A stretch of 64,000 nucleotides of DNA, from positions 183,113 through 247,112 of the IMG/VR virus record IMGVR_UViG_3300035703_000006. The stretch is one strand, 5' to 3'. The translations under genes and the position numbers were made by a program. How positions within the stretch are numbered: the first letter of the stretch is position 1; every line of letters starts with the position of its first letter. The notes beneath the pieces were generated by a model. It was not told the origin of the DNA, did no database searches, and saw only the letters and a list, made by a program, of their open reading frames with translations. Shown piece after piece: positions 1 through 64,000 of this stretch.

Positions 1-2
1 TT

Positions 3-3000
3 GGAATTGGTTCTACTGGAATTCGTAAAACTTTAACTTATGATTATATAAATGATTCATTAAAATCGAGTGAAAATGTTAATATTGCTATAGGAAAAAC
101 TTATAAAATTGATGGAACTGATGTACTAAGTTCTACGACTCTTGGTGCTGGTGTAACTATTTCAAATATAAGAAGTGTAAATCCAGGATTAATTTTTGAT
201 AGAACTACATATTCACCAACTTCAGATGATTATTTGTTAATTTATGATAATGCCGATAATCAACTGAAAAAAGCAACAATTCAAAATGCTGCTTTACAGG
301 GTATTCAAGGTACTCAAGGTCTTCAAGGAACTCAAGGAACACAGGGTACTCAAGGTTTACAAGGTCTTCAGGGAACACAGGGCACTCAAGGAACTCAGGG
401 AACTCAAGGTACTCAGGGAACTCAAGGTACACAAGGAACTCAAGGTTTACAAGGACTTCAAGGAACTCAAGGTACACAAGGAACTCAAGGTTTACAAGGA
501 CTTCAAGGAACTCAAGGTACACAAGGAACTCAAGGTACTCAAGGTACACAAGGAACTCAAGGTACTCAAGGTACTCAAGGTACTCAAGGTACTCAAGGAA
601 CTCAAGGTACACAAGGAACTCAAGGTACTCAAGGTACACAAGGAACTCAAGGTACTCAAGGTACTCAAGGTACTCAAGGTACTCAAGGAACTCAAGGTTT
701 ACAAGGTCTTCAGGGAACTCAAGGTCTTCAGGGAACTCAAGGTCTTCAGGGAACTCAAGGTACACAAGGAACTCAAGGTACACAAGGAACTCAAGGTCTT
801 CAAGGTCTTCAAGGACTTCAAGGCACTCAAGGAACACAGGGTACTCAAGGAACACAGGGTACTCAAGGTACTCAAGGACTTCAAGGTACTCAAGGTACAC
901 AGGGAACTCAAGGAACTCAAGGTACACAGGGAACTCAAGGAACTCAAGGTACACAGGGAACTCAAGGTACACAGGGAACTCAAGGTACACAGGGAACTCA
1001 AGGAACTCAAGGAACTCAAGGTCTTCAAGGAACTCAAGGAACACAGGGTACTCAAGGTTTACAAGGTCTTCAGGGAACACAGGGCACTCAAGGAACTCAG
1101 GGAACTCAAGGTACTCAGGGAACTCAAGGTACACAAGGAACTCAAGGTTTACAAGGACTTCAAGGAACTCAAGGTACACAAGGAACTCAAGGTTTACAAG
1201 GACTTCAAGGAACTCAAGGTACACAGGGCACTCAAGGTACACAGGGCACTCAAGGTACACAGGGCACTCAAGGTACTCAAGGTACTCAAGGTACTCAAGG
1301 CACTCAAGGTACTCAAGGTACTCAAGGTACTCAAGGTACTCAAGGCACTCAAGGTACTCAAGGCACTCAAGGACTTCAAGGAACTCAAGGACTTCAAGGA
1401 ACTCAAGGAACACAGGGAACTCAAGGTCTCCAAGGCACACAGGGCACACAGGGAACTCAAGGTCTCCAAGGTACTCAAGGAACTCAAGGAACTCAAGGTC
1501 TCCAGGGTACTCAAGGTACACAGGGAACTCAAGGAACTCAAGGTCTCCAGGGTACTCAGGGAACTCAAGGTACACAAGGAACTCAAGGTTTACAAGGACT
1601 TCAAGGAACTCAAGGAACACAGGGTACTCAAGGTACTCAAGGTACTCAAGGAACACAGGGCACACAGGGAACTCAAGGTCCCCAAGGTACTCAAGGAACT
1701 CAAGGAACTCAAGGAACTCAAGGTCTTCAGGGAACTCAAGGAACTCAAGGAACTCAAGGAACTCAAGGTACACAAGGAACACAGGGTACTCAAGGAACAC
1801 AGGGTACTCAAGGTACTCAAGGTACTCAAGGAACACAGGGCACACAGGGAACTCAAGGTCTCCAAGGTACTCAAGGAACTCAAGGTCTTCAGGGAACTCA
1901 AGGAACTCAAGGAACTCAAGGTACACAAGGAACTCAAGGTATCACTGGGCCAGTAGCAGGTTCTGCAAATCAAATTATTTTCAAAGACATCTCCAATAAT
2001 CCAACTGGTTCTGGTAATTTAACTTTTGATGGATCTAATCTTTATGTCGGTGGAAATGTAACGATTGGTGGTACTAGTGTTCTTATTGCTGCCAATACTT
2101 TAACTGTAAAAGATAAAGATATTATTGTTGGACTTGCAACAACTGCTGGTGGAGTTGTAATTTCCAATGACACAACAGCAAATCATGGTGGTATTGCTGT
2201 TGCTTCTACCGAAGGAAATCCACTAATTGATATTAATGCTGGTGTTGGTACTGATGATATTCCATCCACATATAAGCAACTTATGTGGATTAAGGCAGGC
2301 ACTTTTACTGGTTTGAATACTGATGCGTGGATATCAAACTATGCAGTTGGTGTTGGTACTTTTGATCTTTCCAATGGAGTAAGATTTGCCGCAGGTGGAA
2401 TGAGAGTCAGTGATGACATTACAACTATCAATGCACTTGATGTAAATAAATTGTCTCCAAATGGCACTGATTTTGGTGCTGCATCTTATGTTCCAATTGC
2501 AGATGGTGCAGGAAATTGGAGTTGGGGAACAGTAAGTGCTGCTGGTGCGGCAACAACAAACGCAATTAATATTAGAGATGAAAATACCCCACAAGGAAGT
2601 GCAACAACACTAAACTTTACTGGAGATGGTATAAGTGCATCGGTTGCATCTGGAACTGCGACTATAACTGTTAATACTATTCAAGGTCTTCAGGGAACTC
2701 AAGGTACTCAAGGATTTCAAGGAACTCAAGGAACTCAAGGAACTCAAGGAACTACAGGTACTCAAGGAACTACAGGTACTCAAGGTACTCAAGGACTTCA
2801 AGGAACTCAAGGAACTACAGGTACTCAGGGAACTACAGGAACTCAAGGAACTACAGGAACTCAAGGAACTACAGGAACTCAGGGAACCACAGGTACTCAA
2901 GGAACCACAGGTACTCAAGGAACTACAGGTACTCAGGGAACTACAGGAACTCAAGGAACTACAGGTACTCAAGGTACTCAAGGACTTCAAGGAACTCAAG

Positions 3001-5015
3001 GAACTACAGGAACTCAAGGAACTACAGGAACTCAAGGAACCACAGGTACTCAGGGAACTACAGGTACTCAGGGAACTACAGGTACTCAGGGAACTACAGG
3101 AACTCAAGGAACTACAGGTACTCAAGGAACTACAGGTACTCAGGGAACTACAGGAACTCAAGGTTTACAGGGTTTACAAGGAAGACAGGGAACTCAAGGA
3201 ACTACAGGTACTCAAGGAACCACAGGTACTCAAGGAACCACAGGTACTCAAGGAACTACAGGTACTCAGGGAACTACAGGAACTACAGGTTTACAGGGTT
3301 TACAAGGAACTACAGGTACTCAGGGAACTACAGGAACTCAAGGAACTACAGGAACTCAAGGAACTACAGGAACTCAGGGAACCACAGGTACTCAAGGAAC
3401 TACAGGAACTCAGGGAACCACAGGTACTCAAGGAACTACAGGTACTCAAGGAACTCAAGGTTTACAGGGTTTACAAGGAAGACAGGGAACTCAAGGAACT
3501 ACAGGTACTCAGGGAACTACAGGAACTCAAGGAACTACAGGAACTCAAGGAACTACAGGAACTCAGGGAACCACAGGTACTCAAGGAACCACAGGTACTC
3601 AAGGAACTACAGGTACTCAGGGAACTACAGGAACTCAGGGAACCACAGGTACTCAAGGAACTACAGGAACTCAAGGTTTACAGGGTTTACAAGGAACTAC
3701 AGGAACTACAGGTACTCAAGGAACTACAGGTACTCAGGGAACTACAGGTACTCAGGGAACTACAGGTACTCAGGGAACTACAGGTACTCAAGGAACTACA
3801 GGAACTCAGGGAACTACAGGAACTCAAGGAACTACAGGTACTCAAGGTTTACAGGGTTTACAAGGAACTACAGGAACTACAGGTACTCAAGGAACTACAG
3901 GTACTCAGGGAACTACAGGTACTCAAGGAACTACAGGAACTCAGGGAACTACAGGAACTCAAGGAACTACAGGTACTCAAGGAACTACAGGTACTCAAGG
4001 AACTACAGGTACTCAGGGAACTACAGGTACTCAGGGAACTACAGGTACTCAGGGAACTACAGGTACTCAAGGAACTACAGGTACTCAAGGAACTCAAGGT
4101 TTACAGGGTTTACAAGGAAGACAGGGAACTCAAGGAACTACAGGTACTCAAGGAACTACAGGTACTCAAGGAACTACAGGTACTCAAGGAACTACAGGTA
4201 CTCAGGGAACTACAGGAACTCAAGGAACTACAGGAACTCAAGGAACTACAGGAACTCAGGGAACCACAGGTACTCAAGGAACTACAGGTACTCAAGGAAC
4301 TACAGGAACTACAGGTTTACAGGGTTTACAAGGAACTACAGGAACTACAGGTACTCAAGGAACTACAGGTACTCAGGGAACTACAGGTACTCAAGGAACT
4401 ACAGGAACTCAGGGAACTACAGGAACTCAAGGAACTACAGGTACTCAAGGAACTACAGGTACTCAGGGAACTACAGGAACTCAGGGAACCACAGGAACTC
4501 AGGGAACCACAGGAACAGGTACTCAGGGACTTCAGGGACTCCAAGGTCCTGCTGCCGCAGGAGGAGGTGGTGGTGGATCTTTAACGGTTATTGATGACAC
4601 AACTACAAATGCTACTTGGTATGTTGGAGTTCTTTCTGTTACGGCAGGAACTGCTTCAACCATTCATACTTCATCTACAAAACTCAACTTCAATCCAAGC
4701 ACTGGAACGTTATCAGCAACAGTCTTTACATCTCTTTCTGACCAAACACAGAAAACAAATGTAAGAAAGATTGAAAATGCTTTAGAAATAGTTAAAAAAA
4801 TTGAAGGTGTAAAATATGAATGGATCGACAATCACAACCAACCCTCAATCGGTGTAATTGCTCAGGAAATTGAAAAAGTACTTCCTGAAGTAGTGACAAC
4901 AAATGATAAGGGACTGAAGACAGTTTCTTATGGAAATATTGTTGGTTTGTTAATTGAAGCAATTAAAGAACAACAAGTTCAAATTGAAAAACTGGAGAAG
5001 AAAATAAATGCCTAA
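3..5015 (+). CDS. Collagen-like tail fibre/appendage protein with C-terminal intramolecular chaperone (peptidase S74-like); 5' end lies outside the window
   Basis: Frame is open from base 3 (GIGSTGIRKTL...), so the listed 234 start is internal. Two long Gly-X-Y tracts flank a phage fibre domain (VKDKDIIVG...GGIAV). C-terminus SLSD..KTNV..IENAL..V..IEGVKYEW..IGVIAQEIEKVLPEVV..VSYGNIVGLLIEAIKEQQ matches the S74 chaperone pattern. Confidence 0.88.
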   Translation, partial: GIGSTGIRKTLTYDYINDSLKSSENVNIAIGKTYKIDGTDVLSSTTLGAGVTISNIRSVNPGLIFDRTTYSPTSDDYLLIYDNADNQLKKATIQNAALQGIQGTQGLQGTQGTQGTQGLQGLQGTQGTQGTQGTQGTQGTQGTQGTQGLQGLQGTQGTQGTQGLQGLQGTQGTQGTQGTQGTQGTQGTQGTQGTQGTQGTQGTQGTQGTQGTQGTQGTQGTQGTQGTQGTQGLQGLQGTQGLQGTQGLQGTQGTQGTQGTQGTQGLQGLQGLQGTQGTQGTQGTQGTQGTQGLQGTQGTQGTQGTQGTQGTQGTQGTQGTQGTQGTQGTQGTQGTQGTQGLQGTQGTQGTQGLQGLQGTQGTQGTQGTQGTQGTQGTQGTQGLQGLQGTQGTQGTQGLQGLQGTQGTQGTQGTQGTQGTQGTQGTQGTQGTQGTQGTQGTQGTQGTQGTQGTQGTQGLQGTQGLQGTQGTQGTQGLQGTQGTQGTQGLQGTQGTQGTQGLQGTQGTQGTQGTQGLQGTQGTQGTQGTQGLQGLQGTQGTQGTQGTQGTQGTQGTQGTQGPQGTQGTQGTQGTQGLQGTQGTQGTQGTQGTQGTQGTQGTQGTQGTQGTQGTQGTQGTQGLQGTQGTQGLQGTQGTQGTQGTQGTQGITGPVAGSANQIIFKDISNNPTGSGNLTFDGSNLYVGGNVTIGGTSVLIAANTLTVKDKDIIVGLATTAGGVVISNDTTANHGGIAVASTEGNPLIDINAGVGTDDIPSTYKQLMWIKAGTFTGLNTDAWISNYAVGVGTFDLSNGVRFAAGGMRVSDDITTINALDVNKLSPNGTDFGAASYVPIADGAGNWSWGTVSAAGAATTNAINIRDENTPQGSATTLNFTGDGISASVASGTATITVNTIQGLQGTQGTQGFQGTQGTQGTQGTTGTQGTTGTQGTQGLQGTQGTTGTQGTTGTQGTTGTQGTTGTQGTTGTQGTTGTQGTTGTQGTTGTQGTTGTQGTQGLQGTQGTTGTQGTTGTQGTTGTQGTTGTQGTTGTQGTTGTQGTTGTQGTTGTQGTTGTQGLQGLQGRQGTQGTTGTQGTTGTQGTTGTQGTTGTQGTTGTTGLQGLQGTTGTQGTTGTQGTTGTQGTTGTQGTTGTQGTTGTQGTTGTQGTTGTQGTQGLQGLQGRQGTQGTTGTQGTTGTQGTTGTQGTTGTQGTTGTQGTTGTQGTTGTQGTTGTQGTTGTQGTTGTQGLQGLQGTTGTTGTQGTTGTQGTTGTQGTTGTQGTTGTQGTTGTQGTTGTQGTTGTQGLQGLQGTTGTTGTQGTTGTQGTTGTQGTTGTQGTTGTQGTTGTQGTTGTQGTTGTQGTTGTQGTTGTQGTTGTQGTTGTQGTQGLQGLQGRQGTQGTTGTQGTTGTQGTTGTQGTTGTQGTTGTQGTTGTQGTTGTQGTTGTQGTTGTQGTTGTTGLQGLQGTTGTTGTQGTTGTQGTTGTQGTTGTQGTTGTQGTTGTQGTTGTQGTTGTQGTTGTQGTTGTGTQGLQGLQGPAAAGGGGGGSLTVIDDTTTNATWYVGVLSVTAGTASTIHTSSTKLNFNPSTGTLSATVFTSLSDQTQKTNVRKIENALEIVKKIEGVKYEWIDNHNQPSIGVIAQEIEKVLPEVVTTNDKGLKTVSYGNIVGLLIEAIKEQQVQIEKLEKKINA
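300..1950 (+). repeat. 9-bp periodic tandem repeat encoding (GTQ/GLQ)n
   Basis: ggWactcaa / ggtcttcaa / ggtacacag units directly visible. Confidence 0.97.
2685..4550 (+). repeat. 18-bp periodic tandem repeat encoding (GTTGTQ)n with GLQ/GRQ punctuation
   Basis: ggaactacaggtactcaa units directly visible. Confidence 0.97.
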
Positions 5016-6198
5016 TCAATTTTTCTCACCAGAAGGAGATTTAGAAAACTATTTTGTATCAGAATACTGGTTAATTGACCAGTGGATTGGTGATGAATTG
5101 TGGAATTGGGGATATAATGTTTATGGAAACCTTGGAACCAATGATACAACTCAAAGAAATACTCCCGTCACCACATTTGCTGGAGGAACTAATTGGAATC
5201 AAGTTGATATCGGAGATCTTCATACTGCAGCAATCAAAACTGATGGAACCTTATGGATGTGGGGAAGAAATTTTGAAGTTCAACTTGGAACCAATGATTT
5301 AACCCAAAGAAATACTCCCGTCACTACATTTGCTGGAGGAATTAATTGGAAACAAGTTAGTTGTGGAGGTGGTCATACGGCAGCAATCAAGACTGATGGA
5401 ACCTTATGGATTTGGGGTTTAAATTCTTCAGCACAACTTGGAACTAATGATTCTATTACTAAAACTACTCCAGTCACCACATTTGCTGGAGGAACTAACT
5501 GGAAACAAGTTTCTTGTGGTGGTAATATGACAGCAGCAGTCAAAACAGATGGAACCTTATGGGGATGGGGTGCTAATACTACGGGTCAATTAGGAACTAA
5601 TGATACGACTCAGAGAAATACTCCAGTCACCACATTTTCTGGAGGAAATAACTGGAAACAAGTTTCTTGTGGTGGTATGCAGATAGCAGCAATCAAAACT
5701 GATGGAACCTTATGGATGTGGGGATTTAATCCTGAAGGAAACCTTGGAACCAATGATACGACTCAGAGAAATACACCTGTCACCACATTTTCTGGAGGGA
5801 CTAACTGGAAAAGAGTTAGTTGTGGGGGTAATCATACATCAGCAATCAAAACAGATGGAACTTTATGGACTTGGGGATATTCTAGTTATGGGTGTTTAGG
5901 AAATAATGATACGGGCAGCAGGTATACTCCAATAACCACTTTTGCTGGAGGAGTCAATTGGAAGCAAGTTGATGTTGGTACTCAACACACTGCAGCAATC
6001 AAAACAGATGGAACCTTATGGACTTGGGGATATAGTTATCTTGGTCGTTTGGGAAACAATGATTCGACATATGCACTTGGTATACTCACTCCAATCACTA
6101 CATTTTCTGGAGGAACTAACTGGAAACAAGTTTCTTGTGGATCCGTTTATACTGCAGCAGTTACTTCAGGACTCATAGCAGACCTACCTATCTCATAA
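5008..6198 (+). CDS. RCC1/BLIP-II-like beta-propeller (7 blades), probable tail-associated protein
   Basis: Repeats TPVTTFAGGTNWKQVSCG..HTAAIKTDGTLWxWG; overlaps the fibre gene stop. Confidence 0.85.
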   Translation: MPNQFFSPEGDLENYFVSEYWLIDQWIGDELWNWGYNVYGNLGTNDTTQRNTPVTTFAGGTNWNQVDIGDLHTAAIKTDGTLWMWGRNFEVQLGTNDLTQRNTPVTTFAGGINWKQVSCGGGHTAAIKTDGTLWIWGLNSSAQLGTNDSITKTTPVTTFAGGTNWKQVSCGGNMTAAVKTDGTLWGWGANTTGQLGTNDTTQRNTPVTTFSGGNNWKQVSCGGMQIAAIKTDGTLWMWGFNPEGNLGTNDTTQRNTPVTTFSGGTNWKRVSCGGNHTSAIKTDGTLWTWGYSSYGCLGNNDTGSRYTPITTFAGGVNWKQVDVGTQHTAAIKTDGTLWTWGYSYLGRLGNNDSTYALGILTPITTFSGGTNWKQVSCGSVYTAAVTSGLIADLPIS

Positions 6199-6216
6199 AT
6201 ACTTCAAAAACTTCTA

Positions 6217-6870
6217 ATGGAAATAGCATTAATTCATAATAACTCATTAATACTTGGACCGATGGGATTTAATGTCAGAATGATTAATTCTGACCTAGAT
6301 GATCTTGAATTGGAAGATAGAATAACAACTCAGAGTTACACTAATATTCCTATTCATTTTTCTGACGGATTAACACATCTTCTTTTAATAGAAAAGGAAG
6401 TTCCTGGATATGATCCAAAGTATTATAATCTTGGAAATTTTACTTGGGAAATTATAGAAGAGGGTAATGTTCCAGTTAAAGTCAAACTAACTTATCCATT
6501 AGTTGAAAAAACAATAGAAGAAGTTAAATATTTAAGAAAACAAGAAGTAACTACAGAAAGAAAACAAAAAGAAAATAAAATTATCAATCTCACAATTAAT
6601 GATTCTGAAATAAAAATATCAACAACAAGAGAAGAAAGATTGATGTTAGCATCAAAACTTTCAGCATCACCTGGATTGCATAATTATAAGTTCTCAAATA
6701 CTTGGTTGGAAATCACAAGTGAAAATCTTCAATATATTATTACTGAAGTTGATAAAGTTGTTCAATCTGCTTATGATTGGGAGTTATCAAAACTTCAAGA
6801 AATTGATGCGTGTCAAACTCTTGATGAAATTTATAATGTAATTATTAAAGAAGAAGTAGCAATCGGATGA
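6217..6870 (+). CDS. Tail-fibre-associated protein (DUF4376-like C-terminus)
   Basis: C-terminal KQEVTTERKQKE...VQSAYDWE....EIDACQTLDEI pattern; position among fibre genes. Confidence 0.55.
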   Translation: MEIALIHNNSLILGPMGFNVRMINSDLDDLELEDRITTQSYTNIPIHFSDGLTHLLLIEKEVPGYDPKYYNLGNFTWEIIEEGNVPVKVKLTYPLVEKTIEEVKYLRKQEVTTERKQKENKIINLTINDSEIKISTTREERLMLASKLSASPGLHNYKFSNTWLEITSENLQYIITEVDKVVQSAYDWELSKLQEIDACQTLDEIYNVIIKEEVAIG

Positions 6871-6877
6871 AGTAAAA

Positions 6878-9800
6878 ATGCCATTAGAAGTTACTACTAA
6901 TTTTAAAGATAGTAATGGTGCTGATTTGGGAACAAAATTAGTCACTAAAGATTACTTAATAAGTGTTTATTCTTCTATTGGGCAGAAAATTGGACTTACT
7001 CCAGAATTATGGGTTTGGGGTAATAATGGTAATGGGCAACTTGGAACCAATGATACAATAACCAAAACCACTCCAGTCACGACAGCTGCTGGTAGTTCTA
7101 CTTGGAAACAGATTTCTGGCGCACTTACTTATACTGCAGCAATTAAAACAGATGGAACTTTATGGACTTGGGGTTATGGTGCAAATGGAAGACTTGGAAA
7201 TATTTCAGGATATAGCGCACTTACACCAGTCACAACATTTGCAGGAGGAACTAACTGGAAACAAGTGAGTATTAGTTATGCTCACGCAGCAGCAGTCAAA
7301 ACAGATGGAACTCTGTGGGTTTGGGGAAATGGAGCTTTTGGAAGACTTGGAACATCAGAAAGTTTTCCATTATCTGCTCTTACTCCTATCACTACATTTT
7401 CTGGAGGAACTAACTGGTCAGATACTGCAACTGGAGCTGCAGAAGAACTTTATACTTTATCTGCTGGTTATCGAATTAACGCAGCAATCAAGACTGATGG
7501 AACTTTATGGACTTGGGGATCTGGATCTTCGATTGGAAATGGAAGTTTTAGTAACTCAGAAACTCCAGTCACAACATTTTCTGGAGGAACAACTTGGAAG
7601 CAATCTTCTTGCGGAAGAATTCACTCTGGGGCAATTAAAACTGATGGAACTTTATGGATGTTCGGTAGTGGTGTTAATGGAAAACTCGGAGACAATGATA
7701 CTGTATCAAAATCCACTCCAGTCACAACATTTACTGGTGGAACCAATTGGAAACAAGTTGCTTGTGGAGGATATCAAACAGCAGCAGTCAAAACGGATGG
7801 AACCTTATGGACTTGGGGAGATAATGGTTCTGCTCAACTTGGTAGACTTTTTGGAACTACTATAGCATTCCCTATGATTATAAGTAGAACCTGGGCAGAT
7901 ACTGCAACTGGTGCTGCTAATGAACTTTATACGTTTTCTGCAGGAAAACTTCATAGTGCAGGTATTAAAACTGATGGAACTTTATGGACTTGGGGAAATA
8001 ACTCATATGGTGTTACTTCATCTAGACAACTTGGAAATGGATTAACAACAGATTCTAGTACTCCAATTACTACATTTGCTGGAGGAACTACTTGGAAACA
8101 AGTAAGTGTTGGTTATTATCATACTGCAGCAATTAAAACTGATGGAACCTTATGGACTTGGGGAAATAATAATAGTGGAAGACTAGGAGATAACTCAACA
8201 ACAAATAGATCTACACCAGTCACTACATTTGCTGGAGGAACTACATGGAAACAAGTCTCATGTGGTTCTTTTCATACGGCAGCAACCAAAACTGATGGAA
8301 CTTTATGGGTTTGGGGATCTAATTCAAGTACTCAACTCGGAGATAATACATCAACTCAAAGAAATACTCCAGTCACAACATTTGCTGGAGGAACAACTTG
8401 GTCGCAAGTAAGTGCTGCAGATTCTCATACAGCAGCAATTAAAACTGATGGAACCTTATGGATTTGGGGACGTAATCTTAATGTACAACTTGGGATTAAT
8501 CAGTCAAGTAGTTTTCCCAAATCAACTCCAGTCACAACATTTGCTGGAGGAACAACTTGGTCGCAAGTTTCTTGTGGTATTTTACATACTGCAGCAATTA
8601 AAACTGATGGAACTTTATGGACTTGGGGATATGGTGGTAATGGAAGACTTGGAAATGGTATTATAGTCTCATCTAGAAGTACTCCAATTACAACATTTGC
8701 TGGAGGAACTAACTGGAAACAAGTTTCTTGTGGTACTAATCACACTGCAGCAGTAAAAACTGATGGAACTTTGTGGACTTGGGGTTTTAATAGTGGCGGT
8801 CAACTTGGAACTAATAATACATCTAGCATTAGTACCCCAGTTACAACATTTGCTGGGGGAACTACTTGGAAGCAAGTAAATGCTGCTATGGGTGGTAATC
8901 ATACAATAGCACTAAGAGATGATGGAACTAATAAAGAGTTATTTTCTTTTGGAAATAATGTTAGAGGTCAACTTGGATGTGCGGTTTCGCAAAATATACC
9001 AGGAGAAGTTTTTTCTTACACAAACAATTGGAAGCAAGTTAGTAGTGGAAGGTTTTATGTCTCTGCAATCAGAACCGATGGAACTTTATGGACTTGGGGA
9101 AATAATAGTGCAGCACAACTGGGAGATAATAGTAATGTAAATAAATCAACACCAGTAACTACCTTTGCTGGAGGAACTAACTGGAAACAAGTTTCTTGTG
9201 GTACTAATCACACTGCAGCAGTAAAAACTGATGGAACTTTATGGACTTGGGGAAATGGACTTTCTGGACAGATTGGGAATGCAAGTATAACTATTAGATC
9301 TACACCAGTCACTACATTTGCTGGAGGAACTACTTGGACTGAAGTTTCTTGTGGTTTATCACTATCAGACTCTCATACAGCAGCAATTAAATCTGATGGA
9401 ACTTTATGGGTGTGGGGAACTAACTCTCTTGCACAATTGGGTATCAATAACACAAACAATAAATCAACTCCAGTTACAACATTTGCTGGAGGAACTACTT
9501 GGAAACAGGTAAGTGCTGGTGGTGAGCATACAATTGCTTTGTCTGATGATACAATAAACAAAAGGTTGTATGTATTTGGACTCAATTCGAGTGGAGCACT
9601 TGGAGTTAAAATAAGTGTTTTAAATCCTGTCACAACATTTGCTGGAGGAACTAATTGGAAACAAGTTGCCTGTGGTGGATATCACACCTCAGCAATTAAA
9701 TCTGATGGAACCTTATGGACTTGGGGAAAAAATGACAAGGGACAAATAGGAGATAATGACACAACATCAACAAATAGATTAACTCCAGTCACTACATTTT

Positions 9801-10357
9801 CAGGAGGAACAACTTGGAAGCAAGTTTCTGCAGGAAGAGAACACACTGCAGCAATTAAAACCGATGGAACTCTGTGGGGTTGGGGAAGTAATGCTACTCG
9901 TCAACTTGGTAATAATTCAACAACTACTTTTATATACACACCAGTAACTACATTTTCAGGAGGAACTAATTGGAAACAGGTTTCTTGCGGTGGTTATTAT
10001 ACAGCAGCAGTTAAAAATGATGGAACTTTATGGGCATGGGGTAATAATTCACATCGTCAATTGGGAAATAATGCAACAACGACTTATGTATCAACACCTG
10101 TAACTACCTTTGCTGGGGGAAATAACTGGAAACAAGTTTCTTGTGTGTCTGGCAACACATTATTGGGAAGAACAGCAGCAATCAAAACTGATGGAACTTT
10201 GTGGGTCTGGGGAAATAATTATAGAGGATCATTGGGGACTAATGATATAACAAACAGATCCACACCAGTAACAACATTTGCTGGAGGAACTAATTGGAAA
10301 CAAGTAAGTGGGTCTAGTATAAGCACATTCGCAATCAAGTCCACCGACATCATATAA
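6878..10357 (+). CDS. Large RCC1-repeat protein (21 blades counted, i.e. three propellers)
   Basis: 18 GTLW repeats plus 3 variant blades. Confidence 0.85.
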   Translation: MPLEVTTNFKDSNGADLGTKLVTKDYLISVYSSIGQKIGLTPELWVWGNNGNGQLGTNDTITKTTPVTTAAGSSTWKQISGALTYTAAIKTDGTLWTWGYGANGRLGNISGYSALTPVTTFAGGTNWKQVSISYAHAAAVKTDGTLWVWGNGAFGRLGTSESFPLSALTPITTFSGGTNWSDTATGAAEELYTLSAGYRINAAIKTDGTLWTWGSGSSIGNGSFSNSETPVTTFSGGTTWKQSSCGRIHSGAIKTDGTLWMFGSGVNGKLGDNDTVSKSTPVTTFTGGTNWKQVACGGYQTAAVKTDGTLWTWGDNGSAQLGRLFGTTIAFPMIISRTWADTATGAANELYTFSAGKLHSAGIKTDGTLWTWGNNSYGVTSSRQLGNGLTTDSSTPITTFAGGTTWKQVSVGYYHTAAIKTDGTLWTWGNNNSGRLGDNSTTNRSTPVTTFAGGTTWKQVSCGSFHTAATKTDGTLWVWGSNSSTQLGDNTSTQRNTPVTTFAGGTTWSQVSAADSHTAAIKTDGTLWIWGRNLNVQLGINQSSSFPKSTPVTTFAGGTTWSQVSCGILHTAAIKTDGTLWTWGYGGNGRLGNGIIVSSRSTPITTFAGGTNWKQVSCGTNHTAAVKTDGTLWTWGFNSGGQLGTNNTSSISTPVTTFAGGTTWKQVNAAMGGNHTIALRDDGTNKELFSFGNNVRGQLGCAVSQNIPGEVFSYTNNWKQVSSGRFYVSAIRTDGTLWTWGNNSAAQLGDNSNVNKSTPVTTFAGGTNWKQVSCGTNHTAAVKTDGTLWTWGNGLSGQIGNASITIRSTPVTTFAGGTTWTEVSCGLSLSDSHTAAIKSDGTLWVWGTNSLAQLGINNTNNKSTPVTTFAGGTTWKQVSAGGEHTIALSDDTINKRLYVFGLNSSGALGVKISVLNPVTTFAGGTNWKQVACGGYHTSAIKSDGTLWTWGKNDKGQIGDNDTTSTNRLTPVTTFSGGTTWKQVSAGREHTAAIKTDGTLWGWGSNATRQLGNNSTTTFIYTPVTTFSGGTNWKQVSCGGYYTAAVKNDGTLWAWGNNSHRQLGNNATTTYVSTPVTTFAGGNNWKQVSCVSGNTLLGRTAAIKTDGTLWVWGNNYRGSLGTNDITNRSTPVTTFAGGTNWKQVSGSSISTFAIKSTDII

Positions 10358-10360
10358 ATA
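10353..10360 (+). promoter_or_regulatory. T4-type late promoter TATAAATA
   Basis: Exact gp55 consensus upstream of the modification operon. Confidence 0.7.
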
Positions 10361-10382
10361 TTTTTTAATTAAAAGACTTATA

Positions 10383-11729
10383 ATGAATCCACTTGAACTA
10401 GTCGTAAAGACTTTACATTCGTTTGAAGAAAAAGAACTTTCCAAACAAGTTCTTCAAGCATTTGGAAAGAAGGCAGAAACATTCAAACAATATGATGATG
10501 TAGCAAAGATTTTTTTTGAACTCAAAGATTTTACAAATGCTATAACTTATGGTGAACAGGCACTTAAACTTGCAAATTCACCACAGGAAAAATATATAAC
10601 TTCAAAAAATTTGATTAATGCTTATAATCAAAACAATTATCCTGAAAAAGCAATTACTCAAATTTCAAAAATTAAATCACAAAATCCTCAAGATGCTGAA
10701 CTTCTCTTAGAGGAAACTTTTTCATATTCTGCAATTAATCAAAAAGACAAGGCAGAAAAACTTCTTTTTGATTTAATCAAATATAAACTTCCTGAGGAAA
10801 TAGAAAGAAAGGCATATCATAATCTTTCTGGTCATTATTTTAGGAAGGATGATTTGAAAACAGGTCTCAAACATTTTCTCAAAGCAGGAGAAGTGGAGGC
10901 ATATAAAAACCGACAAGTTCCACCATTTCCTAAGTGGGATGGTAAAGTAACCCCAGGTAAAACTATAGTAATTGATAGTCAGTGTGGTGCTGGTGATGAA
11001 ATAATTCATGTAAGATTCATGAAGCACATTAAAGATCTTGGAATGAATCCAATCTGGACAACTACAAGAAAACACATTCAAGATATTTTTAACTATAATG
11101 GTTTTCAAACAGAATTAGTTTGGGATAATCCAAAATTTCCAGAAGATTCTGAATGGGTTTATGCTCTTGCACTTCCATATTATCTTAATCTTTCTGTAAA
11201 TGATTTGGGGAAAGAACCTTACCTTAAACCATTACCAGAAAAAGAAAAAAAATATTCTTATTTAAAGAAAGATGATAAGTACAAAATTGGAATCTTTTGG
11301 AACTCTGGATCTGGATTTGAACAAGCACATTTCAGAAGTATGGATTTTTTTGATTTGTGGAATGTAATTTCTGATCCAGACCATTCACTTTACTCACTTC
11401 AAATGAGTGATACGCAAGTCCCCAAAACTTGTAAAAATCACATTAAAGAATTTCATTCAAAGGATAGAGAATTTTCAGATACTTTTTCTATTATAAATCA
11501 AATGGATTTGATAATTACTTCTTGTACTTCTGTGGCACATGTTGCTGCTTCTATGGGAAAAGAGGTATGTGTCTTTGTCCCAATTATGGAATATTATGTT
11601 TGGACAAGTTCTAATGGGAAATCCTGGTGGTATGGTGATAATGTTCATTTGTTTAGGCAAAAGAAACCAAGAACTTGGAAAGAACCTTTAATTGAATTGA
11701 AGGAGTTTTTAAATGATAGAGGAGTATAA
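10383..11729 (+). CDS. TPR-repeat plus GT-B (GT9-like) glycosyltransferase
   Basis: Helical N-terminus; PKWDG..GAGDEI.HVRF; IGIFW.SG; FSDTFSII..MDLIITSCTSVAHVAASMGK; WY..VHLFRQ..PRTW. Confidence 0.8.
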   Translation: MNPLELVVKTLHSFEEKELSKQVLQAFGKKAETFKQYDDVAKIFFELKDFTNAITYGEQALKLANSPQEKYITSKNLINAYNQNNYPEKAITQISKIKSQNPQDAELLLEETFSYSAINQKDKAEKLLFDLIKYKLPEEIERKAYHNLSGHYFRKDDLKTGLKHFLKAGEVEAYKNRQVPPFPKWDGKVTPGKTIVIDSQCGAGDEIIHVRFMKHIKDLGMNPIWTTTRKHIQDIFNYNGFQTELVWDNPKFPEDSEWVYALALPYYLNLSVNDLGKEPYLKPLPEKEKKYSYLKKDDKYKIGIFWNSGSGFEQAHFRSMDFFDLWNVISDPDHSLYSLQMSDTQVPKTCKNHIKEFHSKDREFSDTFSIINQMDLIITSCTSVAHVAASMGKEVCVFVPIMEYYVWTSSNGKSWWYGDNVHLFRQKKPRTWKEPLIELKEFLNDRGV

Positions 11730-12195
11730 TTTATCTTATCTCAATCTTGAATACTTAAAAAATACACTTTTAAATATAAAAACAAGTCCTCATGGACTTG
11801 TAACAAAAGGTACTTCCACTTACAATCACGGAATGCCTGTCTTAATGTATCCAGAACTGATTGGATTGAGAAATATCATCAAACAATATGTTAGACTATA
11901 TTGTAGTAAGTATAATATTTCACCTCTAAAGTTTATTAATAGTTGGTTTAATATCTCACAACCAGGAAATAAACTTAAGGCACATAAACACGAAGAAAGT
12001 ATTATTAGTGGAGCATTTTATATTTCTGGAAAAACTTCATTAATTTTTTCAGATAAATCCATTAAACCTTACTCTGGACTATTAGTAATCTTCTCAAGTG
12101 ATTTGATTCACTACACAGAAGAAGAAACAGAAGAAAGAATAGTTATTAGTTTCAATACCGATTATGAAGAAAGTACTCGTTACACTGGACATTAA
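11713..12195 (+). CDS. 2OG-Fe(II) oxygenase
   Basis: SWFN..PG....HKH..SIISGAFY...GLLVIFSSDLIH...RIVISFN. Confidence 0.8.
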   Translation: MIEEYNLSYLNLEYLKNTLLNIKTSPHGLVTKGTSTYNHGMPVLMYPELIGLRNIIKQYVRLYCSKYNISPLKFINSWFNISQPGNKLKAHKHEESIISGAFYISGKTSLIFSDKSIKPYSGLLVIFSSDLIHYTEEETEERIVISFNTDYEESTRYTGH

Positions 12196-12886
12196 TTATA
12201 ATAAAGACATCACAAATCTTACATATCCTTATATGAGGAAGTATGCTGAGAGAATTGGTGCTGATTTTGTAATTATGAATGAGAGAAAGTTTCCACATCT
12301 CTCAGCAAATATGGAAAAGTTTCAATTATATGAAATTGGAGCAAACTATGATTGGACTATTTTTCTTGACGCAGATGCTTTAATTCATCCCAATTGTCCA
12401 GACATTACGGAAATTTATAATAAGAATTGTGTAATCTTTAATAGGCACGATTATTATCCTTTTAGATTCAAACACAATAATTATGCAAGAAGAGATGGGA
12501 GAAATATTGCTGCTTGTACTTGGTTATGTGTTTTTAGTGACTGGACTCGTCATGCCTGGGAACCATACGAAAATCCAGAGCAATTTATAGATCAAATCAA
12601 TCCTATGGATTTGGAAAAAAACTTTGGATACGAACCACATCATATTCTTGATGATTACCTAGTGAGTCGTAATATCGCAAAGTATGGATTGAAAGTTGAA
12701 ACATTATATCAGTTAGTTCCAAAAGATGCTAAGATGAACTATTGGTTCAATCACGACTTTTGCATTAATGAAGATGACAAAATTAACCTTCTTAAAATGT
12801 GGATAGATAAGATTGAAAAAGGTTCTTATCGTGAAGAAAATCAGATTGAAGAACAATTATGGGGGTGGAAAAAGGGATTACTATGA
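12164..12886 (+). CDS. GT-A fold glycosyltransferase-like protein
   Basis: YAERIGADF..K...YDWTIFLDADALI.PNCPD DxD motif. Confidence 0.7.
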   Translation: MKKVLVTLDINYNKDITNLTYPYMRKYAERIGADFVIMNERKFPHLSANMEKFQLYEIGANYDWTIFLDADALIHPNCPDITEIYNKNCVIFNRHDYYPFRFKHNNYARRDGRNIAACTWLCVFSDWTRHAWEPYENPEQFIDQINPMDLEKNFGYEPHHILDDYLVSRNIAKYGLKVETLYQLVPKDAKMNYWFNHDFCINEDDKINLLKMWIDKIEKGSYREENQIEEQLWGWKKGLL

Positions 12887-13671
12887 AATTTTTATTTTTA
12901 GTTGGGTCTGCACTTAAACATTTTCAAGAAGAAAATTTTAGTGCCTACGATGAAGAGCAAAGATTTAATCAAACACTAGATACTATTGAGTGCATAAGAA
13001 AAAAAGTTCCAGAGTCTTATGTTGTTTTATTTGAGTGCTCGTCTAAACCAATCAATCAAAAACAAAAGGATATACTTGAAGAAAAATGTGATTTGTTTTT
13101 AGAGTTCCATTCGGAATCGGTCATTCAGCAAATTTATGAAAATATTGAAAAAAGACCAGAATTGATTACCTATGGAAAATCATTACTGGAAACTAGAGGT
13201 TTATTGAATGCACTTTATACAATCAAAGAACATAACCTTTTTAATGATAGTCAAAGAGTTTTCAAATTAACTGGAAGATATTTACTAAATGATGATTTCA
13301 ATATTGAAGATTACCAAAGTAAGTTTTTGGAAGGTCATTATGTAATTAAAAAGTATGATTATCTTTCTGAAGAAGAACAGAATTTAAATGAAAAGAGTCT
13401 TGAGAATGTTTATGCATATCTTTATGGTGCTAAAGGTATGATGATTACTGGGTTGTGGTCGTTCGATAGAATTTTATTTAATGATGCAGTTGAAGCACTC
13501 GAAAGAGCATTTTTTTATATGGAAAAGATGATACAATATACTGCTGGTACTGATGTTGAGCACTCACTTTACAGATTCATTGATAAGAGAAATATTATTA
13601 GTATTCCCAATCTTGGACTTACTTTAATTAAAGGAATGAGTGGTGAAAATGGAGGAACATATCATACGTGA
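12883..13671 (+). CDS. Putative glycosyltransferase-like protein
   Basis: EQRF.QTL.TI..IRKKVP and FKLTGRY motifs common in phage glycosylation islands; ATGA overlap. Confidence 0.5.
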   Translation: MKFLFLVGSALKHFQEENFSAYDEEQRFNQTLDTIECIRKKVPESYVVLFECSSKPINQKQKDILEEKCDLFLEFHSESVIQQIYENIEKRPELITYGKSLLETRGLLNALYTIKEHNLFNDSQRVFKLTGRYLLNDDFNIEDYQSKFLEGHYVIKKYDYLSEEEQNLNEKSLENVYAYLYGAKGMMITGLWSFDRILFNDAVEALERAFFYMEKMIQYTAGTDVEHSLYRFIDKRNIISIPNLGLTLIKGMSGENGGTYHT

Positions 13672-14348
13672 AAATAGCAATTTTTTATCACATAGGACAA
13701 ACAGGTTTAGGAGCATTCATCTATCAACAGCAGATTCATAGATTATATGCTTCTGGTCTTATGCAAGCAGCAAATCATATTCACTTTGGAGTCAATGGAG
13801 ACCAAGAGTTGTTTAATGTTCCTGAAAAAGTGAAAGTAAATTACAATCCAAAAGAACAATGGACAACAGAAAAGCAGACACTACTTGACCTAAAAAATTT
13901 TTGTAAAGAAAACCCAGATTATAAAGTTCTTTATTTTCACACAAAAGGTTCTACCAAAGACTCTTTAAGTGTTCAATCTTGGAGACTAATGATGGAATAT
14001 TTTGTAATTGATAAGTGGGAAGAATGCGTAAAATATCTTGATGAGTATACTTGTGTTGGATGTCATTTAGGAACAATTGGTCCTAGTATTTGTGCAGATG
14101 GTTCTTTGATAGAAAATGATAAGACTTATGCTTATATGGGAAACTTTTGGTGGGCAAATTCTTCCTATATAAACACAATCAAATCAAGATATATGGATTC
14201 TGATTGTAGAATGGAGAAAGAAAGATGGATTGGTGATAGTGATACTTGCTATCCAAAAACACTATACAATAATATAGAATTTGATTCCAATCCTTTTAAC
14301 TTTAATAATTATTCTTATTATTTTAGGGAGGAAGATTATGTTTCGTGA
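13668..14348 (+). CDS. Putative glycosyltransferase-like protein
   Basis: VLYFHTKG, WR..MEYF and GNFWWA motifs; GTG start overlapping previous stop. Confidence 0.5.
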   Translation: MKIAIFYHIGQTGLGAFIYQQQIHRLYASGLMQAANHIHFGVNGDQELFNVPEKVKVNYNPKEQWTTEKQTLLDLKNFCKENPDYKVLYFHTKGSTKDSLSVQSWRLMMEYFVIDKWEECVKYLDEYTCVGCHLGTIGPSICADGSLIENDKTYAYMGNFWWANSSYINTIKSRYMDSDCRMEKERWIGDSDTCYPKTLYNNIEFDSNPFNFNNYSYYFREEDYVS

Positions 14349-14694
14349 ATGTGGTGAATGCACTGCTTGCTGTTCGTGGTTAATTGGTGATGCTTTTGCT
14401 TGGCAATTTGGTGCAGGGAAGTCTTGTAAGTTTTTGGAATGTAATGGGTGTGGAGTTCATAAAGCAAGACCAGAACCTTGTAGAAATTACCAGTGTGCTT
14501 GGAGTCAGCATTTATTACCAGAAGAAATGAGACCTGATAAATGTAATGTACTGGTTTCTGTTGAAAACAATGAAAGAGGACAATATCTTAGAGTTTTACC
14601 AATAAATACTAAAGAAATAAATGGTGAAGTCAAAAAATATCTTACCAAATGGAGTGATAAAATGAATACTCCAGTTATTTTTGTAGAACTTTAA
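14338..14694 (+). CDS. YkgJ-like Cys-cluster (Zn/Fe-chelating) protein
   Basis: CGECTACC...CKFL...CGVH..RP..CRNYQCAW. Confidence 0.7.
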   Translation: MFRECGECTACCSWLIGDAFAWQFGAGKSCKFLECNGCGVHKARPEPCRNYQCAWSQHLLPEEMRPDKCNVLVSVENNERGQYLRVLPINTKEINGEVKKYLTKWSDKMNTPVIFVEL

Positions 14695-14706
14695 CACTCT
14701 CCCCAA

Positions 14707-15906
14707 ATGCCTACATTTTATAACTTTACCGAAAATAATATAGTACGTTCTTTTGATGATGTTTTTGTTCCTGCTGATGCATTTAGGGATGGAAATTTGT
14801 TTACTTGGGGTTATAATTCAAATTCTCAATTAGGACTCAATGATACAACCAATAGATCTACACCAGTCACAACAATTGCTGGAGGATCCAATTGGATTCA
14901 AATAAGTTGTAGTGGTGCTCATTTTAATTTTAACTACCACACAGCAGCAATCAAAACTGATGGGACTTTATGGGTTTGGGGTAATAACAATAATGTACAA
15001 CTTGGAACCAATGATACAATTAGAAAATCCACTCCAGTAACAACATTTGCTGGAGGAAGCAATTGGAAACAAGTTTCTTGCGGTCCTACTTATACTGCAG
15101 CAATCAAAAATGATGGAACCTTATGGACTTGGGGAAATAATAGTTCAGGACAACTTGGAATTAACATTGCCGGTTCTAATGTTGGTAGATCTACTCCAGT
15201 CACCACATTTGCTGGAGGAACAAATTGGAAACAAGTAAGTGCAGGATATAATTCCTGTATGGCAATTAAAACTGATGGAACATTATGGTCTTGGGGTTAT
15301 AATGGTCGTGGTCAACATGCAACCAATGACACAACTCAAAGAAATACTCCAGTCACAACATTTGTTGGAGGAACCAATTGGATGCAAATAAGTGCCGGTT
15401 TTCGACATAGGGCAGCAATCAAAACTGATGGCACTTTATGGACATGGGGTTATAATACTAGTGGGCAACTAGGAATTAATAATGTAACCACTCAAATACT
15501 TACTCCAGTCACAACATTTGCTGGAGGAACCAATTGGAAACAAGTTTTTTGTGGAGAAAATTCATCTGCAGCAATCAAAACTGATGGAACCTTATGGACT
15601 TGGGGAATTGGTTTTAATTCGGGACTAGGAGTTGCTGATGCAACTAATAGATCTACTCCAGTCACTACCTTTGCTGGAGGAACCAATTGGAAACAAGTGA
15701 GTATTGGTACTCATCGTATGGGAGCAATCAAAACTGATGGGACTTTATGGATGTGGGGTAGTGGAAATGATGGAGCACTAGGAAATGCTGGTATAACTAA
15801 TAGATCTACTCCAGTAACAACATTTGCTGGAGGAACCAATTGGAAACAAGTTTCTTGTGGTACTAAACACACTGCAGCAGCCACATACATAGATTCTGTG
15901 ATATAA
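14707..15906 (+). CDS. RCC1-like beta-propeller (7 blades)
   Basis: Same repeat unit as the 5008 and 6878 genes. Confidence 0.85.
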   Translation: MPTFYNFTENNIVRSFDDVFVPADAFRDGNLFTWGYNSNSQLGLNDTTNRSTPVTTIAGGSNWIQISCSGAHFNFNYHTAAIKTDGTLWVWGNNNNVQLGTNDTIRKSTPVTTFAGGSNWKQVSCGPTYTAAIKNDGTLWTWGNNSSGQLGINIAGSNVGRSTPVTTFAGGTNWKQVSAGYNSCMAIKTDGTLWSWGYNGRGQHATNDTTQRNTPVTTFVGGTNWMQISAGFRHRAAIKTDGTLWTWGYNTSGQLGINNVTTQILTPVTTFAGGTNWKQVFCGENSSAAIKTDGTLWTWGIGFNSGLGVADATNRSTPVTTFAGGTNWKQVSIGTHRMGAIKTDGTLWMWGSGNDGALGNAGITNRSTPVTTFAGGTNWKQVSCGTKHTAAATYIDSVI

Positions 15907-15921
15907 TAATTAATAAAAACT

Positions 15922-16704
15922 ATGAAGAAATTGTATTTTCTTGGAGGACTTCCAAGAAGTGGTTCTACATTACTTGGATCACTTCTCAATCAGCATCCAG
16001 AGATTTACGTATCACCCACTTCTCCATTAGGTGATGTTGTTTCTGGGATTGAAAAGATATTCAATGAAGTTGATATTCAATTTACATTTGATCGCAAAGA
16101 AGTATCTTATAATGTTTATTCATCAGTTCTTGCTAACTTTTATAATCACATTCCCAAACCTGTCATTTTAGATAAGCACAGATTTTGGGGAAAGAATCTT
16201 GATGTAGTTCAAATGTTTCTTTCCAACAAACCAAAAATTGTAGCAACATATCGTTCCATACCAGAAGTTCTTACGTCATATATTTCGTTAATAGAAAGAT
16301 CTAAGCACAAAGATAATTTTATTGACGAACATTTAAGAAAAGATAATTTACCCATCACAAATAACAATCGTGCTGAGTATATTTGGAGATATTATGTTTC
16401 TCCTTCTTATGAGTCTATGGTTTACGGATTAAAAAAATATCCAGAATGGGTTCATTTAGTTGAATATAATAATCTTGTAAAAAATCCACAAGAAGAACTT
16501 AATAAAGTTTATGAATTCTTAGAAATTTCATCTCATACAAATACTTTTCATAATATCGAAAATGCTTGTGGAGAGCAAAAAGATGAAGAATGGGGACTAA
16601 AAGGTCTTCATGATATTCGTCCAAATCTTTCTAAAATATCACAAAATCCTATTGATATAATAGGAGAAGAAAACGTAAAAATTTATTCCAAATTTGATTT
16701 ATGA
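15922..16704 (+). CDS. Sulfotransferase
   Basis: PAPS-binding GLPRSGSTLL..LLNQHP; YNNLV.NP. Confidence 0.85.
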   Translation: MKKLYFLGGLPRSGSTLLGSLLNQHPEIYVSPTSPLGDVVSGIEKIFNEVDIQFTFDRKEVSYNVYSSVLANFYNHIPKPVILDKHRFWGKNLDVVQMFLSNKPKIVATYRSIPEVLTSYISLIERSKHKDNFIDEHLRKDNLPITNNNRAEYIWRYYVSPSYESMVYGLKKYPEWVHLVEYNNLVKNPQEELNKVYEFLEISSHTNTFHNIENACGEQKDEEWGLKGLHDIRPNLSKISQNPIDIIGEENVKIYSKFDL

Positions 16705-17396
16705 AAACACAAATTGAAGTATTTTTAAGACATTGTTATACATCAAAAGTTAATTTATCAGGAGCAAATCGTCCAGACTGGTGGAATAAGGAAAAAGTAT
16801 TTCAAAACTTCAAAAGTACTCTGAATCCAGAGACTACAAATTATACAATTATTTTTGATGAGTGTTATGGAAAACAACAAGACACATTTCTAAAAAATGA
16901 AAGTGCAGTCACTATCAATTGTGGAAAAGAAAGTTCTAGTTTTTGCAAGACATTAGAGTATATTCTTTCACAAGACTTTGATAATGATACAATCATTTAT
17001 TTTCTTGAGGATGATTATCTACATCGTCCAGGATGGGATAAAGTTTTGATTGATGGATTTACTCTCCCAGTTCAGTATGTGACCTTATACGACCACGGAG
17101 ACAAGTATCAGGAGATGTATGAGAACTTTATGACTAAAGTTCTTGCAACAAAATATTCTCATTGGATGCCAACTCCTTCAACTACTAATACTTTTGCAGT
17201 GAAGTTCAAGACTCTCAAGGAAGACGAAGAGATTCATAAACACTTTTCTACAGGATTTGAACCATCTGCAGATCACGGAAAATTTTTAGAACTACATAAA
17301 AGAGGAAGAAATTTAATTTCAAGTATTCCTGGTTATTCTACACATTGCCATTCTCAATTTTTATCTCCTTGTATTGATTGGGCAAGTTATCTATGA
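16701..17396 (+). CDS. GT-A glycosyltransferase-like protein
   Basis: IIYFLEDDYLH; YVTLYDH.DKY; STTNTFA. Confidence 0.65.
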   Translation: MKTQIEVFLRHCYTSKVNLSGANRPDWWNKEKVFQNFKSTLNPETTNYTIIFDECYGKQQDTFLKNESAVTINCGKESSSFCKTLEYILSQDFDNDTIIYFLEDDYLHRPGWDKVLIDGFTLPVQYVTLYDHGDKYQEMYENFMTKVLATKYSHWMPTPSTTNTFAVKFKTLKEDEEIHKHFSTGFEPSADHGKFLELHKRGRNLISSIPGYSTHCHSQFLSPCIDWASYL

Positions 17397-17962
17397 AAGT
17401 GATTCAAATTGGATCAAATAAAGGTGACGACGATCTATCAGATTATCTTAAAAAAAATTATAAGGAATTGGAGTTTGGTCTTTTTGTAGAAGCAAATCCA
17501 CTTCATATTGGTAACTTAAAGAATTGTTATTCTCAATATAAAAATGCTATAATAGAAAATATTGCAATCAAAATTCCTTCACATCAAGAAGATATTCTAA
17601 AGTTGTATTATCATCAAAATGATGGTCCAATGTATCACGTTGCCTCTTGCAATAAATCACATATTGAGATTTATTATTCAACAGAAGGAATTAAATATTT
17701 TGAAATTCCTTGTATAACTTTAGATGATTTATTTAAAAAGTACCAAATCAAAGATTTAGATTGGTTGCTATTAGACATTGAAGGTATTGATGCTGAAATA
17801 TTACTTTCTACTGATTGGAGTAAGTATGACATTCAAAGAATTGAATATGAAAAATTACATTTGGGAAATAAAAAAGATGAGATAGAAAATATATTTGAAA
17901 ATCTTGGATACAAAAAAATAAATTCTTTACACGATTATGACGATGCTTGGGGGAAACACTAA
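17393..17962 (+). CDS. FkbM-family SAM methyltransferase
   Basis: VIQIGSN.G; FVEANP; IPCITLDDL; LLLDIEG.DAEIL. Confidence 0.8.
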   Translation: MKVIQIGSNKGDDDLSDYLKKNYKELEFGLFVEANPLHIGNLKNCYSQYKNAIIENIAIKIPSHQEDILKLYYHQNDGPMYHVASCNKSHIEIYYSTEGIKYFEIPCITLDDLFKKYQIKDLDWLLLDIEGIDAEILLSTDWSKYDIQRIEYEKLHLGNKKDEIENIFENLGYKKINSLHDYDDAWGKH

Positions 17963-18645
17963 TGAAAAATCATCCTGTAACTGAAACTGATTATTTTAAA
18001 ACCATTAAAATGGTGGTAGACAATATTCACAATACTGGAATGGTAGAAGCAGGTTCTGGGTACTGCTTAAGTATGAGTGACATTGTACTTAAACTTTTAC
18101 ACAAAGAAGGGATTAAGTCAAGACTTGTTGAGTGCAATTTAATGGTTACACTTAAAAACCCTCCTGGATTATTTTTGATTGGTTATCCTGGATTTAATCA
18201 GAATAACTATGATTCAGAAAAAATGATGCAAACGCATATTATTTGCATCACCGAGACTGAAATTCCCATTTTAATTGACACTAGTATTTCTCATATTGAT
18301 AAAAATGTTCCTTATATCTGTGCTCCAATTCTGAGAAATTATGAGCACGCAAATATTTCAGAGTATGAATTTGAAACAAGCACTTGGACATACACTGAGA
18401 AAAAAGAAACCGAAATAGAACTTCCAAAACTCCATCAAAAAAGTATTATTGATAGAATCAAAAAAGATACCGAAATACAAACTCAAATTAATTTTATTCG
18501 GAACTTTATGATTATTTTATTTGCAATATCGGGATTGAATTTAATTCGTGGTACATACGACTTTTACCAGACTTTTGTTAACCCGAATAGTGGTTGGGGT
18601 CCACAAAAAGTTCAAATACATAATACGAATGAGGTTAAAAAATGA
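17962..18645 (+). CDS. Hypothetical protein with C-terminal transmembrane segment
   Basis: In-operon ORF; GYC and H..C motifs; hydrophobic FMIILFAISGLNLI. Confidence 0.55.
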   Translation: MKNHPVTETDYFKTIKMVVDNIHNTGMVEAGSGYCLSMSDIVLKLLHKEGIKSRLVECNLMVTLKNPPGLFLIGYPGFNQNNYDSEKMMQTHIICITETEIPILIDTSISHIDKNVPYICAPILRNYEHANISEYEFETSTWTYTEKKETEIELPKLHQKSIIDRIKKDTEIQTQINFIRNFMIILFAISGLNLIRGTYDFYQTFVNPNSGWGPQKVQIHNTNEVKK

Positions 18646-20174
18646 AAATTACACTATACGCAATTGCAAAGAACGAAGAAAAAAATGTTTCAAAATTCGT
18701 TGAAATTTCAAAAAAGTTTGATGATGTTGTTGTAGTTGATACTGGAAGTACAGACAATACAATTCAACTACTCAGAGATGCTGGTGTTAAAGTCTATGAG
18801 CATCCACAAACAAGAGAAGAGTTTGATTTTTCAGTCGCAAGAAATCAGGCACTTTCTTATGTAGAAACAGATTGGGCATTTTCTATTGACTTCAATGAAG
18901 AATTGAGTGAATTCTTTTCAGAAGGTCTTGAAGTAATTTCTAATGAGTTCACCTCATTCAAGCATCAAAGATATGATAAAATTGGTGACCAAGAACCGAC
19001 TTTAGGGCAAGCAACACACATTCGTTTTCACAGAACTAAAAACTATACTTGGGTTAATGCTGTTCATGAAACCCCGATGTTTCTTCCAACAGAAGATTTT
19101 ATAAATGAATCAAGTGTAGACACTACAATAAAGATCATAAAAAACATTCAACCAAGTATTGATAAACAATTATTTTATCTTTCAATTTGTGAAAGAGAAT
19201 ATCAAAAAAATTCAGAAAATACTTATTACCTTTGGTTTATTTTTAAACATTATTTTGAGGTTAAAAATTTCCAAAAAGTATTAGAACTTGGTCAAGAGTA
19301 TCTTAATATTTCTAAAGCATACTTTGATCCTATGAGGATTGATATTTTTATTATGACTGGTCTTGCTTTAGTTAACTTACAAAATATAACATTAGCATCA
19401 AATTATGCATTCCATGCAGTAAGTGAAGCAATGAATATTGGTGGAGATGTTATGGGTAAGGCATTTACAAACCTTCTTGAAATTGGAAAACTGGTAAGAA
19501 ATCCGAATATTATTGTATTTGCTTCTGGATTTTCTGAAGTAACAAAATCACTTAAAGAAAGAACAGATGCGATTGATAAATTGTTTTTGACAAACTTGGA
19601 TGACACTCCATCAACTTCTTGGACTGGACATAGAGACTTTGCGGAATGGTTAGTACGATTCACAAATCCAAAAGTTGTCGTAGATCTTGGGGTTGATTTT
19701 GGATATTCTACGTTCTCATTTGCATTTCCAAGAATTGGTCATGTGTATGGAATTGATAATTTTGTTGGAGATGATTATATTGGAATTGATGACCAAAGAT
19801 TGAAGTATAATTTTGTTACGATGAAGAGAGAAAAACTTCATCTTCAAGATTATATAACTTTCATTGAAGGAACTTTTGATGAAGTAGCAAAAACTTGGGA
19901 TAAACCAATTGACATTCTTCACATTGATGGAAGTCATCATTATGAAGATATCAAAAATGATTTTGAAACTTGGAGTAAATTTGTTTCTGATGATGGAATT
20001 ATTTTACTTCATGACACTTGCGTAGAAACTGCTTTTGGTAGAGAGTATGGTGTTAAAAAGTTTTTTGAAGAAATAGATTTACCAAAATTTACATTCACTC
20101 ATTGTTATGGTCTTGGAGTTGTTTGTAAAAATCCAATTATTTTAGATCAAATTAAGAATACTCTTTGCTTATGA
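18642..20174 (+). CDS. GT2 glycosyltransferase + TPR + class I SAM methyltransferase fusion
   Basis: IAKNEE..VVVDTGSTDNT..FDFSVARN; C-terminal VVDLGVDFGYS..IDILHIDGSH.YE..ILLHD. Confidence 0.82.
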   Translation: MKITLYAIAKNEEKNVSKFVEISKKFDDVVVVDTGSTDNTIQLLRDAGVKVYEHPQTREEFDFSVARNQALSYVETDWAFSIDFNEELSEFFSEGLEVISNEFTSFKHQRYDKIGDQEPTLGQATHIRFHRTKNYTWVNAVHETPMFLPTEDFINESSVDTTIKIIKNIQPSIDKQLFYLSICEREYQKNSENTYYLWFIFKHYFEVKNFQKVLELGQEYLNISKAYFDPMRIDIFIMTGLALVNLQNITLASNYAFHAVSEAMNIGGDVMGKAFTNLLEIGKLVRNPNIIVFASGFSEVTKSLKERTDAIDKLFLTNLDDTPSTSWTGHRDFAEWLVRFTNPKVVVDLGVDFGYSTFSFAFPRIGHVYGIDNFVGDDYIGIDDQRLKYNFVTMKREKLHLQDYITFIEGTFDEVAKTWDKPIDILHIDGSHHYEDIKNDFETWSKFVSDDGIILLHDTCVETAFGREYGVKKFFEEIDLPKFTFTHCYGLGVVCKNPIILDQIKNTLCL

Positions 20175-20527
20175 AAATGATGATTCCTGTTTCAGTAGGA
20201 GAATTGATTGATAAGATCACGATTCTCGAAATTAAAGTATTTCTCACTGATGATGAATATGTTCACAAAGAGTTGAATGAATTGAATAAAATTAAATCAA
20301 CTCTTACTCAATATACTTTAGATTATGAAGTTCAACTTAAAAAAGTAAATGAAGATCTTTGGAAAATTGAAGATAAACTCAGAAAACTCGAAAAAGAACA
20401 AAAATTTGATGACGAATTTATAGACCTTGCTCGGAGTGTATATATAAAAAATGATGAACGAGCAAGAATTAAAAAAGAAATTAATATTGTTTGCAATTCA
20501 GATTACCAAGAAATAAAAATTTATTGA
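20171..20527 (+). CDS. DUF6165-like coiled-coil protein
   Basis: PVSVGELIDKITILEIK..LW.IED..F..LARSVY..ND.RA.IK..IN. Confidence 0.7.
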   Translation: MKMMIPVSVGELIDKITILEIKVFLTDDEYVHKELNELNKIKSTLTQYTLDYEVQLKKVNEDLWKIEDKLRKLEKEQKFDDEFIDLARSVYIKNDERARIKKEINIVCNSDYQEIKIY

Positions 20528-20532
20528 ATTTT

Positions 20533-21507
20533 ATGAGCAACTTTGTTAAACTTGCATTGGAAAGTGGAGGAACAATCAAACCTTTAATGTTTGATTCAAA
20601 AGATTTTACAGGACCTTCTTTAAATAATCCATCTGTTTTAATTGTAAATGATAAAATATTAGTAAATATTAGAAATGTTAACTATACATTGTATCACTCA
20701 GAACTGGATAGATTTGAACATATCTGGGGTCCATTGACATATGTTCACCCAGAAGATGATATGCATCTTAGGACTTGGAATTATATTGCTCAATTGGATG
20801 ATGACTTAAATATAGAACATTATTCAAAAATAGATACTTCTAAATTTCCAGACCAAGAACTTTGGGAATTTGTTGGACTAGAAGATGGTCGTTTAGTGGA
20901 TTGGGAAGACAAAATATACTTATGCGGTGTTAGAAGGGATACGACACCCAATGGTGTCGGAAGAATGGAAATGTGTGAACTTGAATTTGATGACCTGTCT
21001 GTAAGAGAAGTGTCTAGATATAGAATTCCTGGACCACCTCCTGATGATGAATATTGTATGAAAAATTGCACTCCAATAGAAGGAAAACCATTTCATTTAA
21101 TTAAGTGGACCAATCCAACTTGCATTATGAAATTTGATCCTAATGGAGGAGAAACAATAGTCCAAGAAACCACTTCATATGTTCCTGGTTATAATGATAT
21201 GAGGGGTGGTTCTCAAGTTATTAAATATAAAGATGGTTATTTAACTATAATTCATGAAACGGATTTATATGATTCCGTCCAAGGAAGAAAGAATGGAACA
21301 TATAGGCATAGGTTTGTATATTGGAATCATGATTTTACAGAACAAAAATTTTCTAGATTATTTTCTTTCTTAAATATGAAAATAGAATTTTGTTGTGGTT
21401 TAACAAAACATAAAAATGATTACCTAATCACATTTGGTGCATCAGATAATGCTGCATATATTTTAAAAATTTCTGAGTCTTTTCTGGAGGATTTTATCAA
21501 TGAATGA
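20533..21507 (+). CDS. Five-bladed beta-propeller glycosidase/phosphorylase-like (GH130-like) protein
   Basis: NPS, GLEDGRL, KN.TP, RGGSQ, Y.HRF, IEFCCGL, ITFG..D motifs. Confidence 0.65.
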   Translation: MSNFVKLALESGGTIKPLMFDSKDFTGPSLNNPSVLIVNDKILVNIRNVNYTLYHSELDRFEHIWGPLTYVHPEDDMHLRTWNYIAQLDDDLNIEHYSKIDTSKFPDQELWEFVGLEDGRLVDWEDKIYLCGVRRDTTPNGVGRMEMCELEFDDLSVREVSRYRIPGPPPDDEYCMKNCTPIEGKPFHLIKWTNPTCIMKFDPNGGETIVQETTSYVPGYNDMRGGSQVIKYKDGYLTIIHETDLYDSVQGRKNGTYRHRFVYWNHDFTEQKFSRLFSFLNMKIEFCCGLTKHKNDYLITFGASDNAAYILKISESFLEDFINE

Positions 21508-23464
21508 ACTAATTGAATTTTGTTTGGATACAGAAAATCCAGAAAAAAATTATAAACTAGCACAATGGTATGAAAAGCAAAATCATACTGCATCTGCTCA
21601 TGTTTATTACTTTAGAACGGCAGAAAGAACAGATACTAAAAATCTTGCATATACTTCACTTCTTCGTTCATCAATTTGTTATAAAAGTCAAGGAAAAAGA
21701 GACGCAACTGAAAAATTATTAATTCATGCTGCTTTATCTTATCTACAAGAAAGACCTGAAGCATATTACTTTCTTTCTTTATTTTATCAACGAAAGGAAG
21801 AATGGGACCAATGTTATTTGTATGCAGACTTTGGATTAAAATGTTATGAAAATCAAATAGATTCAATAGATTTACCAGAGTATCAAGGAAAATATGCACT
21901 CATTTATCAAAAAGCACTTGCCTCTTGGTGGTGGGGAAGAGGAGAAGAAAGTAAAAAACTTTTTCAGAGTCTTAAGGATGAATATTGGAATGTCATGAAC
22001 GATGATTATAAAAATCTTGTTGACGAAAAATTATTTACTTTCCATCAAGTTCCAAACTCTAGAGGAGAAAAAAATTATATTAAAAAAATTACAACACTTG
22101 ATAATTCAATTCTAGAAAAATATAATTTAAATTCAGAACATTTTGAAACTACTTTTGAATTTGATTGGGGAGTGAATTGTAGTAATATGAATGAAATTAT
22201 CAAAAAAGAAATATTTGAAGAAAATATTTACGAAAAATTTTTCTCAGTCAAAGAAAACGATATTGTAATGGACATTGGAGCAAATGTTGGAGCATTTTCT
22301 TATTCAATTTTAAACAAAAAACCAAAACATATTTACTGCATAGAACCTTCTGTTAATCTAATTAGTGCGATTAAAAACAATTTAAAGGGGCATAGTGCAA
22401 CTATCATAAATTGTGCAGTTTCAAATGAAAATAATAAATCTAAAAAACCTAATGAGAATGTGTATATTTACTCTCATGAAGGAGAATATGAGACAAAAAC
22501 TTTTAAAAGTATTCTTGAGGAGTATAATATTGACCACATAGATTTTTTAAAAATTGATTGCGAAGGTGGGGAATATGATGTATTTAATGAAGAAAACAAA
22601 GATTTTATTTTAAATAAAGTCAAGTATATTGTAGGAGAATGGCATTTTACTGGGATTGAAAATTTCTTAGAAAAATTTAAAAAATTTAGAGAACTTTATT
22701 TAAGTAATCACAATAATTATAGAGTTTTTGAAAGATGTGGAAAAGAAATAACTGACAAAATATTTGATGATGATTATCTGATTGGTTTTGAGCAATGGTA
22801 TCGTGAAAATGGGGATGGACAACTTACGATTTATATTAATAATGATATTGAAAATAATAAAAAACAATTTTTTTCAATTAATGAATATAAAAAATCAACT
22901 AGTTGGATTGTAGATAATTTTTATGATAATCCAGATGAGATTCGTAAGTTTGCTTTAGAGCAAGAATTTGGAGATGAAAGTGTAATTACTGGATTTGTTG
23001 GTAGAAGAACATTTAATCAATTTTTATTCCCAGGATTGAAAGAAGAATTTGAATCTGTAATGGGTAAAAAGATTACAAAATGGGAAGAACACGGAATGAA
23101 TGGAAGATTTCAAATCTGTTGGTCTGGGGAACGACTAGTTTATCATTGCGATGAACAAATGTGGGGAGGTATGATTTATCTAACTCCAAATGCACCATAT
23201 CAATGTGGAACTACATTATATGCTGACAAGAAAAATAGGGCAAGGACTTATTATGATCCAGGTTGGGATGAATATTGGGCAAATACTCCTGGAGATTGTC
23301 ATCTAGACAAAACACCATTTGAACCAGTAGACGTTCTTGGTAATGTATACAATCGTCTTGTAATTTTTGATGCAAGTTGTATTCATTCTGCCTCTGAATA
23401 CTTTGGGACTAATAAAGAAAATGCAAGATTATGGCAAATGTTCTTTTTTGATACAGAAAAATAA
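21500..23464 (+). CDS. TPR + FkbM methyltransferase + 2OG-Fe(II) oxygenase-like fusion
   Basis: ERPEAYY TPR; DIGANVG.F, LKIDCEGGEY; IVDNFY.NP..R, H.D, YLTP, YNRLVIFDA..IHS..RL.Q.FFF. Confidence 0.78.
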   Translation: MNELIEFCLDTENPEKNYKLAQWYEKQNHTASAHVYYFRTAERTDTKNLAYTSLLRSSICYKSQGKRDATEKLLIHAALSYLQERPEAYYFLSLFYQRKEEWDQCYLYADFGLKCYENQIDSIDLPEYQGKYALIYQKALASWWWGRGEESKKLFQSLKDEYWNVMNDDYKNLVDEKLFTFHQVPNSRGEKNYIKKITTLDNSILEKYNLNSEHFETTFEFDWGVNCSNMNEIIKKEIFEENIYEKFFSVKENDIVMDIGANVGAFSYSILNKKPKHIYCIEPSVNLISAIKNNLKGHSATIINCAVSNENNKSKKPNENVYIYSHEGEYETKTFKSILEEYNIDHIDFLKIDCEGGEYDVFNEENKDFILNKVKYIVGEWHFTGIENFLEKFKKFRELYLSNHNNYRVFERCGKEITDKIFDDDYLIGFEQWYRENGDGQLTIYINNDIENNKKQFFSINEYKKSTSWIVDNFYDNPDEIRKFALEQEFGDESVITGFVGRRTFNQFLFPGLKEEFESVMGKKITKWEEHGMNGRFQICWSGERLVYHCDEQMWGGMIYLTPNAPYQCGTTLYADKKNRARTYYDPGWDEYWANTPGDCHLDKTPFEPVDVLGNVYNRLVIFDASCIHSASEYFGTNKENARLWQMFFFDTEK

Positions 23465-23470
23465 TTTAAT

Positions 23471-24634
23471 TTACTCTATCCAAGTTCTTATATACTCACT
23501 TTTATATAATTTTTGAATTGAAGATTTTACTTCTGGAAAAATTACTTCCCCAGAAGTAATTTCAAAATTAAATGATTGAGTATTTCCAGAATAAAATTCA
23601 CAAGAAAATTCTCCAACTAATATTTCTTTACTTTGTTTAATATAATCTGGTGAGTCATCAAAACTAAGATATATCTTATAAAATCCTTTACCATATTGAA
23701 TTTCTTCTATTTTTGGCATAACATATTGAACAAATTGATTTTTAATATCAACATTAATGTCACAAAAATTAAGTTTTTGACCATAATAAATTATTAATTG
23801 TTTAATCTCATTAATTGTTTTTTGAATCACATCATCATTTAAATACATTTGCCAATTTAGATGTTTTGTATTGTCATAATCTGGCTGCTTTCTAAAACCA
23901 TCTGGTGCAAACATTCTTAATCCATTATCTGACATTCTGGATGAAAAAAATGGTCCCATACCATAAGTATCAATCAAACCAAGTATATTTACTTTTTTTC
24001 TTTTAGACAAGATACTTAAAATTGATTGATCGTGTCTATGACCTTTATACTCATTTAATTGCTCAAAATCATCGTCATCATTCACTAAAGAATAATTGTC
24101 CTCTGTGACCAAATTTAACCATTCTTTTACAAAATTAATGGACTCTTGAGATTTTTTACAAATAAAAACTCCCCCTTCAATTTGACCAGAGTTTAAAAAA
24201 TTTTCATCATTTTCTAAACTAAATCTTTTGAGTACTTTCATTTTTTGAAAATACTTTTCTTTATAGTCTGGAGGATTTCCACAAGACCCTCCATCACAAA
24301 AAACAAGAATTGGAGTAGAATTCAGCATTTCTAGATACTCTTCAAATCTTTTATTTCTATGTTTTAAAATACAACCACCAGAATCAATATAAAAAATATT
24401 GTCTCCCTCATTAATTTTTTCTAATAAATCTAAAATAATATAAGGTTTCCAAATCCAATATCCATATCCTCTAGAATTAGTAACAAAGTCTTTATGTTTA
24501 ATAAAAAAATTTGAAAGAGTTTCTGGTGAATGGATAATAACTTTATCAAACCATCCAGTATCCTCTGCTTGTTTCTTTAAGATTTGTTTTTTATAATTAA
24601 AATAATCATCCCCGAAAGATATTAAATAATTCAT
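23471..24634 (-). CDS. Glycosyltransferase-like protein, the only convincing minus-strand gene
   Basis: RGYGYWIWKPYII..FYIDSG..HRHDQSILS; own divergent promoter. Confidence 0.7.
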   Translation of the reverse strand: MNYLISFGDDYFNYKKQILKKQAEDTGWFDKVIIHSPETLSNFFIKHKDFVTNSRGYGYWIWKPYIILDLLEKINEGDNIFYIDSGGCILKHRNKRFEEYLEMLNSTPILVFCDGGSCGNPPDYKEKYFQKMKVLKRFSLENDENFLNSGQIEGGVFICKKSQESINFVKEWLNLVTEDNYSLVNDDDDFEQLNEYKGHRHDQSILSILSKRKKVNILGLIDTYGMGPFFSSRMSDNGLRMFAPDGFRKQPDYDNTKHLNWQMYLNDDVIQKTINEIKQLIIYYGQKLNFCDINVDIKNQFVQYVMPKIEEIQYGKGFYKIYLSFDDSPDYIKQSKEILVGEFSCEFYSGNTQSFNFEITSGEVIFPEVKSSIQKLYKSEYIRTWIE

Positions 24635-24682
24635 ATTTAAATTTATTGTATATTATAATTTATCTTCAAACCCAACAGAGTG

Positions 24683-24744
24683 ATTTTAGACGATTTTTGA
24701 TACCTTTGTCAATACTTGACATTCAAGTGTCTCTGGTATATGAT
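24683..24744. promoter_or_regulatory. Back-to-back sigma70-type promoters
   Basis: + strand TTGACA(24716)-N17-TATGAT(24739); - strand TTGACA(24712-24707)-N18-TAAAAT. Confidence 0.6.
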
Positions 24745-24749
24745 TAAAA

Positions 24750-24847
24750 AGTCTTCACAACTTTGTAGCTTTGAGATGTGAAGACTCGTCCTGTGGTGGG
24801 GACGGATTTTAAGGTGGAACAACGGGGGTCTTAGGACCCCTTTTTTT
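24750..24847 (+). ncRNA. Candidate small RNA of about 98 nt
   Basis: Own sigma70 promoter; stems AGTCTTCACA/TGTGAAGACT and CGTCC/GGACG; ends in an intrinsic terminator. Confidence 0.5.
24824..24847 (+). terminator. Intrinsic terminator
   Basis: GGGGTC-TTAG-GACCCC followed by T7. Confidence 0.8.
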
Positions 24848-24883
24848 CTGCTATGATACTAGAAGTTCAAAAGCAGACCCCTG

Positions 24884-27076
24884 ATGTCCGTTAATCTAGA
24901 AGTTAAAGGAATGCTGGCTAAATGCCTTGCGATGGAAAATATTATTATTGAGCACAAGAAAGTCCCGACTGCGATGTTTGATGTAGAACGTCGTGTGCTG
25001 ACTTTGCCGACTTGGGATAAAGCAAGTAATACTGTGTATGACCTTTTGGTTGCCCATGAGGTAGGCCATAGTCTCGCAACCCCTAATATTGACTGGACTA
25101 AAGAATATCCCGAAGTTCCTAAAGACTTTGTGAACGTTCTTGAAGATGTTCGTGTTGAACGTCTGATGAAGAAAAAGTATCCTGGACTCTCTCGGACTTT
25201 TTACAATGGTTATAATGAACTGAACAACGATGACTTCTTCTCAACGAAAGATGAGAACCTAGATGAACTGACTTTCATTGACCGAATCAATCTTTATTAC
25301 AAGATTGGTGCATTTCATAACATTTGCTTCAATGATGAAGAGAATGAGTTTCTGACTCGTGCTTCTCTGACTGAAACTTTTGATGAAGTGCTTCAACTTG
25401 CTCGGGAAATTGTTGAGTTTGTTCAATACAAACGTCAAAAAGTTGATTCTATGCCCACTATTGATGGTGGTGAAGAGATGTCTGGTCCTGGTGGTGAGGA
25501 AGTAGAAACTCCTCAGCAAAACTCTTCTTCTCAAGACGGAGAAAATCAGGATGGTCAAAACAAGACTCAACTGGAGCAAGATTCGCAGGGTCAGTCTCAA
25601 ACTGAAGGTGAATCTTTCGGTGATGAGATGAATAAGTCTATGGAAGCACCGAATGGTGGTGGTTTCGGTCAGGAAGCAAGTGATAAACATGGGGAAACCA
25701 GTAAAGATGAACTGACTTCTAAGACTTCTCGTTCTTTTGATGAAAAGTCTCAAGACCTGGTGGATAAGTATGCTCAGGAAACTCATTATGTGGAACTTCC
25801 TAAGATGAATCTTGAGACGATGATTATCCCAAATGAGTTTATTCATCGTAAAGCAACCGAGTTTTATACTACTCGTGGTTCTTATTACAAAGATTCTTTT
25901 GATTTTGCTTGTAAGGAATATAATACTTACAACAAATCTGCCGAAAAGGAAGTTTCTTATCTGGTAAAAGAGTTTGAGTGCAAGAAGTCTGCAGACCAAT
26001 ATGCTCGTTCTAGCACTGCTCGCACGGGTGTTTTGGATACTTCCAAACTCCACACCTATAAGTTCAACGAAGACCTGTTTAAGAAGGTTTCTGTGGTTCC
26101 TGATGGTAAGAACCATGGACTTATCTTTATTCTAGATTGGTCTGGTTCAATGGGTGATTTTCTTCTGGATGCTTACAAGCAACTGTTGAATCTGATTTGG
26201 TTCTGCCGTAAGGTGAATATTCCTTTCGAGGTGTATGCCTTCACTCTGGATGCTCATTCTTATATGGAACTGCAACCCAATCATCCTCCTGTGTATGATA
26301 AAGTTGCGGGTGTTCTTTCTCCAGAGAATTCTTTTCGTCTGATGAATTTCTTCACCAGCAAAGTGAATAACCGAGTTCTTGATGAACAACTCAAGAATAT
26401 TTGGTCTGTTTGTCATGCGTATCAGAAACGTTCTGGTGTTGTTCCTCCTCACCTGGACCTTTCGGGTTCTCCTATCGGTGAGAGTATGATGGCACTTCAT
26501 TCTCTGATTCCTGACTTCCAGGCAAAGAATAAACTTCAGAAGGTGAATGTTATCTTCTTGACAGATGGTGAGGGGTATCAGAATTCGGTGACGGTTGCTC
26601 GTAAGGGTCGTTATCCTGATTCTCCCGAATATATCGGAAACACAAAGTATAATCGCACTGCGATTCGTGACCGCAAGACTGGTCGTGTATATCCTGCTTT
26701 GGATTATGATAGCTTCCCTCGTTATGCTAAAATTCTTCTGCAAACTGTGAAAGATAGGTTCCCAAATGTGAATCTTATCAACTTCCGTATCACTCCTGGT
26801 CGTGATTTCCAGAATTGTTATCGTTGGTATGGAAGTGGGCAAGAAAACTACGAGAAAGTAAAGGCAGATTATCGTAAGAATGGTTGTGTTCAATTCGATG
26901 GAACTGGATTTGATCAATTTAATGTGATTGCTGCATCTTCTCTTGCACAGGATGAAGACTTTGTGATTCCCGAGAATGCAACGAAAGCACAAATTAAAAC
27001 TAGTTTTAGTAAGATGTTGGGCAAGAAAAAAACCAATAAGAAAATCCTAGGTTCTTTTATCAGTCTTGTTGCCTGA
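24884..27076 (+). CDS. Metallopeptidase-like + VWA protein (CobT-like partner of CobS)
   Basis: AHEVGH zincin motif, NVLED.RVE, acidic linker, MIDAS DWSGSM, FLTDGEG. Confidence 0.85.
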   Translation: MSVNLEVKGMLAKCLAMENIIIEHKKVPTAMFDVERRVLTLPTWDKASNTVYDLLVAHEVGHSLATPNIDWTKEYPEVPKDFVNVLEDVRVERLMKKKYPGLSRTFYNGYNELNNDDFFSTKDENLDELTFIDRINLYYKIGAFHNICFNDEENEFLTRASLTETFDEVLQLAREIVEFVQYKRQKVDSMPTIDGGEEMSGPGGEEVETPQQNSSSQDGENQDGQNKTQLEQDSQGQSQTEGESFGDEMNKSMEAPNGGGFGQEASDKHGETSKDELTSKTSRSFDEKSQDLVDKYAQETHYVELPKMNLETMIIPNEFIHRKATEFYTTRGSYYKDSFDFACKEYNTYNKSAEKEVSYLVKEFECKKSADQYARSSTARTGVLDTSKLHTYKFNEDLFKKVSVVPDGKNHGLIFILDWSGSMGDFLLDAYKQLLNLIWFCRKVNIPFEVYAFTLDAHSYMELQPNHPPVYDKVAGVLSPENSFRLMNFFTSKVNNRVLDEQLKNIWSVCHAYQKRSGVVPPHLDLSGSPIGESMMALHSLIPDFQAKNKLQKVNVIFLTDGEGYQNSVTVARKGRYPDSPEYIGNTKYNRTAIRDRKTGRVYPALDYDSFPRYAKILLQTVKDRFPNVNLINFRITPGRDFQNCYRWYGSGQENYEKVKADYRKNGCVQFDGTGFDQFNVIAASSLAQDEDFVIPENATKAQIKTSFSKMLGKKKTNKKILGSFISLVA

Positions 27077-27131
27077 CCACTTGAAGGGGTGTCCACTTTG
27101 GACCCCCCTATACCTTTTTCCGTGGTAGAAT
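27075..27131 (+). promoter_or_regulatory. Palindrome + -10 early promoter
   Basis: GACCACTT-N4-GGGTGTCC, with TGnTAGAAT 39 nt after the right arm. Confidence 0.65.
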
Positions 27132-27153
27132 TACGGAGTAATCAACCAAACCG

Positions 27154-28290
27154 ATGCCTACAAAATCTAACATCATGACCGAACAAGCAATCAACATTTT
27201 GAAGGAAAAGTATGGCACCGAGTTTGGTGCTGATGCTGTCAAAGAAGTGGCAGATGAACTGAATACTTCTTATGCGACTCTCTCCAAGTATCTGAATCAA
27301 TACAAGGTGGGTCGTGGTAAATGGAATCTGGAGCAAACTGTGCAAGACCTTGAAGAAACTTACAACTCTCCTGCTGCAGAGGGTTCCGATACGGTTCCTG
27401 GTGTGGCAACTATGAATTCTGTCGTGCAAAATCTTATTCCCAACAAAGATGCTACCTTCGTCAGCTTTGGTAACTTTTCGGATATTAAGAAAGTTATTCA
27501 GTCTGGTCTATTCTATCCTGCTTTCATCACTGGTCTTTCTGGCAACGGAAAAACTTTCGTTGTGGAACAATCTTGTGCTCAACTTAGTCGGGAACTGATT
27601 CGTGTTAACATTACTGTTGAAACTGATGAGGATGACCTTATTGGTGGTTTTCGTCTCGTGAATGGGGAAACTGTGTGGCACAATGGTCCTGTCGTAGAAG
27701 CAATGGAACGTGGTGCAATCCTTCTGCTCGATGAGATTGACCTGGCATCTAACAAGATTATGTGTCTGCAGTCTGTTCTTGAAGGTAAAGGTGTATTCCT
27801 TAAGAAAATCGGTAAGCACGTTGTACCCAAAGCAGGTTTCAATGTGATTGCAACTGCCAACACCAAAGGTAAAGGTAGTGATGATGGCCGATTCATCGGC
27901 ACAAATGTGCTCAATGAGGCATTCTTGGAACGATTCCCTATCACTTTTGAGCAGGAGTATCCTACCATCAGTGTTGAGACTAAAATCTTGACTAAAGTAG
28001 CAGAATCTCTTAAAATTCCTATGATTGGTGAGCATACTGATTTTATCAAGCACCTTTGCACTTGGTCTGAGATCATTCGTAAGACCTTCAACGATGGTGG
28101 TATTGATGAAGTCATCAGCACTCGTCGTCTGGTTCATATCATTAAGGCATATTCTATCTTCGGTAAGAAGGACAAAGCACTTAAGGTTTGTCTGAATCGT
28201 TTTGATGATGAAACCAAATCAACTTTTGTTGAGTTGTATGACAAGATTGATGCTGAATTTAAGCAACCCGACACAGAGGAGGTGGGGTGA
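27154..28290 (+). CDS. cobS: CobS-like MoxR/CbbQ AAA+ ATPase
   Basis: Walker A GLSGNGKT, Walker B LLLDEID, TANTKGKG.DDGRFIGTNVLNEAFLERF, ISTRRL. Confidence 0.9.
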   Translation: MPTKSNIMTEQAINILKEKYGTEFGADAVKEVADELNTSYATLSKYLNQYKVGRGKWNLEQTVQDLEETYNSPAAEGSDTVPGVATMNSVVQNLIPNKDATFVSFGNFSDIKKVIQSGLFYPAFITGLSGNGKTFVVEQSCAQLSRELIRVNITVETDEDDLIGGFRLVNGETVWHNGPVVEAMERGAILLLDEIDLASNKIMCLQSVLEGKGVFLKKIGKHVVPKAGFNVIATANTKGKGSDDGRFIGTNVLNEAFLERFPITFEQEYPTISVETKILTKVAESLKIPMIGEHTDFIKHLCTWSEIIRKTFNDGGIDEVISTRRLVHIIKAYSIFGKKDKALKVCLNRFDDETKSTFVELYDKIDAEFKQPDTEEVG

Positions 28291-28339
28291 TCCCCCCTTC
28301 CTGACTATATAAAACGAACCTTCCTACGCACTTCTACCT

Positions 28340-31300
28340 ATGACTTCACTTTTTCTAGAGAAAGACTCCGATAGAATTTACGAAGAATTTCAAGATACAA
28401 ATGAAGATAATCAAGAAGAAGAATATAGAGAAGATAGAATGGATCAAATGATTTCTAAGTATGGTTGATTGGAGGTCTTATGATTCAAACCATAGAAGAA
28501 ACAATTAAAAAAGAACACGTAGAAGACCTGAAAGAATTTGCTACTTATCTTGGAGTAGATTTTGAGGACTATCTAGAATTTTTACATCCTGACGTTGATT
28601 TTGATGACTACTCCCGATAAAACAGAAGAGAATGGAATTGATGGATACATTAGTCCAAATAGAATGTGGGCTGCAGTTCCTTGGGGTAAGGGGAAATATA
28701 TTTCCATTTACAACGGGGAACAAATTTGTGTTCATCATAGTTTAGAAACTGCTAAAAAGTTTATTCAAAAGGAAACCAGAAAAAGAAAATGATTCTATCA
28801 ATTGATGAATTGAGACAAGAAAATGATTTGGTTTTTGTGAGAGCAGTTGTAGAAGATGTCATTCAAACTCGTTCCCAAACATATTATGAACCAGCAGAGT
28901 ATGGTCCAGCATTATGTGAATCTTCTTTTTGTCTTGATGAGGATGAACAACTTCCAGAAAATGAAGAACATCTATTAAATTACTTAAATAGTTTAGGTCT
29001 TGATTGGGAAGTTCTTCCTAACGATTGGGATTAAAATAAAATCTACCTCATTACATAAATGAACTACTATTACATTTGGTTTATTTTATTCGTTATAGTT
29101 GCTTATTTGATTATAACGGATAATAGCATTGCAATAGCATTTAACTATGTGATGAGGTTGATTCGTTTTGATTACGAAAAGATTGTTTGGTGGATTAGAA
29201 ATTCACCAGATAATCCCATTGTTCGTTTTCTAATTTATAGACGTTCAATGAAAATGGCAAAGGAACTTATGAAGGAATTTGAAGAAAAAAATGACTGAAC
29301 AAAAGAAATCAAAAAAATCTACTCCAAAGAAAAAAAGTACAGCAGTTAAAATCAGTGAGAGTGATAAAACTCATTTTCCCCATACTCAGTTTCCTATAAA
29401 AATTATTCACAAAGACGGAAAGGAATTGCAGGATACGAAGACTTGTTATTTTCAAAATGAAAGTCACGCACAAAAGTATATTGATAGATGCAAATTCAAG
29501 AAGACAGACTATCAGATGTTTGTAAAACCACAAAAAACGTGAAAAAGAAAAAAAATGCCTGGAGATGGTGGGCAAAGGCACTTGGTGAAAAAGCATATAA
29601 ATGTGATAAGGAATCCGATAGAGTTGCAGTAATTAGAACAATTATCTTTGCAACTTATCTAATTACAAACTGCTTTATTGTTTATGGTGTTGTGAGAACT
29701 CATATCATTCCAGCACCACAAAAAGCAGTAAAGTGTATTATTCAATAAGAAAAAAAATGACTCAAAGAACTTTTATAGATAAAAATGGTAATTCTTGGTA
29801 CTGGGAAGAAACACCAGAAACAATAAAAGCAGTTGAAGAACTTGCTAAATTTGCTGGTAATTATCATGGACCCCTTTATGCACCTCATCCCGATTTAAAG
29901 AATGGAAAAGAAACTAATTGACGATTGTTTTTACGTTCAACGAAAAAAGTATGGACTCTGGGACTCAACCGATCTTGAAGAAAATGGACTGGTCACGTCT
30001 CTCACTGAAGAGCAATGTATATCAGCGACCCGTGCTTTGCTTAAGTGGAGGCAGGAGGGTTTCCCTGAACCCCAAAGCATTCACTCAGGAGAAGTCGGAG
30101 GCAAATTGTGAGTGATACTGACTCAACAGCACCTTGGTACGAATTCATTTCATATTGTAGGTGCTGTGAAAGTCTTGGAGTAACACCTTCTCTCCAAAGG
30201 TTTATGGCATATCAAAGATACTTTAAGACTTATGGAATCAAATAAAAATCTATTTGAATTGATTGAAGAATTGCAAGAGAAAGTTCAATTCCTTGAAGAT
30301 CAGATAAAAGAGTTGCAGTATGAAAATATTGCAACTACAAATGAACTTTATCGTATGGAGAATTCCCTTGAAGCACGTATTGACATTCTTGCTTCAGAAC
30401 CTTATAATCTTGAAAGATTTTCACTTGAAAAATAATGTACGAACACCTATCAGAATATGAAAGAGCACTTGCTCGTTTTGGTGATAAAGTTGGTCTAATT
30501 GCTGGATTAGAAATCAACGATAAGATTTCACCAGAAGAAGCATATCAACAAATCAAAACTCTGTACAAAGAACTTAAATCTCTTCGCAAAGTAGAGAAAA
30601 AGGATTGGGAACAAGATATTCATATTGATATGTAATGGAAGACTCACTTAAAATTACAGAGAACGAGGACGGATCGTTCACTATGGATTGGGATCCACAA
30701 GACCCAAAATGGAAATTTCTTAATGGATTGACAAGCAAGGAGATCCAGGTTATAGTGGAGCAAGCAATTAAGGAACATCTTGATGGACTTTGACTACAAG
30801 AAGTATTCTCTTGAAAATCTTGAGAATTGGATGCACGATGCAATGTCTTGTGCAGAAGCAACACCCCAAGAAATCTATGATGTTATTGTTGGTGTAGTTA
30901 AAGAAAACTATTACACATACAAACATCAAGCATCTCAGGCATATGAACTTCTTTCTCTTCTGAATAGTGGTATTGACAATAACAAATATCAGAATATTCT
31001 GAATAAAGTTCTGAGATGTGATAAGGATGATTCATTTGAAGAGTGTAAAAAGTCTTGGACTTCTTTCTGGGAAGATGATGCTATGCCTCCTTGGGGACAT
31101 AGTGATTTGGAAGCACTCAAATATACTGATGAAGAACTGAATGCAATGTGTGATAATGCAGCATCAGATCAAGAAAAAGAGCAGTGTCGTGAATATAATC
31201 TGCGGGAAGCAGAATATTATGATAAGCGAGCAAAACTTGATGCAACTTACGATGATATGGTTGCTGCTGGATATACAATGACTGATGATGGTTTTTGGAT

Positions 31301-32376
31301 TCCACCACAAAAAGAAGATAAAGTAGTTAAGTGGCAACTTTCTGTGGAAATAGATGGTCCCAGTGGAGAATATTTTGTATGTTTCCCTGATGACCTTCTA
31401 GAGGCAGCAAATCTTAAAGAAGGTGATGAAATTAAATGGGTTGATAATGGTGATGGTTCTTATACTATTCGTAAGGTAACTAAAGAGATTAAAATGGAGA
31501 ATTGTTGATGGCATTATCGGATTCTGTTGAAACTAACTTAAAAGAAGCAGAACAATCATTACGTGCTGCATTGTCATTTGCGGCACGTCAAGAACGTCCA
31601 ATGGTAGTTTCTGTGATTGCTGATTTAATTTCCCGCATTGAATCTGTGAGAAATACTGATGCAATTCTAGATAAACTTGAAAATCGCAAATTTGGTGACT
31701 CTGGATTTTTTGGAACTTTCTTTGGTAAAGAATGATGGAAGAAAAACAACCCAACGAATTTGGTAAAGCAATGCAAGAGTGGTGGGATTCCGATGCTTGT
31801 AAAAATCTTCAGAAAGCAAATAAAGAAGCACGAGAACGTGCAGTTGGAAAGTATTTTATGCTTCCAGAATCAGAAAAACTGGATATGGTAGAAGCAATCA
31901 CATACATTATGTGCAAAGCAGAACAAAATGGGTGCAGTCATCGTGGACTTCAAGATGCACTTGGAATCTATCCTGCTGGTTTTTGGGTGAACCATCTTAT
32001 GGATGTACATAACTCACTTTACGAGTATTTTGATAAAAAAAGACAAAAACAAGAACTAGAGGACGATATTAAAACTTTACAGAAGTTTACGGAAAAAGAA
32101 AGAGAAGATTAAGAAAAATCATTTTGACTAGATATTATGTTAGGATTTCAACAAATTTGAAAAGAAACTATGACCCTCTCAAAAACTGGAACTGAAGTTC
32201 TAAATGATGAAGAATGGAATGAATTGGTTGCTCTTAAGAACGCAATTCATGATAATCCAGCATCAGTATCTTATGAAAAAATGGAAAAATTTACTGAACT
32301 AATGGTTCGTTCTCTTGAAGGTAAATTTGACCCTCCTCCTCCAAAAAATTGGAGAGGAAACACTTTAAGTGAGTGA
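28340..32376 (+). other. Array of about 18 small, tightly overlapping hypothetical phage genes
   Basis: ORFs 28340-28468, 28480-28620, 28604-28792, 28789-29034, 29059-29298, 29291-29542, 29539-29748, 29757-29921, 29902-30111, 30232-30435, 30435-30635, 30635-30793, 31508-31735, 31732-32112, 32170-32376, many with start/stop overlaps. Confidence 0.75.
30783..31508 (+). CDS. Protein with C-terminal AbrB/MazE-like DNA-binding domain
   Basis: GEYFVCFPDDLLEAANLKEGDEIKWVDNGDGSYTIRKV. Confidence 0.6.
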   Translation: MDFDYKKYSLENLENWMHDAMSCAEATPQEIYDVIVGVVKENYYTYKHQASQAYELLSLLNSGIDNNKYQNILNKVLRCDKDDSFEECKKSWTSFWEDDAMPPWGHSDLEALKYTDEELNAMCDNAASDQEKEQCREYNLREAEYYDKRAKLDATYDDMVAAGYTMTDDGFWIPPQKEDKVVKWQLSVEIDGPSGEYFVCFPDDLLEAANLKEGDEIKWVDNGDGSYTIRKVTKEIKMENC

Positions 32377-32406
32377 GATAAATATATAAGGGTTTGGTGT
32401 ATATAA

Positions 32407-33201
32407 ATGCTTGACGAAGCAAGGAAAAGAGAGAAAGTTGCGAATGCATTTTTAGCAGCAACAATGGCAGCATCTGCTGCACAATCACCAAAAGATTTCG
32501 TAAGAACAGGACACATTGAAGCACCTGGAACTGCTTTAATGCAAATGTGGGGAAAGAAAAGAGGTGAGGCAGAAAGAAATTTAGATAGTGGTAGAGTATC
32601 TCATCCTGCTCGCAATCGCAAGAAAAAGACATTTGAGGAATTTGTTTCTGAAGCAAGACAACCAACATTTTCAAGTAGAGCAGAACTTGAAAAGCATCAT
32701 AGTGGAATTCCATCTGGGTATTATGCTAATAATGCGGGAAGTACAGAAAATCCAAAGTGGAGACTGAAACCAAAATCTGGTGGTGTTAAAGAGAGACAGG
32801 CAAGAGCAGAAAGAATTGCTACTTTGAGTTCTGATGAAGAAAAACAAGCAGCAGCAAAAAAGGCAAATAAATTAAAAAGAGCAGGACTTGAGGCACATCA
32901 CATTACTCCAACTCATTATTCTGCAAAAATTAAATCATCTATGAGTGATGCTGAGTGGGAAGCACGAAAGAAAAGAGATGCAGAACAAGGAATTTATCAC
33001 GGGCATCATCCTAAAAATGTAATGGGTGTTGTGACTGATAGAACACCAGAAAGTAGAAGTAAAAGAGGAATTCGTCATAGAGCAGGTGGAGCACACGAAT
33101 TGGAAGGAAAGACGAAAGATATTGCACACGTTGGGCACAAGGGATTACTTGCTGCGGCACATAAAAGAAGATTGAGAAAAGAAAAGGAAACAAATAAATA
33201 A
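32407..33201 (+). CDS. Basic late protein with internal KTFEEFVSEA signal and HNH-like C-terminus
   Basis: ATAAATA upstream; KKTFEEFVSEA; LEAHHITP...HHPKNV. Confidence 0.6.
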   Translation: MLDEARKREKVANAFLAATMAASAAQSPKDFVRTGHIEAPGTALMQMWGKKRGEAERNLDSGRVSHPARNRKKKTFEEFVSEARQPTFSSRAELEKHHSGIPSGYYANNAGSTENPKWRLKPKSGGVKERQARAERIATLSSDEEKQAAAKKANKLKRAGLEAHHITPTHYSAKIKSSMSDAEWEARKKRDAEQGIYHGHHPKNVMGVVTDRTPESRSKRGIRHRAGGAHELEGKTKDIAHVGHKGLLAAAHKRRLRKEKETNK

Positions 33202-33220
33202 AAATAAAAGTCATAAAAAG

Positions 33221-33679
33221 ATGAAGACCTTCAAAGAGTTTTTAGAAGAAGCATATCTCGTTGAGATGCGTAAAGAAGATAAAGTTAAGGGTGAGAAGAA
33301 AACTCCACTTTATGTGACTAAAACTTCTGGTAGAGTTGTGAAGAATCCTGAGACTGGTCGTTCAGAAGTTAAAAAATCAACAAGAACTGCACTATCACCT
33401 AGAGCAGCAATCGGTAGGATTAAGCAGGGTATGAAAGACCCTCTCAACACCTATAGTCAACCAGAAACTTATGGTGCTACTAGACACGCACAAGGTGGTG
33501 GTGGAAGTGGAGCAGCAGCACCTGGAAGACTTAGAGGTGTTGGTAAGTTAGAAAAGCAGAAGATGGATAAGGAACAAAGAGAAAAAGGAGAAAGACCAGT
33601 TGGTTCAGGTCCATCTCCAGAATATAAAGTTGCATTGAGAAGAGCACAAAGAGCACGTTCATCTGGTGGTGGAAGATGA
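33221..33679 (+). CDS. Putative head internal protein
   Basis: N-terminus MKTFKEFLEEA resembles the T4 IP capsid-targeting sequence; very basic. Confidence 0.65.
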   Translation: MKTFKEFLEEAYLVEMRKEDKVKGEKKTPLYVTKTSGRVVKNPETGRSEVKKSTRTALSPRAAIGRIKQGMKDPLNTYSQPETYGATRHAQGGGGSGAAAPGRLRGVGKLEKQKMDKEQREKGERPVGSGPSPEYKVALRRAQRARSSGGGR

Positions 33680-34998
33680 AGACTTATCAAGAGTTTATTT
33701 CTGAAGCAAAGAAGTGTTGGCCTGGATATAAGAAGAAAGGCACTCAAAAACTCTTTGGGAAGACTTATAATCGTTGTGTGAAAGAAGGAAAAGTTCCCTG
33801 GGATGACCCAAAATATCCACTACAAAGTGGATGGACTCCAGCAGAAAAGAATAGAGCAAAAAGAGAAAGAACTGGTGTAGAAGACCCTAATAATCCACAA
33901 TATAAAATAAGTGATAAAGATATGGCTAGATATAGTGGAATGAAAGAAGTAGATGATACTGAAACTTCAAAATCACCTAAACAAAAGAAAACTTTATTAG
34001 GTAAAAAGAAACCACTAGAACATAAAACTCCTCCACACAAATTCAAAAAACAAAGACATGTAGACAACACATCTGATAATCCGTATTCTAAAAATTCAGC
34101 TTCTGGTTTATTAAAACCTGCAACTCATACAAAGGGGCAAGGAAGAAGAGCAGTAGGAGATAAATTTGATTCAACAATAGCACAAACTCCAATTCGTTCT
34201 GATGATACAAGAAGAAGAACCTCCAAAAAATGGGGAGGACCAAATCCAAAAAAAGAAGAATTTGAATATGAACTAGAAGAAAGTTCATCGGGTGAAAGAA
34301 GTGGAAGAAGAACCAGAGGCAAGGTAACTCTTGCCCGTGGTCGTGGTGCTGATATGGACCGTAAAGAGAGAACTACTGCTGCGATTGCAAAGAAAGCAGG
34401 TCTCAAGGGAACTGGTAAGTATTCCACTAAAGATTTGAGAACCAGAGCAGATGATTATACAACTTATGATAGTGATGATACTGATGATGATTATGGTAGC
34501 ACCGAGCAGGACCATTACATCCGCACTCACTCTTCTGCAAGAAAAGCAGCAAAGGGAGAGCATTTAGTTAAAAAATACAAGTTTAGAAGAAAAACACCCG
34601 AAGGACACACTAAAGTTAAAACTGCACCTTCAAGTGAAAGTGTAAGAAGAGTAAAGGATTTAAGAAAACAAATGACTAAAGCAGGTGCTAATAAGAGAGG
34701 TCCAGTTCATACTGTTGATATTATGCATCGTGATAGTGATGTTGGAAAAGGTGATAAGGACCAACAAATGGAAAGAGGTAGAAACTTTATCCAAGCACTG
34801 AAAGATACACCAAAGCATCTGAAGAGAGCAGGTGCAAAAAAAGGTGAAACTGTAGTCGGAAAACCAACAGCAGTGATGTCTGGTGAAGACCAGAAGACTG
34901 GAGTAGCAAAGAGAGCAAAACTTTATAAGAAAGTATTCGGCAAAAAGAGCACTGAAAAGTCCGCAAAAACAGGATTGATGACTGGAAAGGTCGATTGA
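33676..34998 (+). CDS. Putative head internal protein
   Basis: N-terminus MKTYQEFISEA; CWPGY...NRCVKE motif; Lys/Arg rich. Confidence 0.68.
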   Translation: MKTYQEFISEAKKCWPGYKKKGTQKLFGKTYNRCVKEGKVPWDDPKYPLQSGWTPAEKNRAKRERTGVEDPNNPQYKISDKDMARYSGMKEVDDTETSKSPKQKKTLLGKKKPLEHKTPPHKFKKQRHVDNTSDNPYSKNSASGLLKPATHTKGQGRRAVGDKFDSTIAQTPIRSDDTRRRTSKKWGGPNPKKEEFEYELEESSSGERSGRRTRGKVTLARGRGADMDRKERTTAAIAKKAGLKGTGKYSTKDLRTRADDYTTYDSDDTDDDYGSTEQDHYIRTHSSARKAAKGEHLVKKYKFRRKTPEGHTKVKTAPSSESVRRVKDLRKQMTKAGANKRGPVHTVDIMHRDSDVGKGDKDQQMERGRNFIQALKDTPKHLKRAGAKKGETVVGKPTAVMSGEDQKTGVAKRAKLYKKVFGKKSTEKSAKTGLMTGKVD

Positions 34999-35053
34999 AC
35001 CACTTTCCAAACTGTCCCCAGACCCCGCAAGGGGTCTTTTTTTGTGCTATAAT
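34998..35053 (+). promoter_or_regulatory. Palindrome + -10 early promoter overlapping a terminator
   Basis: AACCACTT-N4-AACTGTCC, TGCTATAAT; terminator AGACCCC-GCAA-GGGGTCT plus T-run at 35020-35043. Confidence 0.65.
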
Positions 35054-35073
35054 ACTTGAAACAAAGGACTCAA

Positions 35074-35481
35074 ATGGAACTTACAGTTGTAGCAATCAAA
35101 CGTGAAGATGGTCTGTATCACTTTGACCATCCTCATAATGATACAGTTGAAGAACTGCTGATGAATGGAACTGAAGAAGCAATTGATGAGCATTGCTACT
35201 TTAAGACTGGGAAGTATCCGATTGAAGGTGATGAAGTTGAGATTTCTCTCTTCCTTGAAGAACCTGCTGATTATGATACTCTTCTTGTGAAAGAAGTATC
35301 TGATGAAGAAGGAACAACTTATACTGATACTACAATGTGTCTTCCTGTATGGTTGTGCAACTGGAACCAAGGGTATTTTGGTTTTGTTCCAGAAAACCTT
35401 TATGTAAAAGTTCGTCCAATTAACAAAGGTCTTGAGAGTTTTGTGAAAACAACGGGAATGACTGGGTTTCTCAATAAATAA
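35074..35481 (+). CDS. Hypothetical protein (DUF6717-like)
   Basis: E.L..G.EE.ID..Y....WLC...YFG..PE.LYVK. Confidence 0.5.
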   Translation: MELTVVAIKREDGLYHFDHPHNDTVEELLMNGTEEAIDEHCYFKTGKYPIEGDEVEISLFLEEPADYDTLLVKEVSDEEGTTYTDTTMCLPVWLCNWNQGYFGFVPENLYVKVRPINKGLESFVKTTGMTGFLNK

Positions 35482-35501
35482 AGTTACTGAAAGAATTTAA
35501 G

Positions 35502-35828
35502 ATGCTCTCAACACAATACAGACTTAGGTTAGAAGCAATCTGCCATAAAATTTCCTTACACGAAGAAGTGTCTCTTGAAGATATGATTTGGGCAGAAAAA
35601 CTTGCAAAAGCAAATCGTTCTGCTGGGACAATGTTACGACAAGCACGTAGAAAGGCAGAAAATCCTGATATGCAAGAAGGTGATATGGATGATTTTTTAA
35701 ATCAACTTGATATTGGTGGTTTGGGAAATGAAAGATTTGGTGTTCGTAGATTTGAAAGTGTTGATGATATTGTAGATTTCTTTTCTGAAGATAGGGATAA
35801 ACCAGATGATTGGAGACAAAGAGATTGA
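35502..35828 (+). CDS. Conserved cyanophage hypothetical protein
   Basis: MLSTQYRLRLE.IC..WAEKL.KAN..LRQARR..DDW.QRD. Confidence 0.7.
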   Translation: MLSTQYRLRLEAICHKISLHEEVSLEDMIWAEKLAKANRSAGTMLRQARRKAENPDMQEGDMDDFLNQLDIGGLGNERFGVRRFESVDDIVDFFSEDRDKPDDWRQRD

Positions 35829-35851
35829 GGTAAAAATAAATAAAAATAAAA

Positions 35852-36220
35852 ATGAAAACCTTTAAAGAATTTATTGAAGAATCTTGGTCACAAAAATATA
35901 AAAAGTCCATTGATTGCAATAATCCAAAAGGATTTTCACAAAAAGCACATTGTGCTGGAAGAAAGAAAAGAGCAGCAGGTGGTGAAACTAAATCTAAACC
36001 AATCTCCGAACATTGTGGTTGCACAGATAACGCAGTAGGTGAACTTGAGGACGGACTCAAGAAATTGAATGATACTTCTTATGATTCAATTGATAAGTTA
36101 ATGCGTAAAATTATGAAAAAGCACAAGATGAGTGCAAAGGAACTACATAATGCTTTTGTTGACACTCACGGTAAAATACCTGATGAGTGGATAAAACAAA
36201 TAAATAAAAGAAAAAAGTAA
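35852..36220 (+). CDS. Putative head internal protein
   Basis: MKTFKEFIEES; WS.KYK.SIDC.NPKGFSQKAHC. Confidence 0.65.
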   Translation: MKTFKEFIEESWSQKYKKSIDCNNPKGFSQKAHCAGRKKRAAGGETKSKPISEHCGCTDNAVGELEDGLKKLNDTSYDSIDKLMRKIMKKHKMSAKELHNAFVDTHGKIPDEWIKQINKRKK

Positions 36221-36224
36221 TCAG

Positions 36225-36383
36225 ATGAAACCAACACCTAGAGAACTACAGGAAACTTATAAGACTTATTCAAAAGTTGTAGAGCATTTAGTTGCTGAAG
36301 GTTATGCAGATGATAATGAATCAGCAGATAAGATTATTGAGGGAATGAGTGAAACCTGGTATAATCTTATTATTGGATATTGA
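36225..36383 (+). CDS. 52-aa stand-alone HLxxEGYA module protein (absent from the ORF track)
   Basis: MKPTPRELQETYKTYSKVVEHLVAEGYADDNESADKIIEGMSETWYNLIIGY; ATAAATA upstream. Confidence 0.65.
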   Translation: MKPTPRELQETYKTYSKVVEHLVAEGYADDNESADKIIEGMSETWYNLIIGY

Positions 36384-36414
36384 TTTTATAAATACCTAAA
36401 AAGTATTTGTAAAA

Positions 36415-37245
36415 ATGGACGCACAAGACCTGCATAATCTTTCAGAAGCATATAGAGAAGTTTATGATAATATAATGGAAAGGGAAGATAGTCCTTATGA
36501 AAAAGCATCTGATGCAGCATTAGATGCAAGATATGGATATGGAAGAGCAACTGGGGATAAACGTTCTTTTGGAAGAGCAGCAAATCGTGCGTCTGCTGCT
36601 GCAATGTTGAAAAGATTGAGAAGAGATAGGGATGAAGGAAGATCAACTTCTAGAGAATCTGGAGCAGATGCAGTTCATCAAGGATGGGCACACACCGCAA
36701 GAACAAGTTCAGACCAAACACCAGAAAAGAAAGAAAGAAGAGCAAAACTTGCTGATACCTCATATTCAAATCTCCCTGATGATGAAAAGGAAAAAGATAG
36801 AGTTTCTGCTGACGCAGTAAGAGCAGTTTATAATAGAAATAAATCAACTAAAAAGGAAGAAGTGGATATTTACGACATTATCCTTTCGCACTTACTTGAT
36901 GAAGGATATGCCGAAACACCAGAAGCAGCAGAAGTCATTATGGTCAATATGAGTGAAGATTGGAGAGAAGATATTGTAGAAGCATACAAAGAACTTCCTG
37001 TTGGTAAAATGAGAAAACAGGTCATTAAACACGCTGCCTCTGGCACAAAGAGAGCATTTTTGTCAAAATTTAGAGGACAAAAAGGAACTACAGCAGGAAA
37101 TGTTGAAGATGCAAAAGCAATGAAATCTTTGAATAAGGCAAAAAAAATTCAAGCTGAAATTGAAAATAGAGAAAAAATGGGATCAGATTTTTATCAGGGT
37201 TCTAGAGAAGGACGTGCTCTTGTCAATAAAAGAAGAGGTCGTTGA
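36415..37245 (+). CDS. Late protein with RyR-like domain and HLxDEGYA module
   Basis: TATAAATA at 36387; AVHQGW..YSNLPDDEKEKDR; YDIILSHLLDEGYAET.EAA..IMVNMSE.W. Confidence 0.62.
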   Translation: MDAQDLHNLSEAYREVYDNIMEREDSPYEKASDAALDARYGYGRATGDKRSFGRAANRASAAAMLKRLRRDRDEGRSTSRESGADAVHQGWAHTARTSSDQTPEKKERRAKLADTSYSNLPDDEKEKDRVSADAVRAVYNRNKSTKKEEVDIYDIILSHLLDEGYAETPEAAEVIMVNMSEDWREDIVEAYKELPVGKMRKQVIKHAASGTKRAFLSKFRGQKGTTAGNVEDAKAMKSLNKAKKIQAEIENREKMGSDFYQGSREGRALVNKRRGR

Positions 37246-37301
37246 GGACACCTCAGCATCTGTCCACTAGTCTTGCCAAGCACCCCAAGAGGTGCTATGA
37301 T
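37246..37301 (+). promoter_or_regulatory. Palindrome + -10 early promoter
   Basis: GGACACCT-N4-ATCTGTCC, TGCTATGAT. Confidence 0.6.
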
Positions 37302-37326
37302 TACTAGGTAATCAAGAGAGGCACTG

Positions 37327-37545
37327 ATGGAAGTTCTTGAGTTCACTGATTCTTCTGCTATTGCAAAGATTCAGTTTGATAATGAACAAAATCAAGTAGG
37401 AATTGCTTATACCTACAAACCAGACAAAGTTTATGTCTTTAACTGCAACGATTTGACTCTTGTGAAAGAAAAAGTCAAAGGTGCAGAAAGTGTTGGAAAA
37501 CTTGTTTCTGAACTTCGTAAAGATGGGACTTTGATTGCTACTTGA
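37327..37545 (+). CDS. KTSC-like small protein
   Basis: SSAIAKIQFD....IAY....YVF....AESVGK. Confidence 0.6.
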   Translation: MEVLEFTDSSAIAKIQFDNEQNQVGIAYTYKPDKVYVFNCNDLTLVKEKVKGAESVGKLVSELRKDGTLIAT

Positions 37546-37586
37546 CAAAGAGTTCCAAGTCCTCTACAATTGACTTGGGTTTTTAT

Positions 37587-37674
37587 GGAAGTGAGACTTG
37601 GTAGTCAGAGTCGTCTTATAAACGATTTGCCCCAGATTAGGGCCTTTGAGATGGTTCGAATCCATCCACTTCTA
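37587..37674 (+). tRNA. Atypical tRNA with anticodon TAT (nominally Ile)
   Basis: GGAAGTG/CACTTCT acceptor, AGTCGT-CTTATAA-ACGATT, long variable arm, GATGG-TTCGAAT-CCATC; TTGACA-N17-TACAAT promoter upstream. Confidence 0.75.
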
Positions 37675-37678
37675 CCTT

Positions 37679-37752
37679 GCTCGTTTAGCAATCTGTCCGA
37701 ATGCAATCGTCTCATAAACGATCGAAGGTGGGTTAGATTCCCACAACGAGCA
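37679..37752 (+). tRNA. tRNA-CAT (Ile2 or Met)
   Basis: GCTCGTT/AACGAGC; ATCGT-CTCATAA-ACGAT; variant T-loop TTAGATT. Confidence 0.8.
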
Positions 37753-37795
37753 CTTGACAATCATAACTCTTTGTGGTATGATTGTCTCATCATCT

Positions 37796-37881
37796 GGGCG
37801 AGTGATGAAATTGGTTAGACATCTCAGACTTAAAATCTGACGGGCATAACGCCCATGCGGGTTCGAGTCCCGCCTCGCCTA
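37796..37881 (+). tRNA. tRNA-Leu(TAA)
   Basis: GGGCGAG/CTCGCCT; TCAGA-CTTAAAA-TCTGA; long variable arm. Confidence 0.93.
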
Positions 37882-37931
37882 TAAAATAACGGAAAAGGCA
37901 TATAAATAACTATACACTTGCCTATTTAAAT

Positions 37932-38396
37932 ATGCCGATGCCTAGAAATTACACTGATGAGCAATTTATAGAAGCAGTTGAAACTTCTACAAGTATTAGA
38001 CAGGTATTGTTTAAACTTGGGCTAAAAGAAGCAGGTGGAAATTATAAAGTTGCTCAAAATAGAATGAAGCAACTTGGTGTTAATTTACTCTCTGGACCTA
38101 ATGGACAAGGTTGGAGTAAAGGAAAAACTCTTGGACCTAAAAGGTCTATTGAAGAATATTTAAAAGAAGATATAGTAGTTCAATCATTTCGACTCAAAAA
38201 TCGCCTATTAGCAGAAGGTCTCAAAGAACACAAGTGCGAGTGCTGTGGTATAACTAAATGGAATGGGCAACCAGCACCAATTGAACTTGATCACATAAAC
38301 GGCAACCATCACGATAATAGATTAGAAAATCTTCGTATCTTATGTCCTAATTGTCACGCTCAAACTGAAACTTACCGAGGAAAAAACAAAAAATGA
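37932..38396 (+). CDS. HNH homing endonuclease
   Basis: CECCG...ELDHINGNHHDNRLENLRILCPNCHAQT; TATAAATA at 37901. Confidence 0.9.
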   Translation: MPMPRNYTDEQFIEAVETSTSIRQVLFKLGLKEAGGNYKVAQNRMKQLGVNLLSGPNGQGWSKGKTLGPKRSIEEYLKEDIVVQSFRLKNRLLAEGLKEHKCECCGITKWNGQPAPIELDHINGNHHDNRLENLRILCPNCHAQTETYRGKNKK

Positions 38397-38998
38397 TTAC
38401 TATTGATTACTTGAAAACCATCTGCGAAACCCAATGGGATTGGAATAGAATTTTTGGAGCAGTAGTTGATGTTTATTCTGATAAAGGATTTAAAAGTAAA
38501 GCAGACAATTTTATTCGATCTAGAATTCTTGAGCTATCTGTAGTTACTTTTTCAGAACTTATTCACATTGATGAAGATGGTGTGGATTTTATTCTGATGG
38601 TTGATGGTCAAGAAGTTTTAATTGAAGGAAAATTTCAAAAAGATTTCTTTAAACAAAGAAAAATTAAAGGAACTAATGAATTTCATACTTGCAATAAAGT
38701 CAAGATGAAAAATTACCGAGGTAAAATTGACGAGGATGCATTTAATAGATTTAAAGGAGAGAATAAATTTCATTATGTAATGATTATTGACCGAGAGTGC
38801 CTTAAAGTTGCGTTTGCATCCAAAGAAACAGCACAAAAATATTATGTTCACGAAGGTGATGGAGTTTTTTCATATCTCCCTTACAATGAATTGACTTATC
38901 TTGATTTGGATGTTGAAAACTTTACATTTCCTTCTTCTAATGTTAAACTTTCTGAGTTATTAGATGAAGTAATCATCAATTGGATTAAGAACCGATGA
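38393..38998 (+). CDS. Putative PD-(D/E)XK nuclease-fold protein
   Basis: E..DGVDF..(9)..IEGK motif; translationally coupled to the methylase. Confidence 0.5.
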   Translation: MITIDYLKTICETQWDWNRIFGAVVDVYSDKGFKSKADNFIRSRILELSVVTFSELIHIDEDGVDFILMVDGQEVLIEGKFQKDFFKQRKIKGTNEFHTCNKVKMKNYRGKIDEDAFNRFKGENKFHYVMIIDRECLKVAFASKETAQKYYVHEGDGVFSYLPYNELTYLDLDVENFTFPSSNVKLSELLDEVIINWIKNR

Positions 38999-39834
38999 AA
39001 CAATTTCCGCTTAAGACGGCATTGCGCTACCCAGGAGGCAAGAGTAAAGCACTAAAAACTCTTGCTCCTTGGTTTCCGAGTGACTTCAAAGAGTTCCGTG
39101 AACCATTCTTGGGTGGTGGAAGCATTTCTTTAATGATTTCCCAAAACTACCCAAAGGTTCCTATTTGGGTAAATGACAAATACTTTTATCTCTATAACTT
39201 CTGGATTCAACTTCGTGATAATGGTCAAACATTATCAGAAAAGTTGAGAGCAATCAAAGAAGAAGTAAATGGGGATGATGAAGCACATAAGGACTTGTTT
39301 AATCTGTATCAAAGTGACATTGAAACTCTTGAACCTTTTGAACAAGCAGTTGCTTTTTTCATTCTAAACAAGTGTTCCTATTCTGGTTTGACTGAAAATT
39401 CTACATTCTCAGTTCAAGCATCACGTTCTAATTTTTCTCTTGTTGGTATTGACAAACTTCCAAAGTATTCATACATTATCAAAGACTGGAAAATCACAAA
39501 CATTGATTATGAATCAGTAATGAATGATGCTGGTGATAACGTATTTGTCTTTCTTGACCCTCCTTACGACATTAAAGATTTTCTTTATGGAACGGGAAGG
39601 AAATTGCACTCCTCATTCTCACACGAAAGATTTGCGGATGATGTAGATAAATGTCCTCATCGTTTTATGATTACTTATAATCTTAATGATTGGTTGTTAA
39701 ATCGTTATAAAGAGTACAATCTTAATGAGTGGAAACTTCGTTATTCAATGGTTCATCGTGGTGAAAAGGGTACTCAGGACAATGTAAAAACAGAATTATT
39801 AATTACAAACTATGTTCTAGATTCAGTTTTATAA
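38995..39834 (+). CDS. dam: DNA adenine methyltransferase (D12/Dam class)
   Basis: RYPGGKS, FREPFLGGGS, WVND, FLDPPY. Confidence 0.9.
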   Translation: MKQFPLKTALRYPGGKSKALKTLAPWFPSDFKEFREPFLGGGSISLMISQNYPKVPIWVNDKYFYLYNFWIQLRDNGQTLSEKLRAIKEEVNGDDEAHKDLFNLYQSDIETLEPFEQAVAFFILNKCSYSGLTENSTFSVQASRSNFSLVGIDKLPKYSYIIKDWKITNIDYESVMNDAGDNVFVFLDPPYDIKDFLYGTGRKLHSSFSHERFADDVDKCPHRFMITYNLNDWLLNRYKEYNLNEWKLRYSMVHRGEKGTQDNVKTELLITNYVLDSVL

Positions 39835-39863
39835 ATAAAGTATATAAAACACATTCTGGACCA

Positions 39864-40829
39864 ATGAATTATAAGGACCTTCAAAACATTTCCGATCTTT
39901 CCCAACAAATTCTTACAGAAGCTGCTTCTGAAGAGTACGATGTAATGAATCGTTGGCCTTATGCCTCACCTTATCTTCAAGAAGAAAGAGCACCTGGTGT
40001 AAAACCATATAAAGCAGGACCAACTCAAGCAGAAGTCAGAGCAGATGCAAGAGCAGCTCGTAAGAAGCACGTAGGAAAAGCAGAAGGTCAGTATGGTTAC
40101 GGTCCTGAAGAAAAGTTCAAAGACTGGAAAGATAGAGCAACACCCGCTTCAATACTTAGAAGAAGAAGTCCAGAAGGAGGAACAGAAGAGGAAACTGTTT
40201 CACAAAGAATGAATCGTGAAAAGCCCTATGTCAAGAGAATGACTGGTCCTCTTGCTAGAGCACAAGGAAGTCGTACTGCTTCTGCTGTTACTAGAACAAT
40301 TGAAGGTCCAGGAGAACCTCAAGCAGTTACAATGCCTAGAAAAGGTAGAGATGAAAAGAAAAAGCCTTCTAGAGAAATTGTTCGTAAGGGAAAGCAAGAA
40401 GAAAGTTTTGACCTTTGGGTAAATTCTCTTCTTGATGAAGGTTACGACCTAAGTGATTATAGTTGGGATGAGATGTATGAGATTTATATGAGTGAAGAGA
40501 GAATTGATCTTTATGATGTAATCCTTTCGCATCTTATTGACGAGGGTTATGCAGAAACTCAAGAATCAGCAGAAGCAATTATGGTGAATATGAGTGAAGA
40601 GTGGAAGCAGAGTATTGTTGAAGACATTAGAGGTGCCATTACTTATAATCCAAACACTCCTATTGGCAAATTGAAAAGAAGAATAAAGGGTTCTACTCCA
40701 GAAAAGAGAGAAGCAAGAACAAGAGCATATCAGGGAAATAGATCCGATGCTGCTGAGAGATATGGTGCATCTCAACGTAATCCATATGATGACAACAGGG
40801 GAGATATACCTTCTTTGAGGGGAAAATAA
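39864..40829 (+). CDS. Late protein with HLxDEGYA module(s)
   Basis: TATAAATA at 39830; LLDEGYDLS..; YDVILSHLIDEGYAETQESAEAIMVNMSEEW. Confidence 0.65.
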   Translation: MNYKDLQNISDLSQQILTEAASEEYDVMNRWPYASPYLQEERAPGVKPYKAGPTQAEVRADARAARKKHVGKAEGQYGYGPEEKFKDWKDRATPASILRRRSPEGGTEEETVSQRMNREKPYVKRMTGPLARAQGSRTASAVTRTIEGPGEPQAVTMPRKGRDEKKKPSREIVRKGKQEESFDLWVNSLLDEGYDLSDYSWDEMYEIYMSEERIDLYDVILSHLIDEGYAETQESAEAIMVNMSEEWKQSIVEDIRGAITYNPNTPIGKLKRRIKGSTPEKREARTRAYQGNRSDAAERYGASQRNPYDDNRGDIPSLRGK

Positions 40830-40852
40830 GACCACTTCCCAAACTGGCACAC

Positions 40853-40878
40853 AAGAGGGTTTCACCACCCTCTTTTTT
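40853..40878 (+). terminator. Intrinsic terminator
   Basis: AAGAGGGT-loop-ACCCTCTT followed by T-run. Confidence 0.75.
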
Positions 40879-40975
40879 AACTTTAATTTTATTTCATTTG
40901 AAGTTTGACAATTTTAAATAGTTAATTTAAAATTACATATATAAATAATAATTATTTTATTTTTTTATAACAATT

Positions 40976-41173
40976 ATGTCTGACACTGTAACCCAAATTG
41001 CTTCTGTTTTTGAAACTTGGAAACAAGAAGACGAAAAATTTGAAAATGGCAATGCTTCTGCTGGAACTAGAGCAAGAAAAGCACTTCAAGAAATTGCAAA
41101 ACTTGCAAAGGCTCGTAGAGCAGAAATCTCTGAAGCAAAGAATGCTAGAAAAGAAGCAAAAGTTGCATCTTGA
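40976..41173 (+). CDS. Histone H1-like (Hc1-family) protein
   Basis: KFENGNASAGTRARKALQEIAKLAKARRAEI; TTGACA-N17-TAAAAT and TATAAATA upstream. Confidence 0.72.
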   Translation: MSDTVTQIASVFETWKQEDEKFENGNASAGTRARKALQEIAKLAKARRAEISEAKNARKEAKVAS

Positions 41174-41327
41174 TCTTATAAATAAAACAACGACTTAAAA
41201 CAATGACTAACCTACATACACAACCAAAGAGTGATTATCGTCCCATTACCTGCTGGTTTATGGGAGAATCCCTCTTGGTTGCAAATATGGTAAGTCAAAG
41301 TTAAAAGAACAAACCATAAAAGCAATC

Positions 41328-41363
41328 AAGAGGGAGAATCCAAAAGGTTCTCCCTCTTTTTTT
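41328..41363 (+). terminator. Intrinsic terminator
   Basis: AAGAGGGAGAA..TTCTCCCTCTT followed by T-run. Confidence 0.8.
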
Positions 41364-41370
41364 ATGCCTT

Positions 41371-41523
41371 GTGCCACTTGTTCAACTGGTCGTATCATTT
41401 TCCGTTGAGGGTCAAACCCTGGTATATTACATGAGTCGGTGGGGGAACGAGACCCAAAGTGCTCAGGTCCACTTATGGAACTGGCACAAACCACTTGCCC
41501 CGCAACGGGTTCCGTGGTATTCT
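41371..41523 (+). promoter_or_regulatory. Two tandem palindrome + -10 promoters driving the tRNA operon
   Basis: TGCCACTT-N4-AACTGGTC..TGGTATATT and GTCCACTT-N4-AACTGGCA..TGGTATTCT, both with 39-nt spacing. Confidence 0.7.
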
Positions 41524-41573
41524 TAAGGGGTGGTTGAGAGACCACCAGCACCTAGACAACTTAAACCTTTAAT

Positions 41574-41653
41574 GGGGTGGTTCCCGTAGTGGCGAACGGA
41601 CCTGGCTTTTAACCAGAGATTATACACCGTGGGTTCGAGTCCCACCCACCCCA
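41574..41653 (+). tRNA. tRNA-Lys(TTT)
   Basis: GGGGTGG/CCACCCC; CTGG-CTTTTAA-CCAG. Confidence 0.88.
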
Positions 41654-41656
41654 TAT

Positions 41657-41747
41657 GAGAGAGTGTCTACTGTCGGCAATATGTGTAGTCCGTGTCTGTA
41701 AAACACGTACATAAGAACCATCGGGGGTTCGATTCCCTCCTCTCTCA
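41657..41747 (+). tRNA. tRNA-Tyr(GTA), enlarged D-arm
   Basis: GAGAGAG/CTCTCTC; CGTGT-CTGTAAA-ACACG. Confidence 0.85.
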
Positions 41748-41751
41748 CCTT

Positions 41752-41826
41752 GCGGACTTAGTTCAGTGGTAGAACGCAACCTTGCCAAGGTTGATGTCAC
41801 GAGTTCGAATCTCGTAGTCCGCTCCA
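41752..41826 (+). tRNA. tRNA-Gly(GCC)
   Basis: Canonical cloverleaf, CCA encoded. Confidence 0.95.
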
Positions 41827-41829
41827 TTT

Positions 41830-41903
41830 GACGATGTAACTCAGCGGTCTAGAGTGCTTCCCTGTCACGGAAGAAGTCGGGGGTTCAAATCCCCTCATCG
41901 TCG
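41830..41903 (+). tRNA. tRNA-Asp(GTC)
   Basis: GACGATG/CATCGTC; CTTCC-CTGTCAC-GGAAG. Confidence 0.93.
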
Positions 41904-41951
41904 TTGCTATGCTGCCGATGGAGTGTCCCTCCTTGGTGGTTGTAGAATTAA

Positions 41952-42023
41952 GTTCCTATCGACTAGCGGTTAGGTCACCACCCTTTCAAGGTGGTAGCAC
42001 GGGTTCGAATCCCGTTAGGAATA
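41952..42023 (+). tRNA. tRNA-Glu(TTC)
   Basis: GTTCCTA/TAGGAAT; CCACC-CTTTCAA-GGTGG. Confidence 0.93.
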
Positions 42024-42026
42024 CTT

Positions 42027-42100
42027 GGGAACATAGCTCCAATTGGTAGAGCACAGGATTGAAGATCTTGGTGTTGTCGGTTCAAGTCCGACTGTTCCCC
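42027..42100 (+). tRNA. tRNA-Phe(GAA)
   Basis: GGGAACA/TGTTCCC; CAGGA-TTGAAGA-TCTTG. Confidence 0.92.
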
Positions 42101-42104
42101 CCTT

Positions 42105-42176
42105 GGAACCGTAGCTCAGTGGTAGAGCACTCGGCTGATAACCGAGCGGTCACAAGTTCAAATCTTGTCGGTTCCA
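42105..42176 (+). tRNA. tRNA-Ile(GAT)
   Basis: GGAACCG/CGGTTCC; CTCGG-CTGATAA-CCGAG. Confidence 0.95.
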
Positions 42177-42230
42177 TTGTTGCCTTGATGCAACCTAAAT
42201 CGCACTTAGGTTAATTCAAGGCAACATTAA

Positions 42231-42320
42231 GGAAGTGTGGCAGAGAGGTCTAATGCAGTGGATTGCTAATCCGCCGATGTTCTTTAAGAGCATCCGTTGG
42301 TTCGAATCCAACCACTTCCG
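42231..42320 (+). tRNA. tRNA-Ser(GCT)
   Basis: GGAAGTG/CACTTCC, G73, long variable arm. Confidence 0.93.
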
Positions 42321-42324
42321 CCTT

Positions 42325-42396
42325 GGCAATGTAGTTCAGTGGTAGAACAAGAGATTCATACCCTCTATGTCGGTAGTTCAATTCTACCCATTGTCA
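42325..42396 (+). tRNA. tRNA-Met(CAT)
   Basis: GGCAATG/CATTGTC; anticodon loop TTCATAC. Confidence 0.88.
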
Positions 42397-42397
42397 T

Positions 42398-42469
42398 GTG
42401 TCGTTATCCTAGTGGTCAAGGAACCTGTTTGTGAAACAGGGTAGATGAGTTCAATTCTCATACGGCACC
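42398..42469 (+). tRNA. tRNA-His(GTG)
   Basis: GTGTCGT/ACGGCAC, C73; CCTGT-TTGTGAA-ACAGG; position -1 is T. Confidence 0.88.
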
Positions 42470-42471
42470 CC

Positions 42472-42544
42472 GCCCGATTAGCTCAGTGGTAGTAGCATCT
42501 GTCTAGTAAACAGAAGGTCGTCAGTTCGAATCTGACATTGGGCT
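42472..42544 (+). tRNA. tRNA-Thr(AGT)
   Basis: GCCCGAT/ATTGGGC; TCTGT-CTAGTAA-ACAGA. Confidence 0.9.
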
Positions 42545-42577
42545 CTCAACTATCCAGTAATCCTTGATAGTTCAAAT

Positions 42578-42653
42578 GTTCAGGTGGCAGAGTGGTCGAA
42601 TGCGAGAGTCTGCAAAACTCTTATCATCGTGGGTTCGAATCCCACCCTGAACT
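42578..42653 (+). tRNA. tRNA-Cys(GCA)
   Basis: GTTCAGG/CCTGAAC, U73; AGAGT-CTGCAAA-ACTCT. Confidence 0.93.
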
Positions 42654-42682
42654 CTTATCCCATCGAATTCGATGGGATTTAA

Positions 42683-42754
42683 TCCAGAATCGACTAATTG
42701 GCAGGTCAGCACCCTTTGAAGGTGTACGTCTAGGTTCGAATCCTAGTTCTGGAA
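42683..42754 (+). tRNA. tRNA-Gln(TTG)
   Basis: TCCAGAA/TTCTGGA; GCACC-CTTTGAA-GGTGT. Confidence 0.92.
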
Positions 42755-42756
42755 TT

Positions 42757-42829
42757 GTCCATGTAGCCCAATGGAAGAGGCAATAGACTAAGGATCTATT
42801 TGTTGGAGGTTCGAATCCTCTCATGGACA
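42757..42829 (+). tRNA. tRNA-Leu(AAG) lacking the long variable arm
   Basis: GTCCATG/CATGGAC, A73; ATAGA-CTAAGGA-TCTAT; 5-nt variable loop. Confidence 0.82.
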
Positions 42830-42833
42830 CCTT

Positions 42834-42905
42834 GTTGGGTTGGTGCAATTGGTAGCATCTTGGTCTCCAAAACCAAAGATCAGAGTTCAAGTCTCTGACC
42901 CTTCG
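42834..42905 (+). tRNA. tRNA-Trp(CCA)
   Basis: TTGGT-CTCCAAA-ACCAA; acceptor GTTGGGT/ACCCTTC with two U-U mismatches. Confidence 0.82.
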
Positions 42906-42908
42906 CCT

Positions 42909-42982
42909 ATCCTCTTAACTCAGTGGACTAGAGTGCTTGGCTACGAACCAAGAAGTCGCAGGTTCAAATCCTGCAGAGGATG
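42909..42982 (+). tRNA. tRNA-Arg(ACG)
   Basis: ATCCTCT/AGAGGAT; CTTGG-CTACGAA-CCAAG. Confidence 0.92.
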
Positions 42983-43011
42983 TTGACAATTTATACTACA
43001 TATAGTATGAT
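42983..43011 (+). promoter_or_regulatory. Internal sigma70 promoter
   Basis: TTGACA-N17-TATGAT. Confidence 0.75.
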
Positions 43012-43020
43012 TGTCATATT

Positions 43021-43103
43021 GGAGAGAGTCCGGTTGGTCGAGGACACCGCCTTGAAAGCGGCTGGGTGTAAAAGCTTCGCAGGTTCGATTCCTGTTCTCT
43101 CCG
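43021..43103 (+). tRNA. tRNA-Ser(TGA)
   Basis: GGAGAGA/TCTCTCC, G73, long variable arm. Confidence 0.92.
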
Positions 43104-43124
43104 TTGCTCCTTGTGAGCAACAAT

Positions 43125-43196
43125 GCCCTTGTAGCTCAGTGGTAGAGCAATGGTTTTGTAAACCATTGGTCGTCCGTTCAAATCGGATCGGGGGCT
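43125..43196 (+). tRNA. tRNA-Thr(TGT)
   Basis: GCCCTTG/CGGGGGC; ATGGT-TTTGTAA-ACCAT. Confidence 0.94.
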
Positions 43197-43234
43197 CTTG
43201 ACAAATCCGAAAGGGTATGTCATAATAAACAAAT

Positions 43235-43309
43235 GCGAAATTAATTCAGCGGTAGAATGTCTGCCTTCCAAGCAGAACGTCAGGAGTTCGAATCTCCTAT
43301 TTCGCTCCA
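43235..43309 (+). tRNA. tRNA-Gly(TCC)
   Basis: GCGAAAT/ATTTCGC, CCA encoded; TTGACA-N17-CATAAT upstream. Confidence 0.94.
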
Positions 43310-43384
43310 GGGTGATTAACTCAGTGGTAGAGTAATTCCCTTACAAGGAATGAGTCACTGGTTCGAATCCAGTATTACCCACCA
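43310..43384 (+). tRNA. tRNA-Val(TAC)
   Basis: GGGTGAT/ATTACCC, CCA encoded; abuts both neighbours with no spacer. Confidence 0.94.
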
Positions 43385-43458
43385 CGGAATGTAGCTCAGT
43401 TTGGTAGAGCACTCGCTTTGGGAGCGAGATGTCGCAGGTTCGAATCCTGTCATTCCGA
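43385..43458 (+). tRNA. tRNA-Pro(TGG)
   Basis: CGGAATG/CATTCCG; CTCGC-TTTGGGA-GCGAG. Confidence 0.95.
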
Positions 43459-43499
43459 CTTGGAGGTAATAAATATCTCCATTAATTGCAAAATACATT

Positions 43500-43655
43500 A
43501 TGTCTCTTATTTCACAAAAAGACCGAGAAAATGTTATTGAGTCTCTTGACTTCTACCTTTTTAGTAAAGGACAAGATTTCACAGAGGAAAAAAGAGCAGA
43601 ATTCAATGCTCTTCTCAATTGGATTAAACTTGAGTATTCAAAGAATGAAAATTAA
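43500..43655 (+). CDS. 51-aa hypothetical protein within the tRNA array
   Basis: MSLISQKDRENVIESLDFY..FNALLNWIKLE; overlaps the next start. Confidence 0.6.
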   Translation: MSLISQKDRENVIESLDFYLFSKGQDFTEEKRAEFNALLNWIKLEYSKNEN

Positions 43656-43818
43656 TCTTTGGCATTGTAAAGATATGGGTCAATGGAGATGGTCATTAAC
43701 TGACGACTCTAGACCAATTATTAAACAAGAAACTGGTCAAAGACCTAATTTACGTGATGCGATGAATGATATCGCAAATAATGTTGAACATATGATGGGT
43801 TATAGTGGGGAAGTGTAA
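43645..43818 (+). CDS. Hypothetical protein; 3' end overlaps the initiator-type tRNA
   Basis: MKINLWHCKDMGQWRWSLTD..LRDAMNDIAN. Confidence 0.65.
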   Translation: MKINLWHCKDMGQWRWSLTDDSRPIIKQETGQRPNLRDAMNDIANNVEHMMGYSGEV

Positions 43819-43878
43819 CGGTTGCACAGAAGTCTCATAAGCTTCAGGTAGGAGGTTCAATTCCTCCCCCCGCCACCA
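43804..43878 (+). tRNA. tRNA-Met(CAT), initiator-like
   Basis: A1-C72 mismatch, CCA encoded; lacks the three consecutive G-C anticodon-stem pairs. Confidence 0.82.
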
Positions 43879-43881
43879 AAT

Positions 43882-43955
43882 GCCGTGGGTAGTCTAGTGG
43901 TCAGGACAGGCAGACAATGCACTTGGAGTTTGGGTTCGATTCCCAATCTGCGGCA
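43882..43955 (+). ncRNA. tRNA-like RNA or pseudo-tRNA with aberrant anticodon arm
   Basis: GCCGTGGG/TCTGCGGC stem, normal D-arm, TTGGG-TTCGATT-CCCAA T-arm; no 7-nt anticodon loop. Confidence 0.7.
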
Positions 43956-43984
43956 CACACAACATACACACAAGGAGTAAACAA

Positions 43985-44188
43985 ATGACACCTTACGAAC
44001 TACGATTTGAAATTTTTAAGCAAGCATATAATTTTGCTAATGATAAGTTCAGTATCGAATATGATACTGCCCGTTGCTGGAATGAAAATTCTAGAAATAC
44101 GGTGAAAATAGATTACCCAGATTTTCCGACTTATGAGCAGGTAGAGTACCTTGCAGAAAAGATTAATACTTTTGTAAGTTCTAAGTAA
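43985..44188 (+). CDS. Conserved phage hypothetical protein
   Basis: MTPYELRFEIFKQA..YP.FPT...V..LA..IN.FVS; AAGGAG RBS. Confidence 0.75.
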   Translation: MTPYELRFEIFKQAYNFANDKFSIEYDTARCWNENSRNTVKIDYPDFPTYEQVEYLAEKINTFVSSK

Positions 44189-44219
44189 AATAGTGGGGTG
44201 GCAACACCCCCGTTAGTAT

Positions 44220-44292
44220 TCCCATCGACCGAGCAAGCGAACGGGCCCGACTGTTAATCGGAGATTGGTAGGGGCAGTACCTACGATGGGAG
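44220..44292 (+). tRNA. tRNA-Asn(GTT) with GGCAGTA T-loop
   Basis: TCCCATC/GATGGGA, G73; CCGA-CTGTTAA-TCGG; GTAGG-GGCAGTA-CCTAC. Confidence 0.82.
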
Positions 44293-44465
44293 TTAGAAGG
44301 GTTGGAAATGTCCGATTCTTCTAAATTTAATAAGGTCTGGAAAGTAAAAGGAGAATGGGAACCGAAAGGAGATACCTCACCTGCCTTATTATCTTATTCA
44401 CTGCCCTCTAATGCAGTGAAAATTGCAGAAAGTGTCTTCTGCGGGTGACGGGCACTCGTTACCCA
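44293..44465 (+). ncRNA. Multi-hairpin pseudoknotted RNA (manA-motif-like candidate)
   Basis: Five stems; loops AGTGTC and GGCACT are complementary. Confidence 0.65.
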
Positions 44466-44468
44466 TTT

Positions 44469-44549
44469 GCTCAAGTGGCGGAATGGTATACGCAGCAGAC
44501 TTAGAATCTGCCGTCGCAAGACTTGGAGGTTCAAGTCCTCTCTTGAGCA
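44469..44549 (+). tRNA. tRNA-Leu(TAG)
   Basis: GCTCAAG/CTTGAGC; GCAGA-CTTAGAA-TCTGC. Confidence 0.94.
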
Positions 44550-44575
44550 TTGAAAACTAAATAGTTTTCTTATAA

Positions 44576-44648
44576 GGGGGCATAGCTCAATTGGTAGAGC
44601 ACTTGATTTGCATTCAAGAGGTTTCGAGTTCGAGACTCGATGCTTCCA
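44576..44648 (+). tRNA. tRNA-Ala(TGC)
   Basis: GGGGGCA/TGCTTCC with G3-U70. Confidence 0.94.
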
Positions 44649-44698
44649 TTATGGAGAGTAGGGGAATATTATAAATAACTATAGTTGTGGAGAGCACT

Positions 44699-45235
44699 AT
44701 GGTTACTTGTAAGTGTCAAAAATGTGGATTACAGTTTGAAAAGATTAAAAGTGAATATAATAGAAAAATTAAATTGGGAACTCCATTTTTTTGTAGTTTG
44801 AAATGTTCTAGTAGTTTTGATACTTCACATTTGGATAACTGGAGAAAAAGTGAGGAAAACAAAAAGTTTATAAAGCAGTTTAGTGGAAGTAGTAAAGATG
44901 AATATTCTCCTTTCAGAGAGACATTAAAAAAAGTCAAAAATAGAAGTAAATCTAAAAATAGAGAATGTGATATTGATTTGCAATATTTAAAAGAGGTTTG
45001 GGAAAATCAAAAGGGCAAATGTCCATATTTGAAAAGAAAATTAGTTCTTCCCCTAACTGACCAATCTCACGACAAATCAAACCCAAATCTAATTGCTAGT
45101 TTGGATAGAATTGATAGCTCTAAAGGATACGTAAAGGGAAACATACAATTTATCAGCACGACCTTAAATTTTGCTAAAAATAAATATTCTGAAAATGTTC
45201 TCTTGAATTTAATTGAAATGTGTGCTACTATATAA
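44699..45235 (+). CDS. HNH-like endonuclease
   Basis: N-terminal CxxC..FCS..C; QKGKCPY..ASLDRIDSSKGYVKGNIQFIS...N; TATAAATA at 44670. Confidence 0.8.
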   Translation: MVTCKCQKCGLQFEKIKSEYNRKIKLGTPFFCSLKCSSSFDTSHLDNWRKSEENKKFIKQFSGSSKDEYSPFRETLKKVKNRSKSKNRECDIDLQYLKEVWENQKGKCPYLKRKLVLPLTDQSHDKSNPNLIASLDRIDSSKGYVKGNIQFISTTLNFAKNKYSENVLLNLIEMCATI

Positions 45236-45237
45236 AG

Positions 45238-45457
45238 TGTTCAAGAGGATAAACCTCTATATTCCAACACATCGGGGCAGTACCGATTACCTCCATTACA
45301 GGGGGGTAAAACAGAATCGACTGGGGTGTATGTATTATCTGTTGACGGGACAAAAAACAAACGCAAACAACATTGTTGCATTCACTCGTCAGACCGCATT
45401 GGTTTGACCATAAAAGAGTGAGGGGGTTATAAGTTTCCTTCTTACCCAAAACTTATG
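45238..45457 (+). ncRNA. ssrA: tmRNA, circularly permuted two-piece type; tag ANNIVAFTRQTALV
   Basis: T-arm plus 3' acceptor strand TACCTCC-A (45271-45295) precede the 5' strand GGGGGTA (45302); G3-U70; AATCGAC D-loop; P2 TGGGGTGTA/TATATTCCA; tag 45363-45407; 3' pseudoknot; TTGAAT-N17-TACTAT promoter. Ends approximate. Confidence 0.88.
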
Positions 45458-45461
45458 CTGG

Positions 45462-45518
45462 GGACACTTGAAAAGGTGTCCCCTTTTTCGTCCAAGGTGG
45501 TTTTGAAGGTGCTATAAT
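45462..45518 (+). promoter_or_regulatory. Palindrome + -10 early promoter
   Basis: GGACACTT-N4-AGGTGTCC, TGCTATAAT. Confidence 0.7.
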
Positions 45519-45541
45519 TGCAAGGTAATTCACAAGACAAG

Positions 45542-45952
45542 ATGGCAACCCGTTCTCGTATTGGAATCCAACTCTCAGATGAATCTGTTCTTTCGGTGTA
45601 TCACAATTGGGATGGTTATCCTGAATGGTTGGGTCGTATTCTGAAAACTCACTACAATACTCGGGAGAAAGTTGCCGAGTTGATTGATGGTGGTGATATG
45701 AGTTCTTGCTGGACGGAAGACCGTTGGAACAGTGAGACCAAAGCACAAGAATACGGTCCTCAATACTACTCTCAACGGGGTGAGGATTGTCCTCCACGAC
45801 TTGATGAAAATAAGTATGAGTATCTTGCTAATGGTGAGGAATACGCATATCTTTATACTCTAAATGATGAGTGGGTGTGCTATGATACGCATGACTTCGG
45901 GAACAAATATCCCGAAATTGTTGAAATTCCGTCTGCTGCTCTTCACGTTTGA
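45542..45952 (+). CDS. Conserved phage hypothetical protein
   Basis: MATRSRIG..SVYHNWDGYP..LG..LIDGGDMS..EEYAYLY. Confidence 0.75.
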   Translation: MATRSRIGIQLSDESVLSVYHNWDGYPEWLGRILKTHYNTREKVAELIDGGDMSSCWTEDRWNSETKAQEYGPQYYSQRGEDCPPRLDENKYEYLANGEEYAYLYTLNDEWVCYDTHDFGNKYPEIVEIPSAALHV

Positions 45953-46145
45953 CTATGAAAACTTCTGCTACTGTTGCTGCTGCTCTTGCTGTTATTGTTC
46001 TTGCCACTGTTGGAATTCTCTTTGAAGCATGGTTGCTTGGAGTGATTCTGTCTTGGTTCGGAGTTTCTTTGACCTTCTGGCAGAACCTTGCTATGATTGT
46101 ACTTGCTAATCTTATCTTCAAAAACAACGGGAGTTCTAACTGATT

Positions 46146-46553
46146 ATGACTAAACAAAACGGATTTATTGAACCTGCTGCAGTTGTTGTAGTTGGTGGTG
46201 TGATTATGCTTGGTGCTCTCATCTTTATTGGTGGCCCGCAGTATAACGTGTGGCAACAATCTCTTGCTGGTAAAGCAGAACTGCAAAAAGCAGAATATAC
46301 TCGTCAGGTTGCTGTGCTTGAAGCACAAGCAAAGAAAGATAGTGCTCAACAACTTGCTGATGCTGAAATCATCCGTGCTACTGGTGTCGCTAAGGCAAAC
46401 CAAATCATTGGTGATAGTCTGAAAGATAATCGTGAGTATCTTCAGTATCTGTATATCACTGGTCTGGAAGATGGTAGCAAGAATGGTAATGTGACCATCT
46501 ATGTTCCGACCGAAGGTGGTATGCCTGTTCCTACACTTCAAATGAATAAATGA
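46146..46553 (+). CDS. Membrane-anchored SPFH/band-7-tail-like protein
   Basis: TM helix then PQYNVW..G.AEL..A..AE..RA.GVA.AN.IIG.SL..YL.Y. Confidence 0.6.
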   Translation: MTKQNGFIEPAAVVVVGGVIMLGALIFIGGPQYNVWQQSLAGKAELQKAEYTRQVAVLEAQAKKDSAQQLADAEIIRATGVAKANQIIGDSLKDNREYLQYLYITGLEDGSKNGNVTIYVPTEGGMPVPTLQMNK

Positions 46554-49500
46554 ATTTAATTAAAGTTTTTATCGCATCTATTCGGTGGGGGGAACTTTCT
46601 CCCTCTGATGTTGAACTTGTTGAGTCTTCTACTTTGAAACAAGTTTTCCGAGCATCTTATCTACGACGTACTATTTCTTCACCTCATAATATCGTTGTTC
46701 TTGAAAAATGACCGCAACAATTAAACGCAAATTTGTCTGTGTTGAACCTGTTTCTAGTGTCGCAAAACTTCGGTTTGATACTGAAATGGACCATCTGCAT
46801 AGTTGTTATGTAGATGATGAAAAGGATGGTCTTATGTTTCTGACTTCTGTAAATGGTAAGTACAAATTTACCTTAGATAAAAAACAAGACTTTAACTGGC
46901 AAATTGTTAAGTGACACTATGAAAAGTATTTTTCTTCTTGCTGCACTCCTTCTGACTTCTCCTGTTTTCGCACAAACCGAAAAGGTTGTAGAAAAGAAAA
47001 CTTATCGTCCTTTCCGATACGAAACTCCTTGTGGTTTGGAAACGGCAAATGATTTTCTGCAGGATAATTGTGTTGTAATTGAAACTCGTGAAACTGGTGG
47101 AGCACTTCGTACTCGTAATATTTACTCCAATCGTTTTGGTTTGACTATTAAGGGACGATTTGATAAAGAGAAAGGATATATGACCTGGGACTCTCATAAC
47201 AAATATGAATATAAGTGGGAGTATAAACCTGCTGGAACTGGTTGGACTTATGTGATGCCTGGAGTTCTAATTCAAAACATTTCTTGGGATTGAAATTATG
47301 TTTATTAAATCTTATGTTGCTTATCCAGTTCTAATTTTAACTGCAATTGCTGGTTTTGCTGTCGGTGGTGCATCTTCTGTAAGTACAATCACTAATAACA
47401 CACTTAAAATGTGTAATCAAAAACCACTTGAATGTAAGTTCAAGTATGATATTTTGATGTACAATGAAACTGGTAGAGTTCCTTACACTCAACCAAAACC
47501 TCAAACTGAAGAAAAACAAAATAAAAAATGAATGAAAGAGCAAAAAAATTAATGGATGAGATTTGGGCAGCAAGAAACTCTGGTGCTGACACAGAAGAAA
47601 AGTTAATTGCTGCCGTTCTTCGTATTACTGCTGAGAGTGTTCAGTTCTATAATGCTCAAAATGACTTGATTGTTTTGGATAAAAATGATATGCTTCAATT
47701 AGCACAGGAACTAGAAGAATGAAAATCTTTCAAGTAGCAAAATGGTATGTAAGAGAAGATTACGGTAAAGAATATTGCCTGACTCTTTTCTTTAATGAAA
47801 GACAAGCACTTCTTCAAGTTGCAGTTGATATTGGGGATTATGGTTCTTGGTTTGACTGGCCTTATCTACAAATTTCTATGGGATATGGAAGGTTGTTTTC
47901 ATTCCTATTTTCTCTTGGTAAGATAGGTTTTACTTTTGATATTGCTGGTCGTAACTGGAGAGATGAATTGTTTTATGTTCAAGAGGTGAAAGAATGACTA
48001 TTTCGCAAGGTTTAGTATCGGAAGAGAACGAAGATCCTGGATTTGAAATTATCCATCTATCTTTCCGTAAGAGAGAGTCCATCCATCTTTATGGTGGACC
48101 AGTAAACTATTATTGTGGAAACATTGTATTCCGTCTAACAGACCCAGATGCAATCAACCGCATGAAGTATTACATGGAGGAGAATGAAGACCTTCGTGTA
48201 GCACCAGACCTAGAGTTGATGGAAAAGTATTACGAAGGTCTTCATTTTGTCTTTGATAAAGATGAAAAAGTAAATGTTGATGGTGAAAAGTATACTCCAC
48301 TTGACATTCGTAATAAGCATGGTATCAAGGATGAAGATGTATTCATCCGTGCTCATCGTCGTAACATGATGCCACTTCATGACTTTATTCAATACCATGA
48401 GAAGTTTGATGTGTATTCGATGAGAGAATACTTTCAAGACACCCCAGTTGTTCGCGGTATAATGCAGTATCTTCAAGATATGAAGGATGGTAAACCGAAT
48501 CCAAGTCGAACGGTTTATCATGAACAATTTATTAACACTCTTGAAAACCTCTGCTGGTGGTGGGACTGATGAAAGAACTACCCGATAAACTACAACTTGA
48601 TATAATGTGGGCAGTGGCAACCAGTTCCGCAATTGAAACTGGCACAAGACCTCACATCCTCTTTGCCAAAATGCTGTATGATGAGTTCAACGACACCAAA
48701 CCCCCTGTAAAACTTGCTGACTAATTATGAGTTTTTCTAAGACTGTTTCTGTTGTTGCCGCACTGGGTAGTATCTTCAGTGTTGGTCTTGCAAGTTGGAA
48801 GATTTCTGAGGACATTAAAAACGCACAAACTGCACCATTGGAACAGAAAATTGAAGATCTTGAAAAGAAACTAGAAGAAACTAAACAACCAATCCAACAA
48901 TCAAATACAATTGTTCCTGCTCCTGTTAATCTTCCACCAACAACTATTCAACCAATTCCCCAACCAATTCAACCTTCTCCACCACCTCCCCAAGTTCCAC
49001 CAAATCCATGAAAACTTATACTCTCACTATTACAGAAGAACAGGCAAAGACTATTCAGGTTGCTTGTGAATTTCTTGCTCGTATTCAAGGTGGTCAGGTG
49101 CGTGAGGTATTCCAACATCTTCCACTTCGTGAAGGTATTGATTGGAGTGTTTATCATGAAATTCAAGATGAACTGACCAAACGAATGCCTGAAATTTTGA
49201 AAGATAAAATTAATGGATGGAATTCTCATTTTGGTGTGGGACATCCAGACCTTCCAAAATCTCATGATATTGCTTGGGATTTATACCAGGTTGTGAGGCA
49301 TCAATTATCTTGGGAGTATGCTGTGAAACAAGGTTGGGTAGAAGACTTGAATTCTCCAAGAAAATGGGATAAAATGCTTGGAGTATCTTATGATGAACCA
49401 ATGCGTTTTGGTTGCGAACCACTTGCTAAAATGGAGAGGATTGATGAAACTCTTTGATTATGAAACTTATGAAGATTTTGGGAAGGAGTTCTTCCTCCAA

Positions 49501-49799
49501 ATTCTCACATCCCGTAGGTTTGCTCTGTTTGATTTTACTCTCCAGTGGGATGACTATGGTTCTGATGAAATCTTCCCAGCAATTTCATTGAGTATTGGTT
49601 CTAGTCATTTGCTTGGATTTTTCATCCGATACAAACGATTTCAATTTGATTGTAGTATAATTGACTCAAAACCTAGGGATTTGCAATGGTATCGTCAGCA
49701 TAAATAATAATGCTTGTGTTTGGTCGCAGAAGCAGAGATTAGGTGTCCTCGGGCACCTTTTCTTGTATAAATAATACAGACCAAACACAAAGTAGAATT

Positions 49800-50471
49800 A
49801 TGGTGAACCCATATAGATTTTATACTTACGCATATTTGCGGGTAGATAGAACTCCTTATTATATTGGTAAGGGTAGAGGAAATAGAGCATATTACAAATA
49901 TAAGGGAACAAAACCACCTAAAGACAAATCAAGAATAATACTCCTCAAACAGAATTTGACAGAGGAGGAATCATTCAAACACGAAAAGTATATGATTGCT
50001 GTCTTTGGTAGAAAAGATTTGGGAACTGGTATTCTTCATAACAGAACTGATGGTGGAGATGGTTCTTCTGGTTTGATAAGGACTGAAGAACATAAGAGTA
50101 AAATTCGTAAATCGTTACTTGGTAGACCTCGTTCTCAAGAAACTAAAGAAAAATTGAGAAAAGCAAATTTAGGAAAAATTCGCAACCCTTGTTCGCAAGA
50201 AACTAAAGATAAAATAGGTGCTGCCAATAGAGGAAAAAAACACTCTAAATAATCTAAAGAAAAAATTGGTGCTATTTGGTCAAATTGGTGGAGAATAACA
50301 TTTGATGATAATAGTGAGATTGTGATATTTGGATTATCTTCTTGGTGTAAGAAAAATAGTACATATAATAAATCTTGTCTTCTTTGTGTTTCATCAGGAA
50401 AACAGAAAAAACATAAAGATATTGTGTCAGTTGAAAAACTGGCACACTATACTCCTACAAGACCTTCTTGA
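49800..50471 (+). pseudogene. GIY-YIG + NUMOD3 homing endonuclease interrupted by in-frame TAA at 50250
   Basis: FYTYAYLR..PYYIGKG..RA..E...I..FGR..G.L.N.TDGG; NUMOD3 repeats; frame continues KHSK*SKEKIG...KKHK to 50471; TATAAATA at 49766. Confidence 0.75.
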
Positions 50472-50482
50472 TGCACTATAAT
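50425..50482 (+). promoter_or_regulatory. Palindrome + -10 early promoter
   Basis: TGTCAGTT-N4-AACTGGCA, TATAAT at +40. Confidence 0.7.
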
Positions 50483-52888
50483 GACTTCATACAAAACAAA
50501 TCACGATGACTGACCTTTCCAAACTATCTTACAAAGAACTTCAAGAACTTGAAAAGCAAATTGAAGAACGCAAACAAGTATTGAGTGAATCAAATGATTG
50601 TGTTGAAGGATATAAAGTAACTTTCTGTGTGAAGTTCAATCCTGCCACCAACCCATATAGTGACTTGAGAAGTCCAGAAGACTTTGGTGATTACTTGGCA
50701 AATGATATTGCTAATGTACTTGTTAATGATTTTGGTCTTCGTCAATCTGATGTGAGTTCTTTTGAGGTGGAATGGATGAATGACGAGTATAAGGTAGAAT
50801 GGAAGGATTTCTGGGAGGGTGAAGAGTGACTGACGAACAGATTGATTTTATGCTTCAAATGCATAGGTATTTAATTAAATGTGAGATGAATACTATGGTT
50901 GCTAAAATCAATAGAGAAAAAGACACAGAACTCCTCCAAGAAGCATTTAATGATACAAAATGGGAAGAGTTTGCTAAATGGTTCAAAATGATTAGAGACC
51001 AATGACTACTAGAGCACTGCAAATCTTGGAATGCACGATGGAACTCTCTATGAGACCAAAAAGTAAAGATAGGCAGAAGTTGATTGCTCGTGTAATCAAT
51101 GAAGTTGCTGATAGGTTATGTACGGATTGTGGAGAACTTGAAGACCCTGTATCTGTTTTGCGTGAAATTGCTGATGAAGTGGAGGCACTCTAATGGAAAA
51201 AGTAAAATTCAAACAGGTCACAAGAACCATCTGTCCCAAAACAGGCACACACTACTTGGATGCCATTGACACTAATAATCAGCACTGGATGGCAGAAATG
51301 CGAAGTGATGTAGAAAAATGGTTAGTTTTCACCCGAGTATGGCACAAAGACGCACAACACCCTTATGACTGACCTCAAACTCTGTAAGGATTGTAAGCAC
51401 TATAAGAGGGATTGGGGTGCTCGTATTACTGGATTTGGAGACACATTTGACCTATGCCTTCATCCTCTTGTGACTGAAAATGTTGTGACTGGAAAATCTA
51501 ATGGTCGTTATTGTGATAGTGTGAGAAAGTATCAAGGATGTGGTATGGAAGGTAAGTATTTTGAGGCACGAAAATGAGTTCTTATATTTCGTGCTATAAT
51601 CAAGGAACACGAGAACTGGAACACTATAAGGTTCCCTATGATGTTTATGTGTATATCGTTCAACTGGAAAATGAAATCAGGTATGCTTCTGGTGGTGTGA
51701 AACGACTTTATCCTTTTAGATTTGGAGAGAAAGTAAATGACTGACATAAAAACCAAAGCAGATAAAGTACTTTCTGCTTATTATGATGACTTAGCACACG
51801 ACCCTGCCTTCCACCTTACTGGTATTCTTCGTGAAGTCATCAATCAACTTCAACAATCTTCTGCTACTCATCCTGCCTTTATTTCTTGTCCTGATATGTT
51901 AGAATTATGTGAGGAAATTGAAAAACTATGACTGACTTCACAAAACTTACCGACGAAGAACTTCTTCAACTTTATGATAATATAAGATCTTATGTTATAC
52001 ACAAAAAAATTCCAGAACCTGACTTTAATCTATATAAATCAATTCAGTTTGAACACAATTCTAATGTAAATCCAAATACTCTTATTCCAACTCTGGACTT
52101 TAAAATTTCAGTGAATAAAGAAGACTTGCAAGACTTTAGAGTTTTATGGGAGGATTTTTACAATAAGCAACAACAATTTTACAAATACCGTAATAGTCTT
52201 CCTCCCGAAAAACAAGTAACTGTTGATATTAAAAACGCAATTCAACGTGCATTTATTGATTATCTGGATAAGGTATTTCCTGTTGTTCATTATACATGAG
52301 AGAACTTATGACTAATGATTGGAAACCTGAAAAGAATATCTCATCTCCTTGGGATGTTGATGTGATGGAGTATAACATAGGACAACCAGTAAAACCTTCT
52401 GGGGATAATCTACCATATCCTTATACATCTTCATACATTCATAATCCAAAACAATCTAATTGGACTTGTTATATGTTTGGTGGTAGTCCTGGTTGTGGAA
52501 TTGCTTATACTCCACAAGAAGGACACGTTCCTAATAGGTTTGTGAGGTTTATGATGAAACTTTGTTTTGATTGTACTTGGGTAGAGGAGAAATGAAATAC
52601 AACAGACCTATGAATGTCTTTGAAAAACTCCAAGCAGGTTGGTATTGGACTTGGGAATGTTTTGATGAATGGTGCTATACTATGTTGTATGATGATGGAG
52701 AGTTCTTCAACTATCTTCAATCTGATTATGTAAAATATGAGGAGGATATGTATTATGACTAAACCAACAGATGAAGAACTTGATGGATTTATTGAAGGTT
52801 ATTTGAGTGATGGTATGGATTGGTGGTATGATAAAGAAATAGTGAGAGGACTTGCCCGTGCTCTATTGGAACATTTTGGTGATAAAGA

Positions 52889-52993
52889 ATGACTTACGCA
52901 TCTTACCGTTGTCAAAAATGTGGAGCACAGATAGGATATATTGGAAGGTTCTTTCAGTTTCTTCGTATTCCATTGCATCGGTGTGAAAAATGA
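52889..52993 (+). CDS. 34-aa CxxC...HxC zinc-finger-like peptide, copy 1
   Basis: MTYASYRCQKCGAQIGYIGRFFQFLRIPLHRCEK; ATGA overlaps on both sides. Confidence 0.65.
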   Translation: MTYASYRCQKCGAQIGYIGRFFQFLRIPLHRCEK

Positions 52994-53297
52994 CTAATCC
53001 TCTCCTACAAAAATATGAAGAACTCTACGGAAAGAAAGAAGAACCAGTAGTAGAAGAAAAGTATGAAATGCCACCAGAATGGGATGTAAGAGGTGTAACT
53101 ACTACAAATGCTCCCAATTATAATACAAAAGCAAATCATATTCCAATCACAAAACTCACATCTTATGATAATGAGAGTTTGAATGATGGTTTCTTACAAA
53201 TTGCCGAAAAGGTGAAAAGCAAAGAGGCACAAGTATTTTCTATGAATATGGATATAGACCAATTAAGTCGCACAAAAAAAATTACCTTTGAGGTGTG

Positions 53298-53354
53298 GGA
53301 CAATTTTTGAACTGGCACAAGGACTTCCCAAAGTCCCTGAAAATGCCTTATAAT
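53298..53354 (+). promoter_or_regulatory. Palindrome + -10 early promoter
   Basis: GGACAATT-N4-AACTGGCA, TATAAT at +39. Confidence 0.7.
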
Positions 53355-53687
53355 ACTCTCATAACCAAAGGAACTCCAAATGGCAATTGAAATCACTAAT
53401 CAAGTTCGTATTCAACAAGACAAAGATTTTTGGTACACAGTAGAAGACACCAATATTGATGTGGGGTGTGATGGTTGTACCATTTCTTATTGGGAGTTTG
53501 TAAAAGATACTGGTGACAGACGATTTCAAAACATTTCTATGAACGAAGAAGAAGCACTTGCCGTTGCTGATGCAATCTACAAATTTTTCAAAAAGAACTG
53601 ATGAAAGACGAACAAATCCTAAAACTTGCTAAAACCTGTGGATTTGATGAATTTCCAGATGATATTACATCAACCAAAGAACAACTC

Positions 53688-53797
53688 TTGAAGTTTGCCC
53701 GAGAACTTTATGATGAAGGTTATACAAAAGGTTTCAAAGTAGGGCACGATGCTGGTTGGGAACTAAATGAAGAAGTATCACGCAGAGGATTATGACT
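53688..53797 (+). repeat. About 110-bp direct repeat, second copy near 54839-54949
   Basis: Both encode LKFAR.LYDEGYTKGFKVGHDAGWELNEEVSRRGL* followed by ATGACT. Confidence 0.9.
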
Positions 53798-55834
53798 TCT
53801 ATTCTCCAACAATACACTCTTGAAGATTTCGTCAAATGTCGTAATCAAAAAGAATGGATTTGTGATGAATGTAGAAATTGTGGTGATAGAGATTGTTGCT
53901 CTGGAAATCACATAATGTTTAGAGTTCCTAAAACTGATGATTGTCTCTGTTCTATTTGTATGAGTAAATTAAAATGAAACTTTCATATAATCTCAAACAG
54001 TTTTGGTTGCGAAGATTGATGTGGAGATGGTGTTTTGATTGGTGGTTTAGAGTAATGTATCCTCACATTTATTATAGTGAATATGGTAAAAGGTATGAGG
54101 AATATGTGAGTGATGATGATATGTTGTGGTTTTGGAACTATCTAAACAACTTTGATAATGAGGTATTATGACTTTACTTGAAACTATTCAATACTTTCTC
54201 ACAGAAACCGCAGCAGATATGGATGGTTTGTCTTGGGAAATCCGTGAGGAAACTAACTTTGAGGACAACAACATAGAGCATTTGACTGAATGTTATGATT
54301 TCAATAAAGAACTTTATGATAATCTCAAACAAATCAAATCCATTATTGAGAAACTGAAATGACTGAACCAACCGACACAGAAATCCTTGAGTTTCTACTC
54401 AATCAGTTCCAAGGACATTCTCTCAAAATGAATGGTGAAAGTGATTGGGTTTTTATCAATACTGGATTTCCTATGAACCACGCAAAAGGACAAACCGCAA
54501 GAGATGCTGTGATTGCTGCTATGAGGGCAAAATGTCTTACGAAGAATTTTTAGATATTCCATTTAGTTCTCTCAAAGACATTGAAACTATCCTTATCTTG
54601 AAAGACAAACACAATATGGATATTACTAAACAAGAAGAAGATTTGTGTAGGCATATCAACAAGTATTATGGAGAGCAAATCAAATCTTATGAACTCTTCA
54701 AGAACAAAGAAAAACTTGAAAAACTTTTTAGAAAATGACTAACGAAGAACTTCTAAAACTTGCTGAAACCTATGGGTGTTCTAGACACATAAGTAAAACA
54801 ACACACGACATTTACTGGGAATGTGATGAAGATGACTTCTTGAAGTTTGCCCGAGCACTTTATGATGAGGGTTATACTAAAGGTTTCAAAGTAGGGCACG
54901 ATGCTGGTTGGGAATTAAATGAAGAAGTATCACGCAGAGGATTATGACTGAAAAAATAGGATATAAACTCAATCCAAACAAACTTGTGGGAGCATCTTCA
55001 AGTATTCTTCCTTATTTTGTTAGTGCTTTTTATTACACCGAAGATTTTGAGTATTTTGATGTAATCAAACCTTATCTTGAAATCCCAGAGAAACCTAAAA
55101 CTCTGGAAGAAATCCAACAAGAATTTGAAGAGAAGTTTGATAAACATATTGAGAGTATCAAGCATAAGTTTGCTGAACTCAAATGTCATCAAGAGTATTA
55201 CTACAATCAAAGGTTCAATAGAATTATTGAGGACTTTGAGTATGCTTGCAAAAATGGAAGATTTCCAGAAAAACATAGATTAATTTATAGTGATAATCTT
55301 GGAACAAATAATTTTACTTCCAGTTTTATAATTAAACAAGGAAATAACCACGAAGGTTATTATACAATCGGTAATGGTTATTTAAGGTTCTATATGCCGA
55401 CTAAACCAAATGCTATTACTCGTTGGTTTATGAATAAATGTCTTTCCATTAGATGGGTGGATGAGAAATGAAATACCCCCAATCAGTAAATAAATCTATC
55501 TTCATTAGAGAAGTGTATGAAGACACTTATGAAACACCATATGACTATATTGTAGATACTATGATTTGGGAAAATCGTGTTGATGAACTTCATACGATTT
55601 GGCATAAAGGTAAAGACCCACGAAAGGATGAGAAATGACTAAACTATCAGCAGCAGACCTTATGGTAATTCATAACACTCTTTATAAAAGTTTGAGTGTC
55701 GTTGGAAATAGTATTTGGACACAAGAAACCAGAGAAAGAGTTATGGATAAGGTGTCTATTATTATGGAACAAATGAATGCAGAAGTTGTCTGTGGTGATG
55801 TAGAACCTATTGTAGTGAGTGGAGATTTGGGTGG

Positions 55835-55942
55835 ATGACTTACCCATCGTATTGTTGCCCTAAATGTGGAGAACAGATAGGATGGACTGGAAGGTTCTTT
55901 CAGTTTCTTCGTATTCCATTACATCGGTGTAAGGACACTTGA
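55835..55942 (+). CDS. 35-aa zinc-finger-like peptide, copy 2
   Basis: MTYPSYCCPKCGEQIGWTGRFFQFLRIPLHRCKDT. Confidence 0.65.
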   Translation: MTYPSYCCPKCGEQIGWTGRFFQFLRIPLHRCKDT

Positions 55943-55989
55943 AGAACTGGTACAAGGGATGCTCTGGGTGCCTCTGTGGGTGCTATAAT
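55933..55989 (+). promoter_or_regulatory. Palindrome + -10 early promoter
   Basis: GGACACTT-N4-AACTGGTA, TGCTATAAT at +39. Confidence 0.72.
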
Positions 55990-58900
55990 ACTCTCATACA
56001 CACAGACACCTGATGACTTATCAAATCACAAAAGAAATTCGTATTCACCACGAAGATGGTTGGTTCTACCAATTTACTGATGATGGTCAAGGTCTTGTAG
56101 AGATTAATCAATATACAACTCACGGAGTTGAAGAAACTAAAACAGGGGAACCTTTCCACATTCCCAAAGATTGCCTTGAAACCTTTATCTCTGTTCTCCA
56201 ACAACTGAAATGACTAACGAAGAAAAACTCACACTTCTCCTCAAGGTTCTCAAAGAATACGCAGAGGTAAAACACTGCTATGATGTATATGGAGATGATT
56301 ATACTCCAAGTGCTGGTAGTTATGATGATGCCTTTGAAGATGGTTGTGCTTATGGTGAGATTACCTTTGCCCGCACTATGTTAGAATGTATTGGTGTAGA
56401 ATTTGAGTATCCTTGTATGAGTGAAGACAAATGACTGAAATTGAAGAACTCAAAGCACAACTCAAAGTATTGGAAAAGAAACTCTCATTCCTTGAAGAAC
56501 TGGAAAAAACAAAATCACCAGTAGAAGAAGCATATAAAGATTGGTGGGGTGAGTATCCTGGAGATGAAAACTGGACAAGTGATGCTACAAGGTGGCAAGG
56601 TTTCCAAGCAGGTTATAATGCTGCTTATGAAGAAAAGGTAAGTGAAACCGCACAAGAACGAGGAGAACGAGTACATAATGAAATGGAAGAAACTATCAAA
56701 ATCCACGATGGTTATGGTGTAGTTGATTACAAACCAACTCCACAAACACCAGAGCAAGTTGCTGATGGATTGAAAGAAGCATTTCGTGAAGCAGTCAAGC
56801 AAGGTGTAGTTTCATCTTCTACCAAACCACAAACTCTCACTGATTTGATTTATGATTGGTGGGAAGATGTATTCACAACTCATAGTGATTGGGATATGGA
56901 AACTTCCATTGATAATTTGGTAGATGAAATTAGTTTATGGTTGCCGACAGAACACGAAACTAACAGTTATAAGTGGAATGAGTGTATCCGAATGATTAGG
57001 GAGAAACTACGATAATGCCATTCTTTCCAGACTGCTATGATGAGTGGGGTCTTTATAAGATTACCTACGATGGAGACCACAAACTATATGAAATGTTATT
57101 TGAGGGCACAGAAGAACAATGCCGTCAATATGCTTATGAGAACTACACAGACAAAGAACAGGGTGAAATGTGCCTGATGGATTGGGAGGGGAGAGATTGG
57201 CAAGTATGACTGACCGAAACTTCAAGAAAGAACTGAATTACTATGTCTATAATGACCCAGAGTATAGTGAAGATATTGAAACAATTGATTATGATTGTCT
57301 GATTGGTATTATCACCGAGTTGTGTGATAGAATTGAAAAACTTGAGGACAAAGTAGATGAACTTAACCCTAACCCGAGATGGAGTTTGGATTGATGACTG
57401 AACACAATCTGCCAGACAAGGATGATGCTCCTTGGTTAAACACACAATACGATGGTTTTATGACACACGAAGAAATGCTTGAAGTTGCCAAACAACGAGA
57501 AGAAGCAAACAAAAAAGCATGGGAAGCAGTACAAAAACTGTATGCTGAAAATGGTGATGCTTTAAAAGAACTTGCTGATATTGAAAAAGAGGAACGAATG
57601 GATGCAATCAGAACTGCTATTGCTGGTATTGATAAGTATTCCGATGCTCTCAAAGAACTTCGTAAGGTTGAGCATGAAGAACTGATTGAAGAACTGCAAG
57701 CAAAGAAGAAAGAAAACTTTCAACTGGTTGCCGATGCTTGTATGAAAGAATATGAGCAGAAGTATAATCGTGATGTATTCCCAGTAGATGAATACTGGGT
57801 GTATATGGTTTCTGAATACTTTGGCACAGGTGAAGGTCAAACTGTGTGTATTATGATGACACAGGCAAATCCATATGGTGATGACTTTGCTGATGGTAAT
57901 TTCTATGTACCTGTTAATTCTAAGCAATATCGTGCTGTGAGAGCATTCCACGAGCAGTTTGGCACTTGGCATCTTCATGGTCTCAGATTCCTCAGTAAAG
58001 AAGATTTCTTCAGTGAATATTCATACTACATTCCTCCAGTGATGATGAAACTCTCTAATAAGAGTTGCTACAAAGATTTCCACACTCGTGTTCACTACAA
58101 CTTCTCATGACTTATTCACTCAATCAAGAAGCAAAAGCATTCTCTTACACTCGTGAAGAGTTATTTGAGTGTATCACAAAGATTGTGGCACATCCTCATA
58201 AGACCATCACAGAACATGATCATTCTCGTGCTCTTGCGATTATGGTAGTGTTTGATGACTACCTCACAAATTATACCGAATCAGATAATAATGGTGGGTA
58301 TTGTGTATATGAACGGGATGCAACTGACTTTATTGATTTTGTAAGGTTCAAGATGGGTATTGATGATTATGATTATGTGAATGTTGATGGGGTATTGAAA
58401 TGACACGATTTACAAAGAATCCTGATGAAATTGTTCTGGAAGATGTGAAGATGTTCCATTATGAGGTAATGGAACCAAATAAGGCAGTATGGTTAGGAAT
58501 CTATCTTAATAACGGACAAATTTTTCATCTAAACATCGGTGGGGACAATCTTTATGTTAATTACTCGGACGAGACATTGGATTGATGATGTCTATTGGTC
58601 TTGGAAAAATTGTATTGAATGTCGTTTGAATTTAGAAGATAATATTGATAGACTTATGTTTTTTGAAGAACTATCAAGTGGATTTATGCAAATGACAGAC
58701 GAGTGGATTATGTCTCAAACAAACTTTGACCCTTATAATCTATCAGGTAGAGATCCTTACTACACTTATATGATGAGGAAAAAATGAACTTCTTATGGTC
58801 TTTGTGGTATAGGTATAAAGAGTGGAGATACGAACGCAAGTGTCTCAAACATCTTGGTATAAAACCCACAAAGATGTATGTGACAAAAGAACAATATGAT

Positions 58901-59155
58901 GCTCTGATTAAAAGAATCAATGCACCACCAGACCCAGAAAGTATGGCAAAAATTCGTAAAGTATTAGAACGCAAGGCACCTTGGGACAATGAATGAAAGA
59001 CATATTGGTTATGAGATTGATTGCGATTATCAATGGTTAAATATGCTCACAAAAATGAAAGAAAGAAATCCACAAAGATTTTATTCTTTTTATGATGATA
59101 ACACAATCTATCATTATATGGATAAACTTCAGTATCGTCATTTAACTACCGATTG

Positions 59156-59213
59156 AGACACTTGTGGAACTGGCACAAGGCACTCCCCAAATGGGTGGAA
59201 TCACCCCTATAAT
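59156..59213 (+). promoter_or_regulatory. Palindrome + -10 early promoter
   Basis: AGACACTT-N4-AACTGGCA, TATAAT at +40. Confidence 0.72.
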
Positions 59214-59684
59214 GAGTACATACTCAAAAACCCAATGACGACTTCCAATCTTTCTAAAATTAAACCAAAACTTCGCACTCAAGGTGTGGTTTCGGGTAAT
59301 TTTGGAAAATCAAAAGTTAAAGCAGGTTCTCCTTTGCGTGATATTGGTGTCACCAGTGCAAAAGTTGTAAATGTCGTAAAGCAAGAGGATTACCTCAAAC
59401 GTCTTTATGCTGCTTATGAAACAACCAATGACACAAAACTAAAAAGTTTTATTTACAATGAGATTCGTAAGATTCTAATTCAAAAGGGGGAATGGTGACT
59501 AAGATTGTTTATGCTTATGCAGAAGTTGAACGTGCGTACAAGATTCTGACTGAACTTGTAGAACGTGAAAACAAACTTCATGAGATGGATATGACTATTA
59601 TGAGTCAACATCTTAATGATATTCAATATGAGATTCTTCCGATGCTGGAAGAAATTGTTTATTTTGACCCTACTCCTTAATCTA

Positions 59685-59978
59685 ATGCAATTTGATTTTT
59701 CTACCATTAAAGACTTTTACACGGAAAACGTGACTGATGATGTCCTGAAGAAAGTTGGACTGACTGCTGGTATCTTTGCGGTAGTTATTGTTTCTCAGGT
59801 TCTCCTTCACGGACTTGTAGAGATTGTTGATGGCATCCCTGTGTTTAATTCTTTGATGCAGGTTGTTGGTGTTTATGCAACTCTACGATTTGTTCTTTCT
59901 AATCTTGTAACACAAGAACAAAGAACCACTCTACGTTCAAAGGTTCGGAGTTCTTACCAAGAAATTGTTGGTAATTGA
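59685..59978 (+). CDS. CAAD/CurT (CURVATURE THYLAKOID1-like) membrane protein
   Basis: Two TM helices joined by VDGIPVF..LMQVVGV..T.RFV..NL...EQR..L..KV...YQEIVG, matching the CAAD pattern. Confidence 0.72.
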   Translation: MQFDFSTIKDFYTENVTDDVLKKVGLTAGIFAVVIVSQVLLHGLVEIVDGIPVFNSLMQVVGVYATLRFVLSNLVTQEQRTTLRSKVRSSYQEIVGN

Positions 59979-59996
59979 CTACATAGGTATAACAAT

Positions 59997-60053
59997 GGAC
60001 ACTTTTTTGAGTGTCCATTGTCACTTGCTTCAGCACCCTAAAGGTGCTATGAT
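59997..60053 (+). promoter_or_regulatory. Palindrome + -10 early promoter
   Basis: GGACACTT-N4-GAGTGTCC, TGCTATGAT. Confidence 0.7.
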
Positions 60054-60894
60054 TAAAAAGTAAATCAATCAGGTTATGCCCGAAACTTACACATTTACAA
60101 GTGATGCCATTACCATTATCGGTTTGGTTGGTGTTATCAGCACTGCTTTCATTATTCTCTCTGTTTTTCGTTCTTACTGGTCTAGTCCTTATCGCAAATG
60201 AATTATACAAAAACTCTCACTGAGTACGAAAAAGAACTCAAAGAAGCAAAGAAAAAGTTTGATAAACTCTCCAAGCAATATAAAAAGTGCAGGAGTGCTT
60301 ATCAAGCAGAAATGATGTATGATGACCTCACAATTCTCAATGAAGACATTTCAGAACTTCAAATGATTGTGAAGGAACTGCGACAACAAAAGAAACTTGC
60401 AGAAATTGATGTTTATTGATTATGACTGACCTTTATACTGAAATCCTGAAGTGCGAGCAAATGCCAAAATCTCTTGATGAGTTTATCACTGAAATTGTTG
60501 ATGACCCAACAACTAGAGATAATTTTCTTGAAGAGTTTGTTGATGAATTGATTGATTCAATGGACCCAAAAGATATTGTCCGTGCTTATGCAGACAATCT
60601 CCTTCAGGATTTGTATAGGAAATGTGATGAGAATGAAGAGGAATACATTGTTCAAGAGTGTGCCGAGTATTTCCCTTATGTTCTCCAACGATTTGGAGTT
60701 GAAGTAGAGGAAAATGCTTAAACTTGATAACTACAACTATTGTAGAAAGAACTTTGAAGTTCTTGAACTTGTCTGCACTCAAGGAATGAAACATTACAAT
60801 CATCTTTTGAGTGTTGTGGATAATAAAGTTGATGAGTTCTATTATCAGGAACACTTCAACGAATATAAGTGGTATGATGTTTGATTGTACCTTG

Positions 60895-60951
60895 TGCCAC
60901 TAATTCTTCTGGCACATAACACTTTACAGACCAGAGCACATCTGCTATGAT
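60895..60951 (+). promoter_or_regulatory. Palindrome + -10 early promoter
   Basis: TGCCACTA-N4-TTCTGGCA, TGCTATGAT. Confidence 0.68.
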
Positions 60952-61780
60952 GTATTCATCAAGTCAAGGGAGGTTTCAAGATGATTGACACTTGTGTTCT
61001 TCACGATGATTACGAGGACTTTGCTGAAAAGTATCTCGGTATTGATTATGATGACTATGTGACTTTTGAACTTGGTCTTCCTGATGAAGATGAACTTGAA
61101 ATTGAATATCCTGTAGGTATTTGATTTCAAAAGGAATGGGTTTGCCTCAAAGTTACCCACTTTTACTCACTTGACTTTTTATTAAATGTCTGCTAAACTG
61201 ATTGCTCTTGCTGCTGAAATTGTTGATATCAACCCTGCTGGTGCTCAACTGATTGTCAATCTGACTAAGGCAGAAACTGGTGCTGAGATTGTAGAAGCAC
61301 TGGATAATTATGATTCTGTAGTTCTTGAGTATCATACTGAATCTGTTGAAACTGAGGGTGAAGTAACTCTCACCGATGCAGATGGTGTTGTAACTTCTGT
61401 TTGATTTTTACTCTTTAATTTCATAACCAACTAATTTTATTATGGCACGTCGTTCTAAATCTGCATCTCGTCAAATGGTTGAATCTCTCAAAGACCAACT
61501 CACAGAGTATTTCCGTGAAAATGTTTTTGATGATTATGACTATGAAGATTTGACGGGTTCCGAACTCTTTGAAGCACTTATTGAAACATTCAAAGAACTT
61601 GAGAATGAACTCAAAGAAGAACTGAAACCAATTCAGTATGTGCTAAATAAACTTGACCCAGAGGATACTGAACCTCAAGTTCTCAACGGGTGATTCTTAT
61701 GGGCATCAAAGGTCCAAACTTTGAGTAAGTCCCACCCCCTCCATGCCTCTTTACAATGCACAAACAGGAGGGTCTCTTAT

Positions 61781-61853
61781 GGGGCAGCAGCATGACGGAT
61801 CATGCACCATCCTTCTAAGATGTAAGATGGGGGTTCAAATCCCTCCTGCCCTG
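61781..61853 (+). tRNA. tRNA-Arg(TCT)
   Basis: GGGGCAG/CTGCCCT; CATC-CTTCTAA-GATG. Confidence 0.88.
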
Positions 61854-61900
61854 TTTAATAGTCTATTTATATAAATAATAATAAATATCCATTGAACTAT

Positions 61901-62473
61901 ATGGACAAACAAAAATTAATAGAGTATGTTGAGATGGGAATGTCAACTACTCAAATATCTAAGTTGGAAAACAAAGGGAAAACAACTATTAGATATTGGT
62001 TAGATAAGTATGGCCTGAAAACAAAAAACAAATCTTTTAAAGAAGGATATGTAGAAAATCCTATTTTAAGAATAAATGGAACCCCAATTCAGTCTTGTGC
62101 TAAGTGTGGAATTTCACTAAATGAAGATACTGGATATTGGAGAGAAAGTAAAAAAGTTTGGCAAGCAAATTGCAAAAAGTGTCAAAATAAGTACTCTGTT
62201 AAAAGATGGCAAAATAATAAAAAAAGAGCAGTTGATTATAAAGGTGGAAAGTGTGAGAGGTGTGGATATAATAAATGTATTGATGCATTAGAGTTCCATC
62301 ATATTGACCCATTAGAAAAAGATAAAAATTTTGGAAACATAAAAATTAGAAAATGGGAAGACCAGAAAAAAGAACTTGATAAATGCATATGTGTTTGTGC
62401 TAATTGCCACAGAGAAATTCATTCAGAAATAAGAAATGCCACTTCAAAAACTGGCACACTTGACTCCCAATAA
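61901..62473 (+). CDS. HNH endonuclease with N-terminal HTH
   Basis: S..QI......TTIRYWL.KYGL; YKGGKCERCGYNKC..ALEFHH.DP..KC.CVCANCHREIH; TATAAATA at 61870. Confidence 0.88.
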   Translation: MDKQKLIEYVEMGMSTTQISKLENKGKTTIRYWLDKYGLKTKNKSFKEGYVENPILRINGTPIQSCAKCGISLNEDTGYWRESKKVWQANCKKCQNKYSVKRWQNNKKRAVDYKGGKCERCGYNKCIDALEFHHIDPLEKDKNFGNIKIRKWEDQKKELDKCICVCANCHREIHSEIRNATSKTGTLDSQ

Positions 62474-62493
62474 ACCCCAAAATGTCCTATAAT
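62437..62493 (+). promoter_or_regulatory. Palindrome + -10 early promoter overlapping the HNH 3' end
   Basis: TGCCACTT-N4-AACTGGCA, TATAAT at +39. Confidence 0.7.
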
Positions 62494-62513
62494 GAAGACA
62501 AGAACAAAAACCA

Positions 62514-63284
62514 ATGAAACTCAAAGTTCTCAGTGATTTGCATCTAGAACATTTTTGTGCAAATCAAATCTATCCAGTCGGAGAAGGTGATGTTCTAGTT
62601 CTTGCTGGTGACATTCTTAATGCCAAGCATTTCAAAACTGATGGATACATTCACGAGGTCTATGATAGGTTCCTGAGTGATTGTAGCAAGAACTATGACA
62701 AAGTTCTTTATGTATTTGGAAATCACGAATACTATGGATACAATTATGAAGGTGCAAAGAGGAAAATAAAAGAGAATCTTCCTGATAATTTTCAAATCCT
62801 TGACAATGACACAGTTAAGATTGGAGACTGGGACTTTATAGGTTTCACTCTCTGGACAGACTTTAGAGATGAAAATGCTCTAGAGATGATGGAAGCAGCA
62901 CAGGTGATGAATGACTACAAGGTTATTCGTATCACTCCAAAGTATCGGAAACTGAATCCAACAGATACTCTCAACTTCCATAAGGATAGTAAGAAGTATC
63001 TGCTGAATCAACTACAAACACTGAATGAAAACGTATTTGTCATCAGTCATCACGCACCGAGTTATCAGTCGATTCCGCAGGAATACAAAAAGAATGCAAA
63101 TGGTGCTTATTGTAGTAATCTTGATACTCTTATTCTAAATCATCCACAAATCAAATACTGGGTTCACGGACACACTCATACTGCCTTTGATTATATGATT
63201 GAAGATTGTAGAGTTATCTGCAATCCTGGTGGTTATCCTGGTCAAAATACTGGATGCAATCCAGATTTATTTTTTGACATCTAG
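62514..63284 (+). CDS. Calcineurin-like metallophosphoesterase
   Basis: SDLH, LAGDI, GNHE, SHHAP, HGHTH, NP.GY. Confidence 0.9.
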   Translation: MKLKVLSDLHLEHFCANQIYPVGEGDVLVLAGDILNAKHFKTDGYIHEVYDRFLSDCSKNYDKVLYVFGNHEYYGYNYEGAKRKIKENLPDNFQILDNDTVKIGDWDFIGFTLWTDFRDENALEMMEAAQVMNDYKVIRITPKYRKLNPTDTLNFHKDSKKYLLNQLQTLNENVFVISHHAPSYQSIPQEYKKNANGAYCSNLDTLILNHPQIKYWVHGHTHTAFDYMIEDCRVICNPGGYPGQNTGCNPDLFFDI

Positions 63285-63333
63285 ATATAAGGGGAGTTAG
63301 AATCTCCCCACTTACCAAACACGCAATAGGTCG

Positions 63334-63810
63334 ATGGACTACTTACAAATTGAACCAAATCAAACTATACTTGTACTCAATGCATCTTACGAACCAATCA
63401 ACTTTACAAATTGGAAAAGAGCTATTGTACTGCTTATGAAAAATAAAGCACAAGCACTTGGTAAAAGAGTCATTCGTTTGGTCAATTATATTAAGTTGCC
63501 CTACGAGAAACTTATGCAAAATAAACCATCAAGATCAATGATATACAAACGTGATGGTCATAAATGTCAGTATTGTGGTTCTACAAAGAATCTAACTATT
63601 GATCACATTATTCCACGTTCCCGTGGTGGTGAAGATACTTGGGAAAACTTGGTTGTTGCTTGTATGCCATGCAATACTAGAAAGAGTGACAAACTTCTTG
63701 AAGATACCAACTTAACTCTTCATACCATTCCAAGAAAACCAATCAACAAAATGCTTTTTACTTTAGATAGAGCAAATGTTGAAGAGTGGAATGAGTATTC
63801 TTATAGTTGA
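63334..63810 (+). CDS. HNH endonuclease (McrA-like)
   Basis: LVLNASYEP..RD...CQYCG..LTIDHIIPRSRGG..TWENLVVAC..CN..K. Confidence 0.9.
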   Translation: MDYLQIEPNQTILVLNASYEPINFTNWKRAIVLLMKNKAQALGKRVIRLVNYIKLPYEKLMQNKPSRSMIYKRDGHKCQYCGSTKNLTIDHIIPRSRGGEDTWENLVVACMPCNTRKSDKLLEDTNLTLHTIPRKPINKMLFTLDRANVEEWNEYSYS

Positions 63811-63812
63811 TG

Positions 63813-63869
63813 TGACACTTGTGAAAGTGTCCATAACACCTCTCCAAACCACTGGGGAGGTGTTATACT
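63813..63869 (+). promoter_or_regulatory. Palindrome + -10 early promoter
   Basis: TGACACTT-N4-AAGTGTCC, TGTTATACT. Confidence 0.7.
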
Positions 63870-63893
63870 ATGCTCATCAAGCAAAGGGGAGGT

Positions 63894-64000
63894 ATGACAC
63901 CGAATTGGCAGCACAATTCAGGAAAACGTAAAAACACCAAAGGTTCCTGTAAGGGGAAACTCAAAGCAAGAAAACAAGCACTTCAACACATCAAACGCAA
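63894..64000 (+). CDS. Basic hypothetical protein, 3'-truncated by the window
   Basis: GGAGG RBS; MTPNWQHNSGK.. Confidence 0.6.
   Translation, partial: MTPNWQHNSGKRKNTKGSCKGKLKARKQALQHIKR

What the first reader, a model, noticed from the sequence alone, without database searches (positions are those of the whole stretch)
3..24634. Proline-poor Thr-rich collagen fibre next to a protein-glycosylation/sulfation/methylation island
Seen: roughly 1,170 residues of Gly-Thr-Gln/Gly-Thr-Thr triplets with almost no Pro, followed by about 13 modifying-enzyme genes. Three carry TPR modules (TPR-GT9-like, GT2-TPR-MTase, TPR-FkbM-oxygenase); there is also a sulfotransferase and a GH130-like enzyme. Known: TPR-fused glycosyltransferases commonly act on proteins, and Thr glycosylation can stabilise hydroxyproline-poor collagen helices (vent-worm cuticle collagen). 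Inference: the phage builds a glycosylated and possibly sulfated/methylated collagen whisker, using glycans in place of hydroxyproline.
Basis: partly seen in the sequence, partly recalled or inferred. Interest (0 to 1): 0.65.

Follow-up and report, generated by a model that had tools for sequence, protein, structure and literature searches.

The report
Phage fibre cluster with protein-modifying enzymes
A freshwater cyanophage encodes a giant proline-poor collagen tail fibre next to propeller-shaped fibre proteins and soluble sugar-, methyl- and sulfate-adding enzymes, but related phages show that the enzymes travel with the propeller proteins and not with the collagen.

Summary
The collagen observation is real. 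Window 3-5015 is the last 1,670 residues of a 2,844-aa fibre that starts 3.5 kb upstream of the window. It has 486 Gly-X-Y triplets (GTQ/GLQ, then GTQ/GTT), five Pro inside the rods, and a C-terminal S74 self-cleaving chaperone.

The downstream "island" is one tightly packed operon, but it is not only enzymes. Seven genes have supported catalytic domains, one is a Cys-rich accessory protein, and about six are unknown or only weakly assigned.

- S-SRM01, a complete isolate genome, has the syntenic island and no collagen at all.
- A 90%-complete phage with a 697-triplet GTQ/GLQ/GVQ fibre has no TPR-GT9.
- Relatives pair the island with Thr-free collagens.

Across about 100 loci the steady neighbours of TPR-GT9 are RCC1, DUF4376, a CxxC protein (fused to it in some phages), a small methyltransferase, and a sulfotransferase or APS kinase. 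One relative fuses collagen, RCC1 and S74 in a single fibre.

The best reading is a cytoplasmic protein-modification module for fibre proteins. It has TPR adaptors, a SunS-like GT2 and no membrane parts. This is inferred, not shown.

The parts
3..5015 (+). C-terminal 1,670 residues of a 2,844-aa tail fibre. The gene starts 3,520 nt upstream of the window, at genome 179,593.
   Evidence: Open frame; Collagen 563 bits and Peptidase_S74 55 bits; the C-terminus hits many tail-fibre PHROGs.
300..1955 (+). Collagen rod 2: 184 Gly-X-Y triplets (147 GTQ, 33 GLQ), with 2 Pro.
2685..4511 (+). Collagen rod 3: 203 triplets (94 GTQ, 88 GTT, 17 GLQ), with no Pro.
4737..4895 (+). S74 intramolecular chaperone (self-cleaving trimerisation) domain of the fibre.
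   Evidence: PF13884 matches residues 1579-1631 of P0001.
5008..6198 (+). RCC1 beta-propeller protein (396 aa). Its start overlaps the fibre stop by 8 nt.
   Evidence: PF25390 297 bits, RCC1 228 bits; spacing.
6217..6870 (+). DUF4376 / tail-fibre-like protein (217 aa).
   Evidence: PF14301 17.8 bits, below the cut-off; phrog_10508 'tail fiber protein' E 7e-7. It recurs beside RCC1 in 26 of 40 distant loci.
6878..10357 (+). Triple RCC1 propeller protein (1,159 aa).
   Evidence: PF25390 1,200 bits, 18 RCC1 repeats.
10383..11729 (+). TPR + GT9-like glycosyltransferase (448 aa).
   Evidence: Sub-threshold TPR hits; Atlas features 0.97 with 29 of 30 hits being Glyco_transf_9; homologues pass the PF01075 cut-off; 26,398 representatives in the family.
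11713..12195 (+). 2OG-Fe(II) oxygenase (160 aa).
   Evidence: PF13759 48 bits; phrog_81.
12164..12886 (+). Unknown 240-aa protein with an invariant D-A-D motif. It is accessory: absent from S-SRM01.
   Evidence: No family or PDB hit; distribution; invariants.
12859..13671 (+). Unknown conserved 270-aa protein, with a paralogue in the phage's other sugar cluster.
13668..14348 (+). Unknown conserved 226-aa protein.
14338..14694 (+). CxxCxxCC-type protein with 8 invariant Cys (118 aa from the ATG at 14338); probable subunit of the TPR-GT9 enzyme.
   Evidence: 43% identical (E 3e-30) to the N-terminus of P0139, whose remainder is a TPR-GT9. Invariant Cys. Present near TPR-GT9 in 21 of 40 distant loci.
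14707..15906 (+). RCC1 beta-propeller protein (399 aa), sitting in the middle of the enzyme genes.
   Evidence: PF25390 307 bits.
15922..16704 (+). Sulfotransferase (260 aa).
   Evidence: PF13469 52 bits and PF00685 50.7 bits, both over their cut-offs.
16701..17396 (+). Probable GT-A glycosyltransferase (231 aa) with an invariant E-D-D motif.
   Evidence: Model pTM 0.75; Foldseek E 4e-6 to GT2-type GT-A domains; invariants.
17378..17962 (+). FkbM-family methyltransferase (194 aa); accessory.
   Evidence: PF05050 56.8 bits; distribution.
17947..18645 (+). Unknown 232-aa protein; accessory.
   Evidence: No hits; homologues found in L010 and L059.
18642..20174 (+). GT2 (GT-A) + TPR-like helical repeat + SAM methyltransferase (510 aa).
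   Evidence: PF00535 and PF13578; model; SunS 7msp_B Z 21.4 over model residues 1-285, and O-methyltransferases including the sugar methyltransferase MeT1 at Z about 16 over residues 303-499.
20165..20527 (+). DUF6165 coiled-coil protein (120 aa).
   Evidence: PF19662 46 bits.
20491..21507 (+). Weakly GH130-like protein (338 aa).
   Evidence: PF04041 18.7 bits, below the cut-off of 26; conserved in L059 and L100.
21500..23464 (+). Phage TPR adaptor + FkbM methyltransferase + DUF6445 (oxygenase-like) domain (654 aa).
   Evidence: PF05050 53 bits, DUF6445 22 bits. N-terminal 200 aa is TPR by Atlas features 0.94 and TM 0.83-0.90. The C-terminal domain stands alone right after TPR-GT9 in at least 11 distant loci.
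23471..24634 (-). Unknown 387-aa protein on the opposite strand; marks the end of the cluster.
   Evidence: No hits. Divergent sigma-70-like sites and a terminator-like hairpin lie at 24683-24841.

Best explanation
This is the host-recognition cluster of a freshwater T4-type cyanomyovirus related to Synechococcus phage S-SRM01. One co-directional operon with overlapping genes encodes three kinds of product.

1. A 2,844-aa trimeric fibre. Its three Pro-poor collagen rods are probably held by Thr/Gln hydration, as in other prokaryotic collagens. It folds from a C-terminal S74 chaperone.
2. Three RCC1 beta-propeller proteins and a DUF4376 tail-fibre-like protein. In a relative these propellers are literally part of a collagen-S74 fibre, so here they are taken to be fibre or receptor-binding parts.
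3. A set of soluble enzymes.

I infer that the enzymes work in the host cytoplasm on these phage fibre proteins before assembly. The TPR-GT9 enzyme, together with its Cys-rich metal-binding partner, and the SunS-like GT2 attach sugars to protein. GT-A enzymes extend the glycan. FkbM and class-I methyltransferases O-methylate the sugars. The sulfotransferase adds sulfate from host PAPS. The 2OG oxygenases either prepare acceptor residues or modify the sugars. The TPR domains act as substrate adaptors.

The constant companion of the enzyme core across phage lineages is the RCC1/DUF4376 set, so that set is the likeliest acceptor. The collagen rods may also be decorated, but the island is not an adaptation to them.

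Shown: the gene content, domain and fold assignments, the synteny, and the co-occurrence counts. Inferred: that the substrate is protein, which protein it is, the sugar donor, and the order of the steps.
For: - One operon: gaps of -68 to +25 nt from the fibre stop to 23464, with no membrane segment in any product.
- Protein-directed features: TPR + GT-B architecture like the flagellin O-glycosyltransferase FlmG, whose TPR domain binds the substrate (PMC7591256). The GT2 + helical repeat superposes on the glycocin peptide glycosyltransferases SunS/ThuS (Z 21.4, rmsd 2.7, 263 residues). The TPR adaptor of the 654-aa protein recurs in phage proteins fused to GT25, FkbM, radical-SAM/SPASM and WavE domains.
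- RCC1 propellers are fibre parts: L074:3-3071 reads collagen, RCC1, collagen, RCC1, S74 in one frame.
- Close relatives: the enzyme core sits next to RCC1 genes in all 50 loci that share 60-93% identity.
- Distant relatives: in 40 loci with 32-50% identity and at least 8 kb upstream, RCC1 is present in 30, DUF4376 in 26, sulfotransferase in 27, CxxC in 21 and the small methyltransferase in 37.
- Compact cassettes RCC1-DUF4376-(MT)-TPR-GT9 occur away from any fibre gene in L053 and L054.
- Three records without TPR-GT9 also lack RCC1.
- The CxxC protein is fused to TPR-GT9 in P0139 and P0272.
- Sugar and sulfate supply travels with the module elsewhere: APS kinase in 18 of 53 loci, HldE-type heptose kinase/adenylyltransferase hits in 11 of 53 and an SDR epimerase in 11 of 53.
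- The window's own genome has a GDP-fucose cluster.
Against: - No direct evidence exists that any virion protein is glycosylated.
- Co-location could reflect a shared hypervariable region where fibre genes and auxiliary genes pile up (PMC7029224).
- GT9, GT25 and WavE relatives and the fucosyltransferases are classically LPS enzymes, and cytoplasmic O-antigen transferases are also soluble.
- One clade (L081-L087) has TPR-GT9 and sulfotransferase beside giant collagens and no RCC1, and its one whole record searched (G014, 52% complete) has none. L055 has a tailspike-like gene instead. So RCC1 is not an obligatory partner.
- The window's own protein does not reach the Pfam GT9 cut-off (E 0.22).
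- The models are of middling confidence (pLDDT 69-73).
- This genome has no APS kinase or heptose pathway.
- The complex prediction for CxxC + TPR-GT9 could not be run.
Confidence: 0.45

Rival explanations
1. The enzymes O-glycosylate (and methylate and sulfate) the Thr residues of the collagen rods, and the glycans replace hydroxyproline as the stabiliser of the triple helix.
For: - The fibre gene is the first gene of the same operon, and it carries about 500 Thr in its rods.
- Glycosylated Thr-rich collagen-like proteins exist, for example BclA (review PMC8968730). The vent-worm cuticle collagen is cited from my own knowledge.
- Some relatives pair TPR-GT9 + sulfotransferase with giant collagens and no RCC1 (L081-L087).
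- L072 has a GAT/GTT fibre with Thr in Y, next to the module.
Against: - Island without collagen: S-SRM01 has none in its complete genome, and the fibre beside the island is collagen-free in L033 and L036-L040.
- Island with Thr-free collagen: L044 has a Thr fraction of 0.02, L010 0.07, L031 0.0. The L081-L087 collagens are GFQ/GNQ/GYQ.
- GTQ collagen fibres without the island: G005, with 697 triplets and 90% complete, has no TPR-GT9, and the positive controls ring.
- No significant association: odds ratio 2.6, p = 0.17.
- Thr is in X in 410 of 500 cases, whereas the known stabilising glyco-Thr sits in Y.
- Thr/Gln-rich prokaryotic collagens are regarded as stable through hydration networks without modification.
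Confidence: 0.12
2. Host-surface remodelling. The island, perhaps together with the GDP-fucose cluster at genome 100-117 kb, builds or alters host LPS, O-antigen or sulfated exopolysaccharide during infection. The purpose would be to block superinfection or change adsorption. This is the usual reading of 'LPS genes' in cyano- and pelagimyophages.
For: - This is the literature default for glycosyltransferases in the host-recognition cluster (PMC7029224; PMC12801897).
- The GT9 family and its GT25, WavE, GT10 and GT11 relatives are LPS-type enzymes.
- HldE-like ADP-heptose genes occur in relatives.
Against: - The island has no flippase, polymerase, initiating transferase or any membrane protein.
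- It has three TPR adaptors and a SunS/ThuS-like peptide-glycosyltransferase fold.
- The genes overlap structural fibre genes and are interleaved with RCC1 fibre-domain genes, which suggests late co-expression with virion parts.
- The module moves together with RCC1/DUF4376 even when it is away from other genes.
Confidence: 0.25
3. No common function. The stretch is a hypervariable dumping ground where unrelated auxiliary genes sit beside fibre genes, or the transferases modify DNA or small molecules.
For: - Accessory genes come and go between close relatives: the 240-aa, 194-aa, 232-aa, GH130-like and 654-aa genes.
- Several ORFs have no assignable function.
Against: - A core of about ten genes keeps its order across 50 loci.
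- A smaller core (TPR-GT9, methyltransferase, CxxC, sulfotransferase, RCC1, DUF4376) persists at 32-50% identity.
- There is a gene fusion of CxxC with TPR-GT9.
- Sulfotransferases and TPR-fused transferases are not known DNA-modifying enzymes (own knowledge).
Confidence: 0.08

Closest known systems
Synechococcus phage S-SRM01 (NC_070963), genes gp334-gp349
   Same: Same gene order: S74 fibre, RCC1, hypothetical (DUF4376), RCC1, TPR protein, 2OG oxygenase, hypotheticals, RCC1, sulfotransferase, hypothetical, glycosyltransferase. Proteins are 42-91% identical.
   Different: Its fibres have no collagen: they carry Ser/Gly/Tyr-rich 12-residue repeats instead. It lacks the 240-aa, FkbM-194, 232-aa, GH130-like and 654-aa genes. 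The paper on it does not discuss this region.
Host recognition cluster of pelagimyophages and cyanomyophages (Zaragoza-Solas et al. 2020, PMC7029224)
   Same: A variable region of T4-type aquatic myophages in which tail-fibre genes, collagen repeats and glycosyltransferases sit together.
   Different: That work reads the transferases as host O-chain modifiers. It does not describe the RCC1, DUF4376, CxxC, TPR-GT9 and sulfotransferase core found here.
FlmG, flagellin O-glycosyltransferase of Caulobacter (PMC7591256)
   Same: An N-terminal TPR domain that binds the protein substrate plus a C-terminal GT-B glycosyltransferase; the enzyme is cytoplasmic.
   Different: Homology to FlmG was not tested here. 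The phage enzyme is GT9-like and has a Cys-rich partner, and its donor and acceptor are unknown.
SunS / ThuS glycocin S-glycosyltransferases (PDB 7msp, 7msn, 7msk)
   Same: The GT-A domain plus the following helical repeat superpose on the model: Z 19.6-21.4, 263-269 residues, 17-20% identity. These enzymes glycosylate peptides (own knowledge).
   Different: The phage protein has an extra C-terminal O-methyltransferase domain, and it has no known peptide substrate.
Glycosylated Thr-rich collagen-like proteins (Bacillus BclA; vent-worm cuticle collagen)
   Same: Collagen repeats rich in Thr and lacking hydroxyproline, with a dedicated glycosylation machinery (the vent-worm case is from my own knowledge).
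   Different: There Thr is in Y (GPT or GxT). Here it is mostly in X, with Gln in Y and almost no Pro. The co-occurrence test fails.
Virus-encoded virion glycosylation (mycobacteriophage capsid and tail tube; Mimivirus collagen and fibrils)
   Same: The viral genome carries transferases and methyltransferases next to structural genes, and virion proteins are the substrate (as cited in PMC12619734, and PMC8968730).
   Different: No sulfotransferase, RCC1 propeller, GT9-like enzyme or CxxC partner is described there. Modification here is unproven.

Membership tests
Collagen triple-helix repeat protein (PF01391) | Long uninterrupted Gly-X-Y repeats. | tested here: met
   486 triplets in three runs, and 563 bits for the in-window part.
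Collagen triple-helix repeat protein (PF01391) | Forms a trimeric triple helix. | not testable with these tools
   Only indirect support: a C-terminal S74 trimerisation/chaperone domain.
Peptidase_S74 intramolecular-chaperone tail fibres | C-terminal S74 domain over the Pfam cut-off, at the very end of a fibre protein. | tested here: met
   55.3 bits against a cut-off of 22, residues 1579-1631 of 1,670; tail-fibre PHROGs.
Peptidase_S74 intramolecular-chaperone tail fibres | Autocleavage at the conserved Ser-Lys site. | tested here: inconclusive
   An S-D-x-x-x-K stretch precedes the domain. The motif is recalled from memory, and cleavage is not testable.
Glycosyltransferase family 9 (PF01075) | The protein reaches the family's score cut-off. 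| tested here: not met
   The window's protein gives E 0.22 and 11.3 bits against a cut-off of 22. Homologues P0125 (109 bits) and P0245 (37.8 bits) pass, and Atlas features score 0.97. It is therefore 'GT9-like', a distant relative.
Glycosyltransferase family 9 (PF01075) | ADP-heptose donor. | not testable with these tools
   HldE-type genes accompany the module in 11 of 53 distant loci but are absent from this genome.
TPR-fused protein O-glycosyltransferases (FlmG type) | N-terminal TPR domain plus C-terminal GT-B domain in a soluble protein. | tested here: met
   comparison with PMC7591256.
TPR-fused protein O-glycosyltransferases (FlmG type) | Sequence homology to FlmG, and a protein acceptor. 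| not tested
   No FlmG sequence was at hand, and the acceptor is unknown.
SunS/ThuS-type peptide glycosyltransferases | GT-A catalytic domain followed by a TPR-like helical domain, with the same fold. | tested here: met
   Z 21.4, rmsd 2.7, 263 aligned residues, model residues 1-285; model pLDDT 72.6.
PAPS-dependent sulfotransferases (PF00685 / PF13469) | Family score over the cut-off across the whole domain. | tested here: met
   50.7 and 52 bits against cut-offs of 22 and 27, residues 6-215.
Glyco-Thr-stabilised collagens (BclA / vent-worm type) | Thr in the Y position of most triplets. | tested here: not met
   Y is Gln in 394 triplets and Thr in 90; X is Thr in 410.
Glyco-Thr-stabilised collagens (BclA / vent-worm type) | The collagen and its glycosylation genes co-occur across genomes. 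| tested here: not met
   Dissociation in both directions and p = 0.17.
Host recognition cluster of T4-type aquatic myophages | A variable block after the baseplate genes that holds fibre genes plus glycosyltransferases. | tested here: met
   In S-SRM01 the baseplate wedge genes lie just upstream. Relatives carry T4 neck, gp32 and gp59 genes beside the module. Gene content varies between close relatives.
GH130 glycoside phosphorylases | Family score over the cut-off. | tested here: not met
   18.7 bits against a cut-off of 26, covering only the C-terminal 90 residues.

The most novel reading that the evidence does not exclude
A widespread, undescribed phage system. Aquatic T4-type myophages would decorate their RCC1-propeller (and sometimes collagen) fibre proteins in the host cytoplasm. 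The machinery would be a TPR-GT9 enzyme with its Cys-rich metal-binding subunit, a neighbouring 2OG oxygenase, small methyltransferases and a PAPS-dependent sulfotransferase. Some lineages even bring APS kinase and an ADP-heptose pathway. The product would be the first sulfated, methylated glycoprotein on a phage virion, with RCC1 propellers as a new class of receptor-binding fibre domain.
Probability: 0.3. Interest if true: 0.8.

Novelty: new variant of a known kind. Interest (0 to 1): 0.55.

Why it matters
If the module modifies fibre proteins, host recognition by a large group of freshwater and marine myophages would depend on phage-made glycans, not only on protein sequence. More than 569 IMG/VR stretches carry the TPR-GT9, and this phage turns up in metagenomes from 12 studies. 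That would affect host-range prediction, phage-host arms races in cyanobacterial blooms, and the meaning of the many 'LPS genes' annotated in cyanophages.

It also gives a concrete, testable set in a cultured phage: S-SRM01 gp335-gp347. The negative result matters too. Giant Pro-poor GTQ collagens are common in phages that lack any such enzymes, so these rods do not need glycans to exist.

Tried and rejected
- Pfam, NCBIfam and PHROGs gave no usable assignment for the 240-, 270-, 226-, 231-, 232- and 387-aa ORFs, even at E up to 10.
- Profiles of orthologues of four of these ORFs, searched against PDB sequences, found nothing significant.
- hhalign of the GT2-MT profile and of the 654-aa N-terminal profile against the TPR-GT9 profile was not significant (probability 16% and 0.6%). 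The TPR nature of those two domains therefore rests on the fold match and the Atlas only.
- The phmmer search of TPR-GT9 against PDB found only designed TPRs.
- The word-indexed protein search returned only close relatives with no names beyond 'TPR repeat protein'.
- The promoter and terminator scan found no more sites than in shuffled sequence, so transcription timing could not be inferred.
- The literature search for RCC1 in cyanophages returned culture-collection strain numbers. No paper combining sulfotransferase, tail fibre and phage terms was found, nor any open paper on the SunS TPR.
- DNA glycosylation was considered and set aside: the TPR adaptors, the sulfotransferase and the SunS-like fold do not fit it.
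- No accessory gene tracks the Thr content of the fibre among close relatives.

Full report
WHERE THE WINDOW LIES. The window is the last 64 kb of a single 247,112-bp viral contig. Its nearest named relative is Synechococcus phage S-SRM01, a 240.8-kb freshwater cyanomyovirus (Kyanoviridae, Serangoonvirus). Pieces of the region are about 74% identical to it at the DNA level. Near-identical DNA occurs in contigs of freshwater, subsurface and wastewater metagenomes from 12 studies, and no RNA run holds it.

THE FIBRE. The frame at 3..5015 is open and reads 1,670 residues. It continues upstream of the window to an ATG at genome position 179,593, giving a 2,844-aa protein.

The protein has a 779-residue non-collagen N-terminal part, then three uninterrupted Gly-X-Y rods of 99, 184 and 203 triplets, separated by globular inserts of about 200 and 240 residues. 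Those 486 triplets make 1,458 residues, of which 1,161 lie in the window. X is Thr in 410 triplets and Leu in 67. Y is Gln in 394 and Thr in 90, and all but two of the Y-Thr are GTT triplets of the last rod. Only five Pro fall inside the rods.

Pfam gives Collagen at 563 bits and, at the very C-terminus, Peptidase_S74 at 55 bits. The last 167 residues match many tail-fibre PHROGs. The DNA is a degenerate tandem array with units of 18 to 54 nt at about 80% identity. It is under-stated in length, and most of the Thr sit in X, not Y.

The genome has a second GTQ/GLQ collagen protein of 1,383 aa with 150 triplets and no S74 domain. According to a review, Thr- and Gln-rich collagen-like regions are common in prokaryotes and are thought to be stabilised by hydration networks without modification (PMC8968730).

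THE 'ISLAND'. From the fibre stop to 23464 there are 18 co-directional ORFs with gaps of -68 to +25 nt. That makes one operon with the fibre gene, and no product has a membrane-spanning segment.

Four of the 18 are not enzymes:
- RCC1 beta-propeller proteins at 5008-6198, 6878-10357 (three propellers) and 14707-15906.
- A DUF4376 protein at 6217-6870 that matches a tail-fibre PHROG.

Supported enzymes:
- TPR + GT9-like transferase, 10383-11729. The TPR hits are just under their cut-offs. The C-terminal half scores 0.97 by Atlas features, with 29 of 30 hits being GT9. Homologues pass the GT9 cut-off.
- A 2OG-Fe(II) oxygenase.
- A sulfotransferase.
- A 231-aa protein whose model has a GT-A fold and an invariant E-D-D motif.
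- An FkbM methyltransferase.
- A 510-aa GT2 + helical repeat + methyltransferase.
- A 654-aa TPR + FkbM + DUF6445 protein.

In the 510-aa protein, the first 285 residues superpose on the peptide glycosyltransferases SunS/ThuS (Z 21.4, rmsd 2.7, 263 residues). The last 200 residues superpose on O-methyltransferases, among them the sugar methyltransferase MeT1.

In the 654-aa protein, the N-terminal 200 residues are a TPR domain. The same domain recurs in phage proteins fused to GT25, FkbM, radical-SAM/SPASM and WavE domains.

The 'GH130-like' gene is below the family cut-off. Five further ORFs could not be assigned by family scans or by profile searches of PDB sequences. The 137-aa ORF is really a 118-aa protein with eight invariant Cys.

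TESTING THE LINK TO COLLAGEN. I tested both directions.

Forward direction:
- 50 IMG/VR loci carry a 60-93% identical TPR-GT9, and nearly all keep the same core of about ten genes.
- The S74 fibre just upstream is collagen-free in S-SRM01, L033 and L036-L040.
- It has Thr-free collagen in L044 (174 triplets of GNQ/GVQ/GLQ), L010 (GAQ/GVQ) and L031.
- It has Thr-rich collagen in L016 and L048.
- The complete S-SRM01 genome has no Collagen-family match at all. Its fibres carry Ser/Gly/Tyr-rich repeats instead.

Reverse direction:
- 80 loci were found through the fibre's C-terminal domain.
- Many have giant GTQ/GLQ/GVQ fibres with no TPR-GT9, RCC1 or sulfotransferase within 10 kb.
- The 177-kb, 90%-complete record behind L124 (fibre of 3,105 aa, 697 triplets) has no TPR-GT9 anywhere, while two positive controls ring at E 1e-153 and 1e-175.
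- Among 50 non-redundant loci, the island-present to island-absent counts are 6:8 for Thr-containing collagen fibres, 1:9 for other collagens and 7:19 for fibres with no or short collagen. The odds ratio is 2.6 with p = 0.17, and this is not corrected for kinship, which would inflate it.

The two features are therefore separable in both directions.

WHAT THE ENZYMES DO TRAVEL WITH. A profile search found 26,398 representatives of the TPR-GT9 family. Among them are giant cyanobacterial proteins with several tandem TPR-GT9 modules.

About 600-aa members carry an N-terminal domain that is 43% identical (E 3e-30) to the window's Cys-rich protein. This gene fusion marks the two as partners.

I examined 53 more distant viral loci (32-50% identity). 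In the 40 of them with at least 8 kb upstream, the neighbours of TPR-GT9 are:
- a small methyltransferase in 37,
- RCC1 in 30,
- sulfotransferase in 27,
- DUF4376 in 26,
- the CxxC protein in 21,
- an S74 fibre in 21,
- APS kinase in 10,
- HldE-type heptose kinase/adenylyltransferase in 8,
- a stand-alone DUF6445-like oxygenase domain in 8, placed right after TPR-GT9.

Collagen occurs in 12 of the 53. Compact RCC1-DUF4376-(MT)-TPR-GT9 cassettes occur with no fibre gene beside them (L053, L054). Three records without TPR-GT9 also lack RCC1.

In L074 a single frame reads collagen, RCC1 propeller, short collagen, RCC1 propeller, S74 chaperone. L071 has a collagen-RCC1 fusion in one frame too. So the RCC1 propellers are fibre domains.

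There are exceptions. L081-L087 place TPR-GT9 and a sulfotransferase 3 kb from giant GFQ/GNQ/GYQ collagens with no RCC1 beside them, and the one whole record of that clade that I searched (G014, 52% complete) has no RCC1 either. L055 has a tailspike-like gene instead.

MECHANISM. The evidence favours a cytoplasmic protein-modification module acting on fibre proteins of the host-recognition cluster:
- The enzymes are soluble, with TPR adaptors.
- One has a FlmG-like architecture; in FlmG the TPR domain binds flagellin and is needed for glycosylation (PMC7591256).
- One has a SunS/ThuS-like peptide transferase fold.
- Methyltransferases and a sulfotransferase could finish the glycan.
- The genes are coupled to and interleaved with fibre genes.

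Supply lines fit this reading. Relatives bring APS kinase and an ADP-heptose pathway. This genome brings neither. It does have a 16-kb cluster at genome 100.3-116.6 kb with GDP-mannose 4,6-dehydratase, three more SDR enzymes, and GT10, GT11, GT25, GT47-like and GT1-like transferases.

The acceptor is inferred, not shown. RCC1/DUF4376 proteins are the steadiest companions, so they are my first choice, and the collagen rods may be decorated as well. I put this reading at 0.45.

The main rival, at 0.25, is the literature's default: that such genes remodel host LPS or exopolysaccharide (PMC7029224; PMC12801897). The GT9, GT25 and WavE kinships favour it. The lack of any membrane component and the TPR/SunS features count against it.

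COMPARISON WITH WHAT IS KNOWN. The block is a member of the host-recognition cluster described for pelagi- and cyanomyophages, and it is syntenic with unannotated genes of S-SRM01, whose paper does not discuss them. Virion glycosylation by phage-encoded enzymes is known for mycobacteriophages, and hydroxylation with glycosylation of viral collagen is known for Mimivirus (as cited). In the searchable library I found no description of the core made of RCC1, DUF4376, CxxC, TPR-GT9, oxygenase and sulfotransferase/APS kinase, nor of RCC1 propellers as fibre domains. I therefore rate it a new variant of a known kind.

LIMITS.
- All functional statements are inferences from sequence, fold and gene neighbourhood.
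- The two structure models have middling confidence (pLDDT 72.6 and 69.2).
- Locus sets were collected through the query proteins and are not phylogenetically independent.
- Many IMG/VR records are fragments.
- The complex prediction could not be run.

Noticed in passing
Outside the window: genome 100,333-116,595 (locus L057): A second block of about 16 kb and about 20 co-directional genes for sugar work. It holds GDP-mannose 4,6-dehydratase (510 bits), three more SDR epimerase/dehydratases, GT25, a GT47-like gene, GT10 alpha-1,3-fucosyltransferase, GT11 alpha-1,2-fucosyltransferase and a GT1-like gene. A paralogue of the island's 270-aa protein lies in it.
   Followed up: partly
Outside the window: genome 162,511-166,662 (partly in L058): A second collagen-like protein of 1,383 aa with 150 GTQ/GLQ triplets and no S74 domain.
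   Followed up: partly
L074:3-3071 (P0288); also L071:1-2358: Single fibre ORFs in related phages. L074 joins collagen (GAT/GQT, Thr in Y), two RCC1 propellers and an S74 chaperone. L071 joins collagen and RCC1. RCC1 propellers therefore appear to be a fibre or receptor-binding domain class.
   Followed up: partly
L081-L087, about nt 100-6900 of each: Giant collagens made of aromatic and amide triplets (GFQ, GYQ, GNQ, GHQ; 390-490 triplets, almost no Thr or Pro). They lie 3 kb upstream of a TPR-GT9 + sulfotransferase pair, with no RCC1 beside them; the one record of this clade searched whole (G014, behind L082) has none either.
   Followed up: partly
Window 14338-14694, and P0139 / P0272: The 8-Cys CxxCxxCC protein is fused to the N-terminus of TPR-GT9 in about 600-aa homologues (43% identity, E 3e-30). 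This suggests a metal-binding subunit of the transferase.
   Followed up: partly
P0125 (3,114 aa, Oscillatoriales MAG) and other hits: Giant proteins of 1,300-3,100 aa with 3-8 matched stretches to the TPR-GT9 profile; the one checked is cyanobacterial. The family has 26,398 representatives at E <= 1e-3.
   Followed up: no
Window 21500-22099 (N-terminal 200 aa of the 654-aa protein): A phage-specific TPR adaptor domain. By predicted structure (TM 0.83-0.90) it heads phage proteins that carry GT25, FkbM, radical-SAM/SPASM or WavE domains. It looks like a common targeting module for many enzymes.
   Followed up: no
L056:7063-9053; L100:14088-16399; 11 of 53 distant loci: HldE-type (PfkB + cytidylyltransferase-like) genes and, in a similar number of loci, SDR epimerase genes, as for ADP-heptose synthesis, lie next to the TPR-GT9 module in some phages. 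APS kinase occurs in 18 of 53. None of these is in the window's own genome.
   Followed up: partly
Window 37587-44648 and 61780-61854: 27 tRNA genes, including Gly-GCC/TCC, Thr-AGT/TGT and Gln-TTG. These read the codons that dominate the collagen rods: ACT 342, CAA 286, GGA 265, GGT 194, ACA 142. The set is nearly complete, so the fit may be incidental.
   Followed up: no
Window 61737-61773 and 45245-45401: An Rfam abiF RNA match (50.8 bits against a threshold of 37) lies just before tRNA-Arg. There is also a borderline permuted-tmRNA match (47.9 against 47).
   Followed up: no
Window 24635-24883: The only sizeable intergenic gap of the region. It has divergent sigma-70-like sites matching 11 of 12 positions on both strands, and a strong terminator-like hairpin at 24824-24841. 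It may be the boundary between the fibre operon and the next module.
   Followed up: no
Window 24884-27076, 27154-28290, 38995-39834: A 730-aa protein matching phrog_459 'peptidase' (E 2e-249), an AAA_5 ATPase, and a Dam-type D12 N6-adenine DNA methyltransferase.
   Followed up: no

What the first reader, a model, noticed from the sequence alone, without database searches (positions are those of the whole stretch)
36225..40829. A portable ~45-aa HLxxEGYA...MSExW module occurring alone and fused to different cargos
Seen: it forms an entire 52-aa ORF (36225-36383, missed by the track). It sits internally in 36415 after a RyR-like segment (AVHQGW...YSNLPDDEKEKDR), and in 39864 with a second related LLDEGY motif. 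All three follow late boxes and flank the capsid-signal genes. Inference: a second head-packaging or scaffold-docking tag allowing modular loading of cargo domains.
Basis: partly seen in the sequence, partly recalled or inferred. Interest (0 to 1): 0.6.

Follow-up and report, generated by a model that had tools for sequence, protein, structure and literature searches.

The report
Leader-plus-module late protein family in cyanomyoviruses
The repeated 45-residue motif is real and marks a very large, undescribed family of late-promoter proteins in T4-like cyanophages. It almost always comes with a conserved N-terminal leader resembling phage T4's capsid-targeting signal, so these are probably proteins packed into the phage head, though no virion data exist.

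Summary
A ~45-aa acidic three-helix module occurs alone (52-aa ORF 36225), once in 36415 and twice in tandem in 39864. Three more copies lie elsewhere in this 247-kb T4-like cyanomyovirus genome.

The 52-aa ORF is a real gene: 76 homologue clusters, nearly all exactly 52 aa, under purifying selection.

A profile of the module finds 3,799 representative proteins in public data. None belongs to a Pfam or NCBIfam family; the PHROG hits have no known function.

The module is not a free tag on arbitrary cargo:
- About 84% of complete members start with a conserved leader, M-x-x-Q-D/E-L-R-N-L-Q-E-A-Y-x-x-V-Y.
- A search with the leader alone returned 83 of 85 proteins that carry the module.
- Between leader and module lie hypervariable, mostly basic, disordered cassettes. 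In 36415 one cassette is RyR-like.

The leader resembles the T4 capsid-targeting sequence (MKTYQEFIAE), which three neighbouring ORFs carry almost verbatim. The body of one such neighbour recurs, 62-64% identical, behind the new leader in module proteins.

72% of family genes sit behind TATAAATA at -27/-28.

Best reading (about 0.42): late, prohead-targeted internal proteins. The leader acts as a CTS-like propeptide and the module as a protein-protein docking or oligomerisation domain. Virion association is untested.

The parts
36225..36383 (+). 52-aa ORF consisting of the module alone: a short N-terminal extension (MKPTPRELQETY) followed by the three-helix module.
   Evidence: HMM E 3e-26. 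76 homologue clusters, mostly exactly 52 aa. pN about 0.2 against saturated pS. AlphaFold pLDDT 91.2 with helices 5-25, 31-40 and 43-51.
36199..36206 (+). AATAAATA, a variant late-promoter-like box 26 nt upstream of ORF 36225.
   Evidence: It is not the canonical TATAAATA.
36387..36394 (+). TATAAATA late-promoter box. With the conserved 5'UTR CCTAAAAAGTATTTGTAAAA it forms the family's shared 5' cassette.
36415..36465 (+). N-terminal leader of ORF 36415 (MDAQDLHNLSEAYREVY), CTS-like, with L-S-E|A at residues 9-12.
   Evidence: In the 123-sequence alignment M1, E11, A12 and Y13 are invariant, and Q4, L9 and V16 are at least 90% conserved. Compared with the T4 CTS MKTYQEFIAE.
36562..36855 (+). 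RyR-like helical cassette of ORF 36415 (residues about 50-147), an optional body cassette.
   Evidence: pLDDT 81-94. Pfam RyR below threshold. BFVD phage RyR-domain models with probability up to 1.0. The same cassette occurs in about 10 of 333 family members, at differing positions.
36850..36993 (+). Module copy in ORF 36415 (residues 146-193).
   Evidence: HMM E 1.7e-25. phrog_3708 E 2.9e-8.
36415..37245 (+). Whole 276-aa family member: leader, RyR-like cassette, module and a basic tail.
39830..39837 (+). TATAAATA late-promoter box 34 nt upstream of ORF 39864.
39864..39923 (+). Variant leader of ORF 39864 (MNYKDLQNISDLSQQILTEA), shared by a conserved subfamily.
   Evidence: The same leader type occurs in P0098, P0146, P0163, P0312, P0313 and P0317.
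40380..40499 (+). First module copy of ORF 39864, the variant form (WVNSLLDEGYDLSDYSWDEMYEIYMSEE).
   Evidence: HMM E 5.6e-18. phrog_27516 E 6.5e-5.
40494..40634 (+). Second, canonical module copy of ORF 39864. It abuts the first, so the last helix of copy 1 runs into the first helix of copy 2.
   Evidence: HMM E 5.3e-24. phrog_3708 E 1.5e-10.
39864..40829 (+). Whole 321-aa family member with tandem modules.
33221..33679 (+). 152-aa basic ORF with a T4-type capsid-targeting leader (MKTFKEFLEEAYLVEM). Its leader looks intermediate between the T4 CTS and the family leader.
   Evidence: pI 10.4. Residues 13-71 are 48% identical to module protein P0216.
33676..34998 (+). 440-aa basic ORF whose first 10 residues match the T4 CTS at 9 of 10 positions (MKTYQEFISE). 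Its body cassette recurs in module-family proteins.
   Evidence: Residues 27-192 are 62% identical to P0186 (E 1e-66) and 64% identical to P0120. pI 10.0.
35852..36220 (+). 122-aa basic ORF with a T4-type leader (MKTFKEFIEESW), directly upstream of the 52-aa ORF.

Best explanation
The three ORFs belong to one large, undescribed, hypervariable protein family found in a subset of T4-like cyanomyoviruses.

Architecture of a typical member:
- a conserved late promoter and 5'UTR cassette;
- a conserved 17-residue N-terminal leader (M-x-x-Q-D/E-L/F-R-N-L-Q-E-A-Y-x-x-V-Y);
- one or more variable, mostly basic and disordered body cassettes (RyR-like in 36415);
- one to three copies of the acidic ~45-residue three-helix module.
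The 52-aa ORF is the module on its own.

Proposed mechanism. The proteins are made late and recruited into the assembling prohead core. The leader would act like a T4 capsid-targeting propeptide and be removed by the gp21-type prohead protease after the invariant L-x-E before Ala. The module would be a protein-protein interaction domain that docks the protein to a conserved head or core partner, or oligomerises family members. The variable basic body would stay with the packaged DNA and be ejected into the next host.

Shown: the family, its architecture, leader-module coupling, cassette sharing with T4-CTS proteins, enrichment of the late-promoter box, the fold prediction, and the presence of a gp21-type protease.

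Inferred: cleavage, packaging, docking and ejection.
For: Family size and lack of annotation. Profile A2 finds 3,799 representative proteins at E<=1e-3. There are 2,923 90%-identity clusters of 152-483 aa. No Pfam, NCBIfam or PADLOC family matches, and the PHROG hits have unknown function.

Leader-module coupling. Of 326 complete module proteins, 245 carry the strict leader and 28 a loose one; 17 have the module itself at the N-terminus. A search with the leader region only gave 83 of 85 new proteins carrying the module.

Leader resembles the T4 CTS. In 123 aligned members M1, E11, A12 and Y13 are invariant and L9 is at least 90% conserved, giving L-x-E|A. The T4 CTS is MKTYQEFIAE. It is cleaved once, and residues 8 and 10 govern processing. 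T4 gp21 cleaves after Glu in a short motif, and N- and C-terminal propeptides are known.

The genome has the T4 machinery and T4-type signals. Peptidase_S77 is present at E 1.4e-36, with Gp23 and a gp22 homologue that begins MSRGKNLQE. Three neighbouring basic ORFs begin with near-exact T4 CTS sequences.

The same cargo sits behind either leader. Residues 27-192 of ORF 33676 are 62% identical to module protein P0186 (E 1e-66) and 64% identical to P0120. None of 333 module proteins carries the T4-type leader.

Late promoter. TATAAATA lies within 60 nt upstream of 64 of 89 family ORFs, against 43 of 442 other same-strand ORFs (p 3e-33). It sits mostly at -27/-28 and is followed by a conserved UTR.

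Protein properties. Bodies are basic (pI 9.1-9.8 in four of six own-genome members), as T4 internal proteins are; the module is acidic. The 52-aa module protein folds confidently as a three-helix bundle (pLDDT 91).

Selection. Module copies within the genome have pS 0.75 against pN 0.18, which indicates selection on the protein rather than recent gene conversion.

Synteny of the 52-aa gene. It lies in the gp23-to-uvsW stretch in other cyanomyoviruses: just downstream of gp23 in ~210-kb metagenome contigs and in S-SCSM2R, and between uvsY and uvsW in P-SSM2.
Against: - There are no virion proteome data for any family member. Syn9, S-PM2, S-SM1 and S-CREM2 lack the module. The S-SCSM2R proteome lists 23 proteins with only one of unknown function, and its identity is not available.
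- Cleavage at L-x-E|A is inferred from a short motif only.
- The 52-aa subfamily does not keep an L-x-E site at its N-terminus in S-SCSM2R or P-SSM2. ORF 39864 is not basic (pI 6.3).
- The module is acidic, as is the gp22 core, so simple charge attraction to the scaffold is unlikely.
- In this genome the 52-aa gene is not near the head genes.
- A self-association prediction gave no verdict.
- Fold searches gave no specific relative.
Confidence: 0.42

Rival explanations
1. Late non-virion proteins. The module is a LisH-like self-association motif, and the multi-module basic disordered proteins cross-link into a scaffold or condensate in the infected cell (for DNA compaction, assembly sites or host takeover) without being packaged.
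For: - Some divergent members exceed Pfam's LisH cut-off of 21.6 bits on the helix-1/Gly-Tyr turn of the module: P0207 27.2, P0203 27.1, P0247 25.4 and P0236 24.3 bits. In all, 9 of 150 scanned members hit at E<=1e-3.
- Members commonly carry one to three modules; 16 of 80 loci hold two family genes, and genomes hold up to six paralogues.
- Linkers are basic and disordered.
- A histone-H1-like Hc1 gene with a late box lies next door at 40976.
Against: - The window's own modules do not hit LisH at all.
- The homodimer prediction gave no verdict.
- This reading does not explain the invariant leader with L-x-E|A, its likeness to the T4 CTS, or the sharing of body cassettes with genuine T4-CTS ORFs.
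- Extreme sequence diversification is unusual for assembly or compaction factors.
Confidence: 0.22
2. The module, not the leader, is the capsid or scaffold docking tag. It is a second, independent head-packaging signal that can load any fused cargo.
For: - The module is the most conserved element and recurs in many contexts, including alone.
- It is often C-terminal: 63 of 248 proteins end within 8 residues of it.
- T4 Alt has C-terminal as well as N-terminal propeptides.
- The module contains a conserved L-D-E|G that also fits the T4 protease motif.
Against: - The module is almost never found without the leader or an N-terminal module, so it does not behave as an independent tag.
- The T4-CTS proteins that share its cargo cassettes carry no module, and 0 of 333 module proteins carry the T4-type leader.
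- A 52-aa protein consisting only of a tag has no cargo to load.
- No interaction test with scaffold, portal or capsid protein was run.
Confidence: 0.15
3. The module is a nucleic-acid-binding three-helix domain (ANTAR-, RecX- or HTH-like), and the proteins are late regulators of RNA or DNA.
For: - The four best structural matches in the wide PDB search are all ANTAR domains (NasR, EutV, AmiR, Rv1626): Z 5.0-5.2, rmsd 2.6-3.1 over 49-51 residues.
- One source names a 52-aa homologue 'OraA/RecX'.
Against: - Z of about 5 is inside the noise range the tool states for small helical models.
- No ANTAR or RecX Pfam hit was seen in any of the scans.
- The module is strongly acidic: the 52-aa protein has pI 4.5 and net charge -5. 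That is unfavourable for binding nucleic acid.
Confidence: 0.06

Closest known systems
Phage T4 internal proteins (IPI, IPII, IPIII) and Alt, which carry capsid-targeting sequences and are processed by the gp21 prohead protease
   Same: - A short N-terminal leader ending in hydrophobic-x-Glu followed by Ala.
- Basic, poorly conserved bodies.
- Late-type promoter.
- A gp21-type protease, a gp22 scaffold and a gp23 capsid protein in the same genome.
- Genes clustered with ORFs that carry near-exact T4 CTS sequences and share body cassettes with them.
   Different: - The leader sequence differs (MxxQDLRNLQEAY against MKTYQEFIAE) and is one residue longer before the putative cut.
- Members additionally carry one to three copies of a conserved acidic three-helix module that T4 internal proteins lack.
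- Packaging and cleavage are unproven.
LisH motif (Pfam PF08513), a eukaryotic two-helix dimerisation motif
   Same: The pattern hydrophobic-x-x-[HY]-L-x-x-E-G-[YF], then a turn, then a helix. Several divergent family members score above Pfam's LisH threshold on this stretch.
   Different: - The window's copies do not hit LisH.
- The module has a third helix with an invariant M-S-E-x-W.
- Dimerisation is not shown.
- The context is phage, not eukaryotic.
PHROG families 3708, 22522 and 27516 (unknown function)
   Same: The window's module segments match these profiles at E 1.5e-10 to 6.5e-5. They are the existing automatic clusters for parts of this family.
   Different: The PHROGs are unannotated, and each covers only some architectures. 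None defines the leader-plus-module organisation.
RyR domain proteins of phages (Pfam PF02026)
   Same: Residues about 50-147 of ORF 36415 carry the HxxW ... Y-x-x-L-P-x-x-E-K-x-K-D-R signature. They resemble phage RyR-domain models.
   Different: The match is below Pfam's threshold (14.5 against 27.4 bits). It applies to one optional cassette found in about 3% of family members, not to the module.

Membership tests
T4-type capsid-targeted internal proteins | N-terminal propeptide of 10-19 residues ending in a hydrophobic-x-Glu cleavage motif. | tested here: met
   L9-x-E11|A12 is invariant or nearly so in 123 aligned members. ORF 36415 has L-S-E|A. This is a sequence pattern only.
T4-type capsid-targeted internal proteins | Sequence identity of the leader to the T4 CTS MKTYQEFIAE. 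| tested here: not met
   The family leader is MxxQ[DE][LF]RNLQEAY. Only neighbouring ORFs 33221, 33676 and 35852 carry the T4-type sequence, and 0 of 333 module proteins do.
T4-type capsid-targeted internal proteins | A gp21-type prohead protease and a scaffold core are encoded by the same phage. | tested here: met
   Peptidase_S77 at E 1.4e-36 and Gp23 at E 6.9e-152 in the own genome. A gp22 homologue is present.
T4-type capsid-targeted internal proteins | The protein is present in proheads and virions, and the leader is cleaved. | not testable with these tools
   The four other cyanophages with published virion proteomes that were checked (Syn9, S-PM2, S-SM1, S-CREM2) lack the family. The S-SCSM2R proteome table is not available.
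T4-type capsid-targeted internal proteins | A basic, poorly conserved body. | tested here: inconclusive
   pI is 9.1-9.8 for four of six own-genome members, but 6.3 for 39864 and 4.5 for the 52-aa protein. Bodies are hypervariable: 3,799 clusters at 50% identity.
LisH motif (PF08513) | Score above Pfam's gathering threshold of 21.6 bits. | tested here: not met
   The window's and genome's modules give no LisH hit even at E<=10. Some relatives do reach it: 24.3-27.2 bits.
LisH motif (PF08513) | Homodimerisation through the motif. | tested here: inconclusive
   The two-copy complex prediction of the 52-aa protein scored 0.21 against a mark of 0.42. The tool's verdict was 'no answer'.
ANTAR RNA-binding domain | Sequence-family match and a basic RNA-binding surface. 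| tested here: not met
   There is only a structural resemblance at Z 5.0-5.2. No Pfam ANTAR hit was seen. The module is acidic.
RyR domain (PF02026), for the body cassette of ORF 36415 only | Score above Pfam's gathering threshold of 27.4 bits. | tested here: not met
   14.5 bits, E 0.042. The structural likeness to phage RyR-domain models is suggestive: probability up to 1.0, E 0.04-0.65. The best PDB hit is 6uhi at E 0.6.

The most novel reading that the evidence does not exclude
A subset of cyanomyoviruses has a second, bipartite capsid-loading system. A conserved late-promoter/UTR/leader cassette and an acidic three-helix docking module bracket a freely exchangeable cargo slot. This system packages and injects a hypervariable arsenal of thousands of basic effector variants. 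It draws on the same cargo pool as the classical T4 capsid-targeting sequence and may be evolving in an arms race with host defences.
Probability: 0.3. Interest if true: 0.75.

Novelty: new variant of a known kind. Interest (0 to 1): 0.58.

Why it matters
T4-like cyanophages kill a large share of marine Synechococcus and Prochlorococcus, yet what they carry in their heads besides DNA is almost unknown. If this family is capsid-targeted, three things follow.
- It would be the first defined set of internal, ejected proteins for cyanomyoviruses.
- It would be a natural example of interchangeable targeting leaders on a shared pool of cargo cassettes.
- It would be a likely reservoir of anti-defence or host-takeover functions, given its extreme diversification.

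It would also offer a second packaging tag for engineering T4-type capsids. Even if the proteins are not packaged, the work defines a large domain family of unknown function (3,799 clusters at 50% identity) with a clear signature, a conserved late regulatory cassette and a confident fold model. That makes it directly testable.

Tried and rejected
Searches that found no specific relative:
- Foldseek of the 52-aa model against PDB: no match below E 2.
- The wide VIA-align search: only Z of about 5, to ANTAR domains, within the noise the tool states for small helical models.
- ESM Atlas shape search and feature search: only unnamed clusters or irrelevant rows.
- Profile against PDB sequences: nothing below E 0.1.
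- NCBIfam and PADLOC: no hits.
- Literature search for the leader string: no paper.

Complex prediction. Two copies of the 52-aa protein gave 'no answer' (0.21 against a mark of 0.42). This is not evidence either way.

Virion proteomes:
- Syn9, S-PM2, S-SM1 and S-CREM2 lack the module.
- The S-SCSM2R paper reports 23 virion proteins but its table is not held.

Other steps:
- A megablast of the region against phage records found nothing.

Ideas considered and dropped:
- Recent gene conversion as the reason the modules look alike. Synonymous sites between copies are saturated.
- RecX identity, named by one source. No Pfam support.
- A PARP-like hit in one of 150 members (E 5e-4). I could not locate the protein and did not follow it up.

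Full report
CONTEXT

The window is the last 64 kb of a single 247,112-bp virus contig. The contig encodes a T4-type major capsid protein (PF07068, E 6.9e-152) and a prohead protease (PF03420, E 1.4e-36). It also has a gp22-type scaffold protein. The window alone holds 27 tRNA genes. By tblastn the nearest isolates are Synechococcus and Prochlorococcus myoviruses such as S-SRM01 and P-SSM2. It is a large T4-like cyanomyovirus.

THE OBSERVATION

I built an HMM from the four window copies of the motif and ran it against every six-frame ORF of the genome.
- It recovers the 52-aa ORF 36225-36383 (E 3e-26).
- It recovers ORF 36415-37245 (E 1.7e-25, residues 146-193).
- It recovers two abutting copies in ORF 39864-40829 (5.6e-18 and 5.3e-24).
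- It also finds three ORFs outside the window. The one at genome 126113 (235 aa) has a truncated copy plus a C-terminal copy. The one at 95207 (551 aa) has a C-terminal copy. The one at 93956 (405 aa) has a weak copy next to a segment like a HAD or polynucleotide-kinase phosphatase (phrog_415, E 2.4e-4).

The consensus is (V/Y)DxYDxILSHLxxEGYA(D/E)TxExAxxIMxNMSExWxxxI.

The 52-aa ORF is a genuine gene. It has 76 homologue clusters at 66-96% identity, nearly all exactly 52 residues, one of them seen on 648 contigs. Between the window and other cyanophages synonymous sites are saturated while pN is about 0.2. Module copies inside this genome likewise differ mostly at synonymous sites (pS 0.75, pN 0.18). 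Their likeness therefore reflects selection on the protein, not recent gene conversion.

Canonical TATAAATA boxes lie 28 and 34 nt upstream of 36415 and 39864. ORF 36225 has only AATAAATA.

SIZE AND ANNOTATION OF THE FAMILY

A profile of the module finds 3,799 representative proteins (clusters at 50% identity) at E<=1e-3 in 1.84 billion, and 2,658 at E<=1e-10. The word search alone lists 2,923 clusters of 152-483 aa.

No Pfam, NCBIfam or PADLOC family covers them. The matching PHROGs (3708, 22522, 27516) have no known function. I found no paper containing the leader string.

Copy numbers among isolates:
- Carriers: S-CRM01 (4 copies), S-SRM01 (4), S-SCSM2R (3), P-SSM2 (2), plus tblastn hits in P-SSM5, S-CAM7, B3, B23, DSL-LC02 and DSL-LC03.
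- Non-carriers: Syn9, S-PM2, S-SM1 and S-CREM2.

THE KEY CORRECTION: THE MODULE IS NOT A FREE TAG

Nearly every module protein begins with a conserved leader, M-[DN]-[AS]-Q-[DE]-[LF]-R-N-L-Q-E-A-Y-[LM]-[ED]-V-Y. The 326 complete module proteins break down as follows:
- 245 have the strict leader.
- 28 have a loose form.
- 17 have a module at the very N-terminus.
- Most of the rest carry recognisable variants, including the MNY[KR]DLQNIS..SQQIL type of ORF 39864.

In the reverse direction, a search with only residues 1-40 of a typical member returned 85 new proteins. 83 of them contain the module.

In a 123-sequence alignment M1, E11, A12 and Y13 are invariant. Q4, L9 and V16 are at least 90% conserved.

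Between leader and module lie hypervariable, highly charged, mostly basic segments. A Pfam scan of 150 diverse members found no recurrent globular domain apart from LisH-type hits on the module itself. So 'different cargos' is true in the sense of different body cassettes, but they are mainly low-complexity linkers.

ORF 36415 is an exception. Residues about 50-147 fold confidently (pLDDT 81-94) and carry a sub-threshold RyR signature (Pfam 14.5 bits). Several phage RyR-domain models are among their best BFVD matches, and the best PDB row is a Bacteroides RyR domain. This cassette recurs in about 10 of 333 family members, at different positions.

THE LINK TO THE T4 CAPSID-TARGETING SEQUENCE

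The T4 capsid-targeting sequence is MKTYQEFIAE. It is cut once by the prohead protease, and proteins fused to it are packaged. Residues 4 and 7 matter for targeting and residues 8 and 10 for processing. T4-related phages are thought to use such leaders to load varied proteins. T4 gp21 cleaves after Glu in a short motif, and both N- and C-terminal propeptides occur.

Three basic ORFs just upstream of the module genes begin with near-exact T4 sequences:
- 33676: MKTYQEFISEA
- 35852: MKTFKEFIEES
- 33221: MKTFKEFLEEAYLVEM. The tail of this leader resembles the family leader (LQEAYLEV).

The family leader has the same logic: a Met-initiated amphipathic stretch ending in L-x-E before Ala, at residues 9-12.

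Most tellingly, the same body cassette occurs behind either leader.
- Residues 27-192 of ORF 33676 are 62% identical (E 1e-66) to residues 9-179 of P0186. That protein has the family leader and a module.
- The same residues are 64% identical to an internal stretch of P0120, between two modules.
- Residues 13-71 of ORF 33221 are 48% identical to module protein P0216.
- None of 333 module proteins has the T4-type leader.

The two leader types are thus alternative front ends on a shared cargo pool. The module travels only with the new leader.

LATE EXPRESSION SIGNAL

In 80 independent IMG/VR loci, TATAAATA lies within 60 nt upstream of 64 of 89 family ORFs of at least 100 aa. The figure for other same-strand ORFs is 43 of 442 (odds ratio 24, p 3e-33). 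The box sits at -27 or -28 in 46 cases. It is followed by a conserved UTR, (A/C)CTAAAAAGTATTTGTAAAA. ORF 36415 has exactly this cassette.

THE MODULE ITSELF

With a 55-row alignment the 52-aa protein is predicted at pLDDT 91.2 as three helices: 5-25, 31-40 and 43-51. It is acidic (pI 4.5).

Fold searches gave nothing specific. Foldseek against PDB had no match below E 2. The wide search ranked four ANTAR domains first at Z 5.0-5.2, within the tool's stated noise for small helical models.

A few divergent relatives exceed Pfam's LisH threshold on the helix-1/Gly-Tyr turn, at 24.3-27.2 bits against 21.6. The window's copies do not. LisH-like self-association is therefore a lead only. A two-copy complex prediction gave no verdict.

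SYNTENY OF THE 52-AA GENE

In ~210-kb metagenomic cyanomyovirus contigs and in S-SCSM2R the homologue lies in the short stretch between gp23 and gp3. In the contigs it is two genes after the major capsid gene; in S-SCSM2R it directly follows it. In P-SSM2 it lies between uvsY and uvsW. In this genome gp23 is followed directly by gp3, uvsY and uvsW, and the 52-aa gene sits with the leader-bearing genes instead.

INTERPRETATION

The best-supported reading is a family of late, prohead-targeted internal proteins. The leader acts as a CTS-like propeptide. The module acts as a conserved protein-protein interaction domain, for docking or oligomerisation. The variable basic body is the payload.

I put this at about 0.42, because packaging, cleavage and binding are all inferred.

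The main rival (about 0.22) is a late, non-packaged role based on LisH-like self-association of multi-module basic proteins. A nucleic-acid-binding role (about 0.06) is disfavoured by the acidity of the module.

The family is not described in the libraries and papers I could search. I rate it a new variant of a known kind: T4-type leader-directed head proteins.

Noticed in passing
window 40976-41173 (+): A 65-aa ORF matches the chlamydial histone-H1-like protein Hc1 (PF07432, E 1.5e-15, above threshold). It has a TATAAATA box 36 nt upstream. This may be a late DNA-condensing protein in a cyanophage.
   Followed up: partly
window 37587-39834 (+): Three tRNA genes (Ile-TAT, Met, Leu-TAA) are followed by an HNH endonuclease (37932-38396), an unassigned 201-aa ORF (38393-38998) and a D12-class N6-adenine DNA methyltransferase (38995-39834). 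Together they sit between module genes 36415 and 39864. This looks like an inserted mobile or restriction-modification-like cassette.
   Followed up: partly
window 33221-36220 (+): Three basic ORFs (152, 440 and 122 aa; pI 9.6-10.4) begin with near-exact copies of the T4 capsid-targeting sequence MKTYQEFIAE. The same DNA pattern is absent from Syn9, S-PM2, S-SM1, S-CREM2 and S-SCSM2R. It is present four times in S-SRM01 and once in P-SSM2 when one mismatch is allowed.
   Followed up: partly
window 36387-36414, and upstream of most family genes in loci L020-L099: There is a conserved 5' cassette: T-run, TATAAATA, (A/C)CTAAAAAGTATTTGTAAAA, ATG. The UTR beyond the promoter box is conserved across metagenomes. 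That suggests a shared translational or regulatory element.
   Followed up: partly
genome C1:93956-95173 (locus L007:957-2174): A 405-aa ORF with a late box at -28 combines a weak module copy (17 bits) with a part like a HAD or polynucleotide-kinase phosphatase (DVDETLF ... ITAR ... YDD; phrog_415 E 2.4e-4). This is the only enzyme-like cargo seen among the genome's six family members.
   Followed up: partly
window 41573-44648 and 61780-61854: A large tRNA array: 27 tRNA genes in the window in all, covering most amino acids.
   Followed up: no
genome C1:126113-126820 (locus L008:1114-1821): This paralogue contains a truncated first module (KKEQVDIYDIILSHFLDE, then unrelated sequence). Its DNA is nearly identical to the start of the same protein's C-terminal module, which suggests a recent internal duplication or recombination scar.
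   Followed up: partly
window 6878-10357 (+): A 1,159-aa ORF is related to RCC1 and BNR-repeat proteins of S-SRM01 and of Clostridioides and other phages (tblastn up to 56% identity).
   Followed up: no
window 54735-54947 (+): A 70-aa ORF begins MTNEELLKLAETY and contains ALYDEGY. It loosely echoes both the leader and the module turn, but the module HMM does not detect it.
   Followed up: no

What the first reader, a model, noticed from the sequence alone, without database searches (positions are those of the whole stretch)
37587..37674. UAU-anticodon tRNA with a non-Ile body: possible mistranslating or decoy tRNA
Seen: one nucleotide between acceptor and D stems, a 4-nt D-loop, a 6-bp anticodon stem and a long variable arm (GCCC/GGGC). 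The acceptor 5' strand GGAAGTG is identical to this phage's tRNA-Ser(GCT); the discriminator is A. Known: bacteria normally read AUA with lysidine-modified CAU, long variable arms belong to Ser/Leu/Tyr/Sec tRNAs, and SerRS ignores the anticodon. Inference: it may insert Ser or Leu at AUA, be a TilS-independent Ile tRNA, or act as a decoy. The adjacent CAT tRNA shares the anticodon arm (TCGT...ACGA), suggesting a dedicated AUA unit with its own promoter.
Basis: partly seen in the sequence, partly recalled or inferred. Interest (0 to 1): 0.72.

Follow-up and report, generated by a model that had tools for sequence, protein, structure and literature searches.

The report
Phage AUA tRNA with second anticodon-like arm
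This cyanophage gene is a real and widely conserved but oddly shaped transfer RNA for the rare isoleucine codon AUA, whose extra hairpin copies the anticodon arm of the ordinary isoleucine tRNA and so may let the host's charging enzyme load it without the usual modification step.

Summary
Window 37587-37674 (+) folds into a tRNA with a 7-bp acceptor stem (G1·U72), a single linker nucleotide, a 4-bp D stem with a UGGU loop, an extended anticodon stem, the loop CUUAUAA, an extra hairpin GCCC-CAGAUUA-GGGC, a 6-nt linker, a normal T arm and A73.

It is not a one-off. I found 132 distinct relatives, nearly all in viral contigs or phage records and a few in bacterial genomes. Named carriers include S-SKS1, S-SRM01, DSL-LC02, SynMITS9220M01, a Levilactobacillus phage and an Aeromonas phage. 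All have anticodon UAU, and compensatory changes occur in every stem.

The extra hairpin is the family's signature. Its loop always contains G-A-U. Its third base pair is C-G wherever the search did not constrain it (92 of 92 cases). These match known IleRS identity elements of tRNA-Ile(GAU).

The phage uses 1231 ATA codons, many at invariant Ile positions. It encodes no TilS or IleRS.

Best reading: a TilS-independent AUA decoder charged with Ile, in which the ribosome reads the UAU arm and IleRS is probably helped by the GAU arm. Charging, expression and modification are untested. Insertion of Ser or Leu is disfavoured, and a decoy role is not excluded. I found no published description.

The parts
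37542..37570 (+). sigma70-type promoter-like site (TTGACA, 17 nt, TACAAT), 16 nt upstream of the tRNA 5' end
   Evidence: 11 of 12 consensus matches. The region has 7 such sites against 1.9 expected. This is a consensus match only; transcription start was not shown.
37587..37674 (+). tRNA(UAU) with a reduced D arm and an extra GAU-bearing hairpin. Layout: acceptor 37587-93 / 37667-73; A8 37594; D arm 37595-37606; anticodon arm 37608-37628 with anticodon TAT at 37617-19; extra arm 37629-37643 with GAT at 37635-37; linker 37644-49; T arm 37650-66; A73 37674. It is followed by CC at 37675-76.
   Evidence: It fails the Rfam tRNA gathering score. Its best Rfam hit is tRNA-Sec at 31.8 bits, below that model's cut-off of 47.
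37629..37643 (+). Extra ('variable') arm GCCC-CAGAUUA-GGGC, a look-alike of the tRNA-Ile(GAU) anticodon arm
   Evidence: G-A-U is invariant, C29'-G41' is C-G in 128 of 132 relatives, and the neighbouring pairs covary. A cyanobacterial tRNA-Ile(GAU) arm reads CACCC-CUGAUAA-GGGUG.
37679..37752 (+). tRNA(CAU), most likely tRNA-Ile2 (the lysidine type), 2 nt downstream of the CC that follows A73
   Evidence: It has no C3-G70 and has C4-G69; relatives have C4-G69 plus C5-G68, or A3-U70. The rule comes from PMC1635315. The other two CAT tRNAs in the window look like an elongator Met (42324) and an initiator (43804).
37754..37782 (+). Second promoter-like site (TTGACA, 17 nt, TATGAT) before tRNA-Leu(UAA)
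37796..37881 (+). tRNA-Leu(UAA), the third member of the UAU-CAU-UAA trio also seen in S-SKS1 and S-SRM01

Best explanation
This is a functional phage tRNA gene. It belongs to a widespread, previously unremarked family of tRNA(UAU) that carry an extra hairpin.

Shown:
- The gene folds as a tRNA, with compensatory changes in every stem.
- The anticodon UAU, A37 and A73 are invariant. CCA is genomically encoded in many members.
- The phage uses ATA heavily, at positions where relatives have Ile.
- The phage has no TilS or IleRS of its own.
- The extra hairpin invariably displays G-A-U in a 7-nt loop closed by a stem whose third pair is C-G.

Inferred:
- The tRNA reads AUA on the ribosome with the UAU arm. 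That arm has a textbook anticodon loop, C/U-U-UAU-A-N.
- Host IleRS charges it with isoleucine.
- Because U34 is a poor IleRS determinant, the extra hairpin supplies the missing recognition. It is a copy of the tRNA-Ile(GAU) anticodon arm, with A at position 33, which should make it unfit for decoding.
- IleRS could read the hairpin either by taking the place of the anticodon arm on the enzyme or by adding contacts.
- This would give the AT-rich phage AUA decoding that needs neither host tRNA-Ile2 nor lysidine synthesis by TilS.
- The adjacent Ile2-like tRNA(CAU) is the conventional, TilS-dependent route, carried in the same unit.
- In the cyanophage branch the D arm has shrunk to 4 bp plus an NGGN loop.
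For: Structure:
- Searches give the same cloverleaf.
- 99.7% of cells are paired, 16 pairs show two-sided changes, and 0 of 500 shuffles reach this.
- D-stem variants GACU/AGUC, GUGU/ACAC and GCAU/AUGC occur, always with NGGN loops.

Family:
- Three IMG/VR scans anchored on different parts found it.
- 124 of 126 ARAGORN tRNA calls with the arm motif have anticodon tat.
- There are 132 distinct long tRNA(UAU) sequences.
- 50 of 51 tRNA-like UAU hits sharing one normal D arm have the long arm.

Extra arm:
- G34'A35'U36' in 131 of 132, A38' in 128, C29'-G41' in 128 of 132. Pair 30':40' shows five pair types.
- In the two scans that do not constrain the arm, C-G is 45/45 and 47/47 and GAU is 92/92.
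- The UAU arm has C29-G41 in only 3/45 and 21/47.
- The E. coli IleRS identity set is anticodon, t6A37, A73, C4-G69, U12-A23 and C29-G41 (review PMC9976931).
- The cyanobacterial tRNA-Ile(GAU) arm is CACCC-CUGAUAA-GGGUG.

Body:
- Members with normal D arms have C4-G69 in 33/41, C5-G68 in 33/41 and A73 in 40/41.
- CCA is encoded in 38/41, and in 35/62 reduced-arm members.
- After in-silico removal of the UAU hairpin, ARAGORN calls tRNA-Ile(gat) for 44 of 132.

Demand:
- The genome has GC 34% and 1231 ATA codons, 17.2 per 1000 and 23% of Ile codons.
- In gp43, 6 of 11 ATA codons lie at near-invariant Ile columns and the rest at mixed, mostly I/V/L columns.
- No PF01171 or PF00133 match in the phage.

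Literature fit: six allo-tRNA(UAU) converted to CUA gave no Ser suppression (PMC5389517). That is expected if identity is Ile rather than Ser.
Against: - No aminoacylation, expression or modification data exist for any member.
- Metatranscriptome contigs cover the upstream ORF but not the tRNA.
- Class I synthetases are generally held to bind tRNA with the variable region facing away. Reading the extra arm therefore needs a different junction conformation, which is unproven.
- Position 37' of the extra arm is mostly U, not the t6A that bacterial IleRS favours.
- The reduced-D-arm members, including this one, lack the D-loop nucleotides (G16, D20, D21) and mostly lack C4-G69, all used by E. coli IleRS.
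- Ordinary class-I tRNA(UAU) genes exist in some of the same phages (L071, L101). Bacteria such as M. mobile and L. plantarum charge plain tRNA-Ile(UAU). So the arm is not strictly needed.
- The identity rules come from E. coli, not from cyanobacteria.
- G1·U72, in 76 of 103 members, is unexplained.
Confidence: 0.55

Rival explanations
1. It is an Ile-charged AUA decoder, but the extra arm is not read by IleRS. The arm could instead serve as a handle or shield for another factor. Examples are keeping U34 unmodified, recruiting a U34-modifying enzyme so that AUG is not misread, blocking a host anticodon nuclease, or compensating structurally for the shrunken D arm. On this view its likeness to the GAU arm is a relic of an anticodon-arm duplication.
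For: - The class-I binding mode puts the variable region away from the enzyme (general knowledge).
- Plain tRNA-Ile(UAU) works in M. mobile, L. plantarum and a B. subtilis suppressor (cited in PMC9976931 and PMC13752280).
- 37' is U rather than A in 112 of 132.
Against: A relic would not keep G-A-U, A38' and exactly the C29'-G41' pair invariant while neighbouring pairs and every other stem turn over. The conserved positions coincide with the IleRS identity set rather than with any other known recognition set.
Confidence: 0.2
2. It is not a decoder but a tRNA-like decoy or regulator. The GAU arm and the UAU arm would bind and titrate a host factor that recognises tRNA-Ile, such as IleRS, TilS, a tRNA-targeting toxin or a defence nuclease. 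It might be part of a toxin-antitoxin-like module.
For: - In 37 of 124 related loci a Phd/YefM-like ORF of about 57 aa ends 5-48 nt upstream on the same strand. That is the place a toxin gene would hold.
- Mukai et al. found allo-tRNA(UAU) near toxin-antitoxin systems, and two CUA variants killed E. coli.
- The reduced D arm departs from decoder norms.
Against: - The anticodon loop is perfect and invariant, with U33, UAU and A37.
- CCA is encoded in most members and the T loop is standard.
- Members sit inside ordinary decoder arrays, for example Aeromonas phage 1233.
- The phage has high ATA demand.
- The Phd-like ORF is absent from this phage.
Confidence: 0.15
3. It is charged by LeuRS or SerRS, as a class-II-shaped tRNA, and puts Leu or Ser at AUA. 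This would be mistranslation or recoding, as with nematode nev-tRNA-Ile(UAU) or the allo-tRNAs.
For: - It has a long extra arm.
- A73 is also the LeuRS discriminator.
- Bacterial LeuRS and SerRS ignore the anticodon.
- nev-tRNA-Ile(UAU) is leucylated in vitro (PMC3333845).
Against: - It lacks the G73 of bacterial tRNA-Ser.
- U8 is missing in the reduced form, and there is no room for an A14 partner.
- The anticodon never varies in 132 members. In anticodon-blind systems it does: 35 anticodons among allo-tRNAs.
- The 1231 ATA codons include invariant Ile sites of the DNA polymerase.
- No Ser insertion was seen with six allo-tRNA(UAU) derivatives.
Confidence: 0.07

Closest known systems
Bacterial tRNA-Ile(UAU) of Mycoplasma mobile, Lactobacillus plantarum/casei and the B. 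subtilis tilS-bypass suppressor
   Same: UAU anticodon, A37, A73, and AUA decoding without lysidine.
   Different: Those are ordinary class-I tRNAs, and recognition relies on an adapted IleRS or on tolerance. This family adds a GAU-bearing hairpin and, in cyanophages, a shrunken D arm. The family pattern was not found in the 401 Lactobacillales genomes searched.
tRNA-Ile2(CAU to lysidine) with TilS
   Same: Same codon (AUA). The normal-D-arm members share the C4-G69/C5-G68 acceptor signature. G27·U43 occurs in the reduced members. An Ile2-like tRNA(CAU) is the usual neighbour.
   Different: U34 instead of C34, so TilS is not needed. The extra arm is additional.
allo-tRNA(UAU) of Acidobacteria (Mukai et al. 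2017, PMC5389517)
   Same: Sec-like D stem with a tetraloop, a long arm and a UAU anticodon. Acidobacterial sequences L225 and L228 carry the same CCAGAUUAG loop. The paper reports them inactive as Ser suppressors.
   Different: allo-tRNAs are defined by 8/4 or 9/3 acceptor/T stems and mostly G73 or U73. This family is 7/5 with A73. The published sequences could not be compared because no supplement is held.
Nematode nev-tRNA-Ile(UAU) (Hamashima et al. 2012, PMC3333845)
   Same: A class-II-shaped tRNA with a UAU anticodon.
   Different: It is eukaryotic, derived from tRNA-Leu and leucylated. Its arm is not reported as an anticodon-arm mimic.
tRNA-Sec (Rfam RF01852)
   Same: Best Rfam match. 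It shares the UGGU D loop, the extended anticodon stem and the long arm.
   Different: 31.8 bits against a cut-off of 47. The acceptor/T arrangement is 7/5, not 8/5. The anticodon is UAU, not UCA.
Class II tRNAs whose long arm is an identity element (bacterial tRNA-Ser; archaeal tRNA-Leu)
   Same: The extra arm is used, or here proposed to be used, by the synthetase.
   Different: SerRS reads the arm's shape. Here the loop sequence and one stem pair are conserved, and they match another isoacceptor's anticodon arm. The 3' linker is 5-6 nt in this gene rather than 1-2 nt.

Membership tests
tRNA (general) | Cloverleaf with acceptor, D, anticodon and T arms, a 7-nt anticodon loop with U33, a T loop of the form UUCRANY, and a discriminator | tested here: met
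tRNA (general) | Reaches the Rfam RF00005 gathering score (29 bits) | tested here: not met
   One search lists 25 tRNAs in 37000-45000 but not this one. GenBank records of S-SKS1, S-SRM01 and DSL-LC02 leave their copies unannotated.
tRNA-Ile (bacterial identity set, E. coli rules) | A35, U36, A37, A38 and A73 | tested here: met
   Loop CUUAUAA and discriminator A. A73 in 101 of 103 relatives.
tRNA-Ile (bacterial identity set, E. coli rules) | G34 or lysidine-34 in the decoding anticodon | tested here: not met
   Position 34 is U. G-A-U occurs only in the extra arm.
tRNA-Ile (bacterial identity set, E. coli rules) | C4-G69, U12-A23, C29-G41 and D-loop G16/D20/D21 | tested here: inconclusive
   The window gene has A4-U69 and no such D loop, but it does have C29-G41 in both arms. 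Of the normal-D-arm relatives, 16 of 41 carry C4-G69, U12, C29-G41 and A73 together.
tRNA-Ile (any) | Charged with isoleucine by IleRS | not testable with these tools
   This needs aminoacylation assays.
allo-tRNA | 8/4 or 9/3 acceptor/T-stem composition | tested here: not met
   The arrangement is 7/5, with covariation in all 12 pairs' columns.
allo-tRNA | Long arm, long D stem with a tetraloop, and G73/U73 (Ser identity) | tested here: inconclusive
   The long arm and the tetraloop are present. The D stem is only 4 bp and the discriminator is A.
tRNA-Sec | RF01852 gathering score, UCA anticodon and an 8-bp acceptor stem | tested here: not met
   31.8 bits against 47, anticodon UAU, and a 7-bp acceptor stem.
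Class II tRNA (Leu/Ser/Tyr) | Long variable arm flanked by 1-2 nt on the 3' side, a 3-bp D stem with a large loop, and a Leu/Ser/Tyr anticodon | tested here: not met
   Only the long arm is shared. The 3' linker is 6 nt, the D arm is 4 bp plus 4 nt, and the anticodon is UAU.

The most novel reading that the evidence does not exclude
This is a natural 'two-armed' tRNA in which decoding and synthetase identity are physically split. The ribosome would read the UAU arm. IleRS would read a second arm that mimics the anticodon arm and bears GAU and C29-G41. Phages of many host phyla would thereby decode AUA without TilS. This would amount to a new class of tRNA-Ile, and would also reinterpret the 'inactive' allo-tRNA(UAU) group.
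Probability: 0.35. Interest if true: 0.9.

Novelty: new variant of a known kind. Interest (0 to 1): 0.75.

Why it matters
AUA is the one sense codon for which bacteria need a dedicated, essential modification enzyme (TilS). IleRS also recognises a plain UAU anticodon poorly. A mobile tRNA that carries its own synthetase-recognition arm would be a new solution to that old problem.

It would explain several things at once:
- Why an extra arm is tied to a single anticodon across phages of cyanobacteria, lactobacilli, Aeromonas and others.
- The puzzling allo-tRNA(UAU) results.

It would also offer a natural scaffold for separating tRNA identity from decoding in genetic-code engineering.

There is a practical point too. 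The reduced-D-arm form escapes the Rfam tRNA model, and it is unannotated in three of the five GenBank phage records I inspected. Phage tRNA inventories and codon-supply analyses may therefore miss an AUA reader.

Tried and rejected
- Alternative pairings of AGAG or UCAGAG with the 3' linker CUUUGA would enclose both hairpins. I considered them by eye and dropped them because they are not kept in the CUUGA subfamily.
- An 8-bp acceptor stem (Sec/allo-like) was rejected. The base before G1 varies, and many members encode A73-CCA.
- The identity of the acceptor 5' strand with tRNA-Ser(GCT) is true but not general. Relatives use GCGAGUG, GCCAGCG and GCUCGUG.
- I looked for a link to the native tRNA-Ile(UAU) of lactobacilli. 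No genome with the pattern was found among 401 Lactobacillales. The Tomikawa 2018 and Uesugi 2022 papers are not held.
- A phage-encoded TilS or class-I synthetase was not found.
- Expression: four RNA runs held only Logan contigs, and the tRNA itself is not covered. X18 holds a roughly 93% identical relative in a 4.9-kb contig that may be DNA. This counts as no evidence either way.
- The Pfam search of the upstream 72-aa ORF found nothing.
- The supplement of Mukai 2017 is not held.
- Seven literature searches found no description of the family.
- I did not run complex prediction. IleRS plus the tRNA sits at the size limit, and RNA jobs get no verdict.

Full report
**1. The observation**

Window 37587-37674 (+) is called tRNA(tat) by ARAGORN. 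Its minimum-free-energy fold and its centroid fold are the same cloverleaf (-28 kcal/mol, z = -2.65). The parts are:
- acceptor GGAAGUG/CACUUCU, with G1·U72
- a single linker nucleotide, A8
- D stem GACU/AGUC with loop UGGU
- one A
- an anticodon stem of five standard pairs, extended by A-U and G·U
- anticodon loop CUUAUAA
- an extra hairpin GCCC-CAGAUUA-GGGC, directly abutting the anticodon stem
- a 6-nt linker CUUUGA
- a standard T arm
- A73, followed by CC

That includes the shared 5' acceptor strand with tRNA-Ser(GCT), the shared anticodon arm with the CAT tRNA 2 nt downstream, and a near-consensus promoter-like site at 37542-37570.

The gene fails the Rfam general tRNA model at its gathering score, while 25 other tRNAs nearby pass. 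Its best Rfam match is tRNA-Sec at 31.8 bits, below that model's cut-off of 47.

**2. It is a conserved family, not a freak**

blastn found copies in Synechococcus phages S-SKS1, S-SRM01 and DSL-LC02. All three copies are unannotated.

An IMG/VR scan anchored on the odd D arm returned 75 tRNA-like hits, all with anticodon TAT. Their 46 distinct sequences (alignment A1) fit the cloverleaf as follows:
- 99.7% of cells are paired.
- 16 of 28 pairs show two-sided changes.
- No shuffle out of 500 reaches this.
- RNAalifold finds the same structure unaided.

The D stem itself covaries in further members (GUGU/ACAC, GCAU/AUGC), always with an NGGN loop.

A second scan, anchored on the extra-arm loop plus the T loop, showed that the same loop also sits in many tRNAs with perfectly normal D arms. 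Of 126 ARAGORN tRNA calls carrying the motif, 124 have anticodon tat.

A third scan was anchored only on one normal D arm plus YTTATA. In it, 50 of 51 tRNA-like hits have the long arm.

Named carriers also include SynMITS9220M01 and Levilactobacillus phage ENFP1 (both annotated simply 'tRNA-Ile'), Lactobacillus phage LpeD and Aeromonas phage 1233. In cellular genomes the family is rare. It appeared in two Acidobacteria MAGs, an Allomesorhizobium genome and one other genome.

**3. The setting**

The window is the last 64 kb of a 247,112-bp IMG/VR virus record (GC 34%, judged complete). It is a T4-like cyanomyovirus, with gp20, gp18, gp17, gp43, psbA and psbD. Reads place it in freshwater metagenomes.

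It has 28 tRNA genes. ATA is used 1231 times, which is 17.2 per 1000 codons and 23% of Ile codons. In the DNA polymerase, 6 of 11 ATA codons fall in columns that are almost invariantly Ile in 116 homologues. The other five fall in mixed columns, mostly I/V/L. So ATA means Ile to this phage.

The phage encodes no TilS-type PP-loop enzyme and no class-I synthetase.

The three CAT tRNAs sort as follows, by the rules of Silva et al. 2006 (PMC1635315):
- initiator-like: 43804, with an A1xC72 mismatch
- elongator-Met-like: 42324, with C3-G70
- Ile2-like: the neighbour at 37679, which lacks C3-G70 and has C4-G69. Its relatives carry C4-G69 plus C5-G68, or A3-U70.

A CAT tRNA is the commonest neighbour of the family. 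It lies within 100 nt downstream in 26 of 73 reduced-arm members. The UAU-CAU-Leu(UAA) trio recurs in S-SKS1 and S-SRM01.

**4. The key finding: the extra arm looks like a tRNA-Ile(GAU) anticodon arm**

Over 132 distinct long tRNA(UAU) sequences, the 7-nt loop reads as follows:

| Loop position | Residue | Count of 132 |
|---|---|---|
| 32' | C | 128 |
| 33' | A | 129 |
| 34' | G | 131 |
| 35' | A | 131 |
| 36' | U | 131 |
| 37' | U / A / G | 112 / 16 / 4 |
| 38' | A | 128 |

The loop variants seen are CAGAUUA, CAGAUAA, UAGAUAA, CAGAUGG, UAGAUGG, CCGAUUA and CAGAUCA.

In the stem, the closing pair is C-G in 118 and the third pair from the loop is C-G in 128. The pairs between and beyond them change freely; 30':40' shows five pair types.

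The two scans that place no constraint on the arm give the cleanest test:
- The third pair is C-G in 45/45 and 47/47.
- GAU is present in 92/92.
- The same pair in the UAU arm is C-G in only 3/45 and 21/47.

The E. coli IleRS identity set is the anticodon (G34, A35, U36), t6A37, A38, A73, C4-G69, U12-A23 and C29-G41 (review PMC9976931; A38 from my own recollection of the original work). So the conserved positions of the extra arm are those IleRS uses.

A cyanobacterial tRNA-Ile(GAU) fetched here reads CACCC-CUGAUAA-GGGUG. The window's arm, GCCC-CAGAUUA-GGGC, differs in the loop only at positions 33 and 37.

Relatives with normal D arms also have a tRNA-Ile-like body:
- C4-G69 in 33/41
- C5-G68 in 33/41
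- A73 in 40/41
- encoded CCA in 38/41
- all of C4-G69, U12, C29-G41 and A73 together in 16/41

When the UAU hairpin is removed in silico, ARAGORN calls the remainder tRNA-Ile(gat) in 44 of 132 cases, though not for the window's own reduced form.

**5. Mechanism proposed**

Shown:
- a real tRNA fold
- an invariant UAU anticodon in a textbook anticodon loop
- an invariant GAU hairpin
- strong ATA demand
- no phage TilS or IleRS

Inferred:
- The UAU arm decodes AUA.
- Host IleRS attaches Ile.
- The GAU hairpin supplies the recognition that U34 cannot. Its A33 should deny it a U-turn and hence decoding.

The exclusive tie between this arm and one anticodon is what the model predicts, because only a U34 tRNA-Ile needs such help. 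In tRNAs charged by anticodon-blind enzymes, the anticodon wanders. Allo-tRNAs, for example, show 35 different anticodons.

The model also fits the report that six allo-tRNA(UAU) converted to CUA gave no Ser suppression and that two were toxic.

The two hairpins, the D stem, the acceptor stem and the T stem meet at one junction. Either hairpin could in principle stack under the D stem. In this gene the 6 nt that follow the GAU hairpin are about as long as a normal variable loop. This geometric step is conjecture.

**6. Rivals**

- (a) An Ile decoder whose arm serves another partner or is a relic (0.20).
- (b) A decoy or regulator (0.15). This draws some colour from a Phd/YefM-like ORF of about 57 aa. 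That ORF ends 5-48 nt upstream on the same strand in 37 of 124 related loci, including S-SKS1 and S-SRM01. This phage lacks it.
- (c) Leu or Ser mischarging (0.07). Against it: A73, the invariant anticodon, and ATA at conserved Ile sites.

**7. What is not known**

- No charging, processing or modification data exist.
- Metatranscriptome contigs cover the upstream ORF, and one ends at 37588, next to the tRNA 5' end. They do not cover the tRNA, so expression is not shown.
- The host is inferred, not known.
- The identity rules are from E. coli.
- G1·U72, in 76 of 103 members, is unexplained.

**8. Novelty**

Seven full-text searches found no description of a phage tRNA(UAU) with such an arm. 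The nearest published items are allo-tRNA(UAU), nev-tRNA-Ile(UAU) and plain bacterial tRNA-Ile(UAU).

I rate it a new variant of a known kind, with interest 0.75. The probability that the split of decoding and identity is real is about 0.35.

Noticed in passing
L001:1313-1486, L002:1276-1458 and 35 other related loci (e.g. L068:3962-4237, minus strand): A conserved ORF of about 57 aa resembles Phd/YefM antitoxins (Pfam PF02604, E = 9e-6, below the cut-off) and has a C-terminal LIRIHTDHEEG/LIRIYTENNNEA tail. It ends 5-48 nt upstream of the tRNA(UAU) on the same strand in 36 of the 37 loci that have it, out of 124 examined; in DSL-LC02 it lies 167 nt upstream. The window's genome has no homologue.
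   Followed up: partly
window 42757-42831: A tRNA with the Leu anticodon AAG is only 75 nt long and has no long variable arm (Rfam tRNA score 60.6 bits). Bacterial tRNA-Leu is normally class II.
   Followed up: no
window 41573-41654: tRNA-Lys(UUU) is 82 nt long, with a variable region of about 12 nt that contains AGAUUA, the same hexamer as the extra-arm loop. It has a low Rfam score (40.8 bits). No other Lys(UUU) among 36 in the held loci is longer than 78 nt.
   Followed up: partly
window 43019-43103 and 43883-43954: ARAGORN's tRNA-Ser(UGA) at 43019-43103 is not reported by Rfam at its gathering score. Conversely, Rfam reports a weak extra tRNA (33.4 bits) at 43883-43954 that ARAGORN does not call.
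   Followed up: no
L087 and L121 (IMG/VR contigs): The 5' half of a reduced-arm tRNA(UAU), up to its anticodon arm, runs straight into a CAT tRNA. The extra arm, the T arm and the 3' acceptor strand are missing. This is an apparent deletion remnant.
   Followed up: no
A1 column 8 versus the 3' linker; L125, L126, L191, L209: Position 8 is A where the linker reads CUU(U)GA, and G where it reads CUCGA. This may be a tertiary pair (A:U changing to G:C). There are few independent events, and L059 and L321 do not fit.
   Followed up: partly
window 37932-38396: The ORF just downstream of the tRNA trio has weak HNH-endonuclease matches (E = 6e-5, just under the cut-off). HNH-like ORFs also flank the tRNA in DSL-LC02 and in about 10 related loci, which hints that the tRNA cassette is mobile.
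   Followed up: no
window 37336-37588 (run X15) and loose ends at 37621 and 37626: One metatranscriptome contig ends exactly at the tRNA's 5' end. Other contigs in RNA-labelled runs carry related but non-identical members of the tRNA family.
   Followed up: partly
window 286-1956: A 556-aa open frame has no Ile codon at all (no ATA, ATT or ATC). The neighbouring ORF, 2283-5015, is collagen-repeat rich.
   Followed up: no
L071 and L101: Some phages carry an ordinary 73-74-nt tRNA(UAU) in addition to the extra-arm tRNA(UAU). In L101 there is also the CAT tRNA, so three AUA-related tRNAs lie within about 300 nt.
   Followed up: no
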